Below are positions 1-35,688 of a stretch of DNA of 35,688 bases, piece after piece. Numbering within the stretch: the stretch's first letter is position 1; the number at the start of each line of letters is the position of its first letter. Origin of the DNA: Acidimicrobiia bacterium. Lineage in GTDB: Bacteria; Actinomycetota; Acidimicrobiia; Spongiisociales; UBA5794. Below the pieces are notes generated by a model. That model saw only the letters and a list, made by a program, of their open reading frames with translations, ran no database searches and was not told where the DNA came from. The position numbers and the translations under genes are program-made. The DNA lies in contig JAUVNV010000002.1 in the NCBI GenBank assembly GCA_030599515.1, positions 1-35,688 on the forward strand. Reading direction: 5' to 3'.

Positions 1-140
1 TCGATCTCGCCCACCCGATCTACGAGCCAACGTCCTACCACGGACACTTCGGACGCCAACCCGACGAAGCCGGTCCGGGCACGTTCACCTGGGAACGCAC
101 CGACCGGGTCGATGAGCTGAGGTCGGAAGTGGGCGCCTAG
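1..140 (+). CDS. metK: S-adenosylmethionine synthetase, C-terminal fragment (5' end lies outside the window)
   Basis: Frame 3 reads [45 protein letters not shown]. This matches the conserved MetK C-terminus (YGHFGR ... F.WE..D). Stop TAG at 138-140. Confidence 0.8.
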
Positions 141-338
141 GATTCTCATTGCGAAGGGCTTGTCGAGAGCGGTGGGGGGGACGGGCCCTGCGAGATCGCC
201 GTGACCGGGATGGTGCCTGCGCCTGATCGATGACGGCCGGGGTTGCCCTTCCGTTCACGGCGCTGTTCGAGCGGTTCGAGACGACCGAGGAGGACCGTAG
301 ATGGATTACTCTCGGGGCCCTTCCGGGGACACGTCACG

Positions 339-3300
339 ATGAGCGGCTATATCGAACGCGTCAACAACGGTCTTGTTGTTTTTGATGGTGGGACGGGGAC
401 GTCGTTTCAGGATGCGGGTCTGACCGTCGATGACTTCGGTGGTCCGGTGTTCGAGGGGTGCATGGAGGTGTTGAACGTCACCCGTCCTGATGTTGTCGAG
501 GCGTTGCATCGGTCGTTTTTCGATGTTGGTGTGGATGTTGTTGAGACGAACACGTTCGGTGGTTTCGCGGTGCCGCTTGCGGAGTATGGGATCGCGGATC
601 GTGCCTATGAGTTGTCTGCTGCGGGGGCCGCTATCGCTCGGAGTGTCGCGGACGAGTTTCACTCCCGTGATGGCCGTCGACGGTTTGTGGCGGGTTCTGT
701 CGGTCCTGGTACGAAGTTCGCGTCGCTGGGTCAGGTCACGTATCGGGAGTTGCGTGATGCGTATGAGGGGCAGGCTGCGGGTCTGATCGACGGCGGTGTC
801 GATCTGTTCGTCATCGAGACCCAGTTCGATCTCTTGGGGGCGAAGGCGGCGATGGCAGGGGCACGACGGGCGATGCGTCGCGCGGGTGTTGACCTGCCTT
901 TGCAGGTGCAGGTCACGATCGAGTTGACGGGCCGGATGTTGGGTGGCACCGAGATCGGTGCTGCGCTCACGACTCTTGACGCTCTGCGGGCCGATGTGAT
1001 CGGTCTCAACTGTGCGACGGGGCCTGTAGAGATGTATGAGCCGTTGCGGTATTTGTCGGAGCGGTCCCGTGTCCCGATCTCGGTGATACCCAATGCGGGG
1101 CTGCCAGAGATTGTGGACGGCGAGGTGACATATGACCTGTCGGCTGGTGAGTTCGCGCTCCATATGGGCCGTTTCGTATCTGAGTTCGGTGTCGGCATCA
1201 TCGGAGGCTGTTGCGGGACGACACCTCAACACGTCGCAGCCGCTATCGAAGCATGCCGGTCGATACCGGTTCCGGGTCGCGATCCGGTTTATGACCCGTC
1301 GGTTGCTTCGATCTACAGCACGACGCCGATCAGGCAGGACACGTCGTTTCTGATCATCGGTGAGCGGACGAATGCGAACGGGTCCCGTGCGTTTCTCGAG
1401 GCGATGCTTGCCGGGGATCTCGATCGGTGTGTCGCTATCGGCGAGGATCAGGTTCGAGAGTCGGCGCATCTCGTCGATCTCTGTGTCGACTATGTGGGGC
1501 GTGATGGTGTCGCCGACATGGACGCGTTGGCGGGGCGGTTCGCGACCGAGATCACGGTTCCGGTCGTCCTCGACTCGACGGAGCCGGAAGTCATGGAGGC
1601 CGGCCTTGAGCGTCTTGGTGGGAGATCGGTGCTCAACTCCGCGAACCTCGAAGGCGGTGACGATGCGGGGTCGAGGGTTGATCGTGTGTTCCGTCTCGCC
1701 CGTGAGCACGGGGCCGCGGCGATCTGTCTCCTCATCGACGAGGAGGGCCAGGCCAGGGACGCCGACTGGAAGCTACGCGTCGCATATCGTCTCTACGATC
1801 TCGCCATCGATCGCTACGGTCTCGAATCGGGCGATCTGATCTTCGATCCGCTCACGTTCCCGTTGAGTACCGGAGATGACTCGTTGCGGGGCGACGCGAT
1901 GGAGACCATCGAAGCGATCAGGCGTATCAAGGCGGAGCTCCCCGGCGTGTCTACCGTGCTCGGCATCTCGAACGTGTCATTCGGACTCGACGCCGCGATC
2001 CGCACGGCACTCAACTCGGTCTTCTTGCACGAATGCCTCGAAGCCGGCCTCGACAGCGCCATCATGCACGCCGGTCGCATCGAGCCGCTCCACCTCATCG
2101 ACGAAGACCAGCAGCGGATCTGTCTGGACCTGATCTACGACCGCCGAACGGACGGCTATGACCCGCTCGAGGCGCTCATCGAAGCATTCGTAGATGTGAC
2201 CACGAGTGTCGCCGTCGTCGACGATCGACAGGGCTGGTCGATCGAGCGGAGGCTGGAGCGGCGCATCATCGACGGGGAGCGGACCGGACTCGTCGACGAC
2301 CTCCAGGAAGCACTCGACACCGGACTGGCGGCGCTCGAGATCGTCAACGACGTGTTGCTTTCTGGGATGAGGACCGTCGGTGAGTTGTTCGCATCCGGCG
2401 ATATGCAGCTGCCGTTCGTGTTGCGATCAGCGGAGACGATGAAGGCGGCTGTGGCCTTCCTCGAACCCCACATGGAGCAGTCGGACTCGGTCGACCGTGG
2501 CTCGATCGTCCTCGCCACCGTTGCGGGCGATGTCCACGACATCGGGAAGAACCTCGTCGACATCATCCTCTCCAACAACGGCTTCCAGGTCCACAATCTC
2601 GGTATCAAGGTCGGGATCGCCGAACTGATCGATGCCTACGAATCAACCGGCGCCGACGCGATCGGGATGAGCGGTCTGCTCGTGAAGAGCACCCTCATCA
2701 TGCGTGACAACCTCGACGAACTCACCCGCCGGGGCCTCGGTGACGCACCGGTCCTGCTCGGCGGCGCCGCGCTGACCCGTTCGTATGTGGAGGGAGACCT
2801 GAGGGGCCGATACGGCGGGCCGGTCTTCTACGGCAAGGACGCGTTCGCGGGTCTCGATGCGATGCATCGCATCGTGGACGGGACGGCGCCGGCCGAGCCG
2901 CGACGCCGCTACCCCCGGGCTGAGACCGCTGAGGTTGCGGGTTCCGTCCCTTTGCGTGCACCGTCCGTCGCCACCGACAACCAGGTCTACGAGCCGCCGT
3001 TCCTCGGCAGCCGCGTCGTCAAAGGCATCCCCATCGACGAGATCGCTGCATACATCAACGAGACGGCCCTCTACCGCAACCACTGGCAGTTCCGACCCGA
3101 GACCGGCGAGAGCGACAGCACGTTCAAGGCACGCCTCGCCAAGCTGCTGCGTGAACAGCTCGCTGCAGCCCGCTCCGATGACCTGCTCGTCCCACAAGTC
3201 GTCTACGGGTACTACCCCTCGAACAGCGACGGCGACGACCTCGTCGTCTGGACCGACGAGACACGCAGCCAGGAGCGGACACGCTTTGTGTTCCCGCGTC

Positions 3301-3812
3301 AACACCACGATCCATGGCTCTGCATCGCCGACTTCTTCCGCCCCGCCGATGGACCCGCCGTGGACTACGCGGCGTTCCACATCGTGACGATGGGTAACCG
3401 CATCTCCGACCGGACCTCCGAACTGTTCGCAGCCGACTCCTACCACGACTACCTGCTCCTCCACGGACTCGGTGTCGAGATGGCAGAAGCCCTCGCCGAG
3501 TACTGGCACCGTCGCATCCGGGAAGACTGGGGATTCGCCGACGAGGACGGACCTGCCCTCGCCGGGCTCTTCCGTCAGCAGTACCGCGGCGGCCGATACT
3601 CGTGGGGCTACCCCGCATGCCCCAACCTCGAAGACAACGAACGTGTCGCCGAACTGCTCGGCGCAGAACGAATCGGCGTCTTCGTCGGCCCCGATACCGC
3701 CTACCAGTACCAGCCCGAACAGACGACCTCGGCCCTGATCGCCCACCACCCACAAGCGAAATACTTCGTCGCCCGCACCGCAAAGGAACGCAGAGACAAC
3801 CATCGGCGATGA
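339..3812 (+). CDS. metH: Cobalamin-dependent methionine synthase (Hcy-binding, pterin-binding, B12-binding and AdoMet-activation domains)
   Basis: The 1189-aa ORF shows MetH hallmarks: N-terminal VFDGGTGT and GGCCGTTP (Hcy/Zn site), the B12 motif GDVHDIGKN, and a C-terminal activation domain. I place the start at ATG 339 (MSGYIERVNNGLVVFDGG). The 32 upstream codons are Arg/Ser-rich and look non-coding. Confidence 0.95.
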   Translation: MSGYIERVNNGLVVFDGGTGTSFQDAGLTVDDFGGPVFEGCMEVLNVTRPDVVEALHRSFFDVGVDVVETNTFGGFAVPLAEYGIADRAYELSAAGAAIARSVADEFHSRDGRRRFVAGSVGPGTKFASLGQVTYRELRDAYEGQAAGLIDGGVDLFVIETQFDLLGAKAAMAGARRAMRRAGVDLPLQVQVTIELTGRMLGGTEIGAALTTLDALRADVIGLNCATGPVEMYEPLRYLSERSRVPISVIPNAGLPEIVDGEVTYDLSAGEFALHMGRFVSEFGVGIIGGCCGTTPQHVAAAIEACRSIPVPGRDPVYDPSVASIYSTTPIRQDTSFLIIGERTNANGSRAFLEAMLAGDLDRCVAIGEDQVRESAHLVDLCVDYVGRDGVADMDALAGRFATEITVPVVLDSTEPEVMEAGLERLGGRSVLNSANLEGGDDAGSRVDRVFRLAREHGAAAICLLIDEEGQARDADWKLRVAYRLYDLAIDRYGLESGDLIFDPLTFPLSTGDDSLRGDAMETIEAIRRIKAELPGVSTVLGISNVSFGLDAAIRTALNSVFLHECLEAGLDSAIMHAGRIEPLHLIDEDQQRICLDLIYDRRTDGYDPLEALIEAFVDVTTSVAVVDDRQGWSIERRLERRIIDGERTGLVDDLQEALDTGLAALEIVNDVLLSGMRTVGELFASGDMQLPFVLRSAETMKAAVAFLEPHMEQSDSVDRGSIVLATVAGDVHDIGKNLVDIILSNNGFQVHNLGIKVGIAELIDAYESTGADAIGMSGLLVKSTLIMRDNLDELTRRGLGDAPVLLGGAALTRSYVEGDLRGRYGGPVFYGKDAFAGLDAMHRIVDGTAPAEPRRRYPRAETAEVAGSVPLRAPSVATDNQVYEPPFLGSRVVKGIPIDEIAAYINETALYRNHWQFRPETGESDSTFKARLAKLLREQLAAARSDDLLVPQVVYGYYPSNSDGDDLVVWTDETRSQERTRFVFPRQHHDPWLCIADFFRPADGPAVDYAAFHIVTMGNRISDRTSELFAADSYHDYLLLHGLGVEMAEALAEYWHRRIREDWGFADEDGPALAGLFRQQYRGGRYSWGYPACPNLEDNERVAELLGAERIGVFVGPDTAYQYQPEQTTSALIAHHPQAKYFVARTAKERRDNHRR

Positions 3813-3890
3813 CAACGTCCCGCTCGGACTCTCACACACCGCAATACCCTCTCTCACCAACACCAACACCAACCCACCGAACCGGCCACT

Positions 3891-4670
3891 GTGACCCGCC
3901 AACACGATCTCGAACGCATCGACCAGGCCCTCCACGCCGCTCTCGTAGCCCTTGAACCGTTCACACCCGGCGCCGTCGACGCGACCATGAAATCCGGCGA
4001 CGACCCCGTGACCGCCGCAGACATCGCGGTCAACGAGGTCCTCCTCGACCTGCTCCCCCAACCCGGTGAGGGATGGCTCTTCGAAGAGACAGCAGACAAC
4101 TCCGACCGACTCGGCAGGGATCGCGTCTGGATCGTCGACCCCATCGACGGAACCCGCGAGTTCGTCCACGGCATCCCGGAATGGTCAGTCTCTGTCGGCC
4201 TCATCGAACACGGTCGACCCGTCGCGGGTGGTGTCTGCAACCCCGCCACCGGAGAACGGATCATCGGATCGGACGAGACCGGCGTCGAATACACCGGGCA
4301 TCGACCGGCTACCGCTGCCACGTCACTCAAGGGTGCGACCATCCTCGCCTCCCGCTCCGAAGTGCGCCGAGGCGAATGGGACCGCTTCACCGACGAGCCG
4401 TTCACCATCGTCCCCGCAGGATCCGTGGCCTACAAACTCGCCCTCGTCGCCGCCGGCCGCGCCGACGCCACCTGGACCCTCACCCCCAAACACGAATGGG
4501 ACATCGCAGCCGGCACCGCCCTCGTCCTCGCAGCCGGCGGAAGGATCTCACTCCCCAACGGAACCCCGCCCACATGGAACAACCCCGACCCGCTGCTCCC
4601 GGGTTTGGTCGCAACATCTGCCGCTATCGCTGCAGAAGTCGGCCGGCTGCTGAGGCCACCGAAGCGCTAG
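3891..4670 (+). CDS. Inositol monophosphatase / 3'(2'),5'-bisphosphate nucleotidase (CysQ-like) family protein
   Basis: IMPase-family motifs are present: FEE, WIVDPIDGTREF and WDIAAG. GTG start at 3891. Confidence 0.85.
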   Translation: MTRQHDLERIDQALHAALVALEPFTPGAVDATMKSGDDPVTAADIAVNEVLLDLLPQPGEGWLFEETADNSDRLGRDRVWIVDPIDGTREFVHGIPEWSVSVGLIEHGRPVAGGVCNPATGERIIGSDETGVEYTGHRPATAATSLKGATILASRSEVRRGEWDRFTDEPFTIVPAGSVAYKLALVAAGRADATWTLTPKHEWDIAAGTALVLAAGGRISLPNGTPPTWNNPDPLLPGLVATSAAIAAEVGRLLRPPKR

Positions 4671-4694
4671 CGACGTGGAAGCCGGAGATGGTTC

Positions 4695-4719
4695 GGGAAG
4701 AACTTCTCGATTTCTTCCC
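4695..4719 (+). terminator. Hairpin after the cysQ-like gene (8-bp stem gggaagaa/ttcttccc, 9-nt loop)
   Basis: Read directly: 4695-4702 pairs with 4712-4719. There is no clear U-tract, so the terminator role is tentative. Confidence 0.3.
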
Positions 4720-4763
4720 CCGTTCACGTGTTTCATGTCACACCCTCCTGTCATATTGGAGAC

Positions 4764-6038
4764 ATGTTGGATGTGATGGTTGATGACACGATCAGCGAAG
4801 CGGTTGCCTCCCAAACCAGCGGTGTCCCGGCGGGTCTCGACGAGATGGAACCGGGCCCGTTCCTCGGCATCGTGCTGTCCGGCATCGACATCGGTCGGCT
4901 CCGTGGCACCGACCGGGTCACCGTGTTGAAGGCGCGGCAGCGTATGGCGTCGCACTACACGGCGGAGACGTATGAGGCGATGGCGTCGATCGTCGACGCC
5001 TACCAGGAGGAGGAACACCAGGACTATGAGGGAGCAGCCGACGGCGCCGCCTATGAACTGCGTGCTGCGCTGCAGCTCACCCGCAGGGCCGCGGACGTCG
5101 AGTTGTCGTTCGCCCTTGACCTGCGCGATCGCCTCCCAAGGGTCGCCGGCGCCCTGTCGTCCGGTGTGATCGACCAGCGCAGAGCCCGCACCATCGTCTG
5201 GCAGACGACGCACCTCGACGACGACACCGCCCGCTTGGTCACGGACCGGATCATCGACGACGCACCCCACCTGACGACCGGCCAACTCATCGCCCGGATC
5301 CGCAAGCTCGCCATCACGGTCGACCCCGACACCGCCCAACGCCGCTACGACCAGGCCATCGCGGATCGCAGAGTCGTCATCGAACCAACCGACGACGGCA
5401 CCGCCAACCTCTGCGCCTTCGACCTCCCACCCGACCGGGCCATCGCAGCCAGACAACACATAGACCGTCTCGCCAGCAGCCTCCGAGGGCCCGACGAGTC
5501 ACGCAGCATGGACCAGCTCAGAGCCGACGTCTACGTCGACCTGCTCTGCGGAAGAACCGTCTCCGGCAAGGGCGGCGTCGTCGACATCCGCGTCGACCTC
5601 GAAACCCTCATGGGACTCGCCGCCAGCCCAGGGGAACTCGCCGGCTACGGCCCCGTCGTCGACGACATCACCCGCCACATCATCGCGGACCACACCGGAG
5701 CCGAATGGCGCTACACCGTCACCCACAACGGTCACCCGGTGGCGACCGGCACGACACGCCGCAGACCCACCACCGGCCAACGCCGCGTCGTTGAAGCCAG
5801 ACACGACACCTGCATCTTCCCCGGTTGCCGCATACCCGCCACCGAATGCGACCTCGATCACCGCATCGAATGGTCGAAGAGCCACAGGACCGACACCTGC
5901 GACCTCGGCCCGTTCTGCCGCCACGACCACGGAGGCAGACACGAACACGGATGGACCTACCAGTACCTCCCCAACGGCGACATCGAATGGACCAGCCCCC
6001 TCGGCCACACCTACACCACCCACAACCGAGACCCCTGA
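4764..6038 (+). CDS. DUF222 / HNH endonuclease domain protein (REP13E12-like family)
   Basis: The N-terminal region is typical of actinobacterial DUF222 proteins (EMEPGPFLGIVLSGIDIGRLRGTDRVTVLKARQRMASH). The C-terminal HNH/Cys-rich block reads CIFPGCRIPATECDLDHRIEWSKSHRTDTCDLGPFCRHDH. The start is uncertain: ATG 4764 after GGAGAC, or ATG 4728. Confidence 0.85.
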   Translation: MLDVMVDDTISEAVASQTSGVPAGLDEMEPGPFLGIVLSGIDIGRLRGTDRVTVLKARQRMASHYTAETYEAMASIVDAYQEEEHQDYEGAADGAAYELRAALQLTRRAADVELSFALDLRDRLPRVAGALSSGVIDQRRARTIVWQTTHLDDDTARLVTDRIIDDAPHLTTGQLIARIRKLAITVDPDTAQRRYDQAIADRRVVIEPTDDGTANLCAFDLPPDRAIAARQHIDRLASSLRGPDESRSMDQLRADVYVDLLCGRTVSGKGGVVDIRVDLETLMGLAASPGELAGYGPVVDDITRHIIADHTGAEWRYTVTHNGHPVATGTTRRRPTTGQRRVVEARHDTCIFPGCRIPATECDLDHRIEWSKSHRTDTCDLGPFCRHDHGGRHEHGWTYQYLPNGDIEWTSPLGHTYTTHNRDP

Positions 6039-6050
6039 ACCCCCTCGACG

Positions 6051-6141
6051 ACAGACCACAGATCACAGCGGACAGCCACCGAACCATGTCTCACGGCCGG
6101 CGACCGGGTACTCGATACTCGGTACCCAATACTCAGTACTG
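6051..6141. repeat. Heptanucleotide tandem array, 13 units in one register
   Basis: Units: acagacc acagatc acagcgg acagcca ccgaacc atgtctc acggccg gcgaccg ggtactc gatactc ggtaccc aatactc agtactg. The array fills the convergent HNH/recR spacer. Confidence 0.85.
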
Positions 6142-6157
6142 ACCAGCGGCGCCGGTC

Positions 6158-6751
6158 CTACATCTCCAAGCGTCCCGACAGCGCTCGACCGAGCGTGATC
6201 TCGTCGGCGTAGTCGAGGTCGCCGCCGACCGGTAGACCGGAAGCGAGTCTCGTGACGGTGACACCGAGCGGCTTCAACATCCGGGCGAGGAGCATCGCCG
6301 TCGCATCTCCTTCGAGCGTTGGATTCGCCGCGACGATGACCTCCGTGATGTTCTCCGCGCCGACCCTGTCGACGAGTTCTTTCGCTCTGAGCTGATCCGA
6401 ACCGATCCCCTCGATCGGAGATATCGCACCTCCGAGGACGTGGTAGCGGCCGCTGAACTCCCCGGTCTTCTCGATCACCGGGATGTCCTGAGCACGCTCG
6501 ACGACGCACACGACCGACGTGTCACGCCGTAGATCACGACAGATCGAACACTCCTCTTCTGCAGTGACGTTGTAGCAACGAGAGCACAGCCGGACCTCGC
6601 GCCGCATCGACGTGATCGCGTCGGCGAGCCGGACCGCGTCGGCTTCCTCTGCGTTGAGGAGATGGAACGCGAGCCGCTGCGCGCTCTTCCGACCGATACC
6701 CGGAAGCCGGGCCAGTTCGTCGACGAGGCGCTGGACCGGCGGTTCGAACAT
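6158..6751 (-). CDS. recR: Recombination protein RecR
   Basis: N-terminal HhH ([20 protein letters not shown]), a C4 zinc finger ([12 protein letters not shown]) and a Toprim domain. The ATG overlaps the ybaB stop (TGATG). Confidence 0.95.
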
Positions 6752-7080
6752 CAGCCGAGCAGACCGCCGAGATCCATCCCGCCTGCGACGTCTCCCATCG
6801 AGCCTGCTGCATCCTCCGACGCTGCCAAGAGCGCCTGGTTGACGGCCGCGACGACGAGATCTCCGGCCATCTCCGGATCATCGGGGTCGAGGATCGACGG
6901 CTCGAAGTCGACCGAGACGAGTTCTCCCGATCCCCGTACGACTGCCTTCACCACGCCACCGCCGGCGGTTCCCTCGTACGTCTTCGCGGAGAGTTCGGCC
7001 TGTGCGGCCTCGATCTGCGCCTGCATCTGCTGCGCCTGCTGCATCAACTGGCGCATATCGTTCGGCATTCGTTGTGACAT
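6751..7080 (-). CDS. ybaB: Nucleoid-associated protein YbaB/EbfC
   Basis: 109 aa. [51 protein letters not shown] is the typical YbaB fold signature. The gene lies immediately upstream of recR. Confidence 0.9.
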
Positions 7081-7087
7081 GGCTTGA

Positions 7088-7093
7088 AGGGTA
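7088..7093 (-). promoter_or_regulatory. Candidate -10 box TACCCT for ybaB-recR, 7 nt upstream of ATG (leaderless geometry)
   Basis: The minus strand reads gTACCCTtcaagccATG. It fits the actinobacterial TANNNT -10 consensus. No SD is present. Confidence 0.35.
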
Positions 7094-7221
7094 CTGAGTA
7101 CTGAGTACTGAGTGCCCGGTGCCCGGTATCCGGTATCCGGTATCCGGTAGTTCGCAGTTCTTGAAGCTTGCAGCTTGTGGCTTGCAGCTCTCGTCTTTCT
7201 ACTTTCTACTTTCTACTTCTC

Positions 7222-7227
7222 TACTCT
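7222..7227 (+). promoter_or_regulatory. Candidate -10 box TACTCT for dnaX, 8 nt upstream of ATG (leaderless or near-leaderless geometry)
   Basis: Reads cTACTCTtcggcccaATG. There is no SD between the box and the ATG. The box lies inside a heptamer unit. Confidence 0.35.
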
Positions 7228-7235
7228 TCGGCCCA

Positions 7236-9074
7236 ATGACTCGCTACCAAGCTCTCTATCGAAAGTACCGGCCGCAGCGCTTCGATGAGGTGATCGGACA
7301 GGATCACGTGATCGGAACCCTCACCAGGGAGGTCACGGACGAGAAGGTCGCCCATGCCTACCTCTTCGCGGGGCCCCGCGGAACAGGGAAGACGACGACG
7401 GCCCGCCTTCTCGCGAAGTCGCTCAACTGCACCAACCGCACGACGGGCGCCGAACCCTGCAACGAGTGCGCCTCGTGCGCCGGCATCACCGAGGGGACGT
7501 CGCTCGACGTCATCGAACTCGACGCGGCGTCGCACAACAAGGTCGAGGACGTCCGGGAGATCCGTGTCAACGTGGGAACGGTCGCCGCCGCAGAAGGCGC
7601 CCGCCGGATCTACATCCTGGATGAGGCCCACATGCTCTCGCGTGCTGCAGGAAACGCTCTCCTCAAGACGCTTGAGGAACCGCCCGAGCACGTCGTATTC
7701 GTGCTCGCCACGACCGAGCCGTACAAGCTGCTCGACACGATCCGGAGCCGATCACAGAGGTTCGACTTCCATCCGGTGTCGTCGGAGACCCTCATCGGGT
7801 ACCTCGCAGAGATCTCGAAGCGCGAAGGGTTCACAGCGGATCATGCCGGCCTCTCGATGATCGCCACCCACGCCCGTGGATCGGTCCGGGACTCGATGAG
7901 CCTGCTCGAGCAGGTCGCCGCGTTGGGGGACGGCACCGTCTCGTCGGAGGGCGTCACCCGGGCTCTGGGACTGGCGGATGACGAGGCTTTCACTGGACTG
8001 GTGGCCGCTATCGCCGATCAGGACGCACCCGCGGCGCTCGGACTCGTCGCCCAGCTCGCTTCGCGCGGCGCCGACCTGCGACGGTTCGTCGCCGACGCAC
8101 TCGGCTTCTTCCGCGGCATTTTCCTCGCCCAGTACGCGCCGAACCTCGAGGAGATCACCGACGAACCGCCCGAGATCCTCGACGAGTGGCGCCGGATGGC
8201 GAAGGTCGTGCCGTCATCCGACGTGTTGCGCGCCATCGACCTGTTCTCCGAAGCACTCCTGCATCTCCGACAGGGCCGCGAGGAGCGACTCATGCTCGAG
8301 TTGGCGGTGATCCGCCTGACCCGACCGGAGACGACGGTCGATGCCGAGGCGCTCGCGGTACGAATGGACCGGTTGGAGCGAGACGTGAAGGTCGGAGCCC
8401 CCAGATACCAGCCGCCGGCTGCCAGCCCGACGAAGGAGACAGGAGACGGGGGACAGGAGAAAAGAGACAGCCCGAAGGAGGCGACAGGCCACAGGCGACG
8501 GGCAACAGGCGAGATCCAAGACGAGATGACGGACAGCCGACAGCCGACGGCCGACAGCGGCGAGCCGGAGCAAGTCGAGGTCGAAGAACCAACGGCGAGC
8601 GATTCAGTACCGACTACCGACTACCGACTACCGACTACCGACGGTGGACCCGGCGAAGCCGGATCCACCGTCACTCTTGCCGACTTCTCTGCGGCTTGGC
8701 CGGTTGTCGTCTCGCGCATCCGATCGGACTTCGGTGCTCGCCGGCACGCTTTCGTGAAAGTTGCCGAACCGCGATCGGTCGAGGGTTCGGTCGCCGTACT
8801 CACGATGCCTTCGCACCAGCACTTCCATCTCGAGCAGTTGAACGCCGACGAACAACTGCGAGGCGCCCTCGAAGCCATCACCGCCGAGATCCTCGGTTGC
8901 ACGGTCACGCTCCAGTTCCGCTCTGACGACGACCAGGTGCCGGCAGAGATGGAGACCGGAGACGAGTTGCCGCTCCGAGCACCCGAGAAGGATGATCTCG
9001 CTGAGGGCGAGGACCCCGAGGATCCCGCCGATATGGTCGCCGACCTCCTCGGCGGGAAGATCGTCGAGGAGTAG
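7236..9074 (+). CDS. dnaX: DNA polymerase III subunit gamma/tau
   Basis: YRKYRPQRFDEVIGQDHV, Walker A GPRGTGKTT, a Zn module (CTNRTTGAEPCNECASC), DEAHML and the sensor motifs are present. A low-complexity linker and an actinobacterial-type C-terminal domain follow. Start set at ATG 7236; the upstream ORF extension reads through the repeat array. Confidence 0.93.
   Translation: MTRYQALYRKYRPQRFDEVIGQDHVIGTLTREVTDEKVAHAYLFAGPRGTGKTTTARLLAKSLNCTNRTTGAEPCNECASCAGITEGTSLDVIELDAASHNKVEDVREIRVNVGTVAAAEGARRIYILDEAHMLSRAAGNALLKTLEEPPEHVVFVLATTEPYKLLDTIRSRSQRFDFHPVSSETLIGYLAEISKREGFTADHAGLSMIATHARGSVRDSMSLLEQVAALGDGTVSSEGVTRALGLADDEAFTGLVAAIADQDAPAALGLVAQLASRGADLRRFVADALGFFRGIFLAQYAPNLEEITDEPPEILDEWRRMAKVVPSSDVLRAIDLFSEALLHLRQGREERLMLELAVIRLTRPETTVDAEALAVRMDRLERDVKVGAPRYQPPAASPTKETGDGGQEKRDSPKEATGHRRRATGEIQDEMTDSRQPTADSGEPEQVEVEEPTASDSVPTTDYRLPTTDGGPGEAGSTVTLADFSAAWPVVVSRIRSDFGARRHAFVKVAEPRSVEGSVAVLTMPSHQHFHLEQLNADEQLRGALEAITAEILGCTVTLQFRSDDDQVPAEMETGDELPLRAPEKDDLAEGEDPEDPADMVADLLGGKIVEE
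8438..8640. repeat. Heptanucleotide array (29 units, single register) embedded in the dnaX linker coding region
   Basis: Units: gacagga gacgggg gacagga gaaaaga gacagcc cgaagga ggcgaca ggccaca ggcgacg ggcaaca ggcgaga tccaaga cgagatg acggaca gccgaca gccgacg gccgaca gcggcga gccggag caagtcg aggtcga agaacca acggcga gcgattc agtaccg actaccg x4. Confidence 0.85.
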
Positions 9075-9076
9075 GG

Positions 9077-9625
9077 GTGCGACTCGGGATCGACCTCGAC
9101 GGTGTCGTCGCCGACTTCAGTACGGGTTGGGTGAACCGCTACAACGACGAATTCGGATCGAACGTCAGCACCGACCAGGTGGACTCGTGGGACGCGATGG
9201 ACCACCTGACCCACTTCGAATCGAAGGGGGCCTTCTGGCGCTGGGCGGCCAGAGGCGTCCACGGGTCCGTGTTCCGGCACCTCGAGACCTACCCGGGTGC
9301 CCTCGAGGCGCTCGGCAGACTGAGCAAGGGTCACGAGGTCGTGATCATCACCGCGAAACCCGATTGGGCGGTGCACGACACGTTCGCCTGGATCGCAGAC
9401 CGGCGCATCCCGGCCCGCGAAGTCCATATCACTGAATCCAAATGGCAGATCCCTTGTGACGTCTACCTGGACGATTCCCCTCGCCAGATCGCCGAACTCC
9501 ACACCAACCGACCCGAGGCGATGGTGTGCCGCTACGTCCGCCCGTGGAACGAATCCGTTCCCGGCACCACGGATGTTCACGGCTGGGCCGAGTTCGAGAC
9601 GCTCGTCAACGCTCGCCGGCGATGA
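9077..9625 (+). CDS. HAD-superfamily 5'(3')-deoxyribonucleotidase-like protein (NT5C family)
   Basis: The N-terminal DxDxV motif (GIDLDGVVADF) and overall length fit PF06941-type nucleotidases. The GTG start is 2 nt after the dnaX stop, with GAGGAG just upstream. Confidence 0.7.
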   Translation: MRLGIDLDGVVADFSTGWVNRYNDEFGSNVSTDQVDSWDAMDHLTHFESKGAFWRWAARGVHGSVFRHLETYPGALEALGRLSKGHEVVIITAKPDWAVHDTFAWIADRRIPAREVHITESKWQIPCDVYLDDSPRQIAELHTNRPEAMVCRYVRPWNESVPGTTDVHGWAEFETLVNARRR

Positions 9626-9711
9626 GCCATTTCAGCATCGCATCGCGCACCGGGTATCCTGAGCATTGATGGAAGGGACGCATCCGCGTCCGTATCACTA
9701 CGGGAGAACAA

Positions 9712-10833
9712 ATGAGGAAATCACCTCTTATTGTCCTGCTCCTCGCCTTCGCGATGCTGATCGCAGCATGCGCGAGCACCGGCGATGAGGAGACCACGAC
9801 CACCGCAGCCGCGGCGACCACCGCAGCCGCGGCGGAGACAACCACGACTGCTGATCTGAAGGCCGACTGGCCTGAGAAGATTCTCTTCGGATTCATTCCG
9901 TCTGAGAAGCAGGAGAAGCTGAGCGACACGGTGCAGCCCTACATGGACTATCTCACCGCGGAGCTCGGGATCACGTTCGAGGGCATCATCACCGCCGACT
10001 ACAACGGTCTCGTCGTCGCCATGGGCGCCGGCAACGCCGACCTCGGCGCGTTCGGTCCGCTCGGCTATGTGCAGGCGAAAGAGCTGTACCCCACTATCGG
10101 CGTATTGATCCAGTCCATCCGATTCGGTTCGGACCTCTACCACGGGCAGTGGTTCACGAACGACCCGTCGCTGTGTGAGGACGAGCCCGTCGTGGGAGCA
10201 TACGAACTGGTCGACGGTGTTCCGACGATCATGGATCCGACCGAAGTCCCTGCGCTCCAGGTCGGCTGGGCCTACAACGACGACGGACTGGGGCAGGAAG
10301 TCCTCGAGGATGGCACAGAAGTCGCACAGGGCCTCGTCTGCACGGCGTCGCTCGACGTGGTGAAGGGCAAGACGATCGCGTTTGTCGAGGCGACTTCCAC
10401 GTCCGGCGGCTTGTACCCCCAACTCCAACTCTTCGAACTCGGCATCGACATCGAGAACGACCTCGAGTACTCGTACTTGACGTCGCACTCCGCCACCGTC
10501 CAGGCCGTTTACAACGGCGACTTCGACATCGGTGTCAGTTACGACGATGCCCGCCGCTCGGTTCGCAAGGACTACACCGATGTGGGCCAGAAGGTGATCG
10601 TGTTCAACATCACCGATGAGCAGATCCCAAACGACGTCGTTGCGGTGCGCGGTGAACTGCCGGAGAGCCTCCAGCTTGCGATCTTCGACGCGACGCAGAC
10701 CTATCTCGACACCGAAGAGGGCGAAGCCGTCTTCGACGAGATCTACGGATGGACCGGCATCCGGCTCGCACGCGATGAAGACTTCGACATCGTCCGCGAG
10801 GCGGCCGCACAGGCCGGCGTGCTCGACGGCTAG
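9712..10833 (+). CDS. phnD: Phosphonate/phosphite ABC transporter substrate-binding lipoprotein
   Basis: A lipoprotein signal (LLLAFAMLIAACAS) is followed by a Thr/Ala linker. PhnD-like core motifs are present (ILFGFIPSE, GYVQA). phnC and phnE follow. SD gggagaa lies upstream. Confidence 0.8.
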   Translation: MRKSPLIVLLLAFAMLIAACASTGDEETTTTAAAATTAAAAETTTTADLKADWPEKILFGFIPSEKQEKLSDTVQPYMDYLTAELGITFEGIITADYNGLVVAMGAGNADLGAFGPLGYVQAKELYPTIGVLIQSIRFGSDLYHGQWFTNDPSLCEDEPVVGAYELVDGVPTIMDPTEVPALQVGWAYNDDGLGQEVLEDGTEVAQGLVCTASLDVVKGKTIAFVEATSTSGGLYPQLQLFELGIDIENDLEYSYLTSHSATVQAVYNGDFDIGVSYDDARRSVRKDYTDVGQKVIVFNITDEQIPNDVVAVRGELPESLQLAIFDATQTYLDTEEGEAVFDEIYGWTGIRLARDEDFDIVREAAAQAGVLDG

Positions 10834-10845
10834 GGACGGAACACC

Positions 10846-10871
10846 GGGGGCCGGTCGCAGGGCCGGCCCCC
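10846..10871 (+). promoter_or_regulatory. Intercistronic GC-rich hairpin between phnD and phnC (9-bp stem gggggccgg/ccggccccc)
   Basis: 10846-10854 pairs with 10863-10871, with an 8-nt loop. It starts 13 nt after the phnD stop. Confidence 0.45.
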
Positions 10872-10887
10872 TCCCTTCCCGCGACTC

Positions 10888-11658
10888 ATGGGCTTCATCG
10901 ACTTCACCAACACGTCCGTCACGTACCCGGGGGGTCTTGTCGCGCTCAAGGACGTGACCCTGAGCATCGAGGAGGGTGAGTTCGTCGTCGTCGTCGGTCT
11001 CTCCGGAGCGGGGAAATCGACCATGCTCCGGGCCATCAACGGTCTGGTCCCGGTCGCGGGGTCGGTGCTCGTGGACGGCCGCGAGGTCGTGGGAGCATCC
11101 CAATCAGAACTGAGGGCCGTCCGATCCGACGTCGGCATGATCTTCCAAACGTTCAACCTCGTGAACCGGTCTCGCGTCGTCAACAATGCGCTCATGGGCC
11201 GGCTCTCGAAGATCCCCCGCTGGCGGAGCCTCCTCGGCCTCTGGCCCGCCGAGGACAAGGAGATCGCACTTCAATCCCTCGAACGCGTCGACATCGTTGA
11301 GAAGGCCTACATTCGTGCCTCCGACCTCTCCGGGGGTCAGCAGCAGCGTGTCGGCATCGCTCGCGCCCTCGCTCAGGAGCCCAAGATCATCCTCGCCGAC
11401 GAACCGGTCGCCTCGCTCGACCCGGTCACGTCGCACATGGTGATGCGCGATCTCCAGCGCATCAACCGCGAGTTGGGTATCACTACGCTCATCAACCTCC
11501 ACTTCCTTGATCTTGCCCGCCAATACGGGAAGCGCCTCATCGGACTGAACGACGGCCTGGTCGTGTTCGACGGCGACATCGCCGACGTCAACGACGAAGT
11601 CTTCCGCGGCATTTACGGCCGCGCTATCACACCCGACGATCTGCTCAACGAAAAGTGA
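10888..11658 (+). CDS. phnC: Phosphonate ABC transporter ATP-binding protein
   Basis: Walker A GLSGAGKST, signature LSGGQQQRV and Walker B ILADEP are present. The PhnC-type N-terminus and operon context agree. Confidence 0.9.
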   Translation: MGFIDFTNTSVTYPGGLVALKDVTLSIEEGEFVVVVGLSGAGKSTMLRAINGLVPVAGSVLVDGREVVGASQSELRAVRSDVGMIFQTFNLVNRSRVVNNALMGRLSKIPRWRSLLGLWPAEDKEIALQSLERVDIVEKAYIRASDLSGGQQQRVGIARALAQEPKIILADEPVASLDPVTSHMVMRDLQRINRELGITTLINLHFLDLARQYGKRLIGLNDGLVVFDGDIADVNDEVFRGIYGRAITPDDLLNEK

Positions 11659-13013
11659 CCCTCTTCGCCCCGGAGACCCAGGTACGGCCCGTCGAACCAA
11701 CGCGTGCCGTCAGATACGTGCTCCCACTCGGCATCGGGATCGCCGCGACGGGAATCGTCGGCTGGGTTGGACCGGTGGGGCCTCTGTGGGGCATCCTCGT
11801 CGGACTCGTCACGTTCGGCGTGTTCTTCTGGGCCGATATCACCAAACACTGGATCGATGCCGTCATTCTCGTCGTTGCAGGCATTCTCGGACTCTCGTTC
11901 TTCGACTGGGTGCTCGCGGCTCGTACCGGCCCCGTCGATTTCAAGCTCTCGCTCATCGCCGCGATCGGCTGGCTCATCTACGGTGCAGCCACGGGTTTCG
12001 TGGTCTATCGCCATCGTCCCGGCTACCGGGCGGGCATCATCGGATTCCAGGCGCTCGCCTGGGGCGGCGGCGCGACGCTCGCCCTCTTCACCGCCACCAC
12101 GATGGGTGTCCTCGCCCCGCTGAACGTTCGACAGATCGACGCAGGCGAGATCCAGGCACTCACGATCGGACTCTTCGTCGTCACCGGCCTCGCCGCATCG
12201 GGCATAGGCCTCGGTGCGAACGTGTCGTTCGCGACGCGACTCCCCTCCCTGTTCGCCGGGGGCCTCGTTCTCGTCCTCACGGTGATGGCTTACAACGAGA
12301 TCCAGTTCTCCACCGCGGCGATCGCCACGCAATTGACTCGCGTCGGTGAGATCGTCGACGACTTCTGGCCGCCGGTTTGGAAGTGGCCGAAGAGCGTCGG
12401 CCAGCCCGAGACCTTCAACATCGTTCAGCCTTTCATCGAGACGTTCCAGATCGCGATCGTCGGCGCCACAATCGGGAACATCTTCGCACTCCCCCTCGCG
12501 TTCTACGCGTCCCGCATGACGGCGCCTTCCAACCTCGCCTACCGGATCGCCAAAGGACTCCTCAACGTGACTCGCACCATTCCGGATCTGGTCTGGGGAA
12601 TCCTCTTCGCCACCGCCGTCGGATTTGGCAACCCCTTCGCCGGAGCGCTCGCGATGATCATGTTCTCGCTCACCATCATGGCCAAGCTGTTGTCCGAGAC
12701 GGTCGATGCGATCGACATCGGTCCGCTCGAAGCCGGCAGGGCCTCCGGCGCTACCCATACGCAGGTCATCCAGTATGCGGCGTTTCCCCAGGTCCGGCCC
12801 AACTACGTGGCGTACGCGCTCTACATCTTCGAGTTGAATATCCGAGCGTCCGTCGTCATCGGCTTCGTCGGCGCCGGTGGCATCGGCCGTCTCCTCAACG
12901 AGCGCCGTAACTTCTTCCAGTGGGACCAGGTCATGGCGATCGTCATCGTGATCTTCGTCTCGGTGCTGCTGATCGAGTGGCTCTCGATCTGGGCAAGGAG
13001 GAAGCTGGTATGA
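11655..13013 (+). CDS. phnE: Phosphonate ABC transporter permease with a long N-terminal membrane extension
   Basis: The C-terminal ~220 aa match the PhnE core (FIETFQIAIVGATIGNIFALPLAF ... YAAFPQVRPNYVAYALYIFELNIRASVVIGFVGAGGIG). The GTG start overlaps the phnC stop (GTGA). Confidence 0.8.
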   Translation: MTLFAPETQVRPVEPTRAVRYVLPLGIGIAATGIVGWVGPVGPLWGILVGLVTFGVFFWADITKHWIDAVILVVAGILGLSFFDWVLAARTGPVDFKLSLIAAIGWLIYGAATGFVVYRHRPGYRAGIIGFQALAWGGGATLALFTATTMGVLAPLNVRQIDAGEIQALTIGLFVVTGLAASGIGLGANVSFATRLPSLFAGGLVLVLTVMAYNEIQFSTAAIATQLTRVGEIVDDFWPPVWKWPKSVGQPETFNIVQPFIETFQIAIVGATIGNIFALPLAFYASRMTAPSNLAYRIAKGLLNVTRTIPDLVWGILFATAVGFGNPFAGALAMIMFSLTIMAKLLSETVDAIDIGPLEAGRASGATHTQVIQYAAFPQVRPNYVAYALYIFELNIRASVVIGFVGAGGIGRLLNERRNFFQWDQVMAIVIVIFVSVLLIEWLSIWARRKLV

Positions 13014-13915
13014 CCGTGCCGGACCTCACTCCCGATGAGAAGATGGAGCAGTTCCGGCCTCAAGAGCCCCTCGGCCCGCGCATCATCCGCTGGGTTGTCG
13101 GCATCGCGATCGTCGTACCGTTCATCTGGGCGGTGATCGGCCTCGAGATCTCGCCGGAGCGCATCTGGCGAGCCCCCTCAGAGATCTGGGTTCTCCTCTC
13201 GGGAATGTTCCCGCCCGACTTCGACGACAGCGGCCGGATCGTGGCCAAGCTCCTGGAATCGATCTACATCGCCTGGATCGGCACGATGATGGGTGCCGTC
13301 TTCTCGTTCCCGCTCAGCTTCATGGCTGCGACCAACGTAGCCCCCCGCTGGATGACGATCCCGACGAGAGCCTTCCTGAGCGCCATCCGGGCGTTCCCCG
13401 AGCTGATCCTCGCCGTGATCCTCATCGTTCCGTTCGGCCTGGGACCGTTCACCGGCGCTCTGGCGATCGGTCTTCACTCCATCGGCACACTCGGCAAACT
13501 GTCCTCCGAGGTGATCGAGGGCGTCGACGACGGGCCGATCGAAGCGATCCGCTCAGCAGGTGGGACCCTGCCGCTGCAGATGCGATACGGCATCATCCCC
13601 CAGGCCATGCCGACGATCGTCGCGTACTGGCTGTACCGGTTCGAGATCAACATTCGCGCCTCCGCAGTGCTCGGCCTCGTCGGTGCCGGCGGCATCGGCG
13701 CCGACATCGTCGCCCGGCTGCATTTCAGGGCAGACTGGCCGAAGGCCGGTGCGGCGTTGCTCGCAACGATCGGTGTTGTCCTTGTCATCGACGCAGTCTC
13801 GTCGTCCATACGACGGAGGATCATCACCGGGCAGCCATCGACCAGCATGCTGTCGAAGGGCATGATCGCTATCACGGGTGCCGGACGGCCCCCCAGCACC
13901 GAACTCGGGGCCTGA
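13010..13915 (+). CDS. phnE: Phosphonate ABC transporter permease (second copy)
   Basis: PhnE core is present (LLESIYIAWIGTMMGAVFSFPLSF ... YGIIPQAMPTIVAYWLYRFEINIRASAVLGLVGAGGIG). ATG 13010 overlaps the upstream stop (ATGA). Confidence 0.85.
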   Translation: MTVPDLTPDEKMEQFRPQEPLGPRIIRWVVGIAIVVPFIWAVIGLEISPERIWRAPSEIWVLLSGMFPPDFDDSGRIVAKLLESIYIAWIGTMMGAVFSFPLSFMAATNVAPRWMTIPTRAFLSAIRAFPELILAVILIVPFGLGPFTGALAIGLHSIGTLGKLSSEVIEGVDDGPIEAIRSAGGTLPLQMRYGIIPQAMPTIVAYWLYRFEINIRASAVLGLVGAGGIGADIVARLHFRADWPKAGAALLATIGVVLVIDAVSSSIRRRIITGQPSTSMLSKGMIAITGAGRPPSTELGA

Positions 13916-14913
13916 TGACCGCCTTCCGTCTCCGAACCCGAAGGATAGCGGAGGCGCTCGAACGGGAAGACCTGGCACCGGCAGCGACCCTCTCGGTCAA
14001 CTCCGTCGGGCGTGCCGCTTCGGAGGAACCAGACCCGTGGAGAACTTCGTTCGAGCGCGACCGGGACCGCATCCTCCACTCGAAGGCGTTCCGGCGACTG
14101 AAGCACAAGACCCAGGTCTTCATGAACCCGGAGGGCGACCACTACGTCACCCGCCTCACGCACACGCTCCAGGTCACGCAGGTCGGCGGCGCCATCGCAC
14201 GGGCCCTCAGTCTCAACGGGGCGTTGACCGAGGCGATCTGTCTCGGACACGACGTGGGCCACTCCCCGTTCGGCCACACCGGCGAGGATGCGCTGAGCGA
14301 GTTCGTCGACGGCGAGTGGCGCCACTCCGCACAGTCGGTGCGGATCTTCGAGGTGCTCGAACCTCTCAATCTCACGTTCGAGGTCCTGGACGGGATCATG
14401 GCTCACCCGTGGAAGGTAGAGAACCCGGCGCGAACCCCCGAAGGCGCCATCGTTCGATTCGCCGATCGCATTGCGTATCTCGCTCACGACGCACTCGATG
14501 CGATTCGCGCCGGTGTGCTCCGGCCCTCCGACTTCCCGGCGCCGGTACTCGACACCCTTGGTGAGCCGGGGCGTGAGTGGATCGCTGCGATGATCGCCTC
14601 CGTGATCGAGACGTCCATGGAGCGCGATGAGGTTGCGATGGACGAGTACACACTCGACGTCATGCTCGAGCTCCGTGGCTTCATGTTCGAGAGTGTCTAC
14701 CTGAGGGCAGACGTCGAGCCGCAGCGGATCCGGGCCAGAGAGATCATCAGGAACCTCGTCGAGTACTACGTGACTCATCCCTCGGAGCTCCCCGACACCT
14801 ACCGCCACGACGATGCCGATACGTTGACCCAGGTGATCGACTTCGTTGCGGGCATGACCGACCGCTACGCCATCAGCCGCCACGACGAACTGTTCAGACC
14901 GCAACTGTTCTGA
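13915..14913 (+). CDS. dgt: dGTP triphosphohydrolase-like HD-domain protein
   Basis: FERDRDRILHSKAFRRLKHKTQVF, THTLQV and GHDVGHSPFGHTGE are hallmarks of the Dgt family. The ATG overlaps the phnE stop (ATGA). Confidence 0.88.
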   Translation: MTAFRLRTRRIAEALEREDLAPAATLSVNSVGRAASEEPDPWRTSFERDRDRILHSKAFRRLKHKTQVFMNPEGDHYVTRLTHTLQVTQVGGAIARALSLNGALTEAICLGHDVGHSPFGHTGEDALSEFVDGEWRHSAQSVRIFEVLEPLNLTFEVLDGIMAHPWKVENPARTPEGAIVRFADRIAYLAHDALDAIRAGVLRPSDFPAPVLDTLGEPGREWIAAMIASVIETSMERDEVAMDEYTLDVMLELRGFMFESVYLRADVEPQRIRAREIIRNLVEYYVTHPSELPDTYRHDDADTLTQVIDFVAGMTDRYAISRHDELFRPQLF

Positions 14914-14918
14914 TAGAG

Positions 14919-14995
14919 AGCACACAGCTAGCGGCCCACAGCAGACAGCCAGAAGCGTGTTCTACTGTTGTCTATCCGCTGTCTGCTGGCTTCAG
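14919..14995. repeat. Heptanucleotide array (11 units) whose two halves are inverted relative to each other
   Basis: Units: agcacac agctagc ggcccac agcagac agccaga agcgtgt tctactg ttgtcta tccgctg tctgctg gcttcag. 14939-14949 (cagcagacagc) is the exact reverse complement of 14978-14988 (gctgtctgctg). Confidence 0.8.
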
Positions 14996-15405
14996 CCCGT
15001 CAGCATCGCCACGACCGCGAGTACTCCCAGGTTCGCCAGCGTCCATACCAGGGCGATCGTGACGTAGCGACGCAGCCAGCGCCCCCACGTCTCCGACCGG
15101 ACGGCGAGCGCCGTGCCGAGCAAGTACCAGAGAGGCAGGCTGGTCACGGCGCCGAAGATCACCACGGTTGTTCGCGACACGTCGATGAAGTCGAACGAGA
15201 GGAACCACGACGTTGGGAGTGCGATGACGAGCATCACCGCTGCGATGAAACTCGAAGCGACGTCTTGCAGGTCGCCGGCCTCCCGGGGCCCGACGGCGAG
15301 CGCCATCACCACCATCACGATCGGATACGACAGCGCCATCAGCCCGGCCGCCGTCCGCCCAACCGTCGTTCGGCGCGGTGCGAACGAAACCCTATCTGAA
15401 GACAT
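14992..15405 (-). CDS. Hypothetical integral membrane protein (about 4 TM segments)
   Basis: 137-aa hydrophobic ORF. No family was recognised. The opposite-strand ORF 15113..15709 is Arg/Ser/Thr/Pro-rich and looks like a shadow frame. Confidence 0.5.
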   Translation of the reverse strand: MSSDRVSFAPRRTTVGRTAAGLMALSYPIVMVVMALAVGPREAGDLQDVASSFIAAVMLVIALPTSWFLSFDFIDVSRTTVVIFGAVTSLPLWYLLGTALAVRSETWGRWLRRYVTIALVWTLANLGVLAVVAMLTG

Positions 15406-15564
15406 GGATCTCTCGTTGCGGCATCACCTCAAGAGTACCCGTCGCCCACCGTGTCCGCTCCTGGTCGGGATCTCAGTCGATGTATGGAACGTCGCGAAAA
15501 CGCGTCTGCCCGGAGGGTTCCATTTGGCGAATATCCACCCTCCAGGCCTAGCCTGTCGTGTTGC

Positions 15565-16710
15565 ATGTTCTCATCGAAACCGATCACGCCGATCATCCTC
15601 TTGCTCTTCCTGGCGCTGCTCGCCGTCGTCCCCGTTCCCGCCGGTGCGCAGACGAAGAAGGCCGTCGACAACGCCGAAGCTGCTCAGGAACGGGCGTATC
15701 AAGAGCTGATCGAAGCCAACCAGGCCGTTGGTGAGGCGATCTCCGAACTGGAGGGCATCGAGGCCGAACTCCAGGAGCTCAACTACACGATCACGCGACT
15801 CGATCGGAAGATCGCTGAGTTCGACGAGCAGGTCGACACCCTTCGCGCCGATGCCCAGGAACTCGTCGTCGAGGCGTATACGAACTCGGGGACGGGCCTC
15901 GTCACGGCTGCGTTCACCGCCGGCTCGATCCAGGATCTTCTCACCAGCCAGACTCTCATCGGCCATGCCACCGAACGGGATCTCGCATCGCTCGACCTTC
16001 TCACCGCGGTCAACCGCGAGAACGATCGTCTGAAAGTCGAGATCGCCGAGAAGCGGGCCGAGGTAGAGGTCCTCGAGGAGCAGCAAACGGTCGTCGTGGA
16101 GCGCCTCTCTCTCGAAAGGGAGAAGGCTGATCGGGTCTTCGCTGAGGCCCAGGACAAGTACAAAGATGCCTACGCCAGGTATCAAGCCGAGCTCCGCAGG
16201 CAAGCCGAGGAAGCTGCTCGACGCGCGCGAGAGGAAGCCGCACGGCAACAGGCCGCGAACAATGCGTCGGCCGCTGCCAGCAGCAGTGCCGCCGCCGGCC
16301 TCCCGGCTTCGAACACACCCGGCCTCGTCTGTCCGGTCGCCGGCAACACGTGGTTCATCGACACCTGGGGTGCCCCACGACCCGGCGGACGAACACACAA
16401 GGGCGTCGACATGTCCGGGGCGATGGGAACGCCGCTCGTCGCGATGAACTCCGGCAAGGTTCGACTCAACTGGCACTCGGCGGGCGGTCGGCAGGTCTAC
16501 GTCTACGGCGACGACGGCAACTTCTACTACTACGCGCACCTGAGCGGGTACGCCGCCGGGCTGACCAACGGCCAGCGAGTGAGCAAGGGTCAACTCATCG
16601 GTTACATGGGAGCGACGGGGAACGCCTCGACCTCCCACCTCCATCTCGGCATGGGCCGCATCGGCGGCGCCTACGTGAACCCGTATCCGACGGTCCGACG
16701 AGTGTGCTGA
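15565..16710 (+). CDS. Secreted coiled-coil / M23 family metallopeptidase
   Basis: A signal peptide (MFSSKPITPIILLLFLALLAVVPVPAGA) is followed by a long coiled coil. The C-terminal M23 motifs are HKGVDM and YYAHL ... GNASTSHLHL. Confidence 0.85.
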   Translation: MFSSKPITPIILLLFLALLAVVPVPAGAQTKKAVDNAEAAQERAYQELIEANQAVGEAISELEGIEAELQELNYTITRLDRKIAEFDEQVDTLRADAQELVVEAYTNSGTGLVTAAFTAGSIQDLLTSQTLIGHATERDLASLDLLTAVNRENDRLKVEIAEKRAEVEVLEEQQTVVVERLSLEREKADRVFAEAQDKYKDAYARYQAELRRQAEEAARRAREEAARQQAANNASAAASSSAAAGLPASNTPGLVCPVAGNTWFIDTWGAPRPGGRTHKGVDMSGAMGTPLVAMNSGKVRLNWHSAGGRQVYVYGDDGNFYYYAHLSGYAAGLTNGQRVSKGQLIGYMGATGNASTSHLHLGMGRIGGAYVNPYPTVRRVC

Positions 16711-16726
16711 TGCCGACTTCGGCGCA

Positions 16727-16742
16727 GTAGTCCGTAGTCCGT
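16727..16742. repeat. Short heptamer repeat (gtagtcc x2) in the convergent M23/coiled-coil spacer
   Basis: Reads gcagtagtccgtagtccgt. The reverse complement (ggactac) occurs in the 23683-23794 array. Confidence 0.6.
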
Positions 16743-16755
16743 GAACACTGTCTCG

Positions 16756-17205
16756 TCAGGCGATGAAGGCGAGCAGCGCCGCGAAGATGGCTGCGAGCGC
16801 GGTCATGCCACCGATCATGGTCACCGTGTAGGTTCGCAACTGATCGCGAATGACGTCCTGGAGGCCGTACATGCGATCGTCCATCGTCTCGAACCGCCGG
16901 TCCATTCGATCGAAACGCTGATCGACCTGCTCAAACCGCTGATCGACCTGCTCAAACCGCTGATCCACCTGCTCAAACCGCTGATCAACGAGATGGAACC
17001 GTCCGTCGATGGCGTCGAACCGGGCGCCGAGCAGTTCTTCGAGACGGTCGAATCGCCGCTCCAGCACGGCGACATCCGATCTCGTCGCCATCCGGGCCCC
17101 CGGTTCGGCTGGTAGGTACGTCATGAGCGTGTCGGCGTGTTCGTGACCGAGCACCTCCTCAAGACGAGCATACAGGGCACCGGCATCAGAGATGGGAGTG
17201 GACAT
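16756..17205 (-). CDS. Tail-anchored coiled-coil protein with 7-aa tandem repeats (DQRFEQV)
   Basis: ATG 17205 is preceded by AAAGGAG. The protein carries RFDRLEE / DGRFHLV / DQRFEQV x3 / DQRFDRM / DRRFETM repeats and a C-terminal TM segment (MIGGMTALAAIFAALLAFIA). Confidence 0.6.
   Translation of the reverse strand: MSTPISDAGALYARLEEVLGHEHADTLMTYLPAEPGARMATRSDVAVLERRFDRLEELLGARFDAIDGRFHLVDQRFEQVDQRFEQVDQRFEQVDQRFDRMDRRFETMDDRMYGLQDVIRDQLRTYTVTMIGGMTALAAIFAALLAFIA
16897..17001. repeat. 21-nt tandem repeats inside the coiled-coil gene (3 near-identical central units plus degenerate flanking units)
   Basis: ctgatcgacctgctcaaaccg occurs at 16918-16938 and 16939-16959. A copy with one substitution is at 16960-16980, and degenerate copies lie on both sides. 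Confidence 0.9.
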
Positions 17206-17267
17206 GGCGACTCCTTTCTGGTCCACGCCATAGTGTCATGCGCCTGCGACAGATTCTCGGCACTTGT

Positions 17268-17309
17268 GTCTTGCGTCTTGTGTCTTGCGTCTTGCTACTC
17301 AGCTACTCA
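17268..17309. repeat. Heptanucleotide array (6 units) in a divergent spacer
   Basis: Units: gtcttgc gtcttgt gtcttgc gtcttgc tactcag ctactca. Confidence 0.85.
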
Positions 17310-17317
17310 TGCCGTCC

Positions 17318-17323
17318 TAGCCT
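17318..17323 (+). promoter_or_regulatory. Candidate -10 box TAGCCT, 9 nt upstream of the ABC ATPase ATG
   Basis: Reads cTAGCCTgctgcacccATG. It fits TANNNT and there is no SD. Confidence 0.3.
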
Positions 17324-17332
17324 GCTGCACCC

Positions 17333-18256
17333 ATGGCTCCCCTCATCCAGGCAACCGGTTTGACCAAACGATTCGGTGAGTTCGTCGCGGTCGACGGCAT
17401 CGATTTCTCGGTCGAACAGGGTGAGTCGTTCGGATTCCTCGGCCCGAACGGCGCCGGGAAGACCTCGACGATGCGGATGATCGGTGCGGTCAGTCCGATC
17501 ACGGAAGGGACACTCTCCGTGTTGGGCCTTGACCCCGAGCAACAGGGGCCCCAGCTTCGGTCCCGGCTCGGTGTCGTGCCACAGGAGGACAACCTCGATC
17601 AGGAACTCACCGTCTACGACAACCTCATGATGTACGGCCGCTACTTCGACCTGTCGCGAGCCGTTGTCAGAGAGCGAATCGACGAACTGCTCGAGTTTGT
17701 CCAACTCACCGAGAAGCGCCGATCCAAGGTGGACGCTCTGTCCGGCGGAATGAAGCGGCGACTGACGATCGCGAGAGGTCTCATCAACGAACCTGATCTC
17801 CTCATCCTGGATGAGCCCACGACCGGACTCGACCCACAGGCGCGCCACGTCCTCTGGGATCGCCTCTACCGGCTCAAGCAGCAGGGCGTGACGCTGATCA
17901 TCACCACGCACTACATGGATGAAGCGGAACAACTCTGCGACCGTCTCGTGGTCATGGACAAGGCGAAGATCGTCGCTGAAGGCTCACCACTCTCGCTCAT
18001 CGAGGAGTACGCCCCACGCGAGGTTGTTGAAGTGCGCTTCCCCGCAGGCGTGCTCGACGGGGTCGCCGGGCGAGTCGAAGATCTCGCCCCCCGAACCGAG
18101 GTTCTCGCCGATCGCGCTCTCCTGTACACGGACGATGCCGAGGAGACGATCGCAAGAATCGCGACCACCGGCCTGGAACCCGAGACGATATTGGCCAGGA
18201 GATCGTCCCTCGAGGACGTGTTCCTCCGCCTCACCGGCCGATCCCTCATCGATTGA
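17333..18256 (+). CDS. ABC transporter ATP-binding protein (ABC-2 / DrrA-NodI type)
   Basis: Walker A GPNGAGKTS, signature LSGGMKRRL and Walker B LLILDEPTTGLD are present. Two ABC-2 permease genes follow. Confidence 0.9.
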   Translation: MAPLIQATGLTKRFGEFVAVDGIDFSVEQGESFGFLGPNGAGKTSTMRMIGAVSPITEGTLSVLGLDPEQQGPQLRSRLGVVPQEDNLDQELTVYDNLMMYGRYFDLSRAVVRERIDELLEFVQLTEKRRSKVDALSGGMKRRLTIARGLINEPDLLILDEPTTGLDPQARHVLWDRLYRLKQQGVTLIITTHYMDEAEQLCDRLVVMDKAKIVAEGSPLSLIEEYAPREVVEVRFPAGVLDGVAGRVEDLAPRTEVLADRALLYTDDAEETIARIATTGLEPETILARRSSLEDVFLRLTGRSLID

Positions 18257-19032
18257 TGGCGACTCCGATTCCGCTCCGAGTCTTCGAATCCGAAGCCAGG
18301 GTGTACCGCCGCACCTGGCGCGGTTCGATGTTCTCGAGCTTCCTCAGCCCGGTCCTCTACCTCGCTGCAATGGGCGTCGGCCTCGGCTCCCTCGTCGATC
18401 AGAACCTCCCCGGCGGCGTTGAAGGTGTCTCCTACCTCACGTTCCTCGCTCCCGGCCTCCTCGTCGCCACCGCCATGCAGACGGGCGCCGGTGAAGGCGC
18501 CTGGAAGGTCATGGCCGGCATCAAATGGGTGAAGACCTACCACGCGAAGCTCGCCACACCGATCGGGATCCCGAGTCTGGTCGCCGGTCACATGCTGTGG
18601 GCGGGAGCACGCGTATTGATGGTTTCCGTGATCTTCGCGGTGATCATGTCGGCGTTCCGAGTCGCCCCACTCATGCAGTCCCTGCTCGCCGTGGGACCAG
18701 CCCTCCTGGTTGGGCTTGCCATGGCGGCCGCCACCACCGCGTTCACCGCCAGGCTCGAGGAACCCACCGGCCTCCCCCTGTACTTTCGTTTCGTCGTCAT
18801 CCCGATGTTCCTGTTCTCTGGTGCCTTCTTCCCCATCACGCAACTCCCCGGTTGGCTCCAATCGATCGCTCTCGCCACACCGATGTTCCACGGCGTCGAA
18901 CTGAGTCGGTCAATTGTTGTGGGGACCGAACCGGCCGTCGCGTGGTGGATCAGCGTGATGTATCTCGTGACATGGATCGCTGTCGGTACCGCCCTGGCGA
19001 TCGGCCCCTTTCGGAAGCGACTGACACCATGA
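18253..19032 (+). CDS. ABC-2 type transporter permease
   Basis: 259-aa polytopic membrane protein. The start overlaps the ATPase stop (ATGA). Confidence 0.8.
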   Translation: MMATPIPLRVFESEARVYRRTWRGSMFSSFLSPVLYLAAMGVGLGSLVDQNLPGGVEGVSYLTFLAPGLLVATAMQTGAGEGAWKVMAGIKWVKTYHAKLATPIGIPSLVAGHMLWAGARVLMVSVIFAVIMSAFRVAPLMQSLLAVGPALLVGLAMAAATTAFTARLEEPTGLPLYFRFVVIPMFLFSGAFFPITQLPGWLQSIALATPMFHGVELSRSIVVGTEPAVAWWISVMYLVTWIAVGTALAIGPFRKRLTP

Positions 19033-19832
19033 CGACCGACCATCTCGTCGCCAGGGTCGTGCCACCGCTCCCACGCCGGTGGCGGGGTCGATATCTCGTA
19101 GAGCGAAACCTTCTCTCGACCAAGTCGTTCTGGCCGGTCTTCCTCTCGGGATTCTTCGAACCTGTCTTCTACCTGTTCGCCATCGGCGTCGGCATCGGGC
19201 AACTTGCCGGTGATGTTGAGGTAGCCGGTATCCCCGTCGAATACACGGCGTTCGTCGCACCGGCGATGCTGGCCGCGTCCGCTATGAACGGCGCTGTTTT
19301 CGAGTCGACGAACCTGTTCTTCAAGCTGAAATACGGGAAGATCTACGACGGAGTCCTGGCAACCCCGCTTGAGGCCAAGGACGTCGCAACCGGGGAGATA
19401 GCCTGGGCTCTCGGTCGTGGAGCGATCTACTCAGCAGCATTCCTCGTCGTGATGGCCGTGATGGGCCTCATCCACTCCCCGTACGGCGTGCTCGCCTTCC
19501 CCGCCGCGATCCTCATCGGATTCGCGTTTGGAGCCGTCGGGACCGCCGCAACGACCTACATGAGGACCTGGCAGGACCTCGACCTGGTCGCGCTCGTCAC
19601 GCTCCCGCTGTTCCTCTTCTCCGCGACGTTCTATCCGATCGACGTCTACCCGGAGTTCATCCAGATCGTCACGTGGATCTCGCCGCTGTACCACGGCGTC
19701 ATCCTGATCCGTGGCCTCACGCTCGGGATTCTCGAGTGGACGATGCTGATCAACGTCACCTACCTCATGGCCATGGGTATCGCCGGGTCGTGGGTCACCG
19801 GTCGCCGCATCGGGAACCTGCTTCTGAAATAG
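19029..19832 (+). CDS. ABC-2 type transporter permease (second subunit)
   Basis: ATG 19029 overlaps the upstream stop (ATGA). It is a hydrophobic 267-aa product. The longer ORF starting at 18525 is an out-of-frame read-through of the previous gene. Confidence 0.8.
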   Translation: MTTDHLVARVVPPLPRRWRGRYLVERNLLSTKSFWPVFLSGFFEPVFYLFAIGVGIGQLAGDVEVAGIPVEYTAFVAPAMLAASAMNGAVFESTNLFFKLKYGKIYDGVLATPLEAKDVATGEIAWALGRGAIYSAAFLVVMAVMGLIHSPYGVLAFPAAILIGFAFGAVGTAATTYMRTWQDLDLVALVTLPLFLFSATFYPIDVYPEFIQIVTWISPLYHGVILIRGLTLGILEWTMLINVTYLMAMGIAGSWVTGRRIGNLLLK

Positions 19833-19906
19833 TCAATCGACGAAACACGTTCTACAAGGAGTGGAGCATTGATACGCTCGGGCCCGGAGCAACGAAGGAG
19901 ATCACC

Positions 19907-20122
19907 GTGTCCACCAGAACACTGACCGTCCCCGAGATCTCGTGCGGACATTGCAAGTCTTCGATCGAGGGGGCAGTGTCGCCCCTCGACGGAGTCGACA
20001 AGGTCGAGGTCCACATCGAGGAACGCACCGTCGATCTCGATTACGACGGCTCTGACACCACATTCGACGCGATCGTGGCCGCCATCGAGGAACAGGGCTA
20101 CGACGTCCCCGACCAGAGCTGA
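19907..20122 (+). CDS. copZ: Heavy-metal-associated domain copper chaperone
   Basis: GTG 19907 lies 6 nt after GAAGGAG. The HMA motif is [16 protein letters not shown]. Confidence 0.8.
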
Positions 20123-20145
20123 GAACGACCCGTCCGGAGTCCACG

Positions 20146-22308
20146 ATGACCGACACACAATCGATCACCTTCGATGTCGAAGGCATGACGTGCGCCTCGT
20201 GCGCGCTGAGGATCGAACGCGTCCTCGGCAAACAGGACGGTGTCGAGACGGCGATCGTCAACTACGCGGGACACGAGGCTCGGGCCGAGGTCGGCCCCGA
20301 TGTCGACGTCGAGGCCCTTCGGGCGGCGGTCGCGAAGATCGGGTACGAGATCGAACCCGTCGTCGCAGGCGAGGAGAGGGTCAGCGTCAGCGAGCGCTAC
20401 GACGAAGAGGTCATCTACCAGCGGAAGAACCTGATCGGTGCGGCCGCTCTCACCATCCCCGTGTTCCTGCTCGCCATGCTCGGCCCAGAGGAGATGTGGA
20501 ACTTCGCCCTCCAGGCGATCTTCACCACCGCGGTCGTCTTCGGTTTCGGGTGGCAGTTCCACAGGGCGGCGTGGAAACAGATCACGTCTATGAGCCCTGC
20601 GATGGACACGCTGGTGTCGGTGGGAACGATCACCGCGTGGAGCTACTCGCTGTTTGCGATGTTCGAAGGCTCTGCCGTCTTCTTCGACACCGCCGCCATG
20701 ATCACAACGCTGATCCTCCTCGGCCGGTTCTTCGAAGCACGAGCGAAGGGTCGCGCCTCTCGCGCTATCACCAAGCTCCTCGAATTGGGGGCGAAGCAAG
20801 CCCGGGTCGTCAGGGATGGTTCCGAGGTCATGGTCGACGTCGGCGATGTCCTGGTCGGAGACACCGTGGTTGTGCTGCCCGGCGAGAAGATCCCGACGGA
20901 CGGCAGGATCACGGCCGGTTCGTCGAGCGTCGACGAGTCGATGCTCACGGGCGAGTCGATGCCCGTCGACAAGGTTCCGGGAGACGATGCGTTCGGGGCG
21001 ACGATCAATCAGCAAGGCCGTCTGGAGATCAAGGTTCGGAAGGTCGGCGACGCCACGGCGCTGGCGCAGATCGTGCGACTGGTCGAGGATGCGCAGGCGA
21101 CGAAGGCTCCGGTCCAGCGTCTCGCGGATCGCGTGTCGGCCATCTTCGTTCCGACCGTTCTCGTGATCGCAGCGGTCGTGTTCGTGACCTGGATGCTCGT
21201 GAGTGGAGGGGACGTGCCGGTAGCTCTTCGCAACGCAGTTGCGGTGCTCATCATCGCCTGTCCATGTGCCATGGGCCTCGCAACTCCGACGGCGATCATG
21301 GTTGGCTCGGGACGTGGGGCCGAACTCGGTGTGCTCTTCAAGAACGCTGAGGTCTTCGAGCGGGCGCGCTCTGTGGACGTCGTGGTCTTCGACAAGACCG
21401 GAACCCTCACTCGCGGCGCGATGACCCTCACCGACGTCGTTACCGATGATGACGAGGCTCACTTCCTTGCCCTCGCCGGATCGGTCGAAGCCGCCAGCGA
21501 GCATCCGATCGGCAAGGCCGTAGCACTCGGCGCCGAGGAACGCGACGTAGAACTCTCAACGCCGACAGATTTCTCGGCACTGCGGGGCCAGGGCGTCGTC
21601 GGTACCGTCGAGGGCGTCGAGGTCACCGTCGGGAAGGCAAAGCTGATGGCCGAGCGGGGCCTCCAGATCCCCGAGCGGTACACGGACGCGATGGAACAGA
21701 TCGAGATCGCGGGTAACACGGCGTTCCTGGTCGGATGGGACGGCACCGTGCAGGGAACCATCGGCGTCGCCGATACGGTGAGGGCGTCGTCGGCCGAAGC
21801 GATCTCCACACTCAGAGAGATGGGCGTCGATATCGTCATGCTCACCGGAGACAACCGGAGAACCGCCGAGACGATCGCCGCCGAGATCGGCATCACCACC
21901 GTGATCGCCGAGGTCCTCCCCGGCGACAAGGCCGAAGAGATCCGCAGATTGCAGCACGAAGGAATCTCGGTCGGTTTCGTCGGTGACGGCATCAACGATG
22001 CTCCGGCGCTCATCCAGGCCGATCTCGGCATGGCGGTGGGATCGGGGACCGACGTCGCGATCGAAGCCGGTGACGTCGTCCTGATGAGCGGCGATCCGAT
22101 GCTTGCCGTCACCTCACTCCGGCTCGCCCGGAGGACGTTCTCGACGATCAAAGAGAATCTCTTCTGGGCCTTCGGCTACAACACCGCTGCGATCCCGCTC
22201 GCCGCACTCGGGTTCCTCAATCCGATGATCGCCGCCGGAGCGATGGCATTCTCGTCGGTCTCCGTGGTCACGAACTCTCTCCGTCTCCGTCGCTTCGACC
22301 GGAATTGA
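20146..22308 (+). CDS. copA: Copper-translocating P1B-type ATPase
   Basis: N-terminal HMA ([12 protein letters not shown]), TGES, the CPC motif ([13 protein letters not shown]), DKTGTLT and GDGINDAP are all present. Confidence 0.93.
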
Positions 22309-22335
22309 CAGGCACCGCTTGACCCGCTGTCCTTC

Positions 22336-23664
22336 GTGCCTTCAATGAACGTCACAGTTGTTCCCACTCCCGGCCTGGGAGACTCCACCTACGTCTTCGA
22401 GCACGACGGCATCGGCTTGATCGTCGATCCGCAGCGCGACATCGATCGGTTCGTCGAGGCTGCGTCTCATCTCGACACACGATTCGTGCTCGAGACCCAC
22501 CTCCACAACGACTACGTGTCGGGGGGTAGGGCCGTTGCCGCAGCCACCGGTGCCGAACTCGTCATTCCGGCGTCTGCAGGTGTCGCGTTCAACCACCTGC
22601 CCGCCTTCCACAACGAAGAACTCCACGGAGGCCCGTTCACCGTCCGTCCGATCCACACGCCCGGTCACACACCGGAGCATGTGAGCTACCTCGTGCTCGT
22701 CGACGACGAAGCCGTGGCCCTTTTCTCCGGTGGCAGTCTCCTCGTCGGATCAGCCGGACGCACGGATCTTCTCGGCATCGACCGGGCCGACCAACTCGCC
22801 CGCCTCCAATACGGGTCGGTCACCCGCCTCGCAGCGTTGCCGGACCGTGTCTCCCTCTACCCCACACATGGAGCGGGGTCGTTCTGCACGGCGTCCGTCG
22901 CCGAGACCGATACATCGTCGATCGGTCTCGAGAAGCGATCGAACCCGGTGCTCGGACACTCTTCGGAGGACTCCTTCGTTGCAGAAGCCCTCTCCGGCCT
23001 TCAGCCGTATCCGGACTACTACGCGTACATGGCCCCGATCAACCTCGCCGGACCAGAACCGATTCCGAAGGTTCCGATTCCGTCCCTGAACGTCGACGAA
23101 GTCCCCGACGATGCCTTCCTTCTCGACATCCGGCCCCATGCCGACTACGCAGCCGGGCACCTCCCCGATTCGTACGGCCTTGAACTCGAGGATCAGATGG
23201 GTGTCTGGGCCGGGTGGCTCGTGCCATTCAATGAGCCGATTGTGCTCGTCGCCAACGGAGGGCAGGACGTCGAGAATGCCGTGACCCAGTTGGCTCGTGT
23301 CGGCTACGACCGCGTGATCGGCGTCGTCGACGACCTCACCGACCGCGAGGATCTCAGGAGCTACCGCCTTGCTCCGATCGCCGACTTCGTAGCGGAGATT
23401 CGTCTCGATTCACCACAGATCCTCGATGTTCGAGCGCCCGGAGAGTGGGCCGCCGGCTCGATCCGGCACTCGATCCACACCTACGTGCCGGACCTTCGCG
23501 ATGGGCTTCCAGAGGCTCTCGACCCACAACGACCGGTATGGATCATCTGCGGTGGTGGCTACCGGTCGGAGATGGCCGTGCGCTACCTGGAAGCGCGCGG
23601 GTTCCAACCCACCGTCGTGGTCGGCGGAGGCGTGGAGGACGTTCTGGCTGCGCTCGCTGTGTGA
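22336..23664 (+). CDS. MBL-fold hydrolase fused to two rhodanese-like domains (CstB / persulfide dioxygenase-sulfurtransferase-like architecture)
   Basis: The N-terminal metallo-beta-lactamase fold has THLHNDYVSGG (HxHxDY rather than HxHxDH) and TPGHTPEH. The C-terminal rhodanese-like region ends with a CGGGYRS active-site-like loop. An alternative start is ATG 22345. Confidence 0.8.
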   Translation: MPSMNVTVVPTPGLGDSTYVFEHDGIGLIVDPQRDIDRFVEAASHLDTRFVLETHLHNDYVSGGRAVAAATGAELVIPASAGVAFNHLPAFHNEELHGGPFTVRPIHTPGHTPEHVSYLVLVDDEAVALFSGGSLLVGSAGRTDLLGIDRADQLARLQYGSVTRLAALPDRVSLYPTHGAGSFCTASVAETDTSSIGLEKRSNPVLGHSSEDSFVAEALSGLQPYPDYYAYMAPINLAGPEPIPKVPIPSLNVDEVPDDAFLLDIRPHADYAAGHLPDSYGLELEDQMGVWAGWLVPFNEPIVLVANGGQDVENAVTQLARVGYDRVIGVVDDLTDREDLRSYRLAPIADFVAEIRLDSPQILDVRAPGEWAAGSIRHSIHTYVPDLRDGLPEALDPQRPVWIICGGGYRSEMAVRYLEARGFQPTVVVGGGVEDVLAALAV

Positions 23665-23682
23665 GAGAGCAGGGGACGGGCT

Positions 23683-23794
23683 GCAAGTAGAAAGTAGAAA
23701 GACCGGAATCGGACTACGGACCCGACTACGGGATACCGGATACCGAGTACCGAGTACCGATTACCGAGTACCGATTACCGATTACCGATTACCG
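23683..23794. repeat. Heptanucleotide array, 16 units in a single register
   Basis: Units: gcaagta gaaagta gaaagac cggaatc ggactac ggacccg actacgg gataccg gataccg agtaccg agtaccg attaccg agtaccg attaccg attaccg attaccg. The array overlaps the last codons of the protease gene. Confidence 0.95.
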
Positions 23795-24236
23795 ACAATT
23801 CAGCAAAGACCATCTCTACCACCTCATCAACTGCGGCGTCGACTTCGGGGCTCAGATTCACTCCCGGTTCGACTTTCCCGATCTCGATCCCGAAGACGAC
23901 CAACTCGTCGGGCAACATGTCGACGGCACCACCCAGGTCGATGGCTTCGACGACGCCGATGAGATGGGTCGATGCCGAGCGCCACGAGGATGGGAATCCC
24001 CCCTTCCCGTCGATACGATGAATCGAGCCGGGAACGCCACCCGAGACCACGGCGTCGACGACGACGGCCAGCCTGGCGTCGCGCCACGTGTCGAGAAGAT
24101 GTGTGGCATCCCCGACCGATTCGACCAGGGCAACCGACTCCGGAGGTCGGCCGGCGAGCCGGTCGATCACGACCGGCCCCGCAGCGTCGTCCCCCATCAT
24201 CCGGTTCCCGACCCCGATCACGACGACGTCAGCCAC
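23775..24236 (-). CDS. Hydrogenase maturation endopeptidase
   Basis: [23 protein letters not shown] is the typical HycI/HoxW-family N-terminus. The gene overlaps the large-subunit stop by 8 nt and starts with GTG. Confidence 0.8.
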
Positions 24237-25521
24237 GCTCCACCGTCAGGTCGAGGAAGTGCGTGGCGCATGAGATACACGGGTCGTAGTTGCGGATCGA
24301 CTGTTCGAGGACCCACGACAACTCGTCGTCGGGAAGATGGAGGTGCCGTTCGAGAACGAACCGGAGATCCGACTCGATCGTCAACTGGTTCTGAGCCGTC
24401 GGGGGAACGATCTGCGCGTCGGCGATACGCCCGTCGTCGTGAATCCGATATCGGTGGTACAGCAGTCCTCGGGGGGCTTCCGTCGCACCGTGCCCCTCAC
24501 CCTCGACCGCCCTGTATGCCACGTATGGCTCCGGTGGCTGCTCGTAGCCGTCGATGATCCGCAGGGACTCTTCTACTGCGTAGAGCACCTCGACGGCACG
24601 CACCACGATGCTCTTGAAGGGATTGGCGACCATGGTCCCGAGGCCAGCGTCGAAGGCCATCTCTTGAGCGAACGGCGTCAGCTTCTCGAAGTTGTTGGCG
24701 TAGCGGGCGAGCGGACCGACGTGATAGGCGCCGCGCTCGCGGATCTGCGAATGGAGGGCGTTCGATCGCTCAACGTGCTGCTCGACGAAGTAGTTGTTGT
24801 ACTCGGAGATCGCCAGGTCGAGACCCTTGCTCGAGACGATCCGACCCTCGTTGAATGGATACTCGTCGGCGTGGCTCAACGAGACGAACTCGAAATCCAT
24901 GTCGGCTTCGGGGAAGTTGAATCCGCTCACGAAGCGGATCGTCGCCACTGCTGCGTCCTTGGCCCATTCGAGTTCGGGGACGAGCGATTCGAGTTCGCGT
25001 TTCGTCGGTGTCCGGTAGAACCCGCCTACACGGACGTTGATCGGGTGAATCTCGCGCCCGCCCACGAGTGCAACGATCGAGTTCCCGGCCTTCTTGAGCC
25101 GGAGACCCTGTTCAACGACCTCCCGGTGATCGGCGGCCATGTGGACACCGCTCTCGTACCCCAGGAAGTCGGGAGCGTGGAGCAGGTAGATGTGCAGCGC
25201 GTGGCTCTCGATCCACTCGCCGCAGTAGAGCAACCTGCGCAACTCGCGCAGTGAGCCTCCAACGGTCACACCGAACGCGTCCTCCATCGCGTGGACGGCA
25301 CTCATCTGATACGCAACCGGGCAGATGCCGCAGATCCGTGCCGTGATGTCCGGTGCTTCGGTGTGGGGCCGACCCCGCATGAACGCCTCGAAGAACCGGG
25401 GCGGCTCGAAGATCGAGAACTCGACGTCCTCGATCTGATCATCGACGACCTTGACCCGCATCGATCCCTCGCCTTCGACCCGTGCCAGGTACTCGACCGA
25501 GATCTCTCTAGCGTTCGTCAT
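24229..25521 (-). CDS. hyhL: [NiFe]-hydrogenase large subunit (alpha), group 3b-like
   Basis: RVEGEG, the N-terminal [10 protein letters not shown] and the C-terminal DPCISCATH Ni-binding cysteine pairs are present. The length (430 aa) and partner subunits fit the bidirectional NADP-coupled (sulfhydrogenase-type) class. Confidence 0.9.
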
Positions 25522-26312
25522 CGCGCACCTCCGATCTCGATCGCTGCTTCCCGCCGGTCGCTCTCAACACGGAACGCCTCGGACCAAGCGTTGAAGCTCC
25601 TGAACGCGTCGACAAGCTCCCGGTCGGATGCGCCCATGACTCCCCATTGGTCGGCGAGAGCGGCCGTGTTCGGACTCTCCATCGGACCGAAGCAACCGAA
25701 GCAGCCCCGGTCGTACGCGGGGCACAGGGCATCGCAACCTGCCTGGGTGACCGGGCCAAGGCACGGTGTGCCGTGGGACACCATCACACACGGATTGCCC
25801 CTCAACTTGCACTCGACGCACACGCTGTAGGTCGGGATGTTCGGGCGCCGCCCCTGGAGGAACGCGACCAGCACCTCGAGCAATTGGTACTTCGAGACCG
25901 GGCACCCGCGCAGTTCGAAGTCGACCTGCACATGGTCGGCGACGGGCGTCGAGGTCTGCAGCGTGTCGATGTAGTCGGGGTGGGCGTAAACGTACCGGGT
26001 GAAGTCGTCGACGTCCTTCCAGTTGCGCAACGCCTGGATCCCGCCTGCCGTAGCGCATGCCCCGATCGTGATGAGCAAGGGAGTCTCCTCCCGGATCTGC
26101 TTGATCCGTTCGGCGTCATGGGCGGTCGTGATCGATCCCTCGACCAGAGTCACGTCATAGGGCGGTGGAAGCACCTCGCGTGACGCTTCCATGAAGTTGG
26201 CGATCTGGATGACACCGGCGACGGCGAGGAGCTCGTCCTCGAGGTCGAGGAGGCTCAGTTGGCAGCCATCGCACGAAGCGAACTTGTGAACCGCCAGAGT
26301 CGGAAGGGCCAT
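25518..26312 (-). CDS. hyhS: [NiFe]-hydrogenase small subunit (delta)
   Basis: The N-terminus reads [28 protein letters not shown] and further Cys clusters are present. SD GGGAGG lies 8 nt upstream, and the stop overlaps the large-subunit ATG (ATGA). Confidence 0.88.
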
Positions 26313-26313
26313 G

Positions 26314-27162
26314 TCACACCTCCCTGGTCCAGAACGTGTCGGACATCGCAGCACAGCTCAGTATCGGACCGTCCTTGCAAACGAAGTGACGCCCGAGCTG
26401 GCAATGACCGCAGAGGCCGATCCCGCACTTCATGTTCCGCTCCATCGAGACGTACAGCCGATCGTCGGTGATCCCTTTCCGTTCCAAGTCCTGGATCGTG
26501 AATCGCATCATGATCTCAGGACCGCAGACGAATGCCACGGCCGACTCTGGATCGAACGACGCACGGTTGATCAAGGACGTCACAACACCGACCGGTCCGC
26601 GCCAGACCTGATCACCGTGGTCGACGGTGATCAGGACGTCCAGGTCGAATCGACCACGCCACTCCTGGAGCTCGTCGGCGAACAGCAGCTCGCTCGGCGA
26701 TCGGGCGCCGTACATGAGCGTGACATTGCCGTAGCGATCACGATGCTCGAGAATCTCGAAGATCGCGGGCCGAAGCGGAGCAAGCCCGATTCCGCCGGTG
26801 ACGATGAGCAGATCGCCACCCTCGGCGACGCCGGTCGGCCACGCCGACCCATATGGGCCTCGCACGCCGACGGAGTCTCCCGGTGAGACGGAGGTGAGAG
26901 CGTCGGTGACCGGCCCGACGGCCCGGATCGTTTGAACGAGCCGGCTCGGATCGTTCGGATCTCCACTGATCGAGATCGGCACCTCACCGACTCCGAAGGC
27001 GTAGAGCATCGTGAACTGACCGGGTGCGAATCCCCAGTCGCTCTCCGGTGGTTCGATGTCGAGCGTGAATGTGTCTTCGAGCTCTCGCACGACCGAGCGG
27101 ACCCGGCAGGGAACCGGGTGCATCGGGCGTACGGCGGGTTCAGCGAGGAGTTGAGTAGACAT
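26314..27162 (-). CDS. hyhG: Hydrogenase gamma subunit (FAD/NAD(P)-binding, PyrK-like, C-terminal 2Fe-2S)
   Basis: A ferredoxin-reductase-type fold ([20 protein letters not shown]) and a C-terminal motif [10 protein letters not shown] are present. The start is either ATG 27162 (23-nt overlap with the upstream gene) or ATG 27123. Confidence 0.85.
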
Positions 27163-27601
27163 CGAGTAACTGAATCCTTATCGATTGCATGCGGTTGACA
27201 AGCATCTCGGTGAAGCGCTTCATCAGCTCATATCCGAGAGCTGGATCGACTTCGGAGGCATTCTTCAGTTTGGGTCCGTCGAACCAGATGCCCTCGGTAT
27301 CGCTGTGCACGTGGGCGTCATAGGTCCACCGGTACGGCGGGTACAGCCACGACCATCCGAGGAAGTCGCCGGAATGCAGGGTGAGGATCACCTGCGGCCC
27401 GTGCCCCGGCGTCTGCATCTCGAGCGCAACGTCACCGTCCAGGATGAGCAGCGGACCAAGGGCGCTCGTGCCCTCAGTGAAGATCGTCTGCCCTTCGTGA
27501 TAGGACACCAGCGCGCCCGTCTCCGCGACGATCCGGATCTGGTCGTGGGTCATCCCCGCAAAGAAGGGATGCTCGACGATCAGGTCGAACACTTCACTCA
27601 T
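27140..27601 (-). CDS. Stand-alone cyclic-nucleotide-binding-like (CAP effector domain) protein
   Basis: 153 aa. HPFFAGMTHDQIRIVAETGALVSYHEGQTIFTEGTSALGPLLILDGDVALE matches the cNMP-binding beta-barrel pattern. There is no DNA-binding or other output domain. The ATG overlaps the beta-subunit stop (ATGA). Confidence 0.72.
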   Translation of the reverse strand: MSEVFDLIVEHPFFAGMTHDQIRIVAETGALVSYHEGQTIFTEGTSALGPLLILDGDVALEMQTPGHGPQVILTLHSGDFLGWSWLYPPYRWTYDAHVHSDTEGIWFDGPKLKNASEVDPALGYELMKRFTEMLVNRMQSIRIQLLDVYSTPR

Positions 27602-28746
27602 TCGGCTACCTCCTTGACGGCGGGAGTTCCGACCGCAACCCGGCGGATGTCCCGTTCCCGGATCATTGCTACTTCTCTCGTGATGTCGATTCCGACCGGG
27701 CACCAGGTGATGCAGCGTCCACACCCCACGCATCCGATCGAATCGAACTGGTCCTGCCACGACGCCAACTTGTGCGTGAGCCACTGGCGGTAACGCGCGG
27801 AGGACGACGAACGAACCGGTCCGCCGTGGATGTAGGAGAAGTCGAGAGTGAAACACGAGTCCCATGTCCGCGCCCTCTCTGCGCTGGACCCGTCGAGCGC
27901 CTGACGGTCCTCAACGGTTGAACAGAAGCACGTGGGACACACCATCGTGCAGTTCGTACATGACAGACAGCGCTCTCCTATCTCATCCCAGTACGGGTTC
28001 GCGAGGTTCGCATAGAGCAGGTCCTTCAGACCCTTCGTCTCGAGCGTCCGCCCCATGTGGTCCGTCGCATGGACCACGAGTCGACGCGCCGTGACGACCT
28101 CTTCGTCGCGAGCCTCGCGGGCTGCGAGCTCCGCAAGCACATCGGCGCCCGTGTCGGTCCCCGCCTCGGCAAGGAAGTAGTGGTTTTCGCCGCCCAGCAC
28201 TTCCGTGAGGGCGATGTCGTAGCCCTCGTTGACATCCGGCCCGGTTCCGAGCGAGGCGCAGAAGCAGGTTGCCGCGGGCTCGGTGCAGTTCACAGCGACG
28301 GTGAACGACCGCTTTCGCCGCTCTGTGTAGATGCCGTCTTCGACGGGCAGGTACACGTCGTCCTGGATCTTCATCGCCGCCACCTCGCAAGGACGTGCTC
28401 CGAAGAACGCGTAGCTCGGAGGCTCCTCGGGTTCCACCGTCTCGAATCCGTCCGCCGTACGAAGTCCCTTCCAGAACACGGTCCCAGGCGGCGTGAGGAA
28501 CTTCTTCCACGACTGAGGCCCGACGACGTACCCGAAGAGTGCGTCGTCGTCTCGTTCCTCGAGACGGTACGTCCCGGCCTCCTGCCGATCGCGTATGCCG
28601 ACCGGTAGATCCCCGGTCGATGTGATCGTGTCATAGAGAATGGTCTGGCCACGAACGGTCGGTCCGACGACCTCGTAGCCCCGGTCGATGAGGGCGTCGA
28701 TGAGAGCATCGACGCCCTCACGATCGATGACGAGTGGTTCTGTCAC
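27598..28746 (-). CDS. hyhB: Hydrogenase beta subunit (4Fe-4S cluster protein)
   Basis: Cys motifs CLSCTNCTMVCPTCFC and CVGCGRCITWCP are present. I place the start at GTG 28746 (VTEPLVIDREGVDALI) after GGATGGAG. The upstream 84 codons of the ORF are Arg/Pro-rich and unlikely to be coding. Confidence 0.8.
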   Translation of the reverse strand: MTEPLVIDREGVDALIDALIDRGYEVVGPTVRGQTILYDTITSTGDLPVGIRDRQEAGTYRLEERDDDALFGYVVGPQSWKKFLTPPGTVFWKGLRTADGFETVEPEEPPSYAFFGARPCEVAAMKIQDDVYLPVEDGIYTERRKRSFTVAVNCTEPAATCFCASLGTGPDVNEGYDIALTEVLGGENHYFLAEAGTDTGADVLAELAAREARDEEVVTARRLVVHATDHMGRTLETKGLKDLLYANLANPYWDEIGERCLSCTNCTMVCPTCFCSTVEDRQALDGSSAERARTWDSCFTLDFSYIHGGPVRSSSSARYRQWLTHKLASWQDQFDSIGCVGCGRCITWCPVGIDITREVAMIRERDIRRVAVGTPAVKEVAE

Positions 28747-28903
28747 GTCTCCATCCTGGGATGCTCCGGTACACGGTACGAACGGCCGGCAGGGTGGCCT
28801 AGGGCCGGAGGTCTCAGGACGGAGGCCGTTCGACCCTATCGCGGTTCGGTGCCGCGTCGGGCGACAACGGTGACACTCGATGGGCGCTACGGCGTCCGCC
28901 CGA

Positions 28904-28909
28904 TAGCCT
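28904..28909 (+). promoter_or_regulatory. Candidate -10 box TAGCCT, 7 nt upstream of the PAC2 GTG (leaderless geometry)
   Basis: Reads gaTAGCCTtccggtcGTG. It fits TANNNT and there is no SD. Confidence 0.4.
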
Positions 28910-28916
28910 TCCGGTC

Positions 28917-29756
28917 GTGAACCCCGTACGACGCTTCGGAAAACCTTCCCTTCGCCGGCCGCGCGCGGTTCTCGCGTTCGAAGGCTGGAACGACGCATGT
29001 GATGCCGCCTCCGGAGCCCTCCGCCATCTGCTGGAGCACCGCGACGTCCGGCACCCCTTCGCCATCATCGAATCGGAGGAGTTCTTCGACTTCCAGGAGC
29101 ACCGCCCCTCGGTCTCCGTCCAGAACGGTGCCGTCCAAGCGATGACGTGGCCCGAGACACGCTTCTACGCGATCGAACGCCCCGATCGGGACCACGACCT
29201 CGTCATCGTGGTCGGAGACGAACCGACGTTCCGCTGGAAGACCTTCGCCCGAACCGTGACGGCGGTTCTCGCCGACAGTGGCGTCGAGTCCGCAACGATG
29301 CTCGGTGCCTACATCGGATCGGTCACCCACTCGAGACCCGTCCCCCTGTCGGCCGTCGCCACCGACCCTTCATTCCTCGAGGCGACCACATTGCCGCCTA
29401 CCGACTACGAGGGGCCGACCGGGATCATCGCCGTGCTCGGAGAAGCGTGCAAGGAGGCCGGCATCCCGGCCACGAGTATCTGGGCGGCGACGCCGCACTA
29501 CCTCGCGGCGAATCCGAATCCGATGGCGATGCGCGCTCTGCTCAGCAAGGCCGGCGAAGTCGTCGGTTTTGACGGAGACAGCGAAGAACTCCGCAACCTT
29601 GAGGCCGAGTTCATCGTCCAGGTCGACGAGGCCGTTGCAGAATCGGACGACCTCGCCGAGTACGTTCGCGAGGTCGCTGAGAACGGCCGGGAGATGGATC
29701 CGGGACGGACGGGTGATCTCGTCGATGAGATCGAGCGCTTCCTCAAAGACGTGTGA
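28917..29756 (+). CDS. PAC2 (proteasome assembly chaperone 2-like) family protein
   Basis: LRRPRAVLAFEGWNDACDAASGA and the overall length are typical of actinobacterial PAC2-domain proteins. Confidence 0.78.
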   Translation: MNPVRRFGKPSLRRPRAVLAFEGWNDACDAASGALRHLLEHRDVRHPFAIIESEEFFDFQEHRPSVSVQNGAVQAMTWPETRFYAIERPDRDHDLVIVVGDEPTFRWKTFARTVTAVLADSGVESATMLGAYIGSVTHSRPVPLSAVATDPSFLEATTLPPTDYEGPTGIIAVLGEACKEAGIPATSIWAATPHYLAANPNPMAMRALLSKAGEVVGFDGDSEELRNLEAEFIVQVDEAVAESDDLAEYVREVAENGREMDPGRTGDLVDEIERFLKDV

Positions 29757-29763
29757 CCGGCGT

Positions 29764-29791
29764 CAGTACCGAGTGCTCAGTACCCGGTACG
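29764..29791. repeat. Short heptamer array (4 units)
   Basis: Units: cagtacc gagtgct cagtacc cggtacg. It lies in the convergent PAC2/bS22 spacer. Confidence 0.7.
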
Positions 29792-29803
29792 GCGGCCGAG
29801 CCG

Positions 29804-29896
29804 CTACTTCCTCGTCTTGTGGCGATTCGCCTTGATGCGCTTGCGGTACTTGTGCTTGCTCATCTTCTTCCGACGCTTCTTGATCAGCGAACCCAT
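29804..29896 (-). CDS. 30S ribosomal protein bS22 (actinobacterial 30-aa micro-protein)
   Basis: MGSLIKKRRKKMSKHKYRKRIKANRHKTRK matches the conserved MGS[VL]IKKRRKRMSKKKHRK pattern of bS22. GAGG lies about 9 nt upstream of the ATG. The 96-aa ORF in the track is an upstream extension. Confidence 0.8.
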   Translation of the reverse strand: MGSLIKKRRKKMSKHKYRKRIKANRHKTRK

Positions 29897-30038
29897 GCAG
29901 GAGACCTCACTCGGTGTATTCGGGGACCGGTTCCGGCGGCGGCGAGGCCGGGCCGGAGCCCATAAGGTTCGCGGAGGATAGGCCGCTACGCAAACAGGTG
30001 TCACTCCGGGATCCGGCAGCCAACATCGTCGACGCTTG

Positions 30039-30044
30039 TAGAAT
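30039..30044 (+). promoter_or_regulatory. Candidate -10 box TAGAAT, 7 nt upstream of the amidotransferase ATG (leaderless geometry)
   Basis: Reads cttgTAGAATcctccggATG. Confidence 0.45.
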
Positions 30045-30051
30045 CCTCCGG

Positions 30052-30825
30052 ATGCGGCCAATCGTCGGGGTGACGTCCCAACCGAAGCAGGCAATAAGTG
30101 CCTCCGGCAACCTCGATTCGCATGTCATTGGACACACGTACACCGACTCTGTAATCCGAGCGGGCGGCGTCCCCGTGATCCTCCCCCCGGTACCGAACGA
30201 CGGCGTCGCAGCGCTCGTCGATCGTCTCGACGGCATCGTCTTCACCGGCGGAGGAGACATGGAGCCCTGCCGGTACGGCGAAGAGCCCCACCCCGAGATC
30301 CGCAAGACCAACTCCGACCGGGACGAGTTCGAGATCCTTCTCGTCCATGAAGCCAAGAGCCGTCGTCTCCCGGTCCTTGCCATCTGTCGGGGTCTCCAGG
30401 TGGTGAACGTCGCCCTCGGCGGAACGCTCATCCAGGACATTCCGTCCGCGATCGGTTCGACCGACCACGGCGTTCGAGGTGAAGCTGTCTACGAGGCCCA
30501 TCAGCCCGTCACGATCGATGCAAATTCCAAGATCGCCAAAGCGGTCCGGACCACGGAACTGATGGTGAACTCCATCCACCACCAGGCTGTGAAGGTGCTC
30601 GGCCCCGGGTTCCGGGCAGTTGCCTGGGCCGACGACGGCGTAATCGAGGGGATCGAGCACGAGGACGATGAGTGGCCGCTCCTAGCTGTGCAGTGGCACC
30701 CCGAATTCCTCGGCGACAATTGTGACGAGGCATCCCATCTCCTGTTCGAGGCGTTCGTCGAGTCGATCAGGCTCGCTCACCCCACGACGGATTGGGTACC
30801 TCACGATGCCACGGTCGGTTGCTAA
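30052..30825 (+). CDS. Class I glutamine amidotransferase-like / peptidase C26 (gamma-glutamyl-GABA hydrolase family)
   Basis: GIVFTGGGD, the nucleophile elbow ICRGLQVVNVALGG, HHQAV and WHPEF are present. Confidence 0.85.
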   Translation: MRPIVGVTSQPKQAISASGNLDSHVIGHTYTDSVIRAGGVPVILPPVPNDGVAALVDRLDGIVFTGGGDMEPCRYGEEPHPEIRKTNSDRDEFEILLVHEAKSRRLPVLAICRGLQVVNVALGGTLIQDIPSAIGSTDHGVRGEAVYEAHQPVTIDANSKIAKAVRTTELMVNSIHHQAVKVLGPGFRAVAWADDGVIEGIEHEDDEWPLLAVQWHPEFLGDNCDEASHLLFEAFVESIRLAHPTTDWVPHDATVGC

Positions 30826-31658
30826 CGCAACCCTTCGTAGTCGACGCCGAGTACTCGCACGACTCCCGCCTCGCCGAGCACGGCGCTCAGTGCTTCGATG
30901 ACGGACCCCTTGGTCTCCTCCGTTGCCAGGGCGAGTGTCGTCGGCCCGGCGCCCGACCAGGCGGCGTGGAGAGCGCCGGCCTCGCGGGCCGCCTCGATCA
31001 TCGTTGTGGTGACCGCAGAGAGCGGGCCTCTCACTTGTTCGTGGAACTCGTCCCCGGCGGCCCCAGCGAAAGCATCGGGGTCCCCGGTTCGGAGCGCTTC
31101 CACCAGAAGGATCGCTCTCGACACATTGCGAGCAGCCGCGGGCAACGGAACTTCCGACGGCACCACCTCCCTGGCTCGCTTCGTCGACAATCGCGTGTCC
31201 GGAATCCCGGCGATCGGTATGAGCCGATCATCGAATTGCAGTTCGTACGGCCCGGTCGATCCGACGGCCATGAGACCGCCCCACACGGCCGGAGCAGCAT
31301 TGTCCCCGTGCCCTTCGATGGCGGCGACGATCTCGTAGATCTCGCCCCTCACCGGCTCACCACCAAGCGACCGCTGGGCAGCCGCCGCAGCGGCGGTGGT
31401 GACCGCCGACGACGATCCAAGGCCCCGGGCCCGGGGAATGGCATTGTTCACGGTGAGCGCCATGGCTTGATTCGTGGCGGCCATCACCGCGTCGAACAGC
31501 ATGTCTCCGGTGGTGAGCGTGACCGGCCCATCCCCATCGTCGACCGTCATCTGATCGGCAGGAACGGCATCGACAACGCAATGCAGGTCGAGGGCCAGTC
31601 CGAGAACGTCGAACCCCGGCCCGAGGTTGCCGGACGATGCCGGCGCCGAAGCCCTCAT
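30822..31658 (-). CDS. thrB: Homoserine kinase
   Basis: The GHMP kinase N-terminus reads SAPASSGNLGPGFDVLGLAL, and the motif PRARGLGSSSA is present. Confidence 0.88.
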   Translation of the reverse strand: MRASAPASSGNLGPGFDVLGLALDLHCVVDAVPADQMTVDDGDGPVTLTTGDMLFDAVMAATNQAMALTVNNAIPRARGLGSSSAVTTAAAAAAQRSLGGEPVRGEIYEIVAAIEGHGDNAAPAVWGGLMAVGSTGPYELQFDDRLIPIAGIPDTRLSTKRAREVVPSEVPLPAAARNVSRAILLVEALRTGDPDAFAGAAGDEFHEQVRGPLSAVTTTMIEAAREAGALHAAWSGAGPTTLALATEETKGSVIEALSAVLGEAGVVRVLGVDYEGLR

Positions 31659-32566
31659 CGATCCACCGGTTCGACGAAGATCCGTGTAGCCGACGGCACG
31701 GCCTCGGTGATCTTCTGCTCGATCTCGACGATGGCACGCTCGATATCGTCCCCGGCGGTCCCTTCATCGAAGTCGAGATCCATCGTGACGAGGATCTCAT
31801 CCGGCGCCAATTGCATGGTTAGGAGTCGGTCGATGGTTCTCACCTCACCGACCGATAGCACCGCGGCGCGGATCTTCGCCCTTTCCTCCCGGGTCGCCGA
31901 CTCACCGATCAGGAGCGACTTCATCTCGACGGCGAGGATCCATGCGACGCCACCGAGGAGTGCGCCGATGAGCACCGACGCCACGCCGTCCCATAGGCCG
32001 TTTCCCGTCAACTCCGCCGCGATGAGTCCCGCTGCGGCGATGAACAGTCCGACGATCGCCGCACTGTCCTCGAATAGCACGACGAGCAGGGAGGGATCTT
32101 TGGATTCCTTGATCGTCTTGCCGAACGTCCGCCCCGCCCGCTGCTCGTTGAACTGCTTCAACGCCGGGCGGAATGCGATGAACCCTTCGAACAGGGCCGC
32201 TATGGCCAGCACACCGAGCGAGAACCAGAGGCCTTCATCGCCGTGCTCGTGGGGGCTCCGGATCCTGTTGATACCGGTAGCGACCGAGAGCGCCGACCCA
32301 CCGACGAACAGGAAGACCGCAACCATGAAGCTCCAGAAGTACATCTCCTTGCCACGTCCGTAGGGGTGCTGGACACTGGCGTCCCACCGTGATGCGGCAT
32401 GCCCACGCAGCAGGAACAGCTGGTTCCCGGAGTCCGCCAGCGAGTGGATGCCCTCGGAGAGCATCGCGCTACTGCCCGAGATCGCAGCAGCGGCGAATTT
32501 CGTGATGGCGATTCCGACGTTCGCCACGAGCGCAAGGATCACGAGCCGTTTGGATTCCGCAGCCAT
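31655..32566 (-). CDS. Cation diffusion facilitator family transporter
   Basis: ALVANVGIAITKFAAAAISGSSAMLSEGIHSLADSGNQ is a typical CDF TM1-TM2 signature. A C-terminal cytoplasmic domain is present. The stop overlaps the thrB ATG (ATGA). Confidence 0.88.
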   Translation of the reverse strand: MAAESKRLVILALVANVGIAITKFAAAAISGSSAMLSEGIHSLADSGNQLFLLRGHAASRWDASVQHPYGRGKEMYFWSFMVAVFLFVGGSALSVATGINRIRSPHEHGDEGLWFSLGVLAIAALFEGFIAFRPALKQFNEQRAGRTFGKTIKESKDPSLLVVLFEDSAAIVGLFIAAAGLIAAELTGNGLWDGVASVLIGALLGGVAWILAVEMKSLLIGESATREERAKIRAAVLSVGEVRTIDRLLTMQLAPDEILVTMDLDFDEGTAGDDIERAIVEIEQKITEAVPSATRIFVEPVDR

Positions 32567-32685
32567 CGCGTGGAGCGTAGTGCCGCGACCGTTCGGGACC
32601 GATCAGTCCCGTGTCATGATGCGCGACAGGCCCTCTGCGAGTGCCCCGTGGGTGAGATTCAGTGTCGTGCGGCAGACGACGGCGC

Positions 32686-33687
32686 TCAAACAGTGACGAG
32701 TTCCTGCGTCGACGTGTCGTCGGCGTCGCCCGCTTCGGAGTCTGGCGTAGATAACGCCGGCACGATCGTGCCGTTATCTACGCCAGACTCCTGGGGTGGG
32801 ATGTGACGGATCAGCCAGATCGCAGTCGCGAGCGCTCCGGACAGCCCTGCGACGACGAGGAACACATCGAGGTTGCTCCCGACGAGGATCGACCCGCTTC
32901 GACGCAGCGGGGATCGACCACCGTCGGGGTCGAGCGCCCATCCACCGATCCGGAACAACGCAGCGAACGAGAGGGCGGAGAACGAGACCCGCGTTGCCAG
33001 CGATCGGACCATGGGCCAGCGATCTTCGGACAGAAGAACCGCCGAGACCCCCGCGACCGTGAGCATGACGGCTGCGATGACCACCCCCCGGGTGAGGATG
33101 GCCCCCGCCTGGTCGGTAATGACACCGACCGATACCGCCTCGCCGGTGTCGAGAGCGACGGGATCGAGATCTTCCACCGCTGCCTCTACCGCACCGGCCG
33201 GAACGTCGATCCCCTGTTCCTCGAGTTCGGACACGACCTCGGGCACGAGGGGAGTGAGCGCCGCGGCGACGTCGATGCTGGTTTCGGCTCCCGGCGGAGC
33301 GATCAGAGCACGAACGACGTCATCGATAAGGTCGTCGATGGCGCCTGCGGCAGCAGGATGGGAGCGCACCTCGTCCAGGACCCGTTCGGACTCCGCGTCG
33401 GTGATCCCGGTTGTTGCGGAGAGGCCGGAACTGATCCAGTCGTACACTCTCTCGGTGACGAGATCCGCAGAGAGTGCAGCTTCGGTGGATCGGGCGATCG
33501 TCTCGTCGTCCACAGTGACGGCGCGTCCCCAGAGACCGACGAGCAACAGGGTTGTCGAGAGGCCGAATACCCAGAGCGTCCACGACAGCGTGATCCCGCG
33601 AACGGCCGGCAGACGGCTCGGTCGGGACGTCGATGTGAGTTGGTGGTTCATGAACAACGCCCCCGGATCGAACACGGGGGCCTGCAT
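32686..33687 (-). CDS. Hypothetical membrane protein (Asp/Glu-rich extracytoplasmic region flanked by TM segments)
   Basis: 333-aa ORF with clear TM segments and coding-like composition. No family was recognised. An alternative start is MNHQL (33651). Confidence 0.55.
   Translation of the reverse strand: MQAPVFDPGALFMNHQLTSTSRPSRLPAVRGITLSWTLWVFGLSTTLLLVGLWGRAVTVDDETIARSTEAALSADLVTERVYDWISSGLSATTGITDAESERVLDEVRSHPAAAGAIDDLIDDVVRALIAPPGAETSIDVAAALTPLVPEVVSELEEQGIDVPAGAVEAAVEDLDPVALDTGEAVSVGVITDQAGAILTRGVVIAAVMLTVAGVSAVLLSEDRWPMVRSLATRVSFSALSFAALFRIGGWALDPDGGRSPLRRSGSILVGSNLDVFLVVAGLSGALATAIWLIRHIPPQESGVDNGTIVPALSTPDSEAGDADDTSTQELVTV
32737..32791. repeat. 55-nt near-perfect palindrome (20-bp perfect arms) inside the 3' end of the CDS
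   Basis: ggagtctggcgtagataacg (32737-32756) is the exact reverse complement of cgttatctacgccagactcc (32772-32791). The centre holds a second palindrome, cggcacgatcgtgccg (32758-32773). Confidence 0.9.
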
Positions 33688-33807
33688 TCAGGGTATCGAG
33701 AATCCGAGATAGGGGCACACTCCCGGCCGAGGCCTCCACGTTCGCTCAGGACTACCGTCTCGCTCGTGAACGACGTCGACTTCGTTGAAGTACTCGATTT
33801 GGACCGC

Positions 33808-33990
33808 ATGTTGGTGCTGATGGTCCTTGCGATCGGCGTTGCGATGCTGGTGGGGAACGGCTTCGCCGTCTGGCAGCATCACAAGGGCAACAAGCCGAAG
33901 GGCGAGGACGGCGAGTTCAGACCGGCCAGGGCATACTGGCTCATCGCCGTCGGTCTCATCATGACCACCTTGGGTCTCCTCTCCTTCTGA
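33808..33990 (+). CDS. Small two-TM membrane protein (hypothetical)
   Basis: The product reads MLVLMVLAIGVAMLVGNGFAVWQHHKGNKPKGEDGEFRPARAYWLIAVGLIMTTLGLLSF. It is the only part of ORF 32803..33990 that is not antisense to another gene. The start may instead be GTG 33766. Confidence 0.4.
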   Translation: MLVLMVLAIGVAMLVGNGFAVWQHHKGNKPKGEDGEFRPARAYWLIAVGLIMTTLGLLSF

Positions 33991-34027
33991 CCGCAGACGG
34001 AACAGCAGCACTACAATCACCTCCCCC

Positions 34028-34101
34028 GCGGGTGTAGTTCAATGGCAGAACATCAGCTTCCCAAGCTGAATACGGGAGTTCGATTCTCCTCACCCGCTCC
34101 A
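34028..34101 (+). tRNA. tRNA-Gly (anticodon CCC), CCA encoded
   Basis: A cloverleaf can be read directly. Acceptor GCGGGTG/CACCCGC, D stem GTTC/GAAC, anticodon stem TCAGC/GCTGA with loop TTCCCAA, T stem GGGAG/CTCCT with loop TTCGATT, then TCCA. Confidence 0.93.
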
Positions 34102-34178
34102 TCCTGTGCGCCCACGGCCGCGCATACGGGGACTGCAACCCCGGGTTCACTCTTTGGGAGAGGAGTGAGACAGATTCC

Positions 34179-34587
34179 ATGATCGTGAGCCACGCTTCCT
34201 ACCAGGTCCAGCAGATTCAGGATGCCCTCGCCTCCGCCCAGGTGACGGGTTGGGATGTGCTTGCCGCCGTCGTGGTTCTGGTCATCGCCTATCCCGTTGG
34301 CTCTGACAGACTCCATCGCCGGGGTCGAAGACGTCCTGAGCGATCCGGCACCAGCGATCCAGGCATCCGGCTTCCACAACACCGCCATCACGCTGACGGT
34401 CAGCTACTGGTACCCGTCATCCATGTCCTCGGGTTCTTCGGCGACCGATGGCGTGATCCGCGCGGTGAAGAAGGCACTCGCCAACGCTGACATCGAGCCG
34501 GCGTTTCCGACCGTCGAGATCGATCAACGCCCGAGCGCCACCGCGTCCGGGGACACCCCGCACATCGCGTCACACGACAACTCGTAG
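34179..34587 (+). pseudogene. Remnant of a small-conductance mechanosensitive channel (MscS family) gene, internally deleted or frameshifted
   Basis: Frame A (from 34179) gives a short N-terminus with one TM segment (GWDVLAAVVVLVIAYPVG). Frame B (to 34587) gives an MscS-like C-terminal domain (IAGVEDVLSDPAPAIQASGFHNTAITLTVSYWY...VIRAVKKALANADIEPAFPTVEI). The pore and beta domains between them are missing. Confidence 0.45.
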
Positions 34588-34651
34588 GCCCTTTCGAACT
34601 CGGGAACTCGCTATCTGGCGCAGGCAGCGGAGGAGGGCGGCCTGAGCTGGC

Positions 34652-35686
34652 CTACCTGTCGTCACCGACTTCGGTGCGGGTCTCGCCGTCGGCGTCGGAG
34701 TAGATGACGACGATGGCTGGGATGTGCTCCACTTCGACGGTGACCGGCTTGCCGAAGGACTCGGTGAGTGCATCCTCGAGGTCCTGGATTGCCGGAGTGT
34801 TCTCGGGTCCGGTGACGACGATCGACACGTCCGAACCCTTCACCTCGATGCGCCTGAGATTCAGTTCGGGTGAGTCTTCGAGCCAATCCTCTACGGATTC
34901 CTGAGCATTCGCCTGGTGGGCTGCGGCTGTGAGGACGCTCGACACTGTGATGGCGAGCGGGATGGCGATGAGGATCGCAGCGATGCTGACCGTGATCGCT
35001 ACCCGTTTGATCTCGTTCGCGTTCTCTTTGATACGAGAGACGGGAGCGAACCCGGTGAGGGCGAACACGATCATCGCTGCGAGGATGATCGACACGAGAT
35101 TCGTCAAGAACAGCGTAAACGCTCCGAGTGCGTCCCCGAACATCCCGGCGTGCAGGGTCAACCCGACAACGCCGAGCGGCGGCACCAGGGCCACAGCGAT
35201 CGCGACACCCGCGATCGACGCGGAGACCCGTTTGTTCACGTTCGCAAACGCACCCGCCGCACCCGCAGCGAGAGCGATCCCCATGTCGATGATGTTCGGA
35301 CTCACCCTGGACGTGACCTGAGAGTTCGTTGCGAGAGGGATGAGCTGCGGCGCCCACGCACCGATGATGAACGCGAGGCCGATCGATGCACTGACACCAG
35401 CAGCGATCATCCCCAGCGACGCCGTGATCCGGGCGGGCCAACCATTGACCGCACCAGCCGCCGTACCAATGATCGGTGTCATCAACGGTGCGATCAACAT
35501 GGCGCCGATCACCACAGCCGTCGAATCCTGCAAGATCCCGAACGTCGCGATCGCCACCGACAGGAGCAGCATCACCCACCACGCAACGATCTTGTTCGTC
35601 CGATCCGGCTGCTCGAAGTAGAGGCCATCGTCGATCTCGTCCCTACGGTCGTCGCCGACGTCCTGGAGCATCATCCAGTCCCGCAC
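34652..35686 (-). CDS. DUF389 family integral membrane protein (5' end may extend beyond the window)
   Basis: GAMLIAPLMTPIIG and the repeated polytopic layout are typical of DUF389/TIGR00341 proteins. A soluble C-terminal domain is present. The ORF is open to the window edge. Confidence 0.72.
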   Translation of the reverse strand: MRDWMMLQDVGDDRRDEIDDGLYFEQPDRTNKIVAWWVMLLLSVAIATFGILQDSTAVVIGAMLIAPLMTPIIGTAAGAVNGWPARITASLGMIAAGVSASIGLAFIIGAWAPQLIPLATNSQVTSRVSPNIIDMGIALAAGAAGAFANVNKRVSASIAGVAIAVALVPPLGVVGLTLHAGMFGDALGAFTLFLTNLVSIILAAMIVFALTGFAPVSRIKENANEIKRVAITVSIAAILIAIPLAITVSSVLTAAAHQANAQESVEDWLEDSPELNLRRIEVKGSDVSIVVTGPENTPAIQDLEDALTESFGKPVTVEVEHIPAIVVIYSDADGETRTEVGDDR

Positions 35687-35688
35687 GA

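Follow-up and report, generated by a model that had tools for sequence, protein, structure and literature searches.

Heptanucleotide tandem arrays in the intergenic DNA and the DnaX linker of an uncultured member of the Acidimicrobiia

Many prokaryotes have an excess of tandem heptamers in their intergenic DNA, as PMC4679880 and PMC4692102 summarise from Mrazek et al. 2007, and tandem heptamer DNA repeats were also surveyed by SPADE (preprint 10.1101/309039). As far as these summaries and the preprint convey, heptamers were the dominant class among units of 5–11 nt (Mrazek 2007 / SPADE, 10.1101/309039), and the ten richest genomes included three Actinobacteria (Mrazek 2007, per PMC4679880). 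The repeats are described there as head-to-tail 7-nt units, longer than chance, intergenic and patchy by lineage; their function is acknowledged as unknown, and polymerase slippage with a footprint of approximately 7 nt is the hypothesis reported for them (PMC4679880, PMC4692102). The arrays presented here share the four descriptive properties and are an Acidimicrobiia example of this class, the mechanism of which is unexplained in the published cases. They were found in a 35,688-nt stretch of DNA (the window) from an uncultured member of the Acidimicrobiia with a GC content of approximately 64%, and the preliminary description of STRR-like heptanucleotide repeats in a GC-rich, actinobacterial-type genome was correct.

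The STRR of heterocystous cyanobacteria (Calothrix, Nostoc, Anabaena) are likewise non-coding tandem heptamers of unresolved function with a genome-specific vocabulary recurring at many loci. They differ by lineage, and also in that the window arrays string several unit families into a single array; none of the STRR consensus units CCCCA[AG]T, TT[GT]GTCA and CAACAGT occurred in tandem in the window, nor did GGGGA[CT]T or TTTTGAA. The preliminary description named the STRR as the only comparable system, which overlooked two others. The TAACTGA repeats of marine Beggiatoaceae, some Cyanobacteria and Bacteroidetes (PMC4679880) resemble the window arrays in being intergenic heptamers with a puzzling phylogenetic spread, often located just 5′ of start codons without a canonical ribosome-binding site. 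The window unit GTACTGA is identical to TAACTGA in 5 of 7 positions, sharing ACTGA, and tandem TAACTGA itself was absent from the window. The Beggiatoaceae have one dominant unit in 2–6 copies, whereas the window has many units, and its arrays also follow genes or lie within a coding linker. The GGGAATC and GGGGA(C/T)T repeats of Xanthomonas and Nostoc (Rehm et al. 2015, PMC4692102) are intergenic heptamer arrays too, found like ours between the same gene pair in related species with variable length and sequence, and with occasional inverted pairs. Their units contain G-tracts, form G-quadruplexes and prefer four copies; the units presented here lack G-tracts. The phenomenon as such is published, and the novelty originally suggested does not hold at that level; no description specific to the Acidimicrobiia was found in the literature, nor any statement of whole-spacer mosaic multi-unit arrays, DnaX-linker arrays or a quantified excess of inverted pairs, the 2007 Mrazek paper being represented by its summaries.

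A lag-7 scan of the window (21-nt window, at least 15 matches) recovered 8 regions with a total of 537 nt, compared with averages of 0.5 regions and 14.6 nt over 50 dinucleotide-preserving shuffles, which confirmed the claimed excess. The same scan at lags 4, 5, 8, 10 and 11 gave 0–32 nt each, and among periods that are not a multiple of 3, only 7 showed such an excess in the window. Seven of the eight intervals originally listed as arrays had a lag-7 identity of 0.49–0.72 versus approximately 0.27 in shuffles (p ≤ 0.0004 with 5000 shuffles per interval, values that are optimistic because the coordinates had been picked after viewing the sequence), while the two units at 16727–16742 were not significant. 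Six of the eight were graded as strong and 29764–29791 as marginal. Tandem Repeats Finder made period-7 calls at 6047–6068, 6108–6140, 7091–7225 (five adjoining blocks), 8434–8642 (four blocks), 16727–16742, 17263–17295 and 23685–23795, and none at 14919–14995 or 29764–29791; the latter was also missed by the lag-7 scan. The 7-nt register, said never to be lost, is broken by an 8-nt unit (7214–7228), by shifts (8466–8480 and 8515–8530), by an aperiodic gap (8557–8606) and by a period-8 pair (17294–17309).

Table 1. Heptamer arrays and candidate promoter elements in the window
Position	Strand	Feature	Setting	Evidence
6046–6078		ACAGnnn sub-array (ACAGACC, ACAGATC, ACAGCGG, ACAGCCA)	Convergent DUF222/recR spacer; begins 8 nt past DUF222 stop	Tandem Repeats Finder, lag-7, shuffle test
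6094–6141		GGTACTC-family sub-array (GGTACTC, GATACTC, GGTACCC, AATACTC, AGTACTG)	Ends 17 nt short of recR stop codon (opposite strand)	Tandem Repeats Finder, lag-7
7082–7234		Mosaic array: GTACTGA x3, GTGCCCG x2, GTATCCG x4, single diverged units, CTTGCAG-type x4, CTTTCTA x3–4	Fills divergent ybaB/dnaX spacer	Tandem Repeats Finder; lag-7 identity 0.67
7088–7093	−	−10-like hexamer TACCCT	7 nt upstream of ybaB ATG (7080–7078, minus strand)	Read from sequence
7222–7227	+	−10-like hexamer TACTCT	8 nt upstream of dnaX ATG (7236)	
8429–8651	+	Three heptamer sub-arrays, in order: GACAGGA type; GGCGACA and GCCGACA types; (TACCGAC)5	Inside dnaX frame	Tandem Repeats Finder, shuffle test, Pfam
14919–14995		Weak inverted pair: ACAGCnn-type units and complements	Convergent spacer, HD-domain gene/membrane protein gene; hairpin −29 kcal/mol	Lag-7 identity, shuffle test
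16727–16742		GTAGTCC x2		Tandem Repeats Finder; p = 0.11 alone
17256–17309		(CTTGTGT/CTTGCGT) x4.7, then TACTCAG-type x2	Divergent spacer, upstream of ABC ATPase gene	Tandem Repeats Finder, lag-7, shuffle test
23683–23803		Mosaic array; minus strand: GGTAATC/GGTACTC xn, GGTATCC x2, GTAGTC, GTCTTTC TACTTTC TAC	Convergent spacer, metallo-beta-lactamase/rhodanese gene vs hycI	Tandem Repeats Finder, lag-7, shuffle test
29764–29791		Four-unit remnant, GGTAC family (CAGTACC, GAGTGCT, CAGTACC, CGGTACG)	Co-directional spacer	Shuffle test; marginal

The window was compared with strains L081, L082, L083 and L244–L247, which are 99.0–99.9% identical to it. Unit-number polymorphism was present, and each of the four indels found inside arrays comprised exactly one 7-nt unit: L081 lacked one unit at 6057–6063 and, within the 7082–7234 array, one CCGGTAT unit (7123–7129), while gaining one CTTTCTA unit at 7194, and the fourth indel was located at 17270–17277, within the 17256–17309 array. 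In L244, this array was one unit shorter, and the C/T pattern inside its units varied among strains. For L081, this amounted to 3 unit indels per approximately 34 units, with substitutions at 0.49% per nt over 14.9 kb aligned. The dnaX array differed between strains by substitutions only, with no unit indels. A neighbouring 21-nt coding repeat varied by ±21 nt between strains. In the sister species L164 (DnaX 81% identical), the unit families were kept, whereas copy numbers and spacer length differed: its ybaB/dnaX spacer, 73 nt versus 155 nt in the window, contained only (AGTACTG)4 GGTACTC, and a GGTACTC-family remnant (GGTACTCGATACC) followed recR. In more distant genomes, the units of the orthologous spacer were very different. 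An origin of the arrays in short-read metagenome assembly or sequencing had to be considered, as the window and most of its relatives are metagenome-assembled and some strain contigs carry odd deletions of 47, 91 and 104 nt, possibly assembly errors; the left arm of the inverted pair (14908–14954) is missing in one strain contig. However, the same arrays were recovered in independent assemblies (JGI, five contigs in three metagenomes; Logan, two contigs in one run), orthologous sites in another species have unit families in common with the window, and same-unit arrays occur in the cultured isolates Rhodopirellula sp. SM50, Aequorivita todarodis and Fulvivirga imtechensis as well as in megabase-scale single contigs. 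The artefact reading is effectively refuted, and we give it almost no credence.

The preliminary description had argued for a process other than simple slippage, but the strains differ by the gain or loss of one unit within a block already present, as slippage yields. Unit identity decayed smoothly with distance, from 0.72 for adjacent units through 0.63, 0.54, 0.48, 0.43, 0.39, 0.37 and 0.34 to 0.335 at a spacing of nine units (background approximately 0.25), which fits local duplication combined with point mutation. The residual identity at nine units, above background, counts against slippage.

In the pooled data, arrays covered 12.6–24.7% of spacer bases versus 0.38% of coding bases, an approximately 45-fold difference. 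By lag-7 identity, arrays were clear in three of the five convergent spacers of the window (a fourth, 16711–16755, being weak) and in one of the four divergent ones (a second, 17227–17332, in part), and were found in none of the nine co-directional spacers; a stricter array threshold gave 2/5 convergent and 2/4 divergent. Within the window, the statement that arrays occupy almost all convergent or divergent spacers was true only in a loose sense. The pooled spacer counts (22 array-positive loci) did not bear out the link to these orientations, with arrays in 18/31 divergent, 26/71 co-directional and 7/21 convergent spacers and no significant orientation preference (Fisher’s test for co-directional versus the rest, p = 0.27). 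The contrast that stands is between intergenic and coding DNA, not between spacer orientations. The divergent spacers, most often occupied here, are those in which the Xanthomonas/Nostoc repeats are scarce.

Arrays located wholly within genes were restricted to the dnaX linker, in five genomes: the 8429–8651 array corresponds to DnaX residues 399–472, which coincide exactly with the disordered linker that separates Pfam domain III (235–363) from DnaX_C (475–564), and orthologous linkers with arrays were also found in L164, L010, L170 and L179. Actinobacterial promoters carry TANNNT approximately 7 nt before the transcription start. The TACCCT hexamer suggests a putative leaderless-type ybaB promoter abutting the array, and TACTCT is a candidate −10 element of dnaX; inspected by eye, a TAC[CT]NT hexamer lies 7–9 nt ahead of the dnaX start codon in approximately 18 of 20 loci.

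About five families of unit can be distinguished, and each recurs at more than one locus. In a set of 60 perfectly duplicated canonical units, AGG/CCT was depleted (1 observed versus 14.5 expected) and AGTA, ACTG, GTAC and ACAG were enriched 3–5 fold, and many arrays resemble a conserved core of 3–4 nt with variable positions (ACAGnnn, GGTAnTC). This restricted vocabulary contradicts the earlier proposal that units are copied whatever their sequence. An inverted partner was located nearby for 19 of 97 Acidimicrobiia arrays versus 0 in controls, and for 149 of 619 arrays across phyla (about a quarter) versus 11–17 in controls; stable hairpins (−27 to −33 kcal/mol) were present in all three convergent spacers. 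The shared vocabulary, the conserved cores, the inverted pairs and the hairpins, together with the retention of unit families at orthologous sites in L164, speak for arrays as selected cis-elements whose copy number would only be tuned by slippage. Such elements could form a periodic platform for an oligomeric protein touching DNA or RNA every 7 nt. Candidate binders are those suggested for TAACTGA repeats, namely cold-shock-domain proteins or ribosomal protein S1, or a partner of the kind suggested for Nostoc. Alternatively, the hairpin arms could act as U-tract-free bidirectional terminators. Deletion of heptamer repeats in Nostoc altered promoter read-out (10.1101/2022.06.06.494920), and translational control was proposed for TAACTGA repeats (MacGregor 2015, PMC4679880). 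On the other hand, unit identity sinks toward background with no plateau at a motif, copy number varies among near-identical strains, and the arrays lie both upstream and downstream of genes as well as within a coding linker, their base composition showing no bias with respect to flanking-gene direction. Folding z-scores were inconsistent (−2.3 to +2.4), most lying within ±2, and the plus strand of 17256–17309 folded less stably than its shuffles (z = +2.4). None of the T-tract terminator-like sites coincided with the arrays, and TANNNT was not enriched within them. The 7082–7234 array would be untranscribed if the ybaB and dnaX transcripts lack leaders, and an RNA-level role would not apply there. 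We consider selected cis-elements an unlikely explanation.

Similar mosaic arrays were present in at least three Acidimicrobiia clades, and exact (GTACTGA)3 and (TTCACAG)3 arrays in more than 10 phyla, with a patchy spread across clades. In six genomes, the same canonical heptamer occurred at separate, non-orthologous spacers, and GGTATCC arrays were shared by the window and L164 at spacers that are not orthologous. Within the window, 7088–7230 and the minus strand of 23683–23795, located in spacers 16 kb apart, share their block order: the alignment of 23683–23803 with 7075–7240 had 76% column identity and identical blocks of 15 nt and 19 nt, and its local alignment score was reached in 0 of 1000 unit-order shuffles. 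Shared units and block order within a genome could mean copying instead of independent growth, the arrays or composite blocks being copies of a repeat element dispersed by transposition, ectopic recombination or gene conversion. We regard this as improbable: only two composite copies were found in 35.7 kb, terminal inverted repeats, target-site duplications and an associated transposase were not seen, the shared stretches are themselves tandem, which inflates alignment scores, and the strain copy-number changes involve single units, not whole elements. Still, the non-random vocabulary, the recurrence of units within genomes, the shared block order and the (GTACTGA)3 and (TTCACAG)3 arrays across phyla all count against slippage, as neutral slippage alone predicts none of them and would need sequence-biased slippage, unit dispersal or selection in addition. 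The 7-nt step size and the restriction to some lineages are also left without account.

With these reservations, we think it probable, though well short of certain, that the arrays are heptanucleotide simple-sequence repeats generated by 7-nt replication slippage and point mutation in weakly constrained DNA. Strand slippage in steps of 7 nt, sometimes 14 or 21 nt, possibly set by the polymerase footprint, would make and maintain arrays in spacers of any orientation and in the disordered DnaX linker, where the reading frame would be the sole requirement. Point mutation would diversify the units, and later slippage would re-amplify a mutated unit into 2–5 identical copies; mosaic arrays would keep their register because 7-nt indels far outnumber other indels. 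The inverted pairs probably arose by joint expansion of both arms of an existing hairpin or palindrome, e.g., through intra-strand template switching. Most arrays would then be near-neutral filler, while some of them may have taken on a role as promoter-upstream spacers or as hairpins resembling terminators.

Tandem Repeats Finder and a lag-k scan of the window (21-nt window, threshold of 15 matches) both detected period-7 arrays (Table). At lag 7, the scan returned eight regions totalling 537 nt, compared with a mean of 0.5 regions and 14.6 nt in dinucleotide-preserving shuffles (n = 50); lags 4, 5, 8, 10 and 11 gave 0-32 nt, and lags that were multiples of three reflected coding periodicity alone. 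The arrays reported in the preliminary description are thus real, although not all eight intervals listed there held up: for coordinates picked post hoc, after inspection of the sequence, seven of the eight showed lag-7 identities of 0.49-0.72 versus approximately 0.27 in shuffles (p <= 0.0004), while the two-unit array at 16727-16742 was not significant (p = 0.11). The mosaic structure was seen as described, in that blocks of identical units gave way to related units, but the 7-nt register, said never to be lost, slipped in places. It was broken by an 8-nt unit near 7214-7228, shifted at 8466-8480 and 8515-8530, and gave way to a period-8 pair at 17294-17309; an aperiodic stretch (8557-8606) also lies within the coding array region. 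The features of CRISPR arrays (repeats of 23-50 nt, unique spacers) were absent, the period being 7 nt without spacers. Apart from the arrays, a perfect 18-nt tandem duplication (CGACCACCGCAGCCGCGG x2.1, 9797-9834) was found near the N-terminus of a phosphonate-binding ABC substrate-binding protein (9712-10833).

Coordinates and settings of the period-7 arrays, strain unit indels and corresponding units of the sister species L164
Feature	Unit or structure	Position	Setting	Source
Period-7 array		6047-6068		Tandem Repeats Finder
Period-7 array		6108-6140		Tandem Repeats Finder
Period-7 array	five abutting blocks, differing consensus units	7091-7225		Tandem Repeats Finder
Period-7 array	four blocks	8434-8642		Tandem Repeats Finder
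Period-7 array		16727-16742		Tandem Repeats Finder
Period-7 array		17263-17295		Tandem Repeats Finder
Period-7 array		23685-23795		Tandem Repeats Finder
Array			convergent spacer, DUF222 / recR	
Array			divergent spacer, ybaB / dnaX; whole spacer occupied	
Array			inside dnaX, residues 399-472, the exact linker from domain III to C-terminal domain	
Array			convergent spacer, HD-domain gene / membrane protein gene	
Array			around small repeat-bearing ORF upstream of ABC transporter	
Array			convergent spacer, metallo-beta-lactamase/rhodanese gene / hycI	
Unit loss	ACAGATC	6057-6063		strain comparison
Unit loss	CCGGTAT	7123-7129		strain comparison
Unit gain	CTTTCTA	7194		strain comparison
Unit loss	one CTTGYGT	17270-17277		strain comparison
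Units in L164	(AGTACTG)4		upstream of dnaX	
Units in L164	ACAGAC-type then GAGTACC-type		dnaX linker	
Units in L164	GGTACTC remnant		after recR	

The genes of the window (GC content of approximately 64%) were called with an in-house codon-likelihood caller, which matched the JGI calls over the first 17 kb, and most were named by Pfam. The closest DnaX and MetH relatives were all uncultured Acidimicrobiia metagenome-assembled genomes, at identities of up to 81% and 86%, respectively. The arrays at 7082-7234 and 17256-17309 end 9-31 nt ahead of a start codon, and further arrays lie behind stop codons or within coding sequence; no purine/pyrimidine or strand bias relative to the flanking genes was seen. 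When 22 array-positive loci (255 kb) were pooled, arrays covered 24.7% of divergent, 16.6% of co-directional and 12.6% of convergent spacer sequence, compared with 0.38% of coding bases; these loci were ascertained around dnaX, which over-represents its linker and the ybaB|dnaX spacer. Arrays were carried by 18/31 divergent, 26/71 co-directional and 7/21 convergent spacers (Fisher p = 0.27). The proposed specificity for convergent and divergent spacers was therefore not significant after pooling, and the absence of arrays from co-directional junctions in the window is a small-sample feature. The location rule that holds is one of unconstrained versus constrained DNA. Several neighbouring features were recorded in addition. 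The DUF222 gene (4764-6038), of a family we take to be HNH endonucleases of the 13E12 type, accounts for the majority of the substitutions and small indels by which the strain contig L081 differs from the window (positions 4735-5489), is missing at the syntenic site of L164 and is possibly a mobile insertion beside the first array. A minus-strand cluster (23775-28998) starts directly after the 23683-23803 array and encodes, according to Pfam, a HycI hydrogenase maturation protease, NiFe hydrogenase large and small subunits, an NAD-binding oxidoreductase, a cNMP-binding protein and a 4Fe-4S protein; judging by how its domains are ordered, it is a putative soluble (sulfhydrogenase-like) NiFe hydrogenase cluster. 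A tRNA-Gly with anticodon CCC (34028-34101; 34028-34098 in Rfam) was the sole Rfam or ARAGORN match, and no other Rfam family reached its gathering score anywhere in the window.

Exact-protein look-ups retrieved contigs of strains 99.0-99.9% identical to the window from three JGI metagenomes and one Logan assembly, and a search by exact HycI match yielded no further strain contigs. All in-array indels between the strains, four cases in total, were of exactly one 7-nt unit, and no other lengths occurred. The unit-number polymorphism that the preliminary description had proposed to look for was thus found. That the arrays are an artefact of assembly has a negligible probability, since they were recovered from the JGI and Logan assemblies independently and are present in every strain contig. 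In L081, three unit indels were counted per approximately 34 units, versus a substitution rate of 0.49% per base, so units turn over quickly compared with point mutation. In the dnaX arrays, strains differed by substitutions alone, as would be expected if selection purges frame-breaking unit indels. The contingency SSRs of phase variation lie in the 5' coding region of surface or virulence genes, or between their -35 and -10 elements, where a change in unit number switches expression. The arrays do not resemble these SSRs, as the genes beside the arrays are housekeeping genes (recR, ybaB, dnaX, ABC transporters, hydrogenase) and the coding arrays showed zero unit indels between strains. Other variation was also observed among the strain contigs. 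A 21-nt (7-residue) tandem repeat (CGCTGATCGACCTGCTCAAAC x3.4, 16888-17001) lies inside a hypothetical minus-strand ORF (16756-17226) without a Pfam match; its copy number varies by +/-21 nt across near-identical strains, and the JGI calls for the ORF product are of 142, 149 and 156 residues. The strain contig from JGI 3300040953 lacks 47 nt (14908-14954), whereby the HD-domain gene loses its stop codon and the inverted array its left arm, as well as 91 nt (15167-15257) inside the membrane-protein gene, and that from JGI 3300040954 lacks 104 nt (6808-6911) inside ybaB; such losses reflect either true deletion or faulty assembly.

Simple slippage had been argued against on the grounds that successive heptamers differ. 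However, single-unit indels between strains match the output of slippage, and unit identity declines smoothly with distance, being 0.72 between neighbours and 0.335 between units nine apart (background 0.25), which argues for local duplication and mutation rather than a fixed motif. The account that we favour, and consider somewhat probable, is that slippage in 7-nt steps would amplify units in weakly constrained DNA, point mutation would diversify them, and inverted pairs would grow jointly on hairpin arms. This account does not explain why the unit vocabulary is biased, why different loci share units or why the step is 7 nt. For the 7-nt step, the only published suggestion found was the polymerase footprint, as reported in the summaries of PMC4679880 and PMC4692102. 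The vocabulary is not arbitrary, contrary to the idea that units are copied whatever their sequence: among 60 perfectly duplicated canonical units, AGG/CCT was seen once versus 14.5 expected, and AGTA, ACTG, GTAC and ACAG were enriched 3-5 fold. The window units fall into approximately five families (GGTAnTC, GGTATCC, TACTTTC, ACAGnnn and CTTGYRK), each found at at least two loci, and in six genomes the same unit was found again at separate loci. Three further ideas about the units were considered and set aside. The -10-like TANNNT pattern was not enriched (3.66 per kb in arrays versus 4.21), and neither were palindromic tetramers as slippage drivers (by a rough hand count, about 5/14 window units versus about 0.36 expected per unit). 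A possible likeness to a CspB heptamer consensus (MacGregor cites a 2007 microarray study by Morgan) concerned only the GTCTTTC and GTCTTGC families.

Units may also have been dispersed as composite elements. The blocks of 7088-7230 follow one another in the order seen when 23683-23795 is reverse-complemented; the two arrays share identical runs of 15 and 19 nt, and their alignment score was reached by 0/1000 unit-order shuffles. Such dispersal is nevertheless improbable, with only two composite copies in the window. REP/REPIN and MITE-type elements are conserved, 20-200 nt long and present in many copies, and have defined ends (a palindrome or terminal inverted repeats); inverted pairs are common among the arrays, but no such ends were seen. 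Inverted pairs, defined as a tandem of the reverse-complement unit with up to 2 mismatches in 14 within 200 nt, were in clear excess. An inverted partner was found for 19/97 arrays of Acidimicrobiia, compared with 0 for reversed and complemented control probes, and for 149/619 arrays at cross-phylum loci, compared with 11-17 in controls; at the latter loci, the gap between partners had a median of 59 nt. One example is the weak array at 14919-14995, for which a hairpin of -29 kcal/mol is predicted. Upstream of dnaX, the related loci L004 (2125-2384) and L176 (5874-5990) carry (TTCACAG)n and then (CTGTGAA)n, and L182 (1580-1690) carries (GCAATTC)n and then (GCCAATT)n, the arms surrounding a unique segment of approximately 25-185 nt. 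The L004 and L176 spacers are divergent, which places an identical unit on the sense strand of each of the two genes; the upstream gene of L182 is co-directional with dnaX. RNA structure was rejected as a unifying feature, since ten folded spacer strands gave inconsistent z-scores (-2.3 to +2.4). We consider it unlikely that the arrays are selected periodic binding or terminator elements; consensus scans for intrinsic terminators and sigma-70 promoters at the arrays gave none.

The usual arrangement of these genes is a co-directional dnaX-ybaB-recR. At 6158-9074 of the window, and likewise at about 20 related loci, dnaX and ybaB-recR are divergent, and no Shine-Dalgarno sequence is visible before dnaX. 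A TAC[CT]NT hexamer was read by eye 7-9 nt ahead of the dnaX start codon at approximately 18 of 20 loci; the window sequences are TACTCT-N8-ATG (dnaX) and TACCCT-N7-ATG (ybaB). The hexamer and the lack of a visible Shine-Dalgarno sequence suggest leaderless transcripts at these loci. In actinobacterial promoters, the -10 element TANNNT is placed some 7 nt upstream of the transcription start, and many mRNAs are leaderless. On this basis, ybaB and dnaX may both be leaderless, in which case the 7082-7234 array would be untranscribed promoter-upstream DNA, which speaks against an RNA-level role for it. In the dnaX linker, a simulated change of +/-1 unit truncated tau, giving products of 428, 504 or 565 residues without an immediate stop codon. 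A gamma/tau switch by unit slippage was set aside as a low-probability idea, with no unit indels between strains at this site.

The distribution of the arrays was evaluated in species-representative genomes at 80 dnaX loci. Some Acidimicrobiia contained 15-35 nt of period-7 array per kb, and most Acidimicrobiia, Solirubrobacterales and others contained approximately 0-2 nt per kb; MetH loci and metagenome contigs agreed with this distribution. On a DnaX neighbour-joining tree, array-positive loci fell into at least three clades with negatives interspersed. L164 retains the unit families of the window at matching places, at nucleotide identities of 85% over recR-ybaB and 77% over dnaX, with a ybaB|dnaX spacer of 73 nt versus 155 nt in the window. 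Distant genomes carry unrelated units at the orthologous spacer. The two exact probes (TTCACAG)3 and (GTACTGA)3 each gave at least 120 matches in species-representative genomes. The matches listed covered more than ten phyla, including Bacteroidota, Acidobacteriota, Planctomycetota, Chloroflexota, Gemmatimonadota, Nitrospirota, Desulfobacterota, Verrucomicrobiota, Cyanobacteria and Proteobacteria, as well as one archaeal genome, cultured isolates and megabase-scale contigs. Per 8 kb, the cross-phylum matched loci (L248-L486) held 1-11 heptamer arrays with the same mosaic structure, at least two in most cases. Both probes have an ACTG/CAGT core in common with the published TAACTGA and STRR3 (CAACAGT).

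As in the cyanobacterial STRR, to which the arrays had been likened, the window has tandem heptanucleotide units in non-coding DNA. In contrast to the (heterocystous) cyanobacterial hosts of STRR, the host is placed in Acidimicrobiia by its DnaX and MetH relatives, and no tandem copy of the STRR consensus sequences (CCCCA[AG]T, TT[GT]GTCA, CAACAGT) was found on either window strand. Direct TAACTGA repeats of at least two units, as in Beggiatoaceae, where most lie a few nucleotides ahead of start codons, were also missing, the closest window unit, GTACTGA, being alike at 5/7 positions. The G-quadruplex repeats of Xanthomonas and Nostoc have a G3-4 tract per unit, whereas the window lacks tandem GGGAATC or GGGGA[CT]T, and CCC/GGG is depleted in the arrays (15.9 versus 25.4 per kb). 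The arrays share with heptanucleotide long simple-sequence repeats the head-to-tail 7-nt units above chance, the strong non-coding bias and the whole-unit change in copy number. No literature joining heptamer repeats with Acidimicrobiia was found; the phenomenon itself is not new. According to summaries of Mrazek et al. (2007) in PMC4679880 and PMC4692102, heptanucleotides are the most abundant class of long simple-sequence repeat, and three Actinobacteria are among the ten genomes richest in repeats of 5-11 nt units. Tandem heptamers have been reported as the commonest short tandem repeat in intergenic DNA over a wide range of prokaryotes, and the authors of the SPADE survey (10.1101/309039) saw "no clear clue" to the meaning of prime-number periodicity. 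The window arrays are real, but they are another case of a known, unexplained kind of repeat; special cases of it that have been named are STRR, GGGAATC in Xanthomonas and TAACTGA in Beggiatoaceae.

A more far-reaching reading, which we regard as improbable, is that a conserved, sequence-biased process or factor found across many phyla makes the arrays, preferring ACTG/CAGT- and GTAC-cored units, avoiding AGG/CCT and building inverted pairs, so that they would be evolvable modules in this lineage rather than passive slippage debris. Candidates may be a replisome or repair activity of 7-nt step with hairpin template switching, or an oligomeric nucleic-acid-binding protein of 7-nt period. If this biased process exists, the arrays would give leaderless divergent promoters their geometry, form terminator hairpins free of U-tracts and shape the DnaX tau linker, where the loss of one unit from the first sub-array would yield a gamma-like product of 428 residues. 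For annotation, the arrays carry a warning, as they inflate spacers, lengthen spurious ORFs (e.g., 7119-9074) and make frame-sensitive hot spots. The window is a clean example from a lineage that has been little studied, and it makes the old question of 7-nt repeats more testable. Its tractable features are a strain series with single-unit indels, a sister species showing both persistence and change of arrays, arrays tolerated in the linker of an essential gene (DnaX), a measurable excess of inverted pairs and a biased vocabulary recurring in different phyla. Should the 7-nt step stem from certain replisomes or repair systems, phylogenetic profiling could exploit the patchy occurrence among clades to find the gene responsible.

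What the first reader, a model, noticed from the sequence alone, without database searches (positions are those of the whole stretch)
7081..7234. The whole 155-bp ybaB/dnaX divergent spacer consists of 22 in-register heptamers
From the base after the ybaB start codon (7080) to one base before the dnaX ATG (7236), every nucleotide belongs to one 7-nt register. Two divergent promoters for essential replication/recombination genes must therefore sit inside repeat units. No conventional unique promoter sequence, SD or operator is present.
Basis: seen in the sequence. Interest (0 to 1): 0.7.

Follow-up and report, generated by a model that had tools for sequence, protein, structure and literature searches.

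The report
Heptamer microsatellite filling a promoter spacer
The DNA between ybaB and dnaX in this Acidimicrobiia bacterium really is a chain of 7-base repeats, but it is a fast-slipping microsatellite of an already described kind, lying between two ordinary leaderless promoters rather than replacing them.

Summary
Lag-7 self-identity of the 155-nt spacer is 0.67 against 0.26 background (z = 11), and about 19 of 22 units share one register. One 8-nt unit and two weak joints break strict regularity.

Both genes keep a conventional actinobacterial -10 hexamer at leaderless distance from the start codon: TACCCT 7 nt before ybaB and TACTCT 8 nt before dnaX. TACNNT sits at that position before dnaX in 22/22 related genomes. 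This explains the missing Shine-Dalgarno sequence.

Relatives with the same divergent gene order but no repeats manage with 58-118 nt of unique spacer.

Same-species contigs differ from the window by whole 7-nt units in every intergenic array (-1 and +1 unit in this spacer). They show no unit changes in the arrays inside dnaX.

The window holds six more heptamer loci. One, at 23.7 kb, is an inverted, collinear paralogue of the spacer.

Best reading: an STRR-like heptanucleotide simple-sequence repeat that grows and shrinks by replication slippage and acts as near-neutral filler upstream of two leaderless promoters. It is a new member of a known but unexplained kind. Interest is moderate.

The parts
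7081..7235 (.). ybaB/dnaX divergent spacer: a composite heptanucleotide array of about 21 units in five or six blocks
   Evidence: Lag-7 identity 0.67, z = 11.3. TRF period-7 arrays. Unit parse.
7089..7123 (.). Block GGGTACT / GAGTACT x2, morphing through GAGTGCC and CGGTGCC. The AGTACT core is self-complementary.
   Evidence: Hairpin potential in the DNA fold.
7124..7158 (.). Block CGGTATC x3, then CGGTAGT and TCGCAGT. Strain L081 has one CGGTATC unit fewer.
7159..7193 (.). Block TCTTGAA GCTTGCA GCTTGTG GCTTGCA GCTCTCG (CTTG family). The unit GCTTGAA at 7082-7088 belongs to the same family and lies exactly 11 units upstream.
   Evidence: A similar CTTGYGT array lies at 17263-17295.
7194..7229 (+). 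Block TCTTTCT ACTTTCT x2, then the 8-nt unit ACTTCTCT and ACTCTTC. Read as TACTTT x3, TACTTC, TACTCT, it is a run of -10-like boxes ending in the real one. Strain L081 has one extra unit.
7222..7227 (+). Predicted dnaX -10 hexamer TACTCT, 8 nt before the ATG at 7236 (leaderless-type promoter)
   Evidence: TACNNT lies at the same offset in 22/22 relatives. PMC3160421.
7088..7093 (-). Predicted ybaB -10 hexamer TACCCT, 7 nt before the ATG (complement of 7078-7080)
   Evidence: TACCCT/TACGCT/TAATCT lies 6-7 nt before the ATG in 9/9 loci with a divergent ybaB.
6751..7080 (-). ybaB (YbaB/EbfC family), 109 aa, overlapping the recR start by one base
   Evidence: Pfam PF02575, E = 9e-30.
6158..6751 (-). 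recR
   Evidence: Pfam RecR domains.
7236..9074 (+). dnaX (tau), 612 aa
   Evidence: Pfam DNA_pol3_delta2, gamma3 and DnaX_C.
23665..23807 (-). Paralogous composite heptamer array, inverted relative to the spacer. Its blocks are in the same order: (CGGTAMT)n, CGGTATC x2, CCGTAGT, ..., TCTTTCTACTTTCTACTT.
   Evidence: Alignment. Local score 57 against at most 30.5 for arrays from other genomes. Strain indels of +7 and -14 nt.
6039..6142 (.). Heptamer arrays downstream of recR (GACCACA type and GTACTCR type). Positions 6097-6139 form a 43-nt, 77% inverted repeat with 7091-7133.
   Evidence: One unit is missing in L081.
8434..8642 (+). Four heptamer blocks inside dnaX that encode the tau linker (aa 399-473). 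(TACCGAC)5 is the reverse complement of the spacer unit CGGTAGT.
   Evidence: No unit indels in three strains.
17252..17309 (.). Heptamer array (CTTGYGT)n followed by GCTACTCA x2, in another divergent gap
   Evidence: One unit is missing in L090.

Best explanation
The spacer is a composite heptanucleotide microsatellite. It is a long simple-sequence repeat of the kind first described as STRR in cyanobacteria.

How it forms. New blocks arise when a mutated unit is itself duplicated. The tract gains and loses whole 7-nt units, most likely by replication slippage, which is why successive blocks stay in one register.

Where the promoters are. The tract lies between two ordinary actinobacterial leaderless promoters. 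Their -10 hexamers (TACCCT for ybaB, TACTCT for dnaX) occupy the two outer ends, 7-8 nt from the start codons.

What the repeats do. They fill the unconstrained DNA upstream of both -10 boxes and are not needed for promoter activity. Unit gain or loss changes only the distance between the two promoters, not the geometry from each -10 to its ATG.

Wider setting. The tract is one member of a dispersed family of related arrays that populate weakly constrained DNA in this genome and in a patchy subset of Acidimicrobiia.

Status of each step.
- Shown: the periodicity, the whole-unit polymorphism, the conservation of the -10 hexamers, the repeat-free relatives, and the paralogy of the arrays.
- Inferred: leaderless transcription, near-neutrality, and slippage as the physical process.
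For: Periodicity.
- It is specific to 7 nt. 138 sliding windows pass the threshold at lag 7, against 0-3 at other lags (lag 14, the harmonic, aside).

Strain variation.
- Same-species contigs (98.8-99.9% identical) differ from the window only by indels of 7, 14 or 21 nt.
- In this spacer: -CCGGTAT and +CTTTCTA. Elsewhere: -7 at 6057, -7 at about 17268-17290, and +7 and -14 in the 23.7-kb array.
- The arrays inside dnaX show no unit change, as expected if frameshifts there are removed by selection.

Location.
- Arrays cover about 10% of intergenic bases but 0.6% of coding bases.

Promoters.
- The -10 hexamers are conserved at a fixed distance from the start codons in relatives with and without repeats.
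- This matches the leaderless signature described in PMC3160421 and PMC6448022.

Relatives.
- Repeat-free relatives with the same gene order have spacers of 58-118 nt.
- Arrays occur in a patchy set of lineages on a DnaX tree.

Array family.
- Three of the spacer unit types recur exactly elsewhere in the window, against 0.17 expected (P < 0.0005).
- The spacer is collinear with the array at 23.7 kb.

Literature.
- Heptamers are the most over-represented long simple-sequence repeats in many bacteria. They are mostly intergenic, vary in length between close relatives, and have no assigned function. Polymerase slippage is the proposed cause (PMC4679880; PMC4692102).
Against: - No transcription start sites or expression data exist, so leaderless initiation and neutrality are inferences.
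- Slippage alone explains neither why the period is 7 nor why the same unit families recur at several loci. Some copying between loci, or some sequence preference, must be added.
- The block next to dnaX consists of -10-like TACTTT boxes, and the block next to ybaB resembles its -10. The arrays are therefore not sequence-independent of the promoters.
- In the window, arrays occur only in gaps where gene orientation switches: 5 of 9 such gaps against 0 of 9 co-directional gaps. Pure neutrality does not predict this.
Confidence: 0.7

Rival explanations
1. Regulatory tuning or contingency locus. Unit number in the arrays sets the strength or coupling of the two divergent promoters. It could do so through the spacing and helical phase between them, through -35/UP-like contacts, or through extra -10-like start sites. 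Slippage would then give heritable expression variants of dnaX and ybaB-recR.
For: - Unit number in this very spacer differs between near-identical strains.
- The block next to dnaX offers three to four extra TACTTT boxes at 7-nt steps.
- The arrays increase the distance between the two -10 boxes from about 30 nt (L010) to 128 nt.
Against: - The observed changes fall in perfect blocks upstream of the -10. The sequence and spacing from the -10 out to the distal end of the block stay identical.
- No tract lies between a -35 and a -10, or in the 5' coding region, as it does in classical phase-variable genes.
- dnaX is an essential housekeeping gene.
- Relatives do without any repeats.
- Identical array types sit in convergent gaps that have no promoters.
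Confidence: 0.12
2. Binding-site array. The heptamers are iterated sites for a factor that reads nucleic acid with a 7-nt step, or for a nucleoid protein such as YbaB itself. A cold-shock-domain protein on single strands is one candidate, as proposed for the TAACTGA repeats.
For: - The period is strictly 7 nt.
- Unit families (CGGTANN/NTACYNN, CTTGNNN, TCTACTT) recur at several loci in both orientations.
- CGGTATC/CGGTAGT arrays also occur in unrelated metagenomic organisms.
- CspB is reported to bind one protein per heptamer (PMC4679880).
Against: - Unit sequences differ widely within one tract and between genomes.
- Arrays occur in coding DNA, in convergent gaps and in divergent gaps alike.
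- No conserved core is shared by all blocks.
- Only 5 hits in 241 million contigs is compatible with chance among many heptamer arrays.
Confidence: 0.07
3. Recombinogenic dispersed element. The arrays are copies of a spreading repeat that provides homology for inversions and other rearrangements. The spacer would be an inversion junction rather than a locally grown tract.
For: - The spacer is an inverted, collinear paralogue of the 23.7-kb array.
- A 43-nt inverted repeat (77%) brackets recR-ybaB.
- Relatives differ by an inversion of dnaX alone, and L013 has ybaB-recR in the opposite orientation.
- In the window, arrays lie only at strand-switch gaps.
Against: - No inverted repeats flank dnaX in the window or in five relatives.
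- All same-species contigs have the same arrangement.
- The longest perfect matches between arrays are only 15-19 nt.
- L013 and L019 carry arrays in co-directional gaps.
- The GAGTACT unit is nearly self-complementary, which inflates the inverted-repeat score.
Confidence: 0.08
4. Assembly or sequencing artefact.
For: - Repeats of this kind break short-read assemblies. The Logan contig L083 ends inside the spacer at window position 7224.
Against: - The same tract, with unit-level differences, was recovered in three independent assemblies from two sources.
- Similar arrays occur in many unrelated MAGs.
Confidence: 0.01

Closest known systems
Heptanucleotide long simple-sequence repeats (LSSR) of prokaryotes (Mrazek, Guo & Shah 2007, as summarised in PMC4679880 and PMC4692102)
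   Same: - Tandem 7-nt units far longer than chance.
- Mostly intergenic.
- Patchy across taxa, Actinobacteria included.
- Length variation between close relatives.
- No known function, with polymerase slippage as the proposed cause.
   Different: - Here several different unit types are chained in one register and fill almost an entire divergent promoter spacer.
- The lineage (Acidimicrobiia) has not been reported in the literature I could search.
Cyanobacterial STRR (short tandemly repeated repetitive heptamers; Calothrix and Nostoc). Basis: my own knowledge of Mazel et al. 1990 plus the mention in PMC4692102.
   Same: - Heptamer arrays whose unit families recur at many loci in both orientations.
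- Mixed blocks of different heptamers next to each other.
- Function unknown.
   Different: - The units differ: CCCCAGT, TTGGTCA and CAACAGT are absent as tandems.
- The phylum differs.
- Recurrence here is shown for only 35 kb.
TAACTGA direct repeats of marine Beggiatoaceae, cyanobacteria and Bacteroidetes (PMC4679880)
   Same: - Intergenic heptamer direct repeats, often directly upstream of start codons.
- Mixed with other heptamers in some genomes.
- Patchy phylogenetic distribution.
   Different: - That system has one dominant unit, and TAACTGA never occurs in tandem here.
- Those repeats are proposed to act in 5' UTRs. Here the genes appear leaderless, so the arrays would not be transcribed from the adjacent promoters.
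G-rich heptamer repeats of Xanthomonas (GGGAATC) and Nostoc (GGGGAYT) (PMC4692102)
   Same: - Intergenic heptameric repeats.
[quoted passage not shown]
- Occasional inverted pairs.
   Different: Those units can form G-quadruplexes. The units here have no G-runs.
Phase-variable (contingency) promoter repeats of Haemophilus, Neisseria and Moraxella (PMC12721329; examples in PMC4679880)
   Same: A slippage-prone tract in a promoter region, with strain-to-strain variation in unit number.
   Different: - Those tracts have 1-5-nt units placed between -35 and -10, in the 5' UTR or in the ORF, so that a change in copy number switches expression.
- Here the units are 7 nt and lie upstream of the -10.
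- The genes are housekeeping genes.

Membership tests
Heptanucleotide long simple-sequence repeats (LSSR) | Head-to-tail copies of a 7-nt unit, longer than chance allows | tested here: met
   TRF arrays. Lag-7 identity 0.67, z = 11.3.
Heptanucleotide long simple-sequence repeats (LSSR) | Preferentially intergenic | tested here: met
   263 of 2727 intergenic nt lie in arrays, against 184 of about 33,000 coding nt.
Heptanucleotide long simple-sequence repeats (LSSR) | Unit-number polymorphism between close strains (slippage behaviour) | tested here: met
   Six whole-unit events at four intergenic loci, and no indel of any other size in these loci.
Cyanobacterial STRR | The same heptamer families dispersed at multiple loci of one genome | tested here: met
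   Three exact unit coincidences against 0.17 expected. The spacer is collinear with the 23.7-kb array. Only 35.7 kb was examined.
Cyanobacterial STRR | Canonical units (CCCCAGT, TTGGTCA, CAACAGT) in a cyanobacterial genome | tested here: not met
   No tandem copies of these units. The organism is an Acidimicrobiia bacterium.
TAACTGA repeat system | Tandem TAACTGA units | tested here: not met
   Two single copies and no tandem copy in the window.
G-quadruplex heptamer repeats (GGGAATC / GGGGAYT) | Units carrying G-runs in tandem | tested here: not met
   None in tandem. The unit list has no G3+ runs apart from GGGTACT.
Phase-variable promoter repeats (contingency loci) | Tract placed so that a change in unit number alters -35/-10 spacing, the 5' UTR or the reading frame | tested here: not met
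   The observed +1 and -1 unit changes lie in perfect blocks upstream of the conserved -10. The distance from the -10 to the ATG is unchanged.
Phase-variable promoter repeats (contingency loci) | Expression switches with unit number | not testable with these tools
   Needs reporter or transcript measurements.
Leaderless actinobacterial promoter | TANNNT with its first T about 12 nt upstream of the start codon, conserved in orthologues | tested here: met
   dnaX: TACNNT at -15 to -12 in 22/22 loci, counting L008 from its GTG start. ybaB: 9/9 divergent loci. Criterion taken from PMC3160421.
Leaderless actinobacterial promoter | No Shine-Dalgarno sequence, and an ATG or GTG at the 5' end | tested here: met
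   The upstream sequences are ...tcggcccaATG and ...tcaagccATG, with no GGAG-like motif.
Leaderless actinobacterial promoter | Transcription start at or within 5 nt of the start codon | not testable with these tools
   Needs 5' RACE or dRNA-seq.
SARP/OmpR-type heptameric direct-repeat operators | Heptamers repeated with an 11-nt period overlapping the -35 | tested here: not met
   Lag-11 identity in the spacer is 0.27, which is background. The period is 7. The family definition comes from my own knowledge.

The most novel reading that the evidence does not exclude
The heptamer arrays are not passive filler. They would be a concertedly evolving, dispersed repeat family that copies itself between loci. 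It would carry or overwrite -10-like TACNNT boxes, so that it can seed or replace leaderless promoters. It would mark strand-switch junctions where inversions occur, such as the flip of dnaX or of ybaB-recR seen among relatives. On this reading the arrays are a genome-architecture element specific to some Acidimicrobiia. A corollary is that slippage in the arrays inside dnaX could yield a 428-aa gamma-like clamp-loader subunit.
Probability: 0.1. Interest if true: 0.65.

Novelty: new member of a known kind. Interest (0 to 1): 0.4.

Why it matters
- It is a clean natural example of how far promoters of essential genes tolerate a hypermutable microsatellite. The only conserved parts are about 15 nt at each end, and everything between can be replaced by slipping heptamers.
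- It extends the unexplained excess of heptamer repeats to Acidimicrobiia, a poorly studied and mostly uncultured lineage. There is direct strain-level evidence of whole-unit turnover and of copying between loci.
- It offers material for asking why the period is 7.
- It has practical consequences. These tracts break short-read contigs (L083 ends in the spacer). They mislead start-codon calling at leaderless genes: JGI called ybaB four codons short. They even encode part of the tau linker.

Tried and rejected
- Sigma-70 consensus and intrinsic-terminator scans of 5900-7400 found nothing. This is uninformative for an actinobacterial TANNNT promoter that lacks a -35.
- Rfam at gathering thresholds found only a tRNA at 34028-34098 and no RNA family in or near the spacer.
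- Single-strand DNA folding of the spacer gave weak hairpins in the GAGTACT and CCGGTAT blocks: z = -2.25 on the plus strand and -0.9 on the minus strand. This is not a convincing structure.
- The exact-protein look-up of YbaB, the rhodanese protein and HycI found nothing on record. RecR, the ABC ATPase, NT5C and the NiFe hydrogenase subunit worked.
- The metagenome scan for the junction CGGTATCCGGTATCCSGTAGT was meant to find more strains or more family members. It returned only 5 contigs, all from unrelated organisms.
- An inverted-repeat search around dnaX in the window and five relatives, testing an invertible-switch idea, found no flanking repeats.
- Known heptamer systems (TAACTGA, the STRR units, the G-rich units) are absent as tandems.
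- An 11-nt-period operator reading is rejected by the lag profile.
- The idea that the arrays were born purely from the local -10 boxes is rejected as a full explanation, because the same blocks occur in a convergent gap at 23.7 kb.
- Mrazek et al. 2007 could not be read in the library. It is cited only through PMC4679880 and PMC4692102.

Full report
**Observation**

The window comes from an Acidimicrobiia (Actinomycetota) bacterium with about 64% G+C. The best DnaX matches among 185,579 species genomes are uncultured Acidimicrobiaceae/Acidimicrobiia MAGs at 76-79% identity.

Pfam confirms recR (6158-6751, minus strand), ybaB (6751-7080, minus strand) and dnaX (7236-9074, plus strand). The spacer is 7081-7235 (155 nt).

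- Its lag-7 self-identity is 0.67, against 0.26 for the window as a whole.
- Lag 14 gives 0.53, and the other lags are at background.
- Shuffles give z = 11.3, and no other 155-nt stretch of the window is more 7-periodic.

Read from 7082, the units pass step by step from one type to the next, and most neighbours share 4-7 of 7 bases:
- GAGTACT
- then GAGTGCC and CGGTGCC
- then CGGTATC
- then CGGTAGT and TCGCAGT
- then the GCTTGCA type
- then ACTTTCT

Two joints share only 2/7 bases. One 8-nt unit (7215-7222) shifts the register by +1. The last 6 nt are unique.

**Not a peculiarity of this spacer**

Only lag 7 (and its harmonic at 14) yields arrays anywhere in the window: 138 qualifying sliding windows, against 0-3 for the other lags.

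Further heptamer arrays lie at these positions:
- 6047-6142, downstream of recR
- 8434-8642, inside dnaX
- 16727-16742
- 17252-17309
- 23685-23807

Arrays cover about 10% of intergenic bases and 0.6% of coding bases. The coding share comes entirely from the DnaX linker and the last codons of hycI.

**Turnover between strains**

Exact-protein look-ups recovered contigs of the same species from three JGI metagenomes and one Logan assembly. They are 98.8-99.9% identical to the window (alignments).

In about 29 kb of pairwise alignment, the indels are:
- whole heptamer units (7 or 14 nt) in intergenic arrays
- 21-nt units in a coding repeat
- one 105-nt in-frame deletion in ybaB
- a net-zero 3-nt patch in the DUF222 gene

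Unit changes relative to the window:

| Position | Strain contig | Change |
|---|---|---|
| Spacer | L081 | loses one CCGGTAT |
| Spacer | L081 | gains one CTTTCTA |
| 6057 | L081 | -1 unit |
| about 17268-17290 | L090 | -1 unit |
| 23.7-kb array | L094 | +1 and -2 units |

The four blocks inside dnaX show only point differences. This is expected if a 7-nt change there is a lethal frameshift. These results show directly that the tracts evolve by whole-unit gain and loss. That in turn explains why consecutive blocks keep one register.

**Promoters**

I aligned the region upstream of dnaX in the window and 21 Acidimicrobiia loci. A TACNNT hexamer starts 12-15 nt before the start codon in all 22, counting L008 from its GTG start. 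This holds whether or not the genome has repeats. In the window the hexamer is TACTCT at 7222-7227, 8 nt before the ATG.

For ybaB, all nine loci with a divergent ybaB carry TACCCT, TACGCT or TAATCT 6-7 nt before the ATG. In the window this is the complement of 7088-7093.

TANNNT about 12 nt upstream of the start codon is the published hallmark of leaderless genes, which make up roughly a fifth of actinobacterial genes (PMC3160421). In M. smegmatis, TANNNT is the SigA -10, and DNA-metabolism genes are enriched among leaderless transcripts (PMC6448022).

The absence of a Shine-Dalgarno sequence is therefore expected and not anomalous. The genome does use Shine-Dalgarno sites elsewhere, for example AAGGAG before the ATG at 17205.

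The claim that no conventional promoter element exists is wrong.

**Relatives**

Among loci with the same divergent arrangement:
- L001, L002, L008, L010 and L015 have non-repetitive spacers of 58-118 nt, with lag-7 identity 0.22-0.33.
- L022, L011 and L007 have heptamer-rich spacers of 88-377 nt, built from entirely different units.

Array-bearing genomes (window, L007, L011, L013, L019, L020, L022) are scattered among array-free ones on a DnaX neighbour-joining tree. The repeats are therefore dispensable for promoter function, gained and lost repeatedly, and not conserved in sequence.

**Relationship between arrays**

Sixteen block units occur in the window. Three of the spacer units have an exact counterpart elsewhere, allowing rotation and reverse complement. 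The expectation is 0.17 (P < 0.0005).

The spacer read on the plus strand is collinear with 23660-23820 read on the minus strand. Both run through (NGGTAMT)n, CGGTATC x2-3, CSGTAGT and then TCTTTCTACTTTCTACTT. The local alignment score is 57, against at most 30.5 for heptamer arrays from other genomes.

A 43-nt inverted repeat (77%) links 6097-6139 and 7091-7133 and brackets recR-ybaB. The near-palindromic GAGTACT unit inflates that score.

(TACCGAC)5 inside dnaX is the reverse complement of the spacer unit CGGTAGT.

The arrays therefore form a family. Pure local slippage is not the whole story, and some copying or gene conversion between loci is implied. The convergent gap at 23.7 kb needs no promoter, so the shared blocks are not intrinsically promoter elements.

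The -10 regions nevertheless resemble their neighbouring units:
- At dnaX, TACTCT follows TACTTT x3.
- At ybaB, GTACCCT lies next to GTACTCA x3.
- L007 independently has GGTACTY repeats beside its ybaB -10.

**Mechanism and function**

I commit to the following reading. The spacer is a composite heptanucleotide simple-sequence repeat maintained by replication slippage. It acts as near-neutral filler between two conventional leaderless promoters. Confidence is 0.7.

The rivals are set out with their evidence in the report sections:
- Regulatory tuning by unit number (0.12).
- Periodic binding sites (0.07).
- A recombinogenic dispersed element (0.08).
- Artefact (0.01).

The recombination idea draws on gene-order variation. 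Relatives differ by an inversion of dnaX alone, and L013 carries ybaB-recR in the other orientation. However, no inverted repeats flank dnaX, and all same-species contigs share one arrangement.

**Comparison with what is known**

Heptamers are the most over-represented long simple-sequence repeats in many prokaryotes. They are mostly intergenic and phylogenetically patchy, Actinobacteria included. They have been attributed to polymerase slippage, possibly because about 7 nt contact the polymerase. No function has been established (Mrazek et al. 2007, as summarised in PMC4679880, and PMC4692102).

Cyanobacterial STRRs, the TAACTGA repeats and the G-rich heptamers of Xanthomonas and Nostoc are specific instances. 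None of their units occurs in tandem here. I found no paper that mentions heptamer repeats in Acidimicrobiia.

The locus is therefore a new member of a known, still unexplained kind. Its distinguishing features are the chaining of several unit types in one register, its position between the promoters of two housekeeping operons, and direct evidence of strain-level turnover.

**Verdict**

The feature is real and statistically overwhelming. It is mechanistically ordinary as far as the evidence goes, so interest is moderate (0.4). The main open questions are why the period is 7 and how unit families spread between loci. This locus illustrates those questions but does not settle them.

Noticed in passing
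window 8434-8642 (dnaX codons about 399-473): The whole tau linker between domain III and the C-terminal domain is encoded by four heptamer blocks: AGGAGAC, AGGCGAC, GACAGCC and TACCGAC x5. The ORF stays open, and three strains show no unit indels. Deleting one unit from either of the first two blocks would give a 428-aa gamma-like product. The DnaX linker of L013 is also heptamer-encoded, whereas array-free relatives have Pro/Ala-rich linkers of 43-130 aa.
   Followed up: partly
window 6158-9625, compared with L001-L022: Gene order around dnaX differs among related Acidimicrobiia by an inversion of dnaX alone. One form is NT5C(-)|dnaX(+)-ybaB(+)-recR(+). The other is recR(-)-ybaB(-)|dnaX(+)-NT5C(+). 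L013 has ybaB(+)-recR(+)-dnaX(+). The forms interleave on a DnaX tree. No inverted repeats flanking dnaX were found.
   Followed up: partly
window 6097-6139 and 7091-7133: A 43-nt inverted repeat (77%), made of heptamer arrays that run from NNACCGG-type to GTACTCN-type units, brackets the recR-ybaB pair exactly.
   Followed up: partly
window, all 18 intergenic gaps: Arrays lie in 5 of 9 gaps where gene orientation switches and in none of 9 co-directional gaps (Fisher test about 0.015). L013 and L019 do carry arrays in co-directional gaps.
   Followed up: partly
window 23775-23807 (3' end of hycI, minus strand): The hydrogenase maturation protease gene runs into the 23.7-kb heptamer array. Its last roughly 10 codons and its TAA stop codon are supplied by GGTAATC-type units.
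   Followed up: no
window 16888-17001, in gene 16756-17205 (minus strand): A 21-nt coding tandem repeat (CGCTGATCGACCTGCTCAAAC) in a hypothetical protein varies between strains. The product is 142, 149 or 156 aa.
   Followed up: partly
L082 (JGI 3300040954), corresponding to window 6808-6911: One same-species contig lacks 105 nt (35 codons, in frame) inside ybaB. This is either a real deletion allele or an assembly error.
   Followed up: no
window 7066-7080; L081 and L083 gene calls: The JGI and Logan pipelines called ybaB 4 codons short (105 aa). The -10 hexamer, conserved at a fixed distance from the first ATG, supports the 109-aa leaderless start.
   Followed up: yes
L085-L089 (metagenome contigs): CGGTATC/CGGTAGT-type heptamer arrays occur in unrelated organisms (G+C 0.51-0.69). 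Some form inverted pairs (L088, L089). One abuts the ATG of an MreD-like ORF.
   Followed up: no
window 4728-6038: A DUF222-family gene lies between the inositol monophosphatase gene and recR. It is the most SNP-dense stretch between strains: about 34 of the 52-58 differences across 6.6 kb.
   Followed up: no

Follow-up and report, generated by a model that had tools for sequence, protein, structure and literature searches.

Heptanucleotide repeat arrays in frame within the disordered DnaX linker of sediment Acidimicrobiia, probably a tolerated microsatellite mosaic

Introduction

Heptanucleotide repeats are the most abundant class of long simple sequence repeats (SSRs) in many bacteria and lie mostly between genes, and coding DNA seldom contains repeats whose unit length is not divisible by three (Mrazek 2007, summarized in PMC4679880 and PMC4692102). 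Such units are as a rule either kept out of coding sequence or put to use in phase variation. An Acidimicrobiia bacterium (assembly GCA_030599515.1, contig JAUVNV010000002.1) nevertheless carries heptamer repeats inside dnaX, which encodes the tau subunit of DNA polymerase III. The DNA analysed, referred to below as the window, comprises positions 1 to 35,688 of the forward strand (35.7 kb). A sequence-only reading of this stretch had described the repeats as one array of 29 units and had compared the effect of unit gain or loss to the gamma-versus-tau dichotomy of other bacteria. How can a repeat of seven nucleotides come to be translated within an essential replication gene, and does it act there as a switch?

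Results

Architecture of the dnaX linker

dnaX spans 7236..9074 on the forward strand and encodes a 612-aa tau protein, as indicated by the open-reading-frame list, Pfam and 99%-identical proteins. The true start is the ATG at 7236 and not the GTG at 7119 that opens the mechanical open reading frame: 99%-identical 612-aa proteins in other assemblies begin MTRYQ, and an exact protein look-up returned no match for the 651-aa mechanical product because the real start lies at 7236. Four Pfam matches, all four above curated cut-offs (DNA_pol3_delta2, residues 22–181; lid, 189–233; gamma3, 235–363; DnaX_C, 475–564), place the AAA+ module, the lid, domain III and DnaX_C in one polypeptide. These data bear out the earlier assignment of the gene as dnaX (tau) with a translated linker.

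The interdomain linker (residues ~386–478; 8391..8669, forward strand) is predicted to be disordered and is hypervariable among relatives. It leads into DnaX_C (PF20964; 8658..8927, forward strand), the domain that is lost after a frameshift in the arrays. In an AlphaFold2 model that is weak overall (mean pLDDT 56), residues 386–476 are without secondary structure at pLDDT ~28–36 and residues 481–563 reach 80–89. An alignment of 25 sequences contains no invariant columns between R379/E381 and F484. On this model, the arrays are predicted to sit in a disordered tether between domain III and DnaX_C.

Positions 8438–8640 display a lag-7 identity of 0.577, with 0.55 at lag 14, 0.50 at lag 21 and ~0.25 at other lags. 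All 203-nt windows across the 35.7 kb average 0.261 at lag 7 (s.d. 0.046), which gives the linker a z of ~6.8; against mononucleotide and codon shuffles the value is 8.8 and 8.5, respectively. The ybaB/dnaX spacer is the sole other place in the window that matches the linker. TRF and our own segmentation resolve the region into four arrays of 3 to 5.3 units each, all described here on the forward strand, with only 112 nt strictly periodic. Array 1 (8434..8472; GACAGGA/AGGAGAC, ~5 units, 3 of them strict) is in register 0. Array 2 (8479..8514; AGGCGAC, equivalent to GACAGGC, 4–5 units) and array 3 (8530..8560; GACAGCC, ~4 units, encoding DSRQPTADS) are both in register 3. A non-periodic stretch (8561..8605; GEPEQVEVEEPTASDS) separates these from array 4 (8606..8642; ACTACCG x5.3), which is in register 6 and encodes VPTTDYRLPTTD. 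Array 4, with 100% matches by TRF and a core of five perfect copies of TACCGAC (8608–8642, 35 nt), is the most slippage-prone tract.

The lag-7 excess and the four TRF arrays thus uphold the claim that heptamer repeats lie in frame within the dnaX linker, with at least three head-to-tail 7-nt copies above chance. The single array of 29 units gives way instead to four short arrays, spread over three registers and interrupted at 8561–8605 by non-periodic sequence, and the observation that '203 nt' is not a multiple of three hangs on arbitrary boundaries.

Six array clusters occur in the window; five are intergenic and dnaX is the only coding one. The ybaB/dnaX divergent spacer (7081..7230) holds five arrays (GTACTGA, GTGCCCG, CCGGTAT, CTTGCAG and CTTTCTA), and further heptamer arrays occupy the convergent spacer upstream of the recR 3′ end (6040..6141). 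A short intergenic array (GTAGTCC x2.3) lies at 16727..16742 and a divergent spacer carries CTTGTGT/CTTGCGT arrays at 17251..17306. The intergenic arrays at 23665..23800 (AAGTAGA, TACCGGA, TACCGAG and TACCGAT x8) belong to the word family of array 4. Across the window and the short flanks available for relatives, arrays are many, mainly intergenic and built of differing adjacent units. The linker arrays and the intergenic arrays are alike in kind, as first proposed. That they share words with two of these spacers holds in part: AGTACCG/TACCGA fills 23741–23795 and GTACCGA occurs once at 6119 on the minus strand, and GACAGCC occurs once, at 6071; ACAGCCG is absent from 6051–6141.

Linkers of related species

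The close clade comprises ten or so cold-seep and marine-sediment Acidimicrobiia with 77–83% amino-acid identity, their DNA obtained mainly via exact-protein look-ups, with one close relative added by a metagenome contig scan. The alignment of relatives' linkers proposed in the sequence-only reading gave a divided answer. All close relatives (L081, L161–L168, L287 and L288) carry heptamer arrays in the same linker (lag-7 identity 0.47–0.59), and most distant relatives have non-repetitive linkers (0.20–0.35). At least three distant relatives (L010, L087 and L096) bear arrays of unrelated units, and these are independent gains.

The C-proximal orthologous array reads TACCGAC, TACGGAC, GTACCCA or CAGTACC depending on the species, all copies within an array sharing the change at one unit position. 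Such species-specific change is concerted evolution and indicates that units continue to turn over in the DNA itself. Related genomes differ in units and copy numbers at orthologous positions, and linkers range from 243 to 369 nt across species. The compared linkers are all in frame except L287 and two long-read assemblies. T accounts for 5–7% of the coding strand in the linker studied here and for 5–11% across all these linkers, versus 16–18% in the remaining gene; the coding strand is T-poor and therefore no register holds a stop.

Relatives' linkers also bear in-frame copies of a dispersed palindromic repeat, which were found with a 21-nt core, the 38-nt version of the insert giving zero matches; the linker thus accepts other genomic repeats too. 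Separately, (TACCGAC)4 was found at at least 118 loci in many phyla, with word depth up to ~32,000x. A composition-matched control, (ACCTGAC)4, was as widespread across phyla, and (TACCGAC)n was dropped as a special cross-phylum unit.

The arrays have been kept in the same linker across the entire close clade, and the peptides SRQPTADS, TGDRGQE and VPTTDY(R/G)(L/V)P recur within it. This persistence, together with the recurring TTDY(R/G)LP peptides, could mean that the arrays are selected rather than tolerated, in which case the 7-aa repeats, or the charge pattern or length of the tether, would be functional, for instance as a binding motif or by setting a tuned distance from the clamp loader to Pol III alpha. 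We consider such protein-level selection unlikely. The period is 7 nt and not 21, and the excess of lag-7 over lag-21 identity speaks against selection for a 7-aa protein repeat; copies are, moreover, identical at synonymous positions. The same units are present in non-coding spacers, units and lengths vary freely by species, and most relatives combine the same domain architecture with a non-repetitive linker.

Consequences of unit gain and loss

Simulated products of ±7-nt and ±14-nt changes define the frame outcomes. Loss of 7 nt (or gain of 14 nt) in arrays 1–2 leads to a TGA at 8527..8529, and the same change in arrays 3–4 leads to a TGA at 8755..8757 and a product of 504 aa. Gain of 7 nt (or loss of 14 nt) leads to a TGA at 8924..8926 and a product of 565 aa (all stops on the forward strand). 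The predicted termination at 8755–8757 after loss of one unit is therefore correct for arrays 3 and 4 and incorrect for arrays 1 and 2, and the frame said to stay open to 8926 after a one-unit gain does so. As had also been foreseen, the C-terminal domain is removed either way, in that indels delete DnaX_C unless they comprise a whole multiple of three units. Since a one- or two-unit indel gives a tau-less product, dnaX is mutationally fragile.

Three independent assemblies of the species have an identical 612-aa length with array 4 unchanged. Logan contigs from eight metagenomes contain no indels in 8200–8635; these contigs (k=31) break at array 4 in all eight runs, so that the indel scan resolves arrays 1–3. 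Unit-step on/off polymorphism was seen in neither the three assemblies nor the k=31 contigs of the eight runs, and a single −14-nt allele was found in a sister species. Across nine species-level clusters, 26 of the 29 spanning sequences have the length of their representative, the remainder being two in-frame expansions (+66 nt and +57 nt) and one frameshift. Among the 120 homologues listed, all are near full length or contig-end partials and most have DnaX_C. No carrier protein of either frameshifted tail was found among 5.8 billion clusters.

The sister-species allele, on contig L287, is a deletion of 14 nt, or two units, between GGACA microhomologies in the linker. It truncates DnaX, the +1 frame being open through what remains of the gene, and its presence in one assembled contig indicates that such mutations occur. 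Other candidates were rejected. The short or odd cluster members P0122, P0140, P0150 and P0083 do not represent array events, being instead partial sequences at contig ends, chimeras or cases with a frameshift in another part of the gene, and a depth-2 contig of run X3 joining 8419 to 8606 reflects a 22-nt match beside an abundant repeat and was read as another locus.

These outcomes bear on the idea that the arrays form a contingency or slippage device, in which 7-nt units gained or lost, whether in the DNA or as it is transcribed, give rise to a gamma-like DnaX without its C-terminal domain and thereby to a third gamma/tau route. Both predicted products lack DnaX_C, a perfect 5-unit tract stands at the end of the linker, the L287 deletion truncates DnaX in nature, and in three relatives a stop follows directly after the last array in one alternative frame. 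Gamma is also produced by several unrelated mechanisms in other bacteria (PMC5009743). We nonetheless judge a switch very unlikely. No in-frame X_XXY_YYZ slippery site and no homopolymer of at least 6 nt occurs anywhere in dnaX, which leaves the gene without a canonical recoding signal, and the off-frame stops are distant, lying 37 and 93 codons past array 4. With 3–5 units, the present arrays are short next to known phase-variable tracts. The constant length in three assemblies, the indel-free arrays 1–3 in eight metagenomes, the 26 of 29 cluster sequences at the representative's length and the missing frameshifted tails all stand against such a device, as does the absence of arrays from most Acidimicrobiia relatives.

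A DNA-level change in a single-copy gene would, furthermore, leave no tau, unlike the 1:1 gamma:tau mixture that results from recoding. When the tau C-terminus of E. coli is disturbed in its contact with alpha, cells grow less well and lose fitness and viability (PMC11470591), and loss of this contact is harmful there. By inference from E. coli, tau would be required and damage to the tau–alpha contact costly in this organism as well, and a tau-less allele would be expected to be strongly deleterious. The proposed likeness to programmed gamma/tau production is thus unsupported: the gene has no slippery site, homopolymer or nearby off-frame stops, and three assemblies and eight metagenomes revealed no length variants. 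We see no programmed gamma production, and the arrays do not look like a switch. A variant of the idea, that array indels maintain a standing minority of gamma-only or split-dnaX alleles in slow-growing sediment bacteria with L287 as the first example, strikes us as highly improbable; if true, those minority alleles would be a DNA-level, microsatellite-driven route to short DnaX.

It is speculative, and in our estimate a long shot, that the arrays act as nucleic-acid signals by binding a heptamer-recognising protein or by pausing transcription or translation between the halves of DnaX. Arrays of the same class occupy promoter-proximal and terminator-proximal spacers, and other heptamer repeats, TAACTGA among them, have been suggested to act in regulation, with CspB binding about one heptamer per protein (PMC4679880). 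The unit sequence is, however, not conserved across species, an Rfam scan gave no match in or near the arrays, and promoter and terminator scans found no promoter-like or terminator-like site there. An assembly artefact or repeat-made chimera is barely credible: repeat-rich regions do break assemblies, the L010 linker contains a run of N, Logan contigs end at array 4, and P0083 and P0140 look chimeric, but three independent assemblies yield the same 612-aa product and linker, and Logan contigs from several samples cover 8000–8635 gap-free.

Discussion

The dnaX arrays are probably a tolerated heptanucleotide microsatellite mosaic in a disordered tether, filtered by selection on the protein, and a mutational liability rather than a programmed switch. 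Tandem 7-nt repeats of the class found in intergenic spacers would have become fixed in the one dnaX segment on which sequence is nearly unconstrained, the tether that joins the clamp-loader core (domains I–III) to the C-terminal DnaX_C domain. A process acting on DNA with a 7-nt period would create and homogenise the arrays. Such processes are usually ascribed to replication slippage, whose role here is inferred. Selection on the protein may then impose three filters. The coding strand would be the T-poor strand of the repeat, so that all registers are stop-free and specify the polar residues D, S, T, R, Q, P, G, A and E; the net length of the linker would be kept a multiple of three; and the C-terminal domain would be kept attached. 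A perfect array, read through all three phases, thereby encodes a 7-aa repeat such as TTDYRLP, and alleles with one- or two-unit indels would be purged by selection rather than used.

An entire clade thus bears, in frame and in an essential replication gene, repeats of a kind normally kept out of coding DNA. This suggests that a lineage-specific repeat-making process writes strongly into any unconstrained DNA, and it makes the protein-level filter visible in the T-poor strand, the multiple-of-three length and the confinement to a disordered tether. The dnaX linker is a natural reporter, with a reading frame to keep, of how heptamer arrays arise, become homogeneous and decay. These linkers are in addition a source of breaks in short-read assemblies and of errors in gene calling, in the form of N-terminal extensions through the repeat-filled spacer, contig ends and chimeras. 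No new way of making gamma is revealed.

Programmed gamma production, by −1 ribosomal frameshifting in E. coli, transcriptional slippage in Thermus and proteolysis in Caulobacter, acts on this same gene, likewise past domain III, and a shift there too yields DnaX without its C-terminal domains. The E. coli type relies on an A_AAA_AAG slippery heptamer, stimulators and an immediate stop, site and stop features that this dnaX lacks, and the Thermus type on an A/T homopolymer of ~9 or more with close stops in both alternative frames, whereas no run here reaches 6. Any shift in the present gene would be inherited as a DNA mutation and would leave the short form only, with no 1:1 mixture. Contingency loci of host-adapted pathogens resemble the dnaX arrays in placing a repeat with a unit length not divisible by three inside an open reading frame, where a change in unit number switches the frame; they differ in that the tracts here have 3–5 units, the gene is an essential housekeeping gene and no on/off polymorphism was seen within the species.

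The TAACTGA direct repeats of marine Beggiatoaceae, Cyanobacteria and Bacteroidetes are also similar, consisting of sets of 2–6 heptamers mostly upstream of genes (PMC4679880). One strand of these repeats can be translated as a 7-aa repeat and the other contains stops, which limits their placement in coding DNA (PMC4679880). That system uses one favoured unit, whereas many unrelated units occur here. Further close counterparts are the heptanucleotide LSSRs of Mrazek et al. (2007) and the cyanobacterial STRR-type repeats. Our literature search found no description of such repeats in cold-seep or marine-sediment Acidimicrobiia. As in those systems, the arrays are short, 7-nt and composed of differing units side by side, are concentrated in spacers, have a patchy phylogenetic distribution and change in length and sequence from one related genome to the next; unlike them, the arrays described here also occupy an essential gene, where they keep the frame and all three registers are translated.

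Four heptamer arrays in the dnaX linker

The window (63.7% G+C) encodes a DnaX of 612 amino acids on the forward strand, with its true start at ATG 7236 (MTRYQALYRKYRP...) and with DNA_pol3_delta2 (residues 22–181), ATPase lid (189–233), domain III (235–363) and DnaX_C (475–564) domains. Segment 8438–8640 of this gene is strongly 7-nt periodic, with identities of 0.577 at lag 7, 0.55 at lag 14 and 0.50 at lag 21 and about 0.25 at other lags. Across all 203-nt windows of the sequence, mean lag-7 identity is 0.261 (s.d. 0.046) and the dnaX value is equalled only by the ybaB/dnaX spacer; it has a z score of 8.8 against mononucleotide shuffles and 8.5 against codon shuffles. The sequence-only reading had described a single 29-unit array at 8438–8640. 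The period stands, but boundaries drawn with TRF and our own segmentation resolve four separate arrays on the forward strand: array 1 at 8434–8472 (GACAGGA, ~5 units, register, or unit phase, 0), array 2 at 8479–8514 (GACAGGC, 4–5 units, register 3), array 3 at 8530–8560 (GACAGCC, ~4 units, register 3) and array 4 at 8606–8642 (ACTACCG, 5.3 units, with five perfect copies of TACCGAC; register 6). No periodicity is present in 8561–8605. Because the units of arrays 1, 2 and 3 are separated by single substitutions and lie in registers 0, 3 and 3, these arrays look like the remnants of a single older array that has decayed and been split by a 3-nt indel. Of the words said to be common to linker and spacers, the TACCGA family is shared (23741–23795; minus strand at 6119) and ACAGCCG is not.

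The arrays occupy a predicted disordered tether

An AlphaFold2 model of DnaX built on 25 homologues, poor overall (mean pLDDT 56), has no secondary structure at residues 386–476 (pLDDT ~28–36) and a folded α/β domain at 481–563 (pLDDT 80–89). The array-bearing segment is, as modelled, a disordered tether between domains; in E. coli tau, a long unstructured linker likewise connects domains I–III to IV/V (PMC11470591). The coding strand is T-poor in all array-bearing linkers (5–11% T versus 16–18% in the remainder of the gene), so that all three registers lack stops and hydrophobic codons.

The organism belongs to a group of uncultured Acidimicrobiia from cold-seep and marine sediments. Its close relatives, compared as proteins at 77–83% identity and as the DNA behind nine of them, all have heptamer arrays in this linker (lag-7 identity 0.47–0.59) and also in the ybaB/dnaX spacer, whereas linkers of more distant Acidimicrobiia are mostly non-periodic (0.20–0.35). 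Non-repetitive linkers, which the earlier reading had named as contrary evidence, thus occur in most distant relatives and in none of the close ones. Three distant loci (L010, L087 and L096) bear linker arrays of unrelated units, which were therefore independently acquired. At L010:2570–2670 the array-bearing linker also contains a run of N, where the assembly is broken or masked.

The array adjoining the C-terminal domain is orthologous in the close clade, yet its unit differs by species, with all copies changed together: TACCGAC in the window, GTACCGA at relative locus L081, TACGGAC at L162, L165 and L287, GTACCCA/GTACTCA at L163 and L288, CAGTACC at L166, and degenerate at L164 and L167. 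The array is evolving in concert, and hence unit turnover is still under way at the DNA level. Arrays persist throughout the close clade, and a 21-nt change is frame-neutral, lengthening or shortening the product by TTDYRLP; between E381 and F484 every column of the DnaX alignment varies. That the 7-residue repeats are functional at the protein level is unlikely.

Several relatives carry in the linker an in-frame palindrome copy encoding 'PSSSSPSGGGADEGGGGGQ', so the linker accommodates genomic repeats besides the heptamers. The 21-nt palindrome core, absent from the window, recurs in multiple dispersed copies in Acidimicrobiia and some Alphaproteobacteria. The in-frame insert 'ETPSSSSPSGGGADEGGGGGQ', encoded by a palindrome with core CCTCCCCCTCAGGGGGAGGTG, occurs in many relatives (DNA loci L165:2150–2260, L083, L096 and L287; proteins P0002, P0004, P0009, P0011, P0012 and P0015–P0019), and the core is multi-copy in several Acidimicrobiia MAGs, Kiloniellales, Caulobacter, Kaistia and Phenylobacterium. 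In one homologue (P0083, 794 amino acids), DnaX domains I–III (96% identical) are joined to a VanW-like protein just N-terminal to the linker, which probably reflects contig chimerism or rearrangement close to the repeats.

Unit gain and loss

Simulating unit losses and gains and locating the resulting stops bore out both the earlier translation of 8438–8640 and its frame arithmetic. Loss of 7 nt in arrays 3–4 leads to TGA 8755–8757 (504 amino acids), loss in arrays 1–2 to an earlier TGA at 8527–8529, and a 7-nt gain to TGA 8924–8926 (565 amino acids).

Such changes were not seen in this species. The length of 612 amino acids and array 4 are identical in three independent assemblies (proteins P0001, P0121 and P0123); Logan contigs of four metagenomes span 8000–8635 with single-base differences only, and those of four further runs contain no indels. 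Every Logan contig stops at the perfect 35-nt array, which leaves only the three assemblies to cover array 4 itself; the indel-free stretch in the eight metagenomes is 8200–8635. In run X3, one depth-2 contig links 8419 to 8606 through 10 foreign nucleotides; its match is just 22 nt, beside an abundant repeat, and it probably comes from another locus.

Among 29 spanning sequences from nine species-level clusters, 26 have the representative's length; the others are two in-frame expansions and one frameshift. The +66-nt expansion (L288:2630–3020 versus L163:4130–4450, within one species) is a higher-order duplication, which indicates that duplicating array blocks is another way in which linkers lengthen; its unit comprises two heptamer arrays, in three copies instead of two. 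The +57-nt expansion (P0133) is a palindrome duplication. The frameshift lies in a sister-species contig (L287, 3040–3389), which at 98% identity to L165 (1990–2440) is missing two periods (14 nt) flanked by GGACA microhomologies; its DnaX is truncated after a 35-residue out-of-frame tail, beyond which the gene stays open in the +1 frame. The tails predicted from out-of-frame reading of this window matched nothing among 5.8 billion protein clusters. A real switch by unit gain or loss, which the frame arithmetic would allow, is very unlikely.

Heptamer arrays elsewhere

Five of the six heptamer-array clusters in the window are intergenic: 6040–6141 and 16727–16742 in convergent spacers, 7081–7230 and 17251–17306 in divergent spacers, and 23665–23800. 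Among its coding sequences, only dnaX has them. Upstream of dnaX, ybaB and recR lie in divergent orientation, and an NT5C-family 5′-nucleotidase gene begins 2 nt past the dnaX stop (window 6158–9625), a layout kept in all close relatives. The usual dnaX-ybaB-recR operon is not formed here, dnaX being transcribed divergently from ybaB-recR. The whole 150-nt ybaB/dnaX spacer (7081–7230) consists of five different heptamer arrays end to end, and no sigma-70-like promoter was found in it. Because this spacer has no stop in the dnaX frame, ORF callers lengthen the gene upstream: the mechanical ORF begins at GTG 7119 (651 amino acids), and homologue P0006 was called at 664.

Two other repeats were observed. 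A 156-residue protein (16756–17226, minus strand) with a hydrophobic C-terminal tail contains a 21-nt, 7-residue tandem repeat (VDQRFEQ, 4–5 copies, 98% identical; 16888–17001) that is truly codon-phased, in contrast to the 7-nt arrays. In a phosphonate-binding lipoprotein, the Thr/Ala-rich segment that follows the signal peptide is encoded by a perfect 18-nt duplication at 9797–9834, a further case of tandem DNA repeats in a low-complexity linker.

(TACCGAC)4 occurs at at least 118 loci in many phyla, and the word reaches depths of 400× to 32,000× in cold-seep and sediment metagenomes (runs X1–X7 and X25), versus 3–10× for this genome or the flanking gene. Loose ends at 8608–8642 in these runs lead into other heptamer arrays. 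We rejected TACCGAC as a special unit, as a control heptamer of matched composition, (ACCTGAC)4, is found just as widely in public genomes. Environmental genomes commonly contain heptamer arrays as a class, and such arrays are very abundant in these communities. That the linker arrays are a nucleic-acid signal is about as unlikely as a switch, and an artefact is barely credible.

Interpretation and comparison with known systems

The linker arrays are probably heptanucleotide microsatellites that dnaX tolerates in its sole unconstrained part. A generating process of presumed cause, with a 7-nt period, would lay them down, and selection would act as a filter, keeping the T-poor strand without stops as the coding one, the frame unbroken and the C-terminal domain attached. 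The arrays would render dnaX fragile, a failure exemplified by L287 (one assembled contig). According to summaries of Mrazek et al. (in PMC4679880 and PMC4692102), heptanucleotide repeats are the commonest long simple sequence repeats (SSRs) in many bacteria; we found no literature description of them in this lineage. The arrays are of a known kind in a new lineage, and what is unusual is their clade-wide, in-frame presence in an essential gene.

The sequence-only reading had likened truncation here to the gamma/tau dichotomy. Gamma arises in E. coli at A_AAA_AAG, aided by stimulators and followed at once by a stop, in Thermus at about nine consecutive A with stops nearby in both alternative frames, and in Caulobacter by proteolysis (PMC5009743, PMC3711429). 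This dnaX lacks both an in-frame X_XXY_YYZ and any homopolymer of at least six, and its off-frame stops lie 37 and 93 codons beyond array 4. A heritable indel in single-copy dnaX would leave a cell with the short form only, rather than a mixture, and in E. coli growth, fitness and viability all fall when the contact between the tau C terminus and alpha is weakened (PMC11470591). The likeness to gamma/tau production is therefore purely formal.
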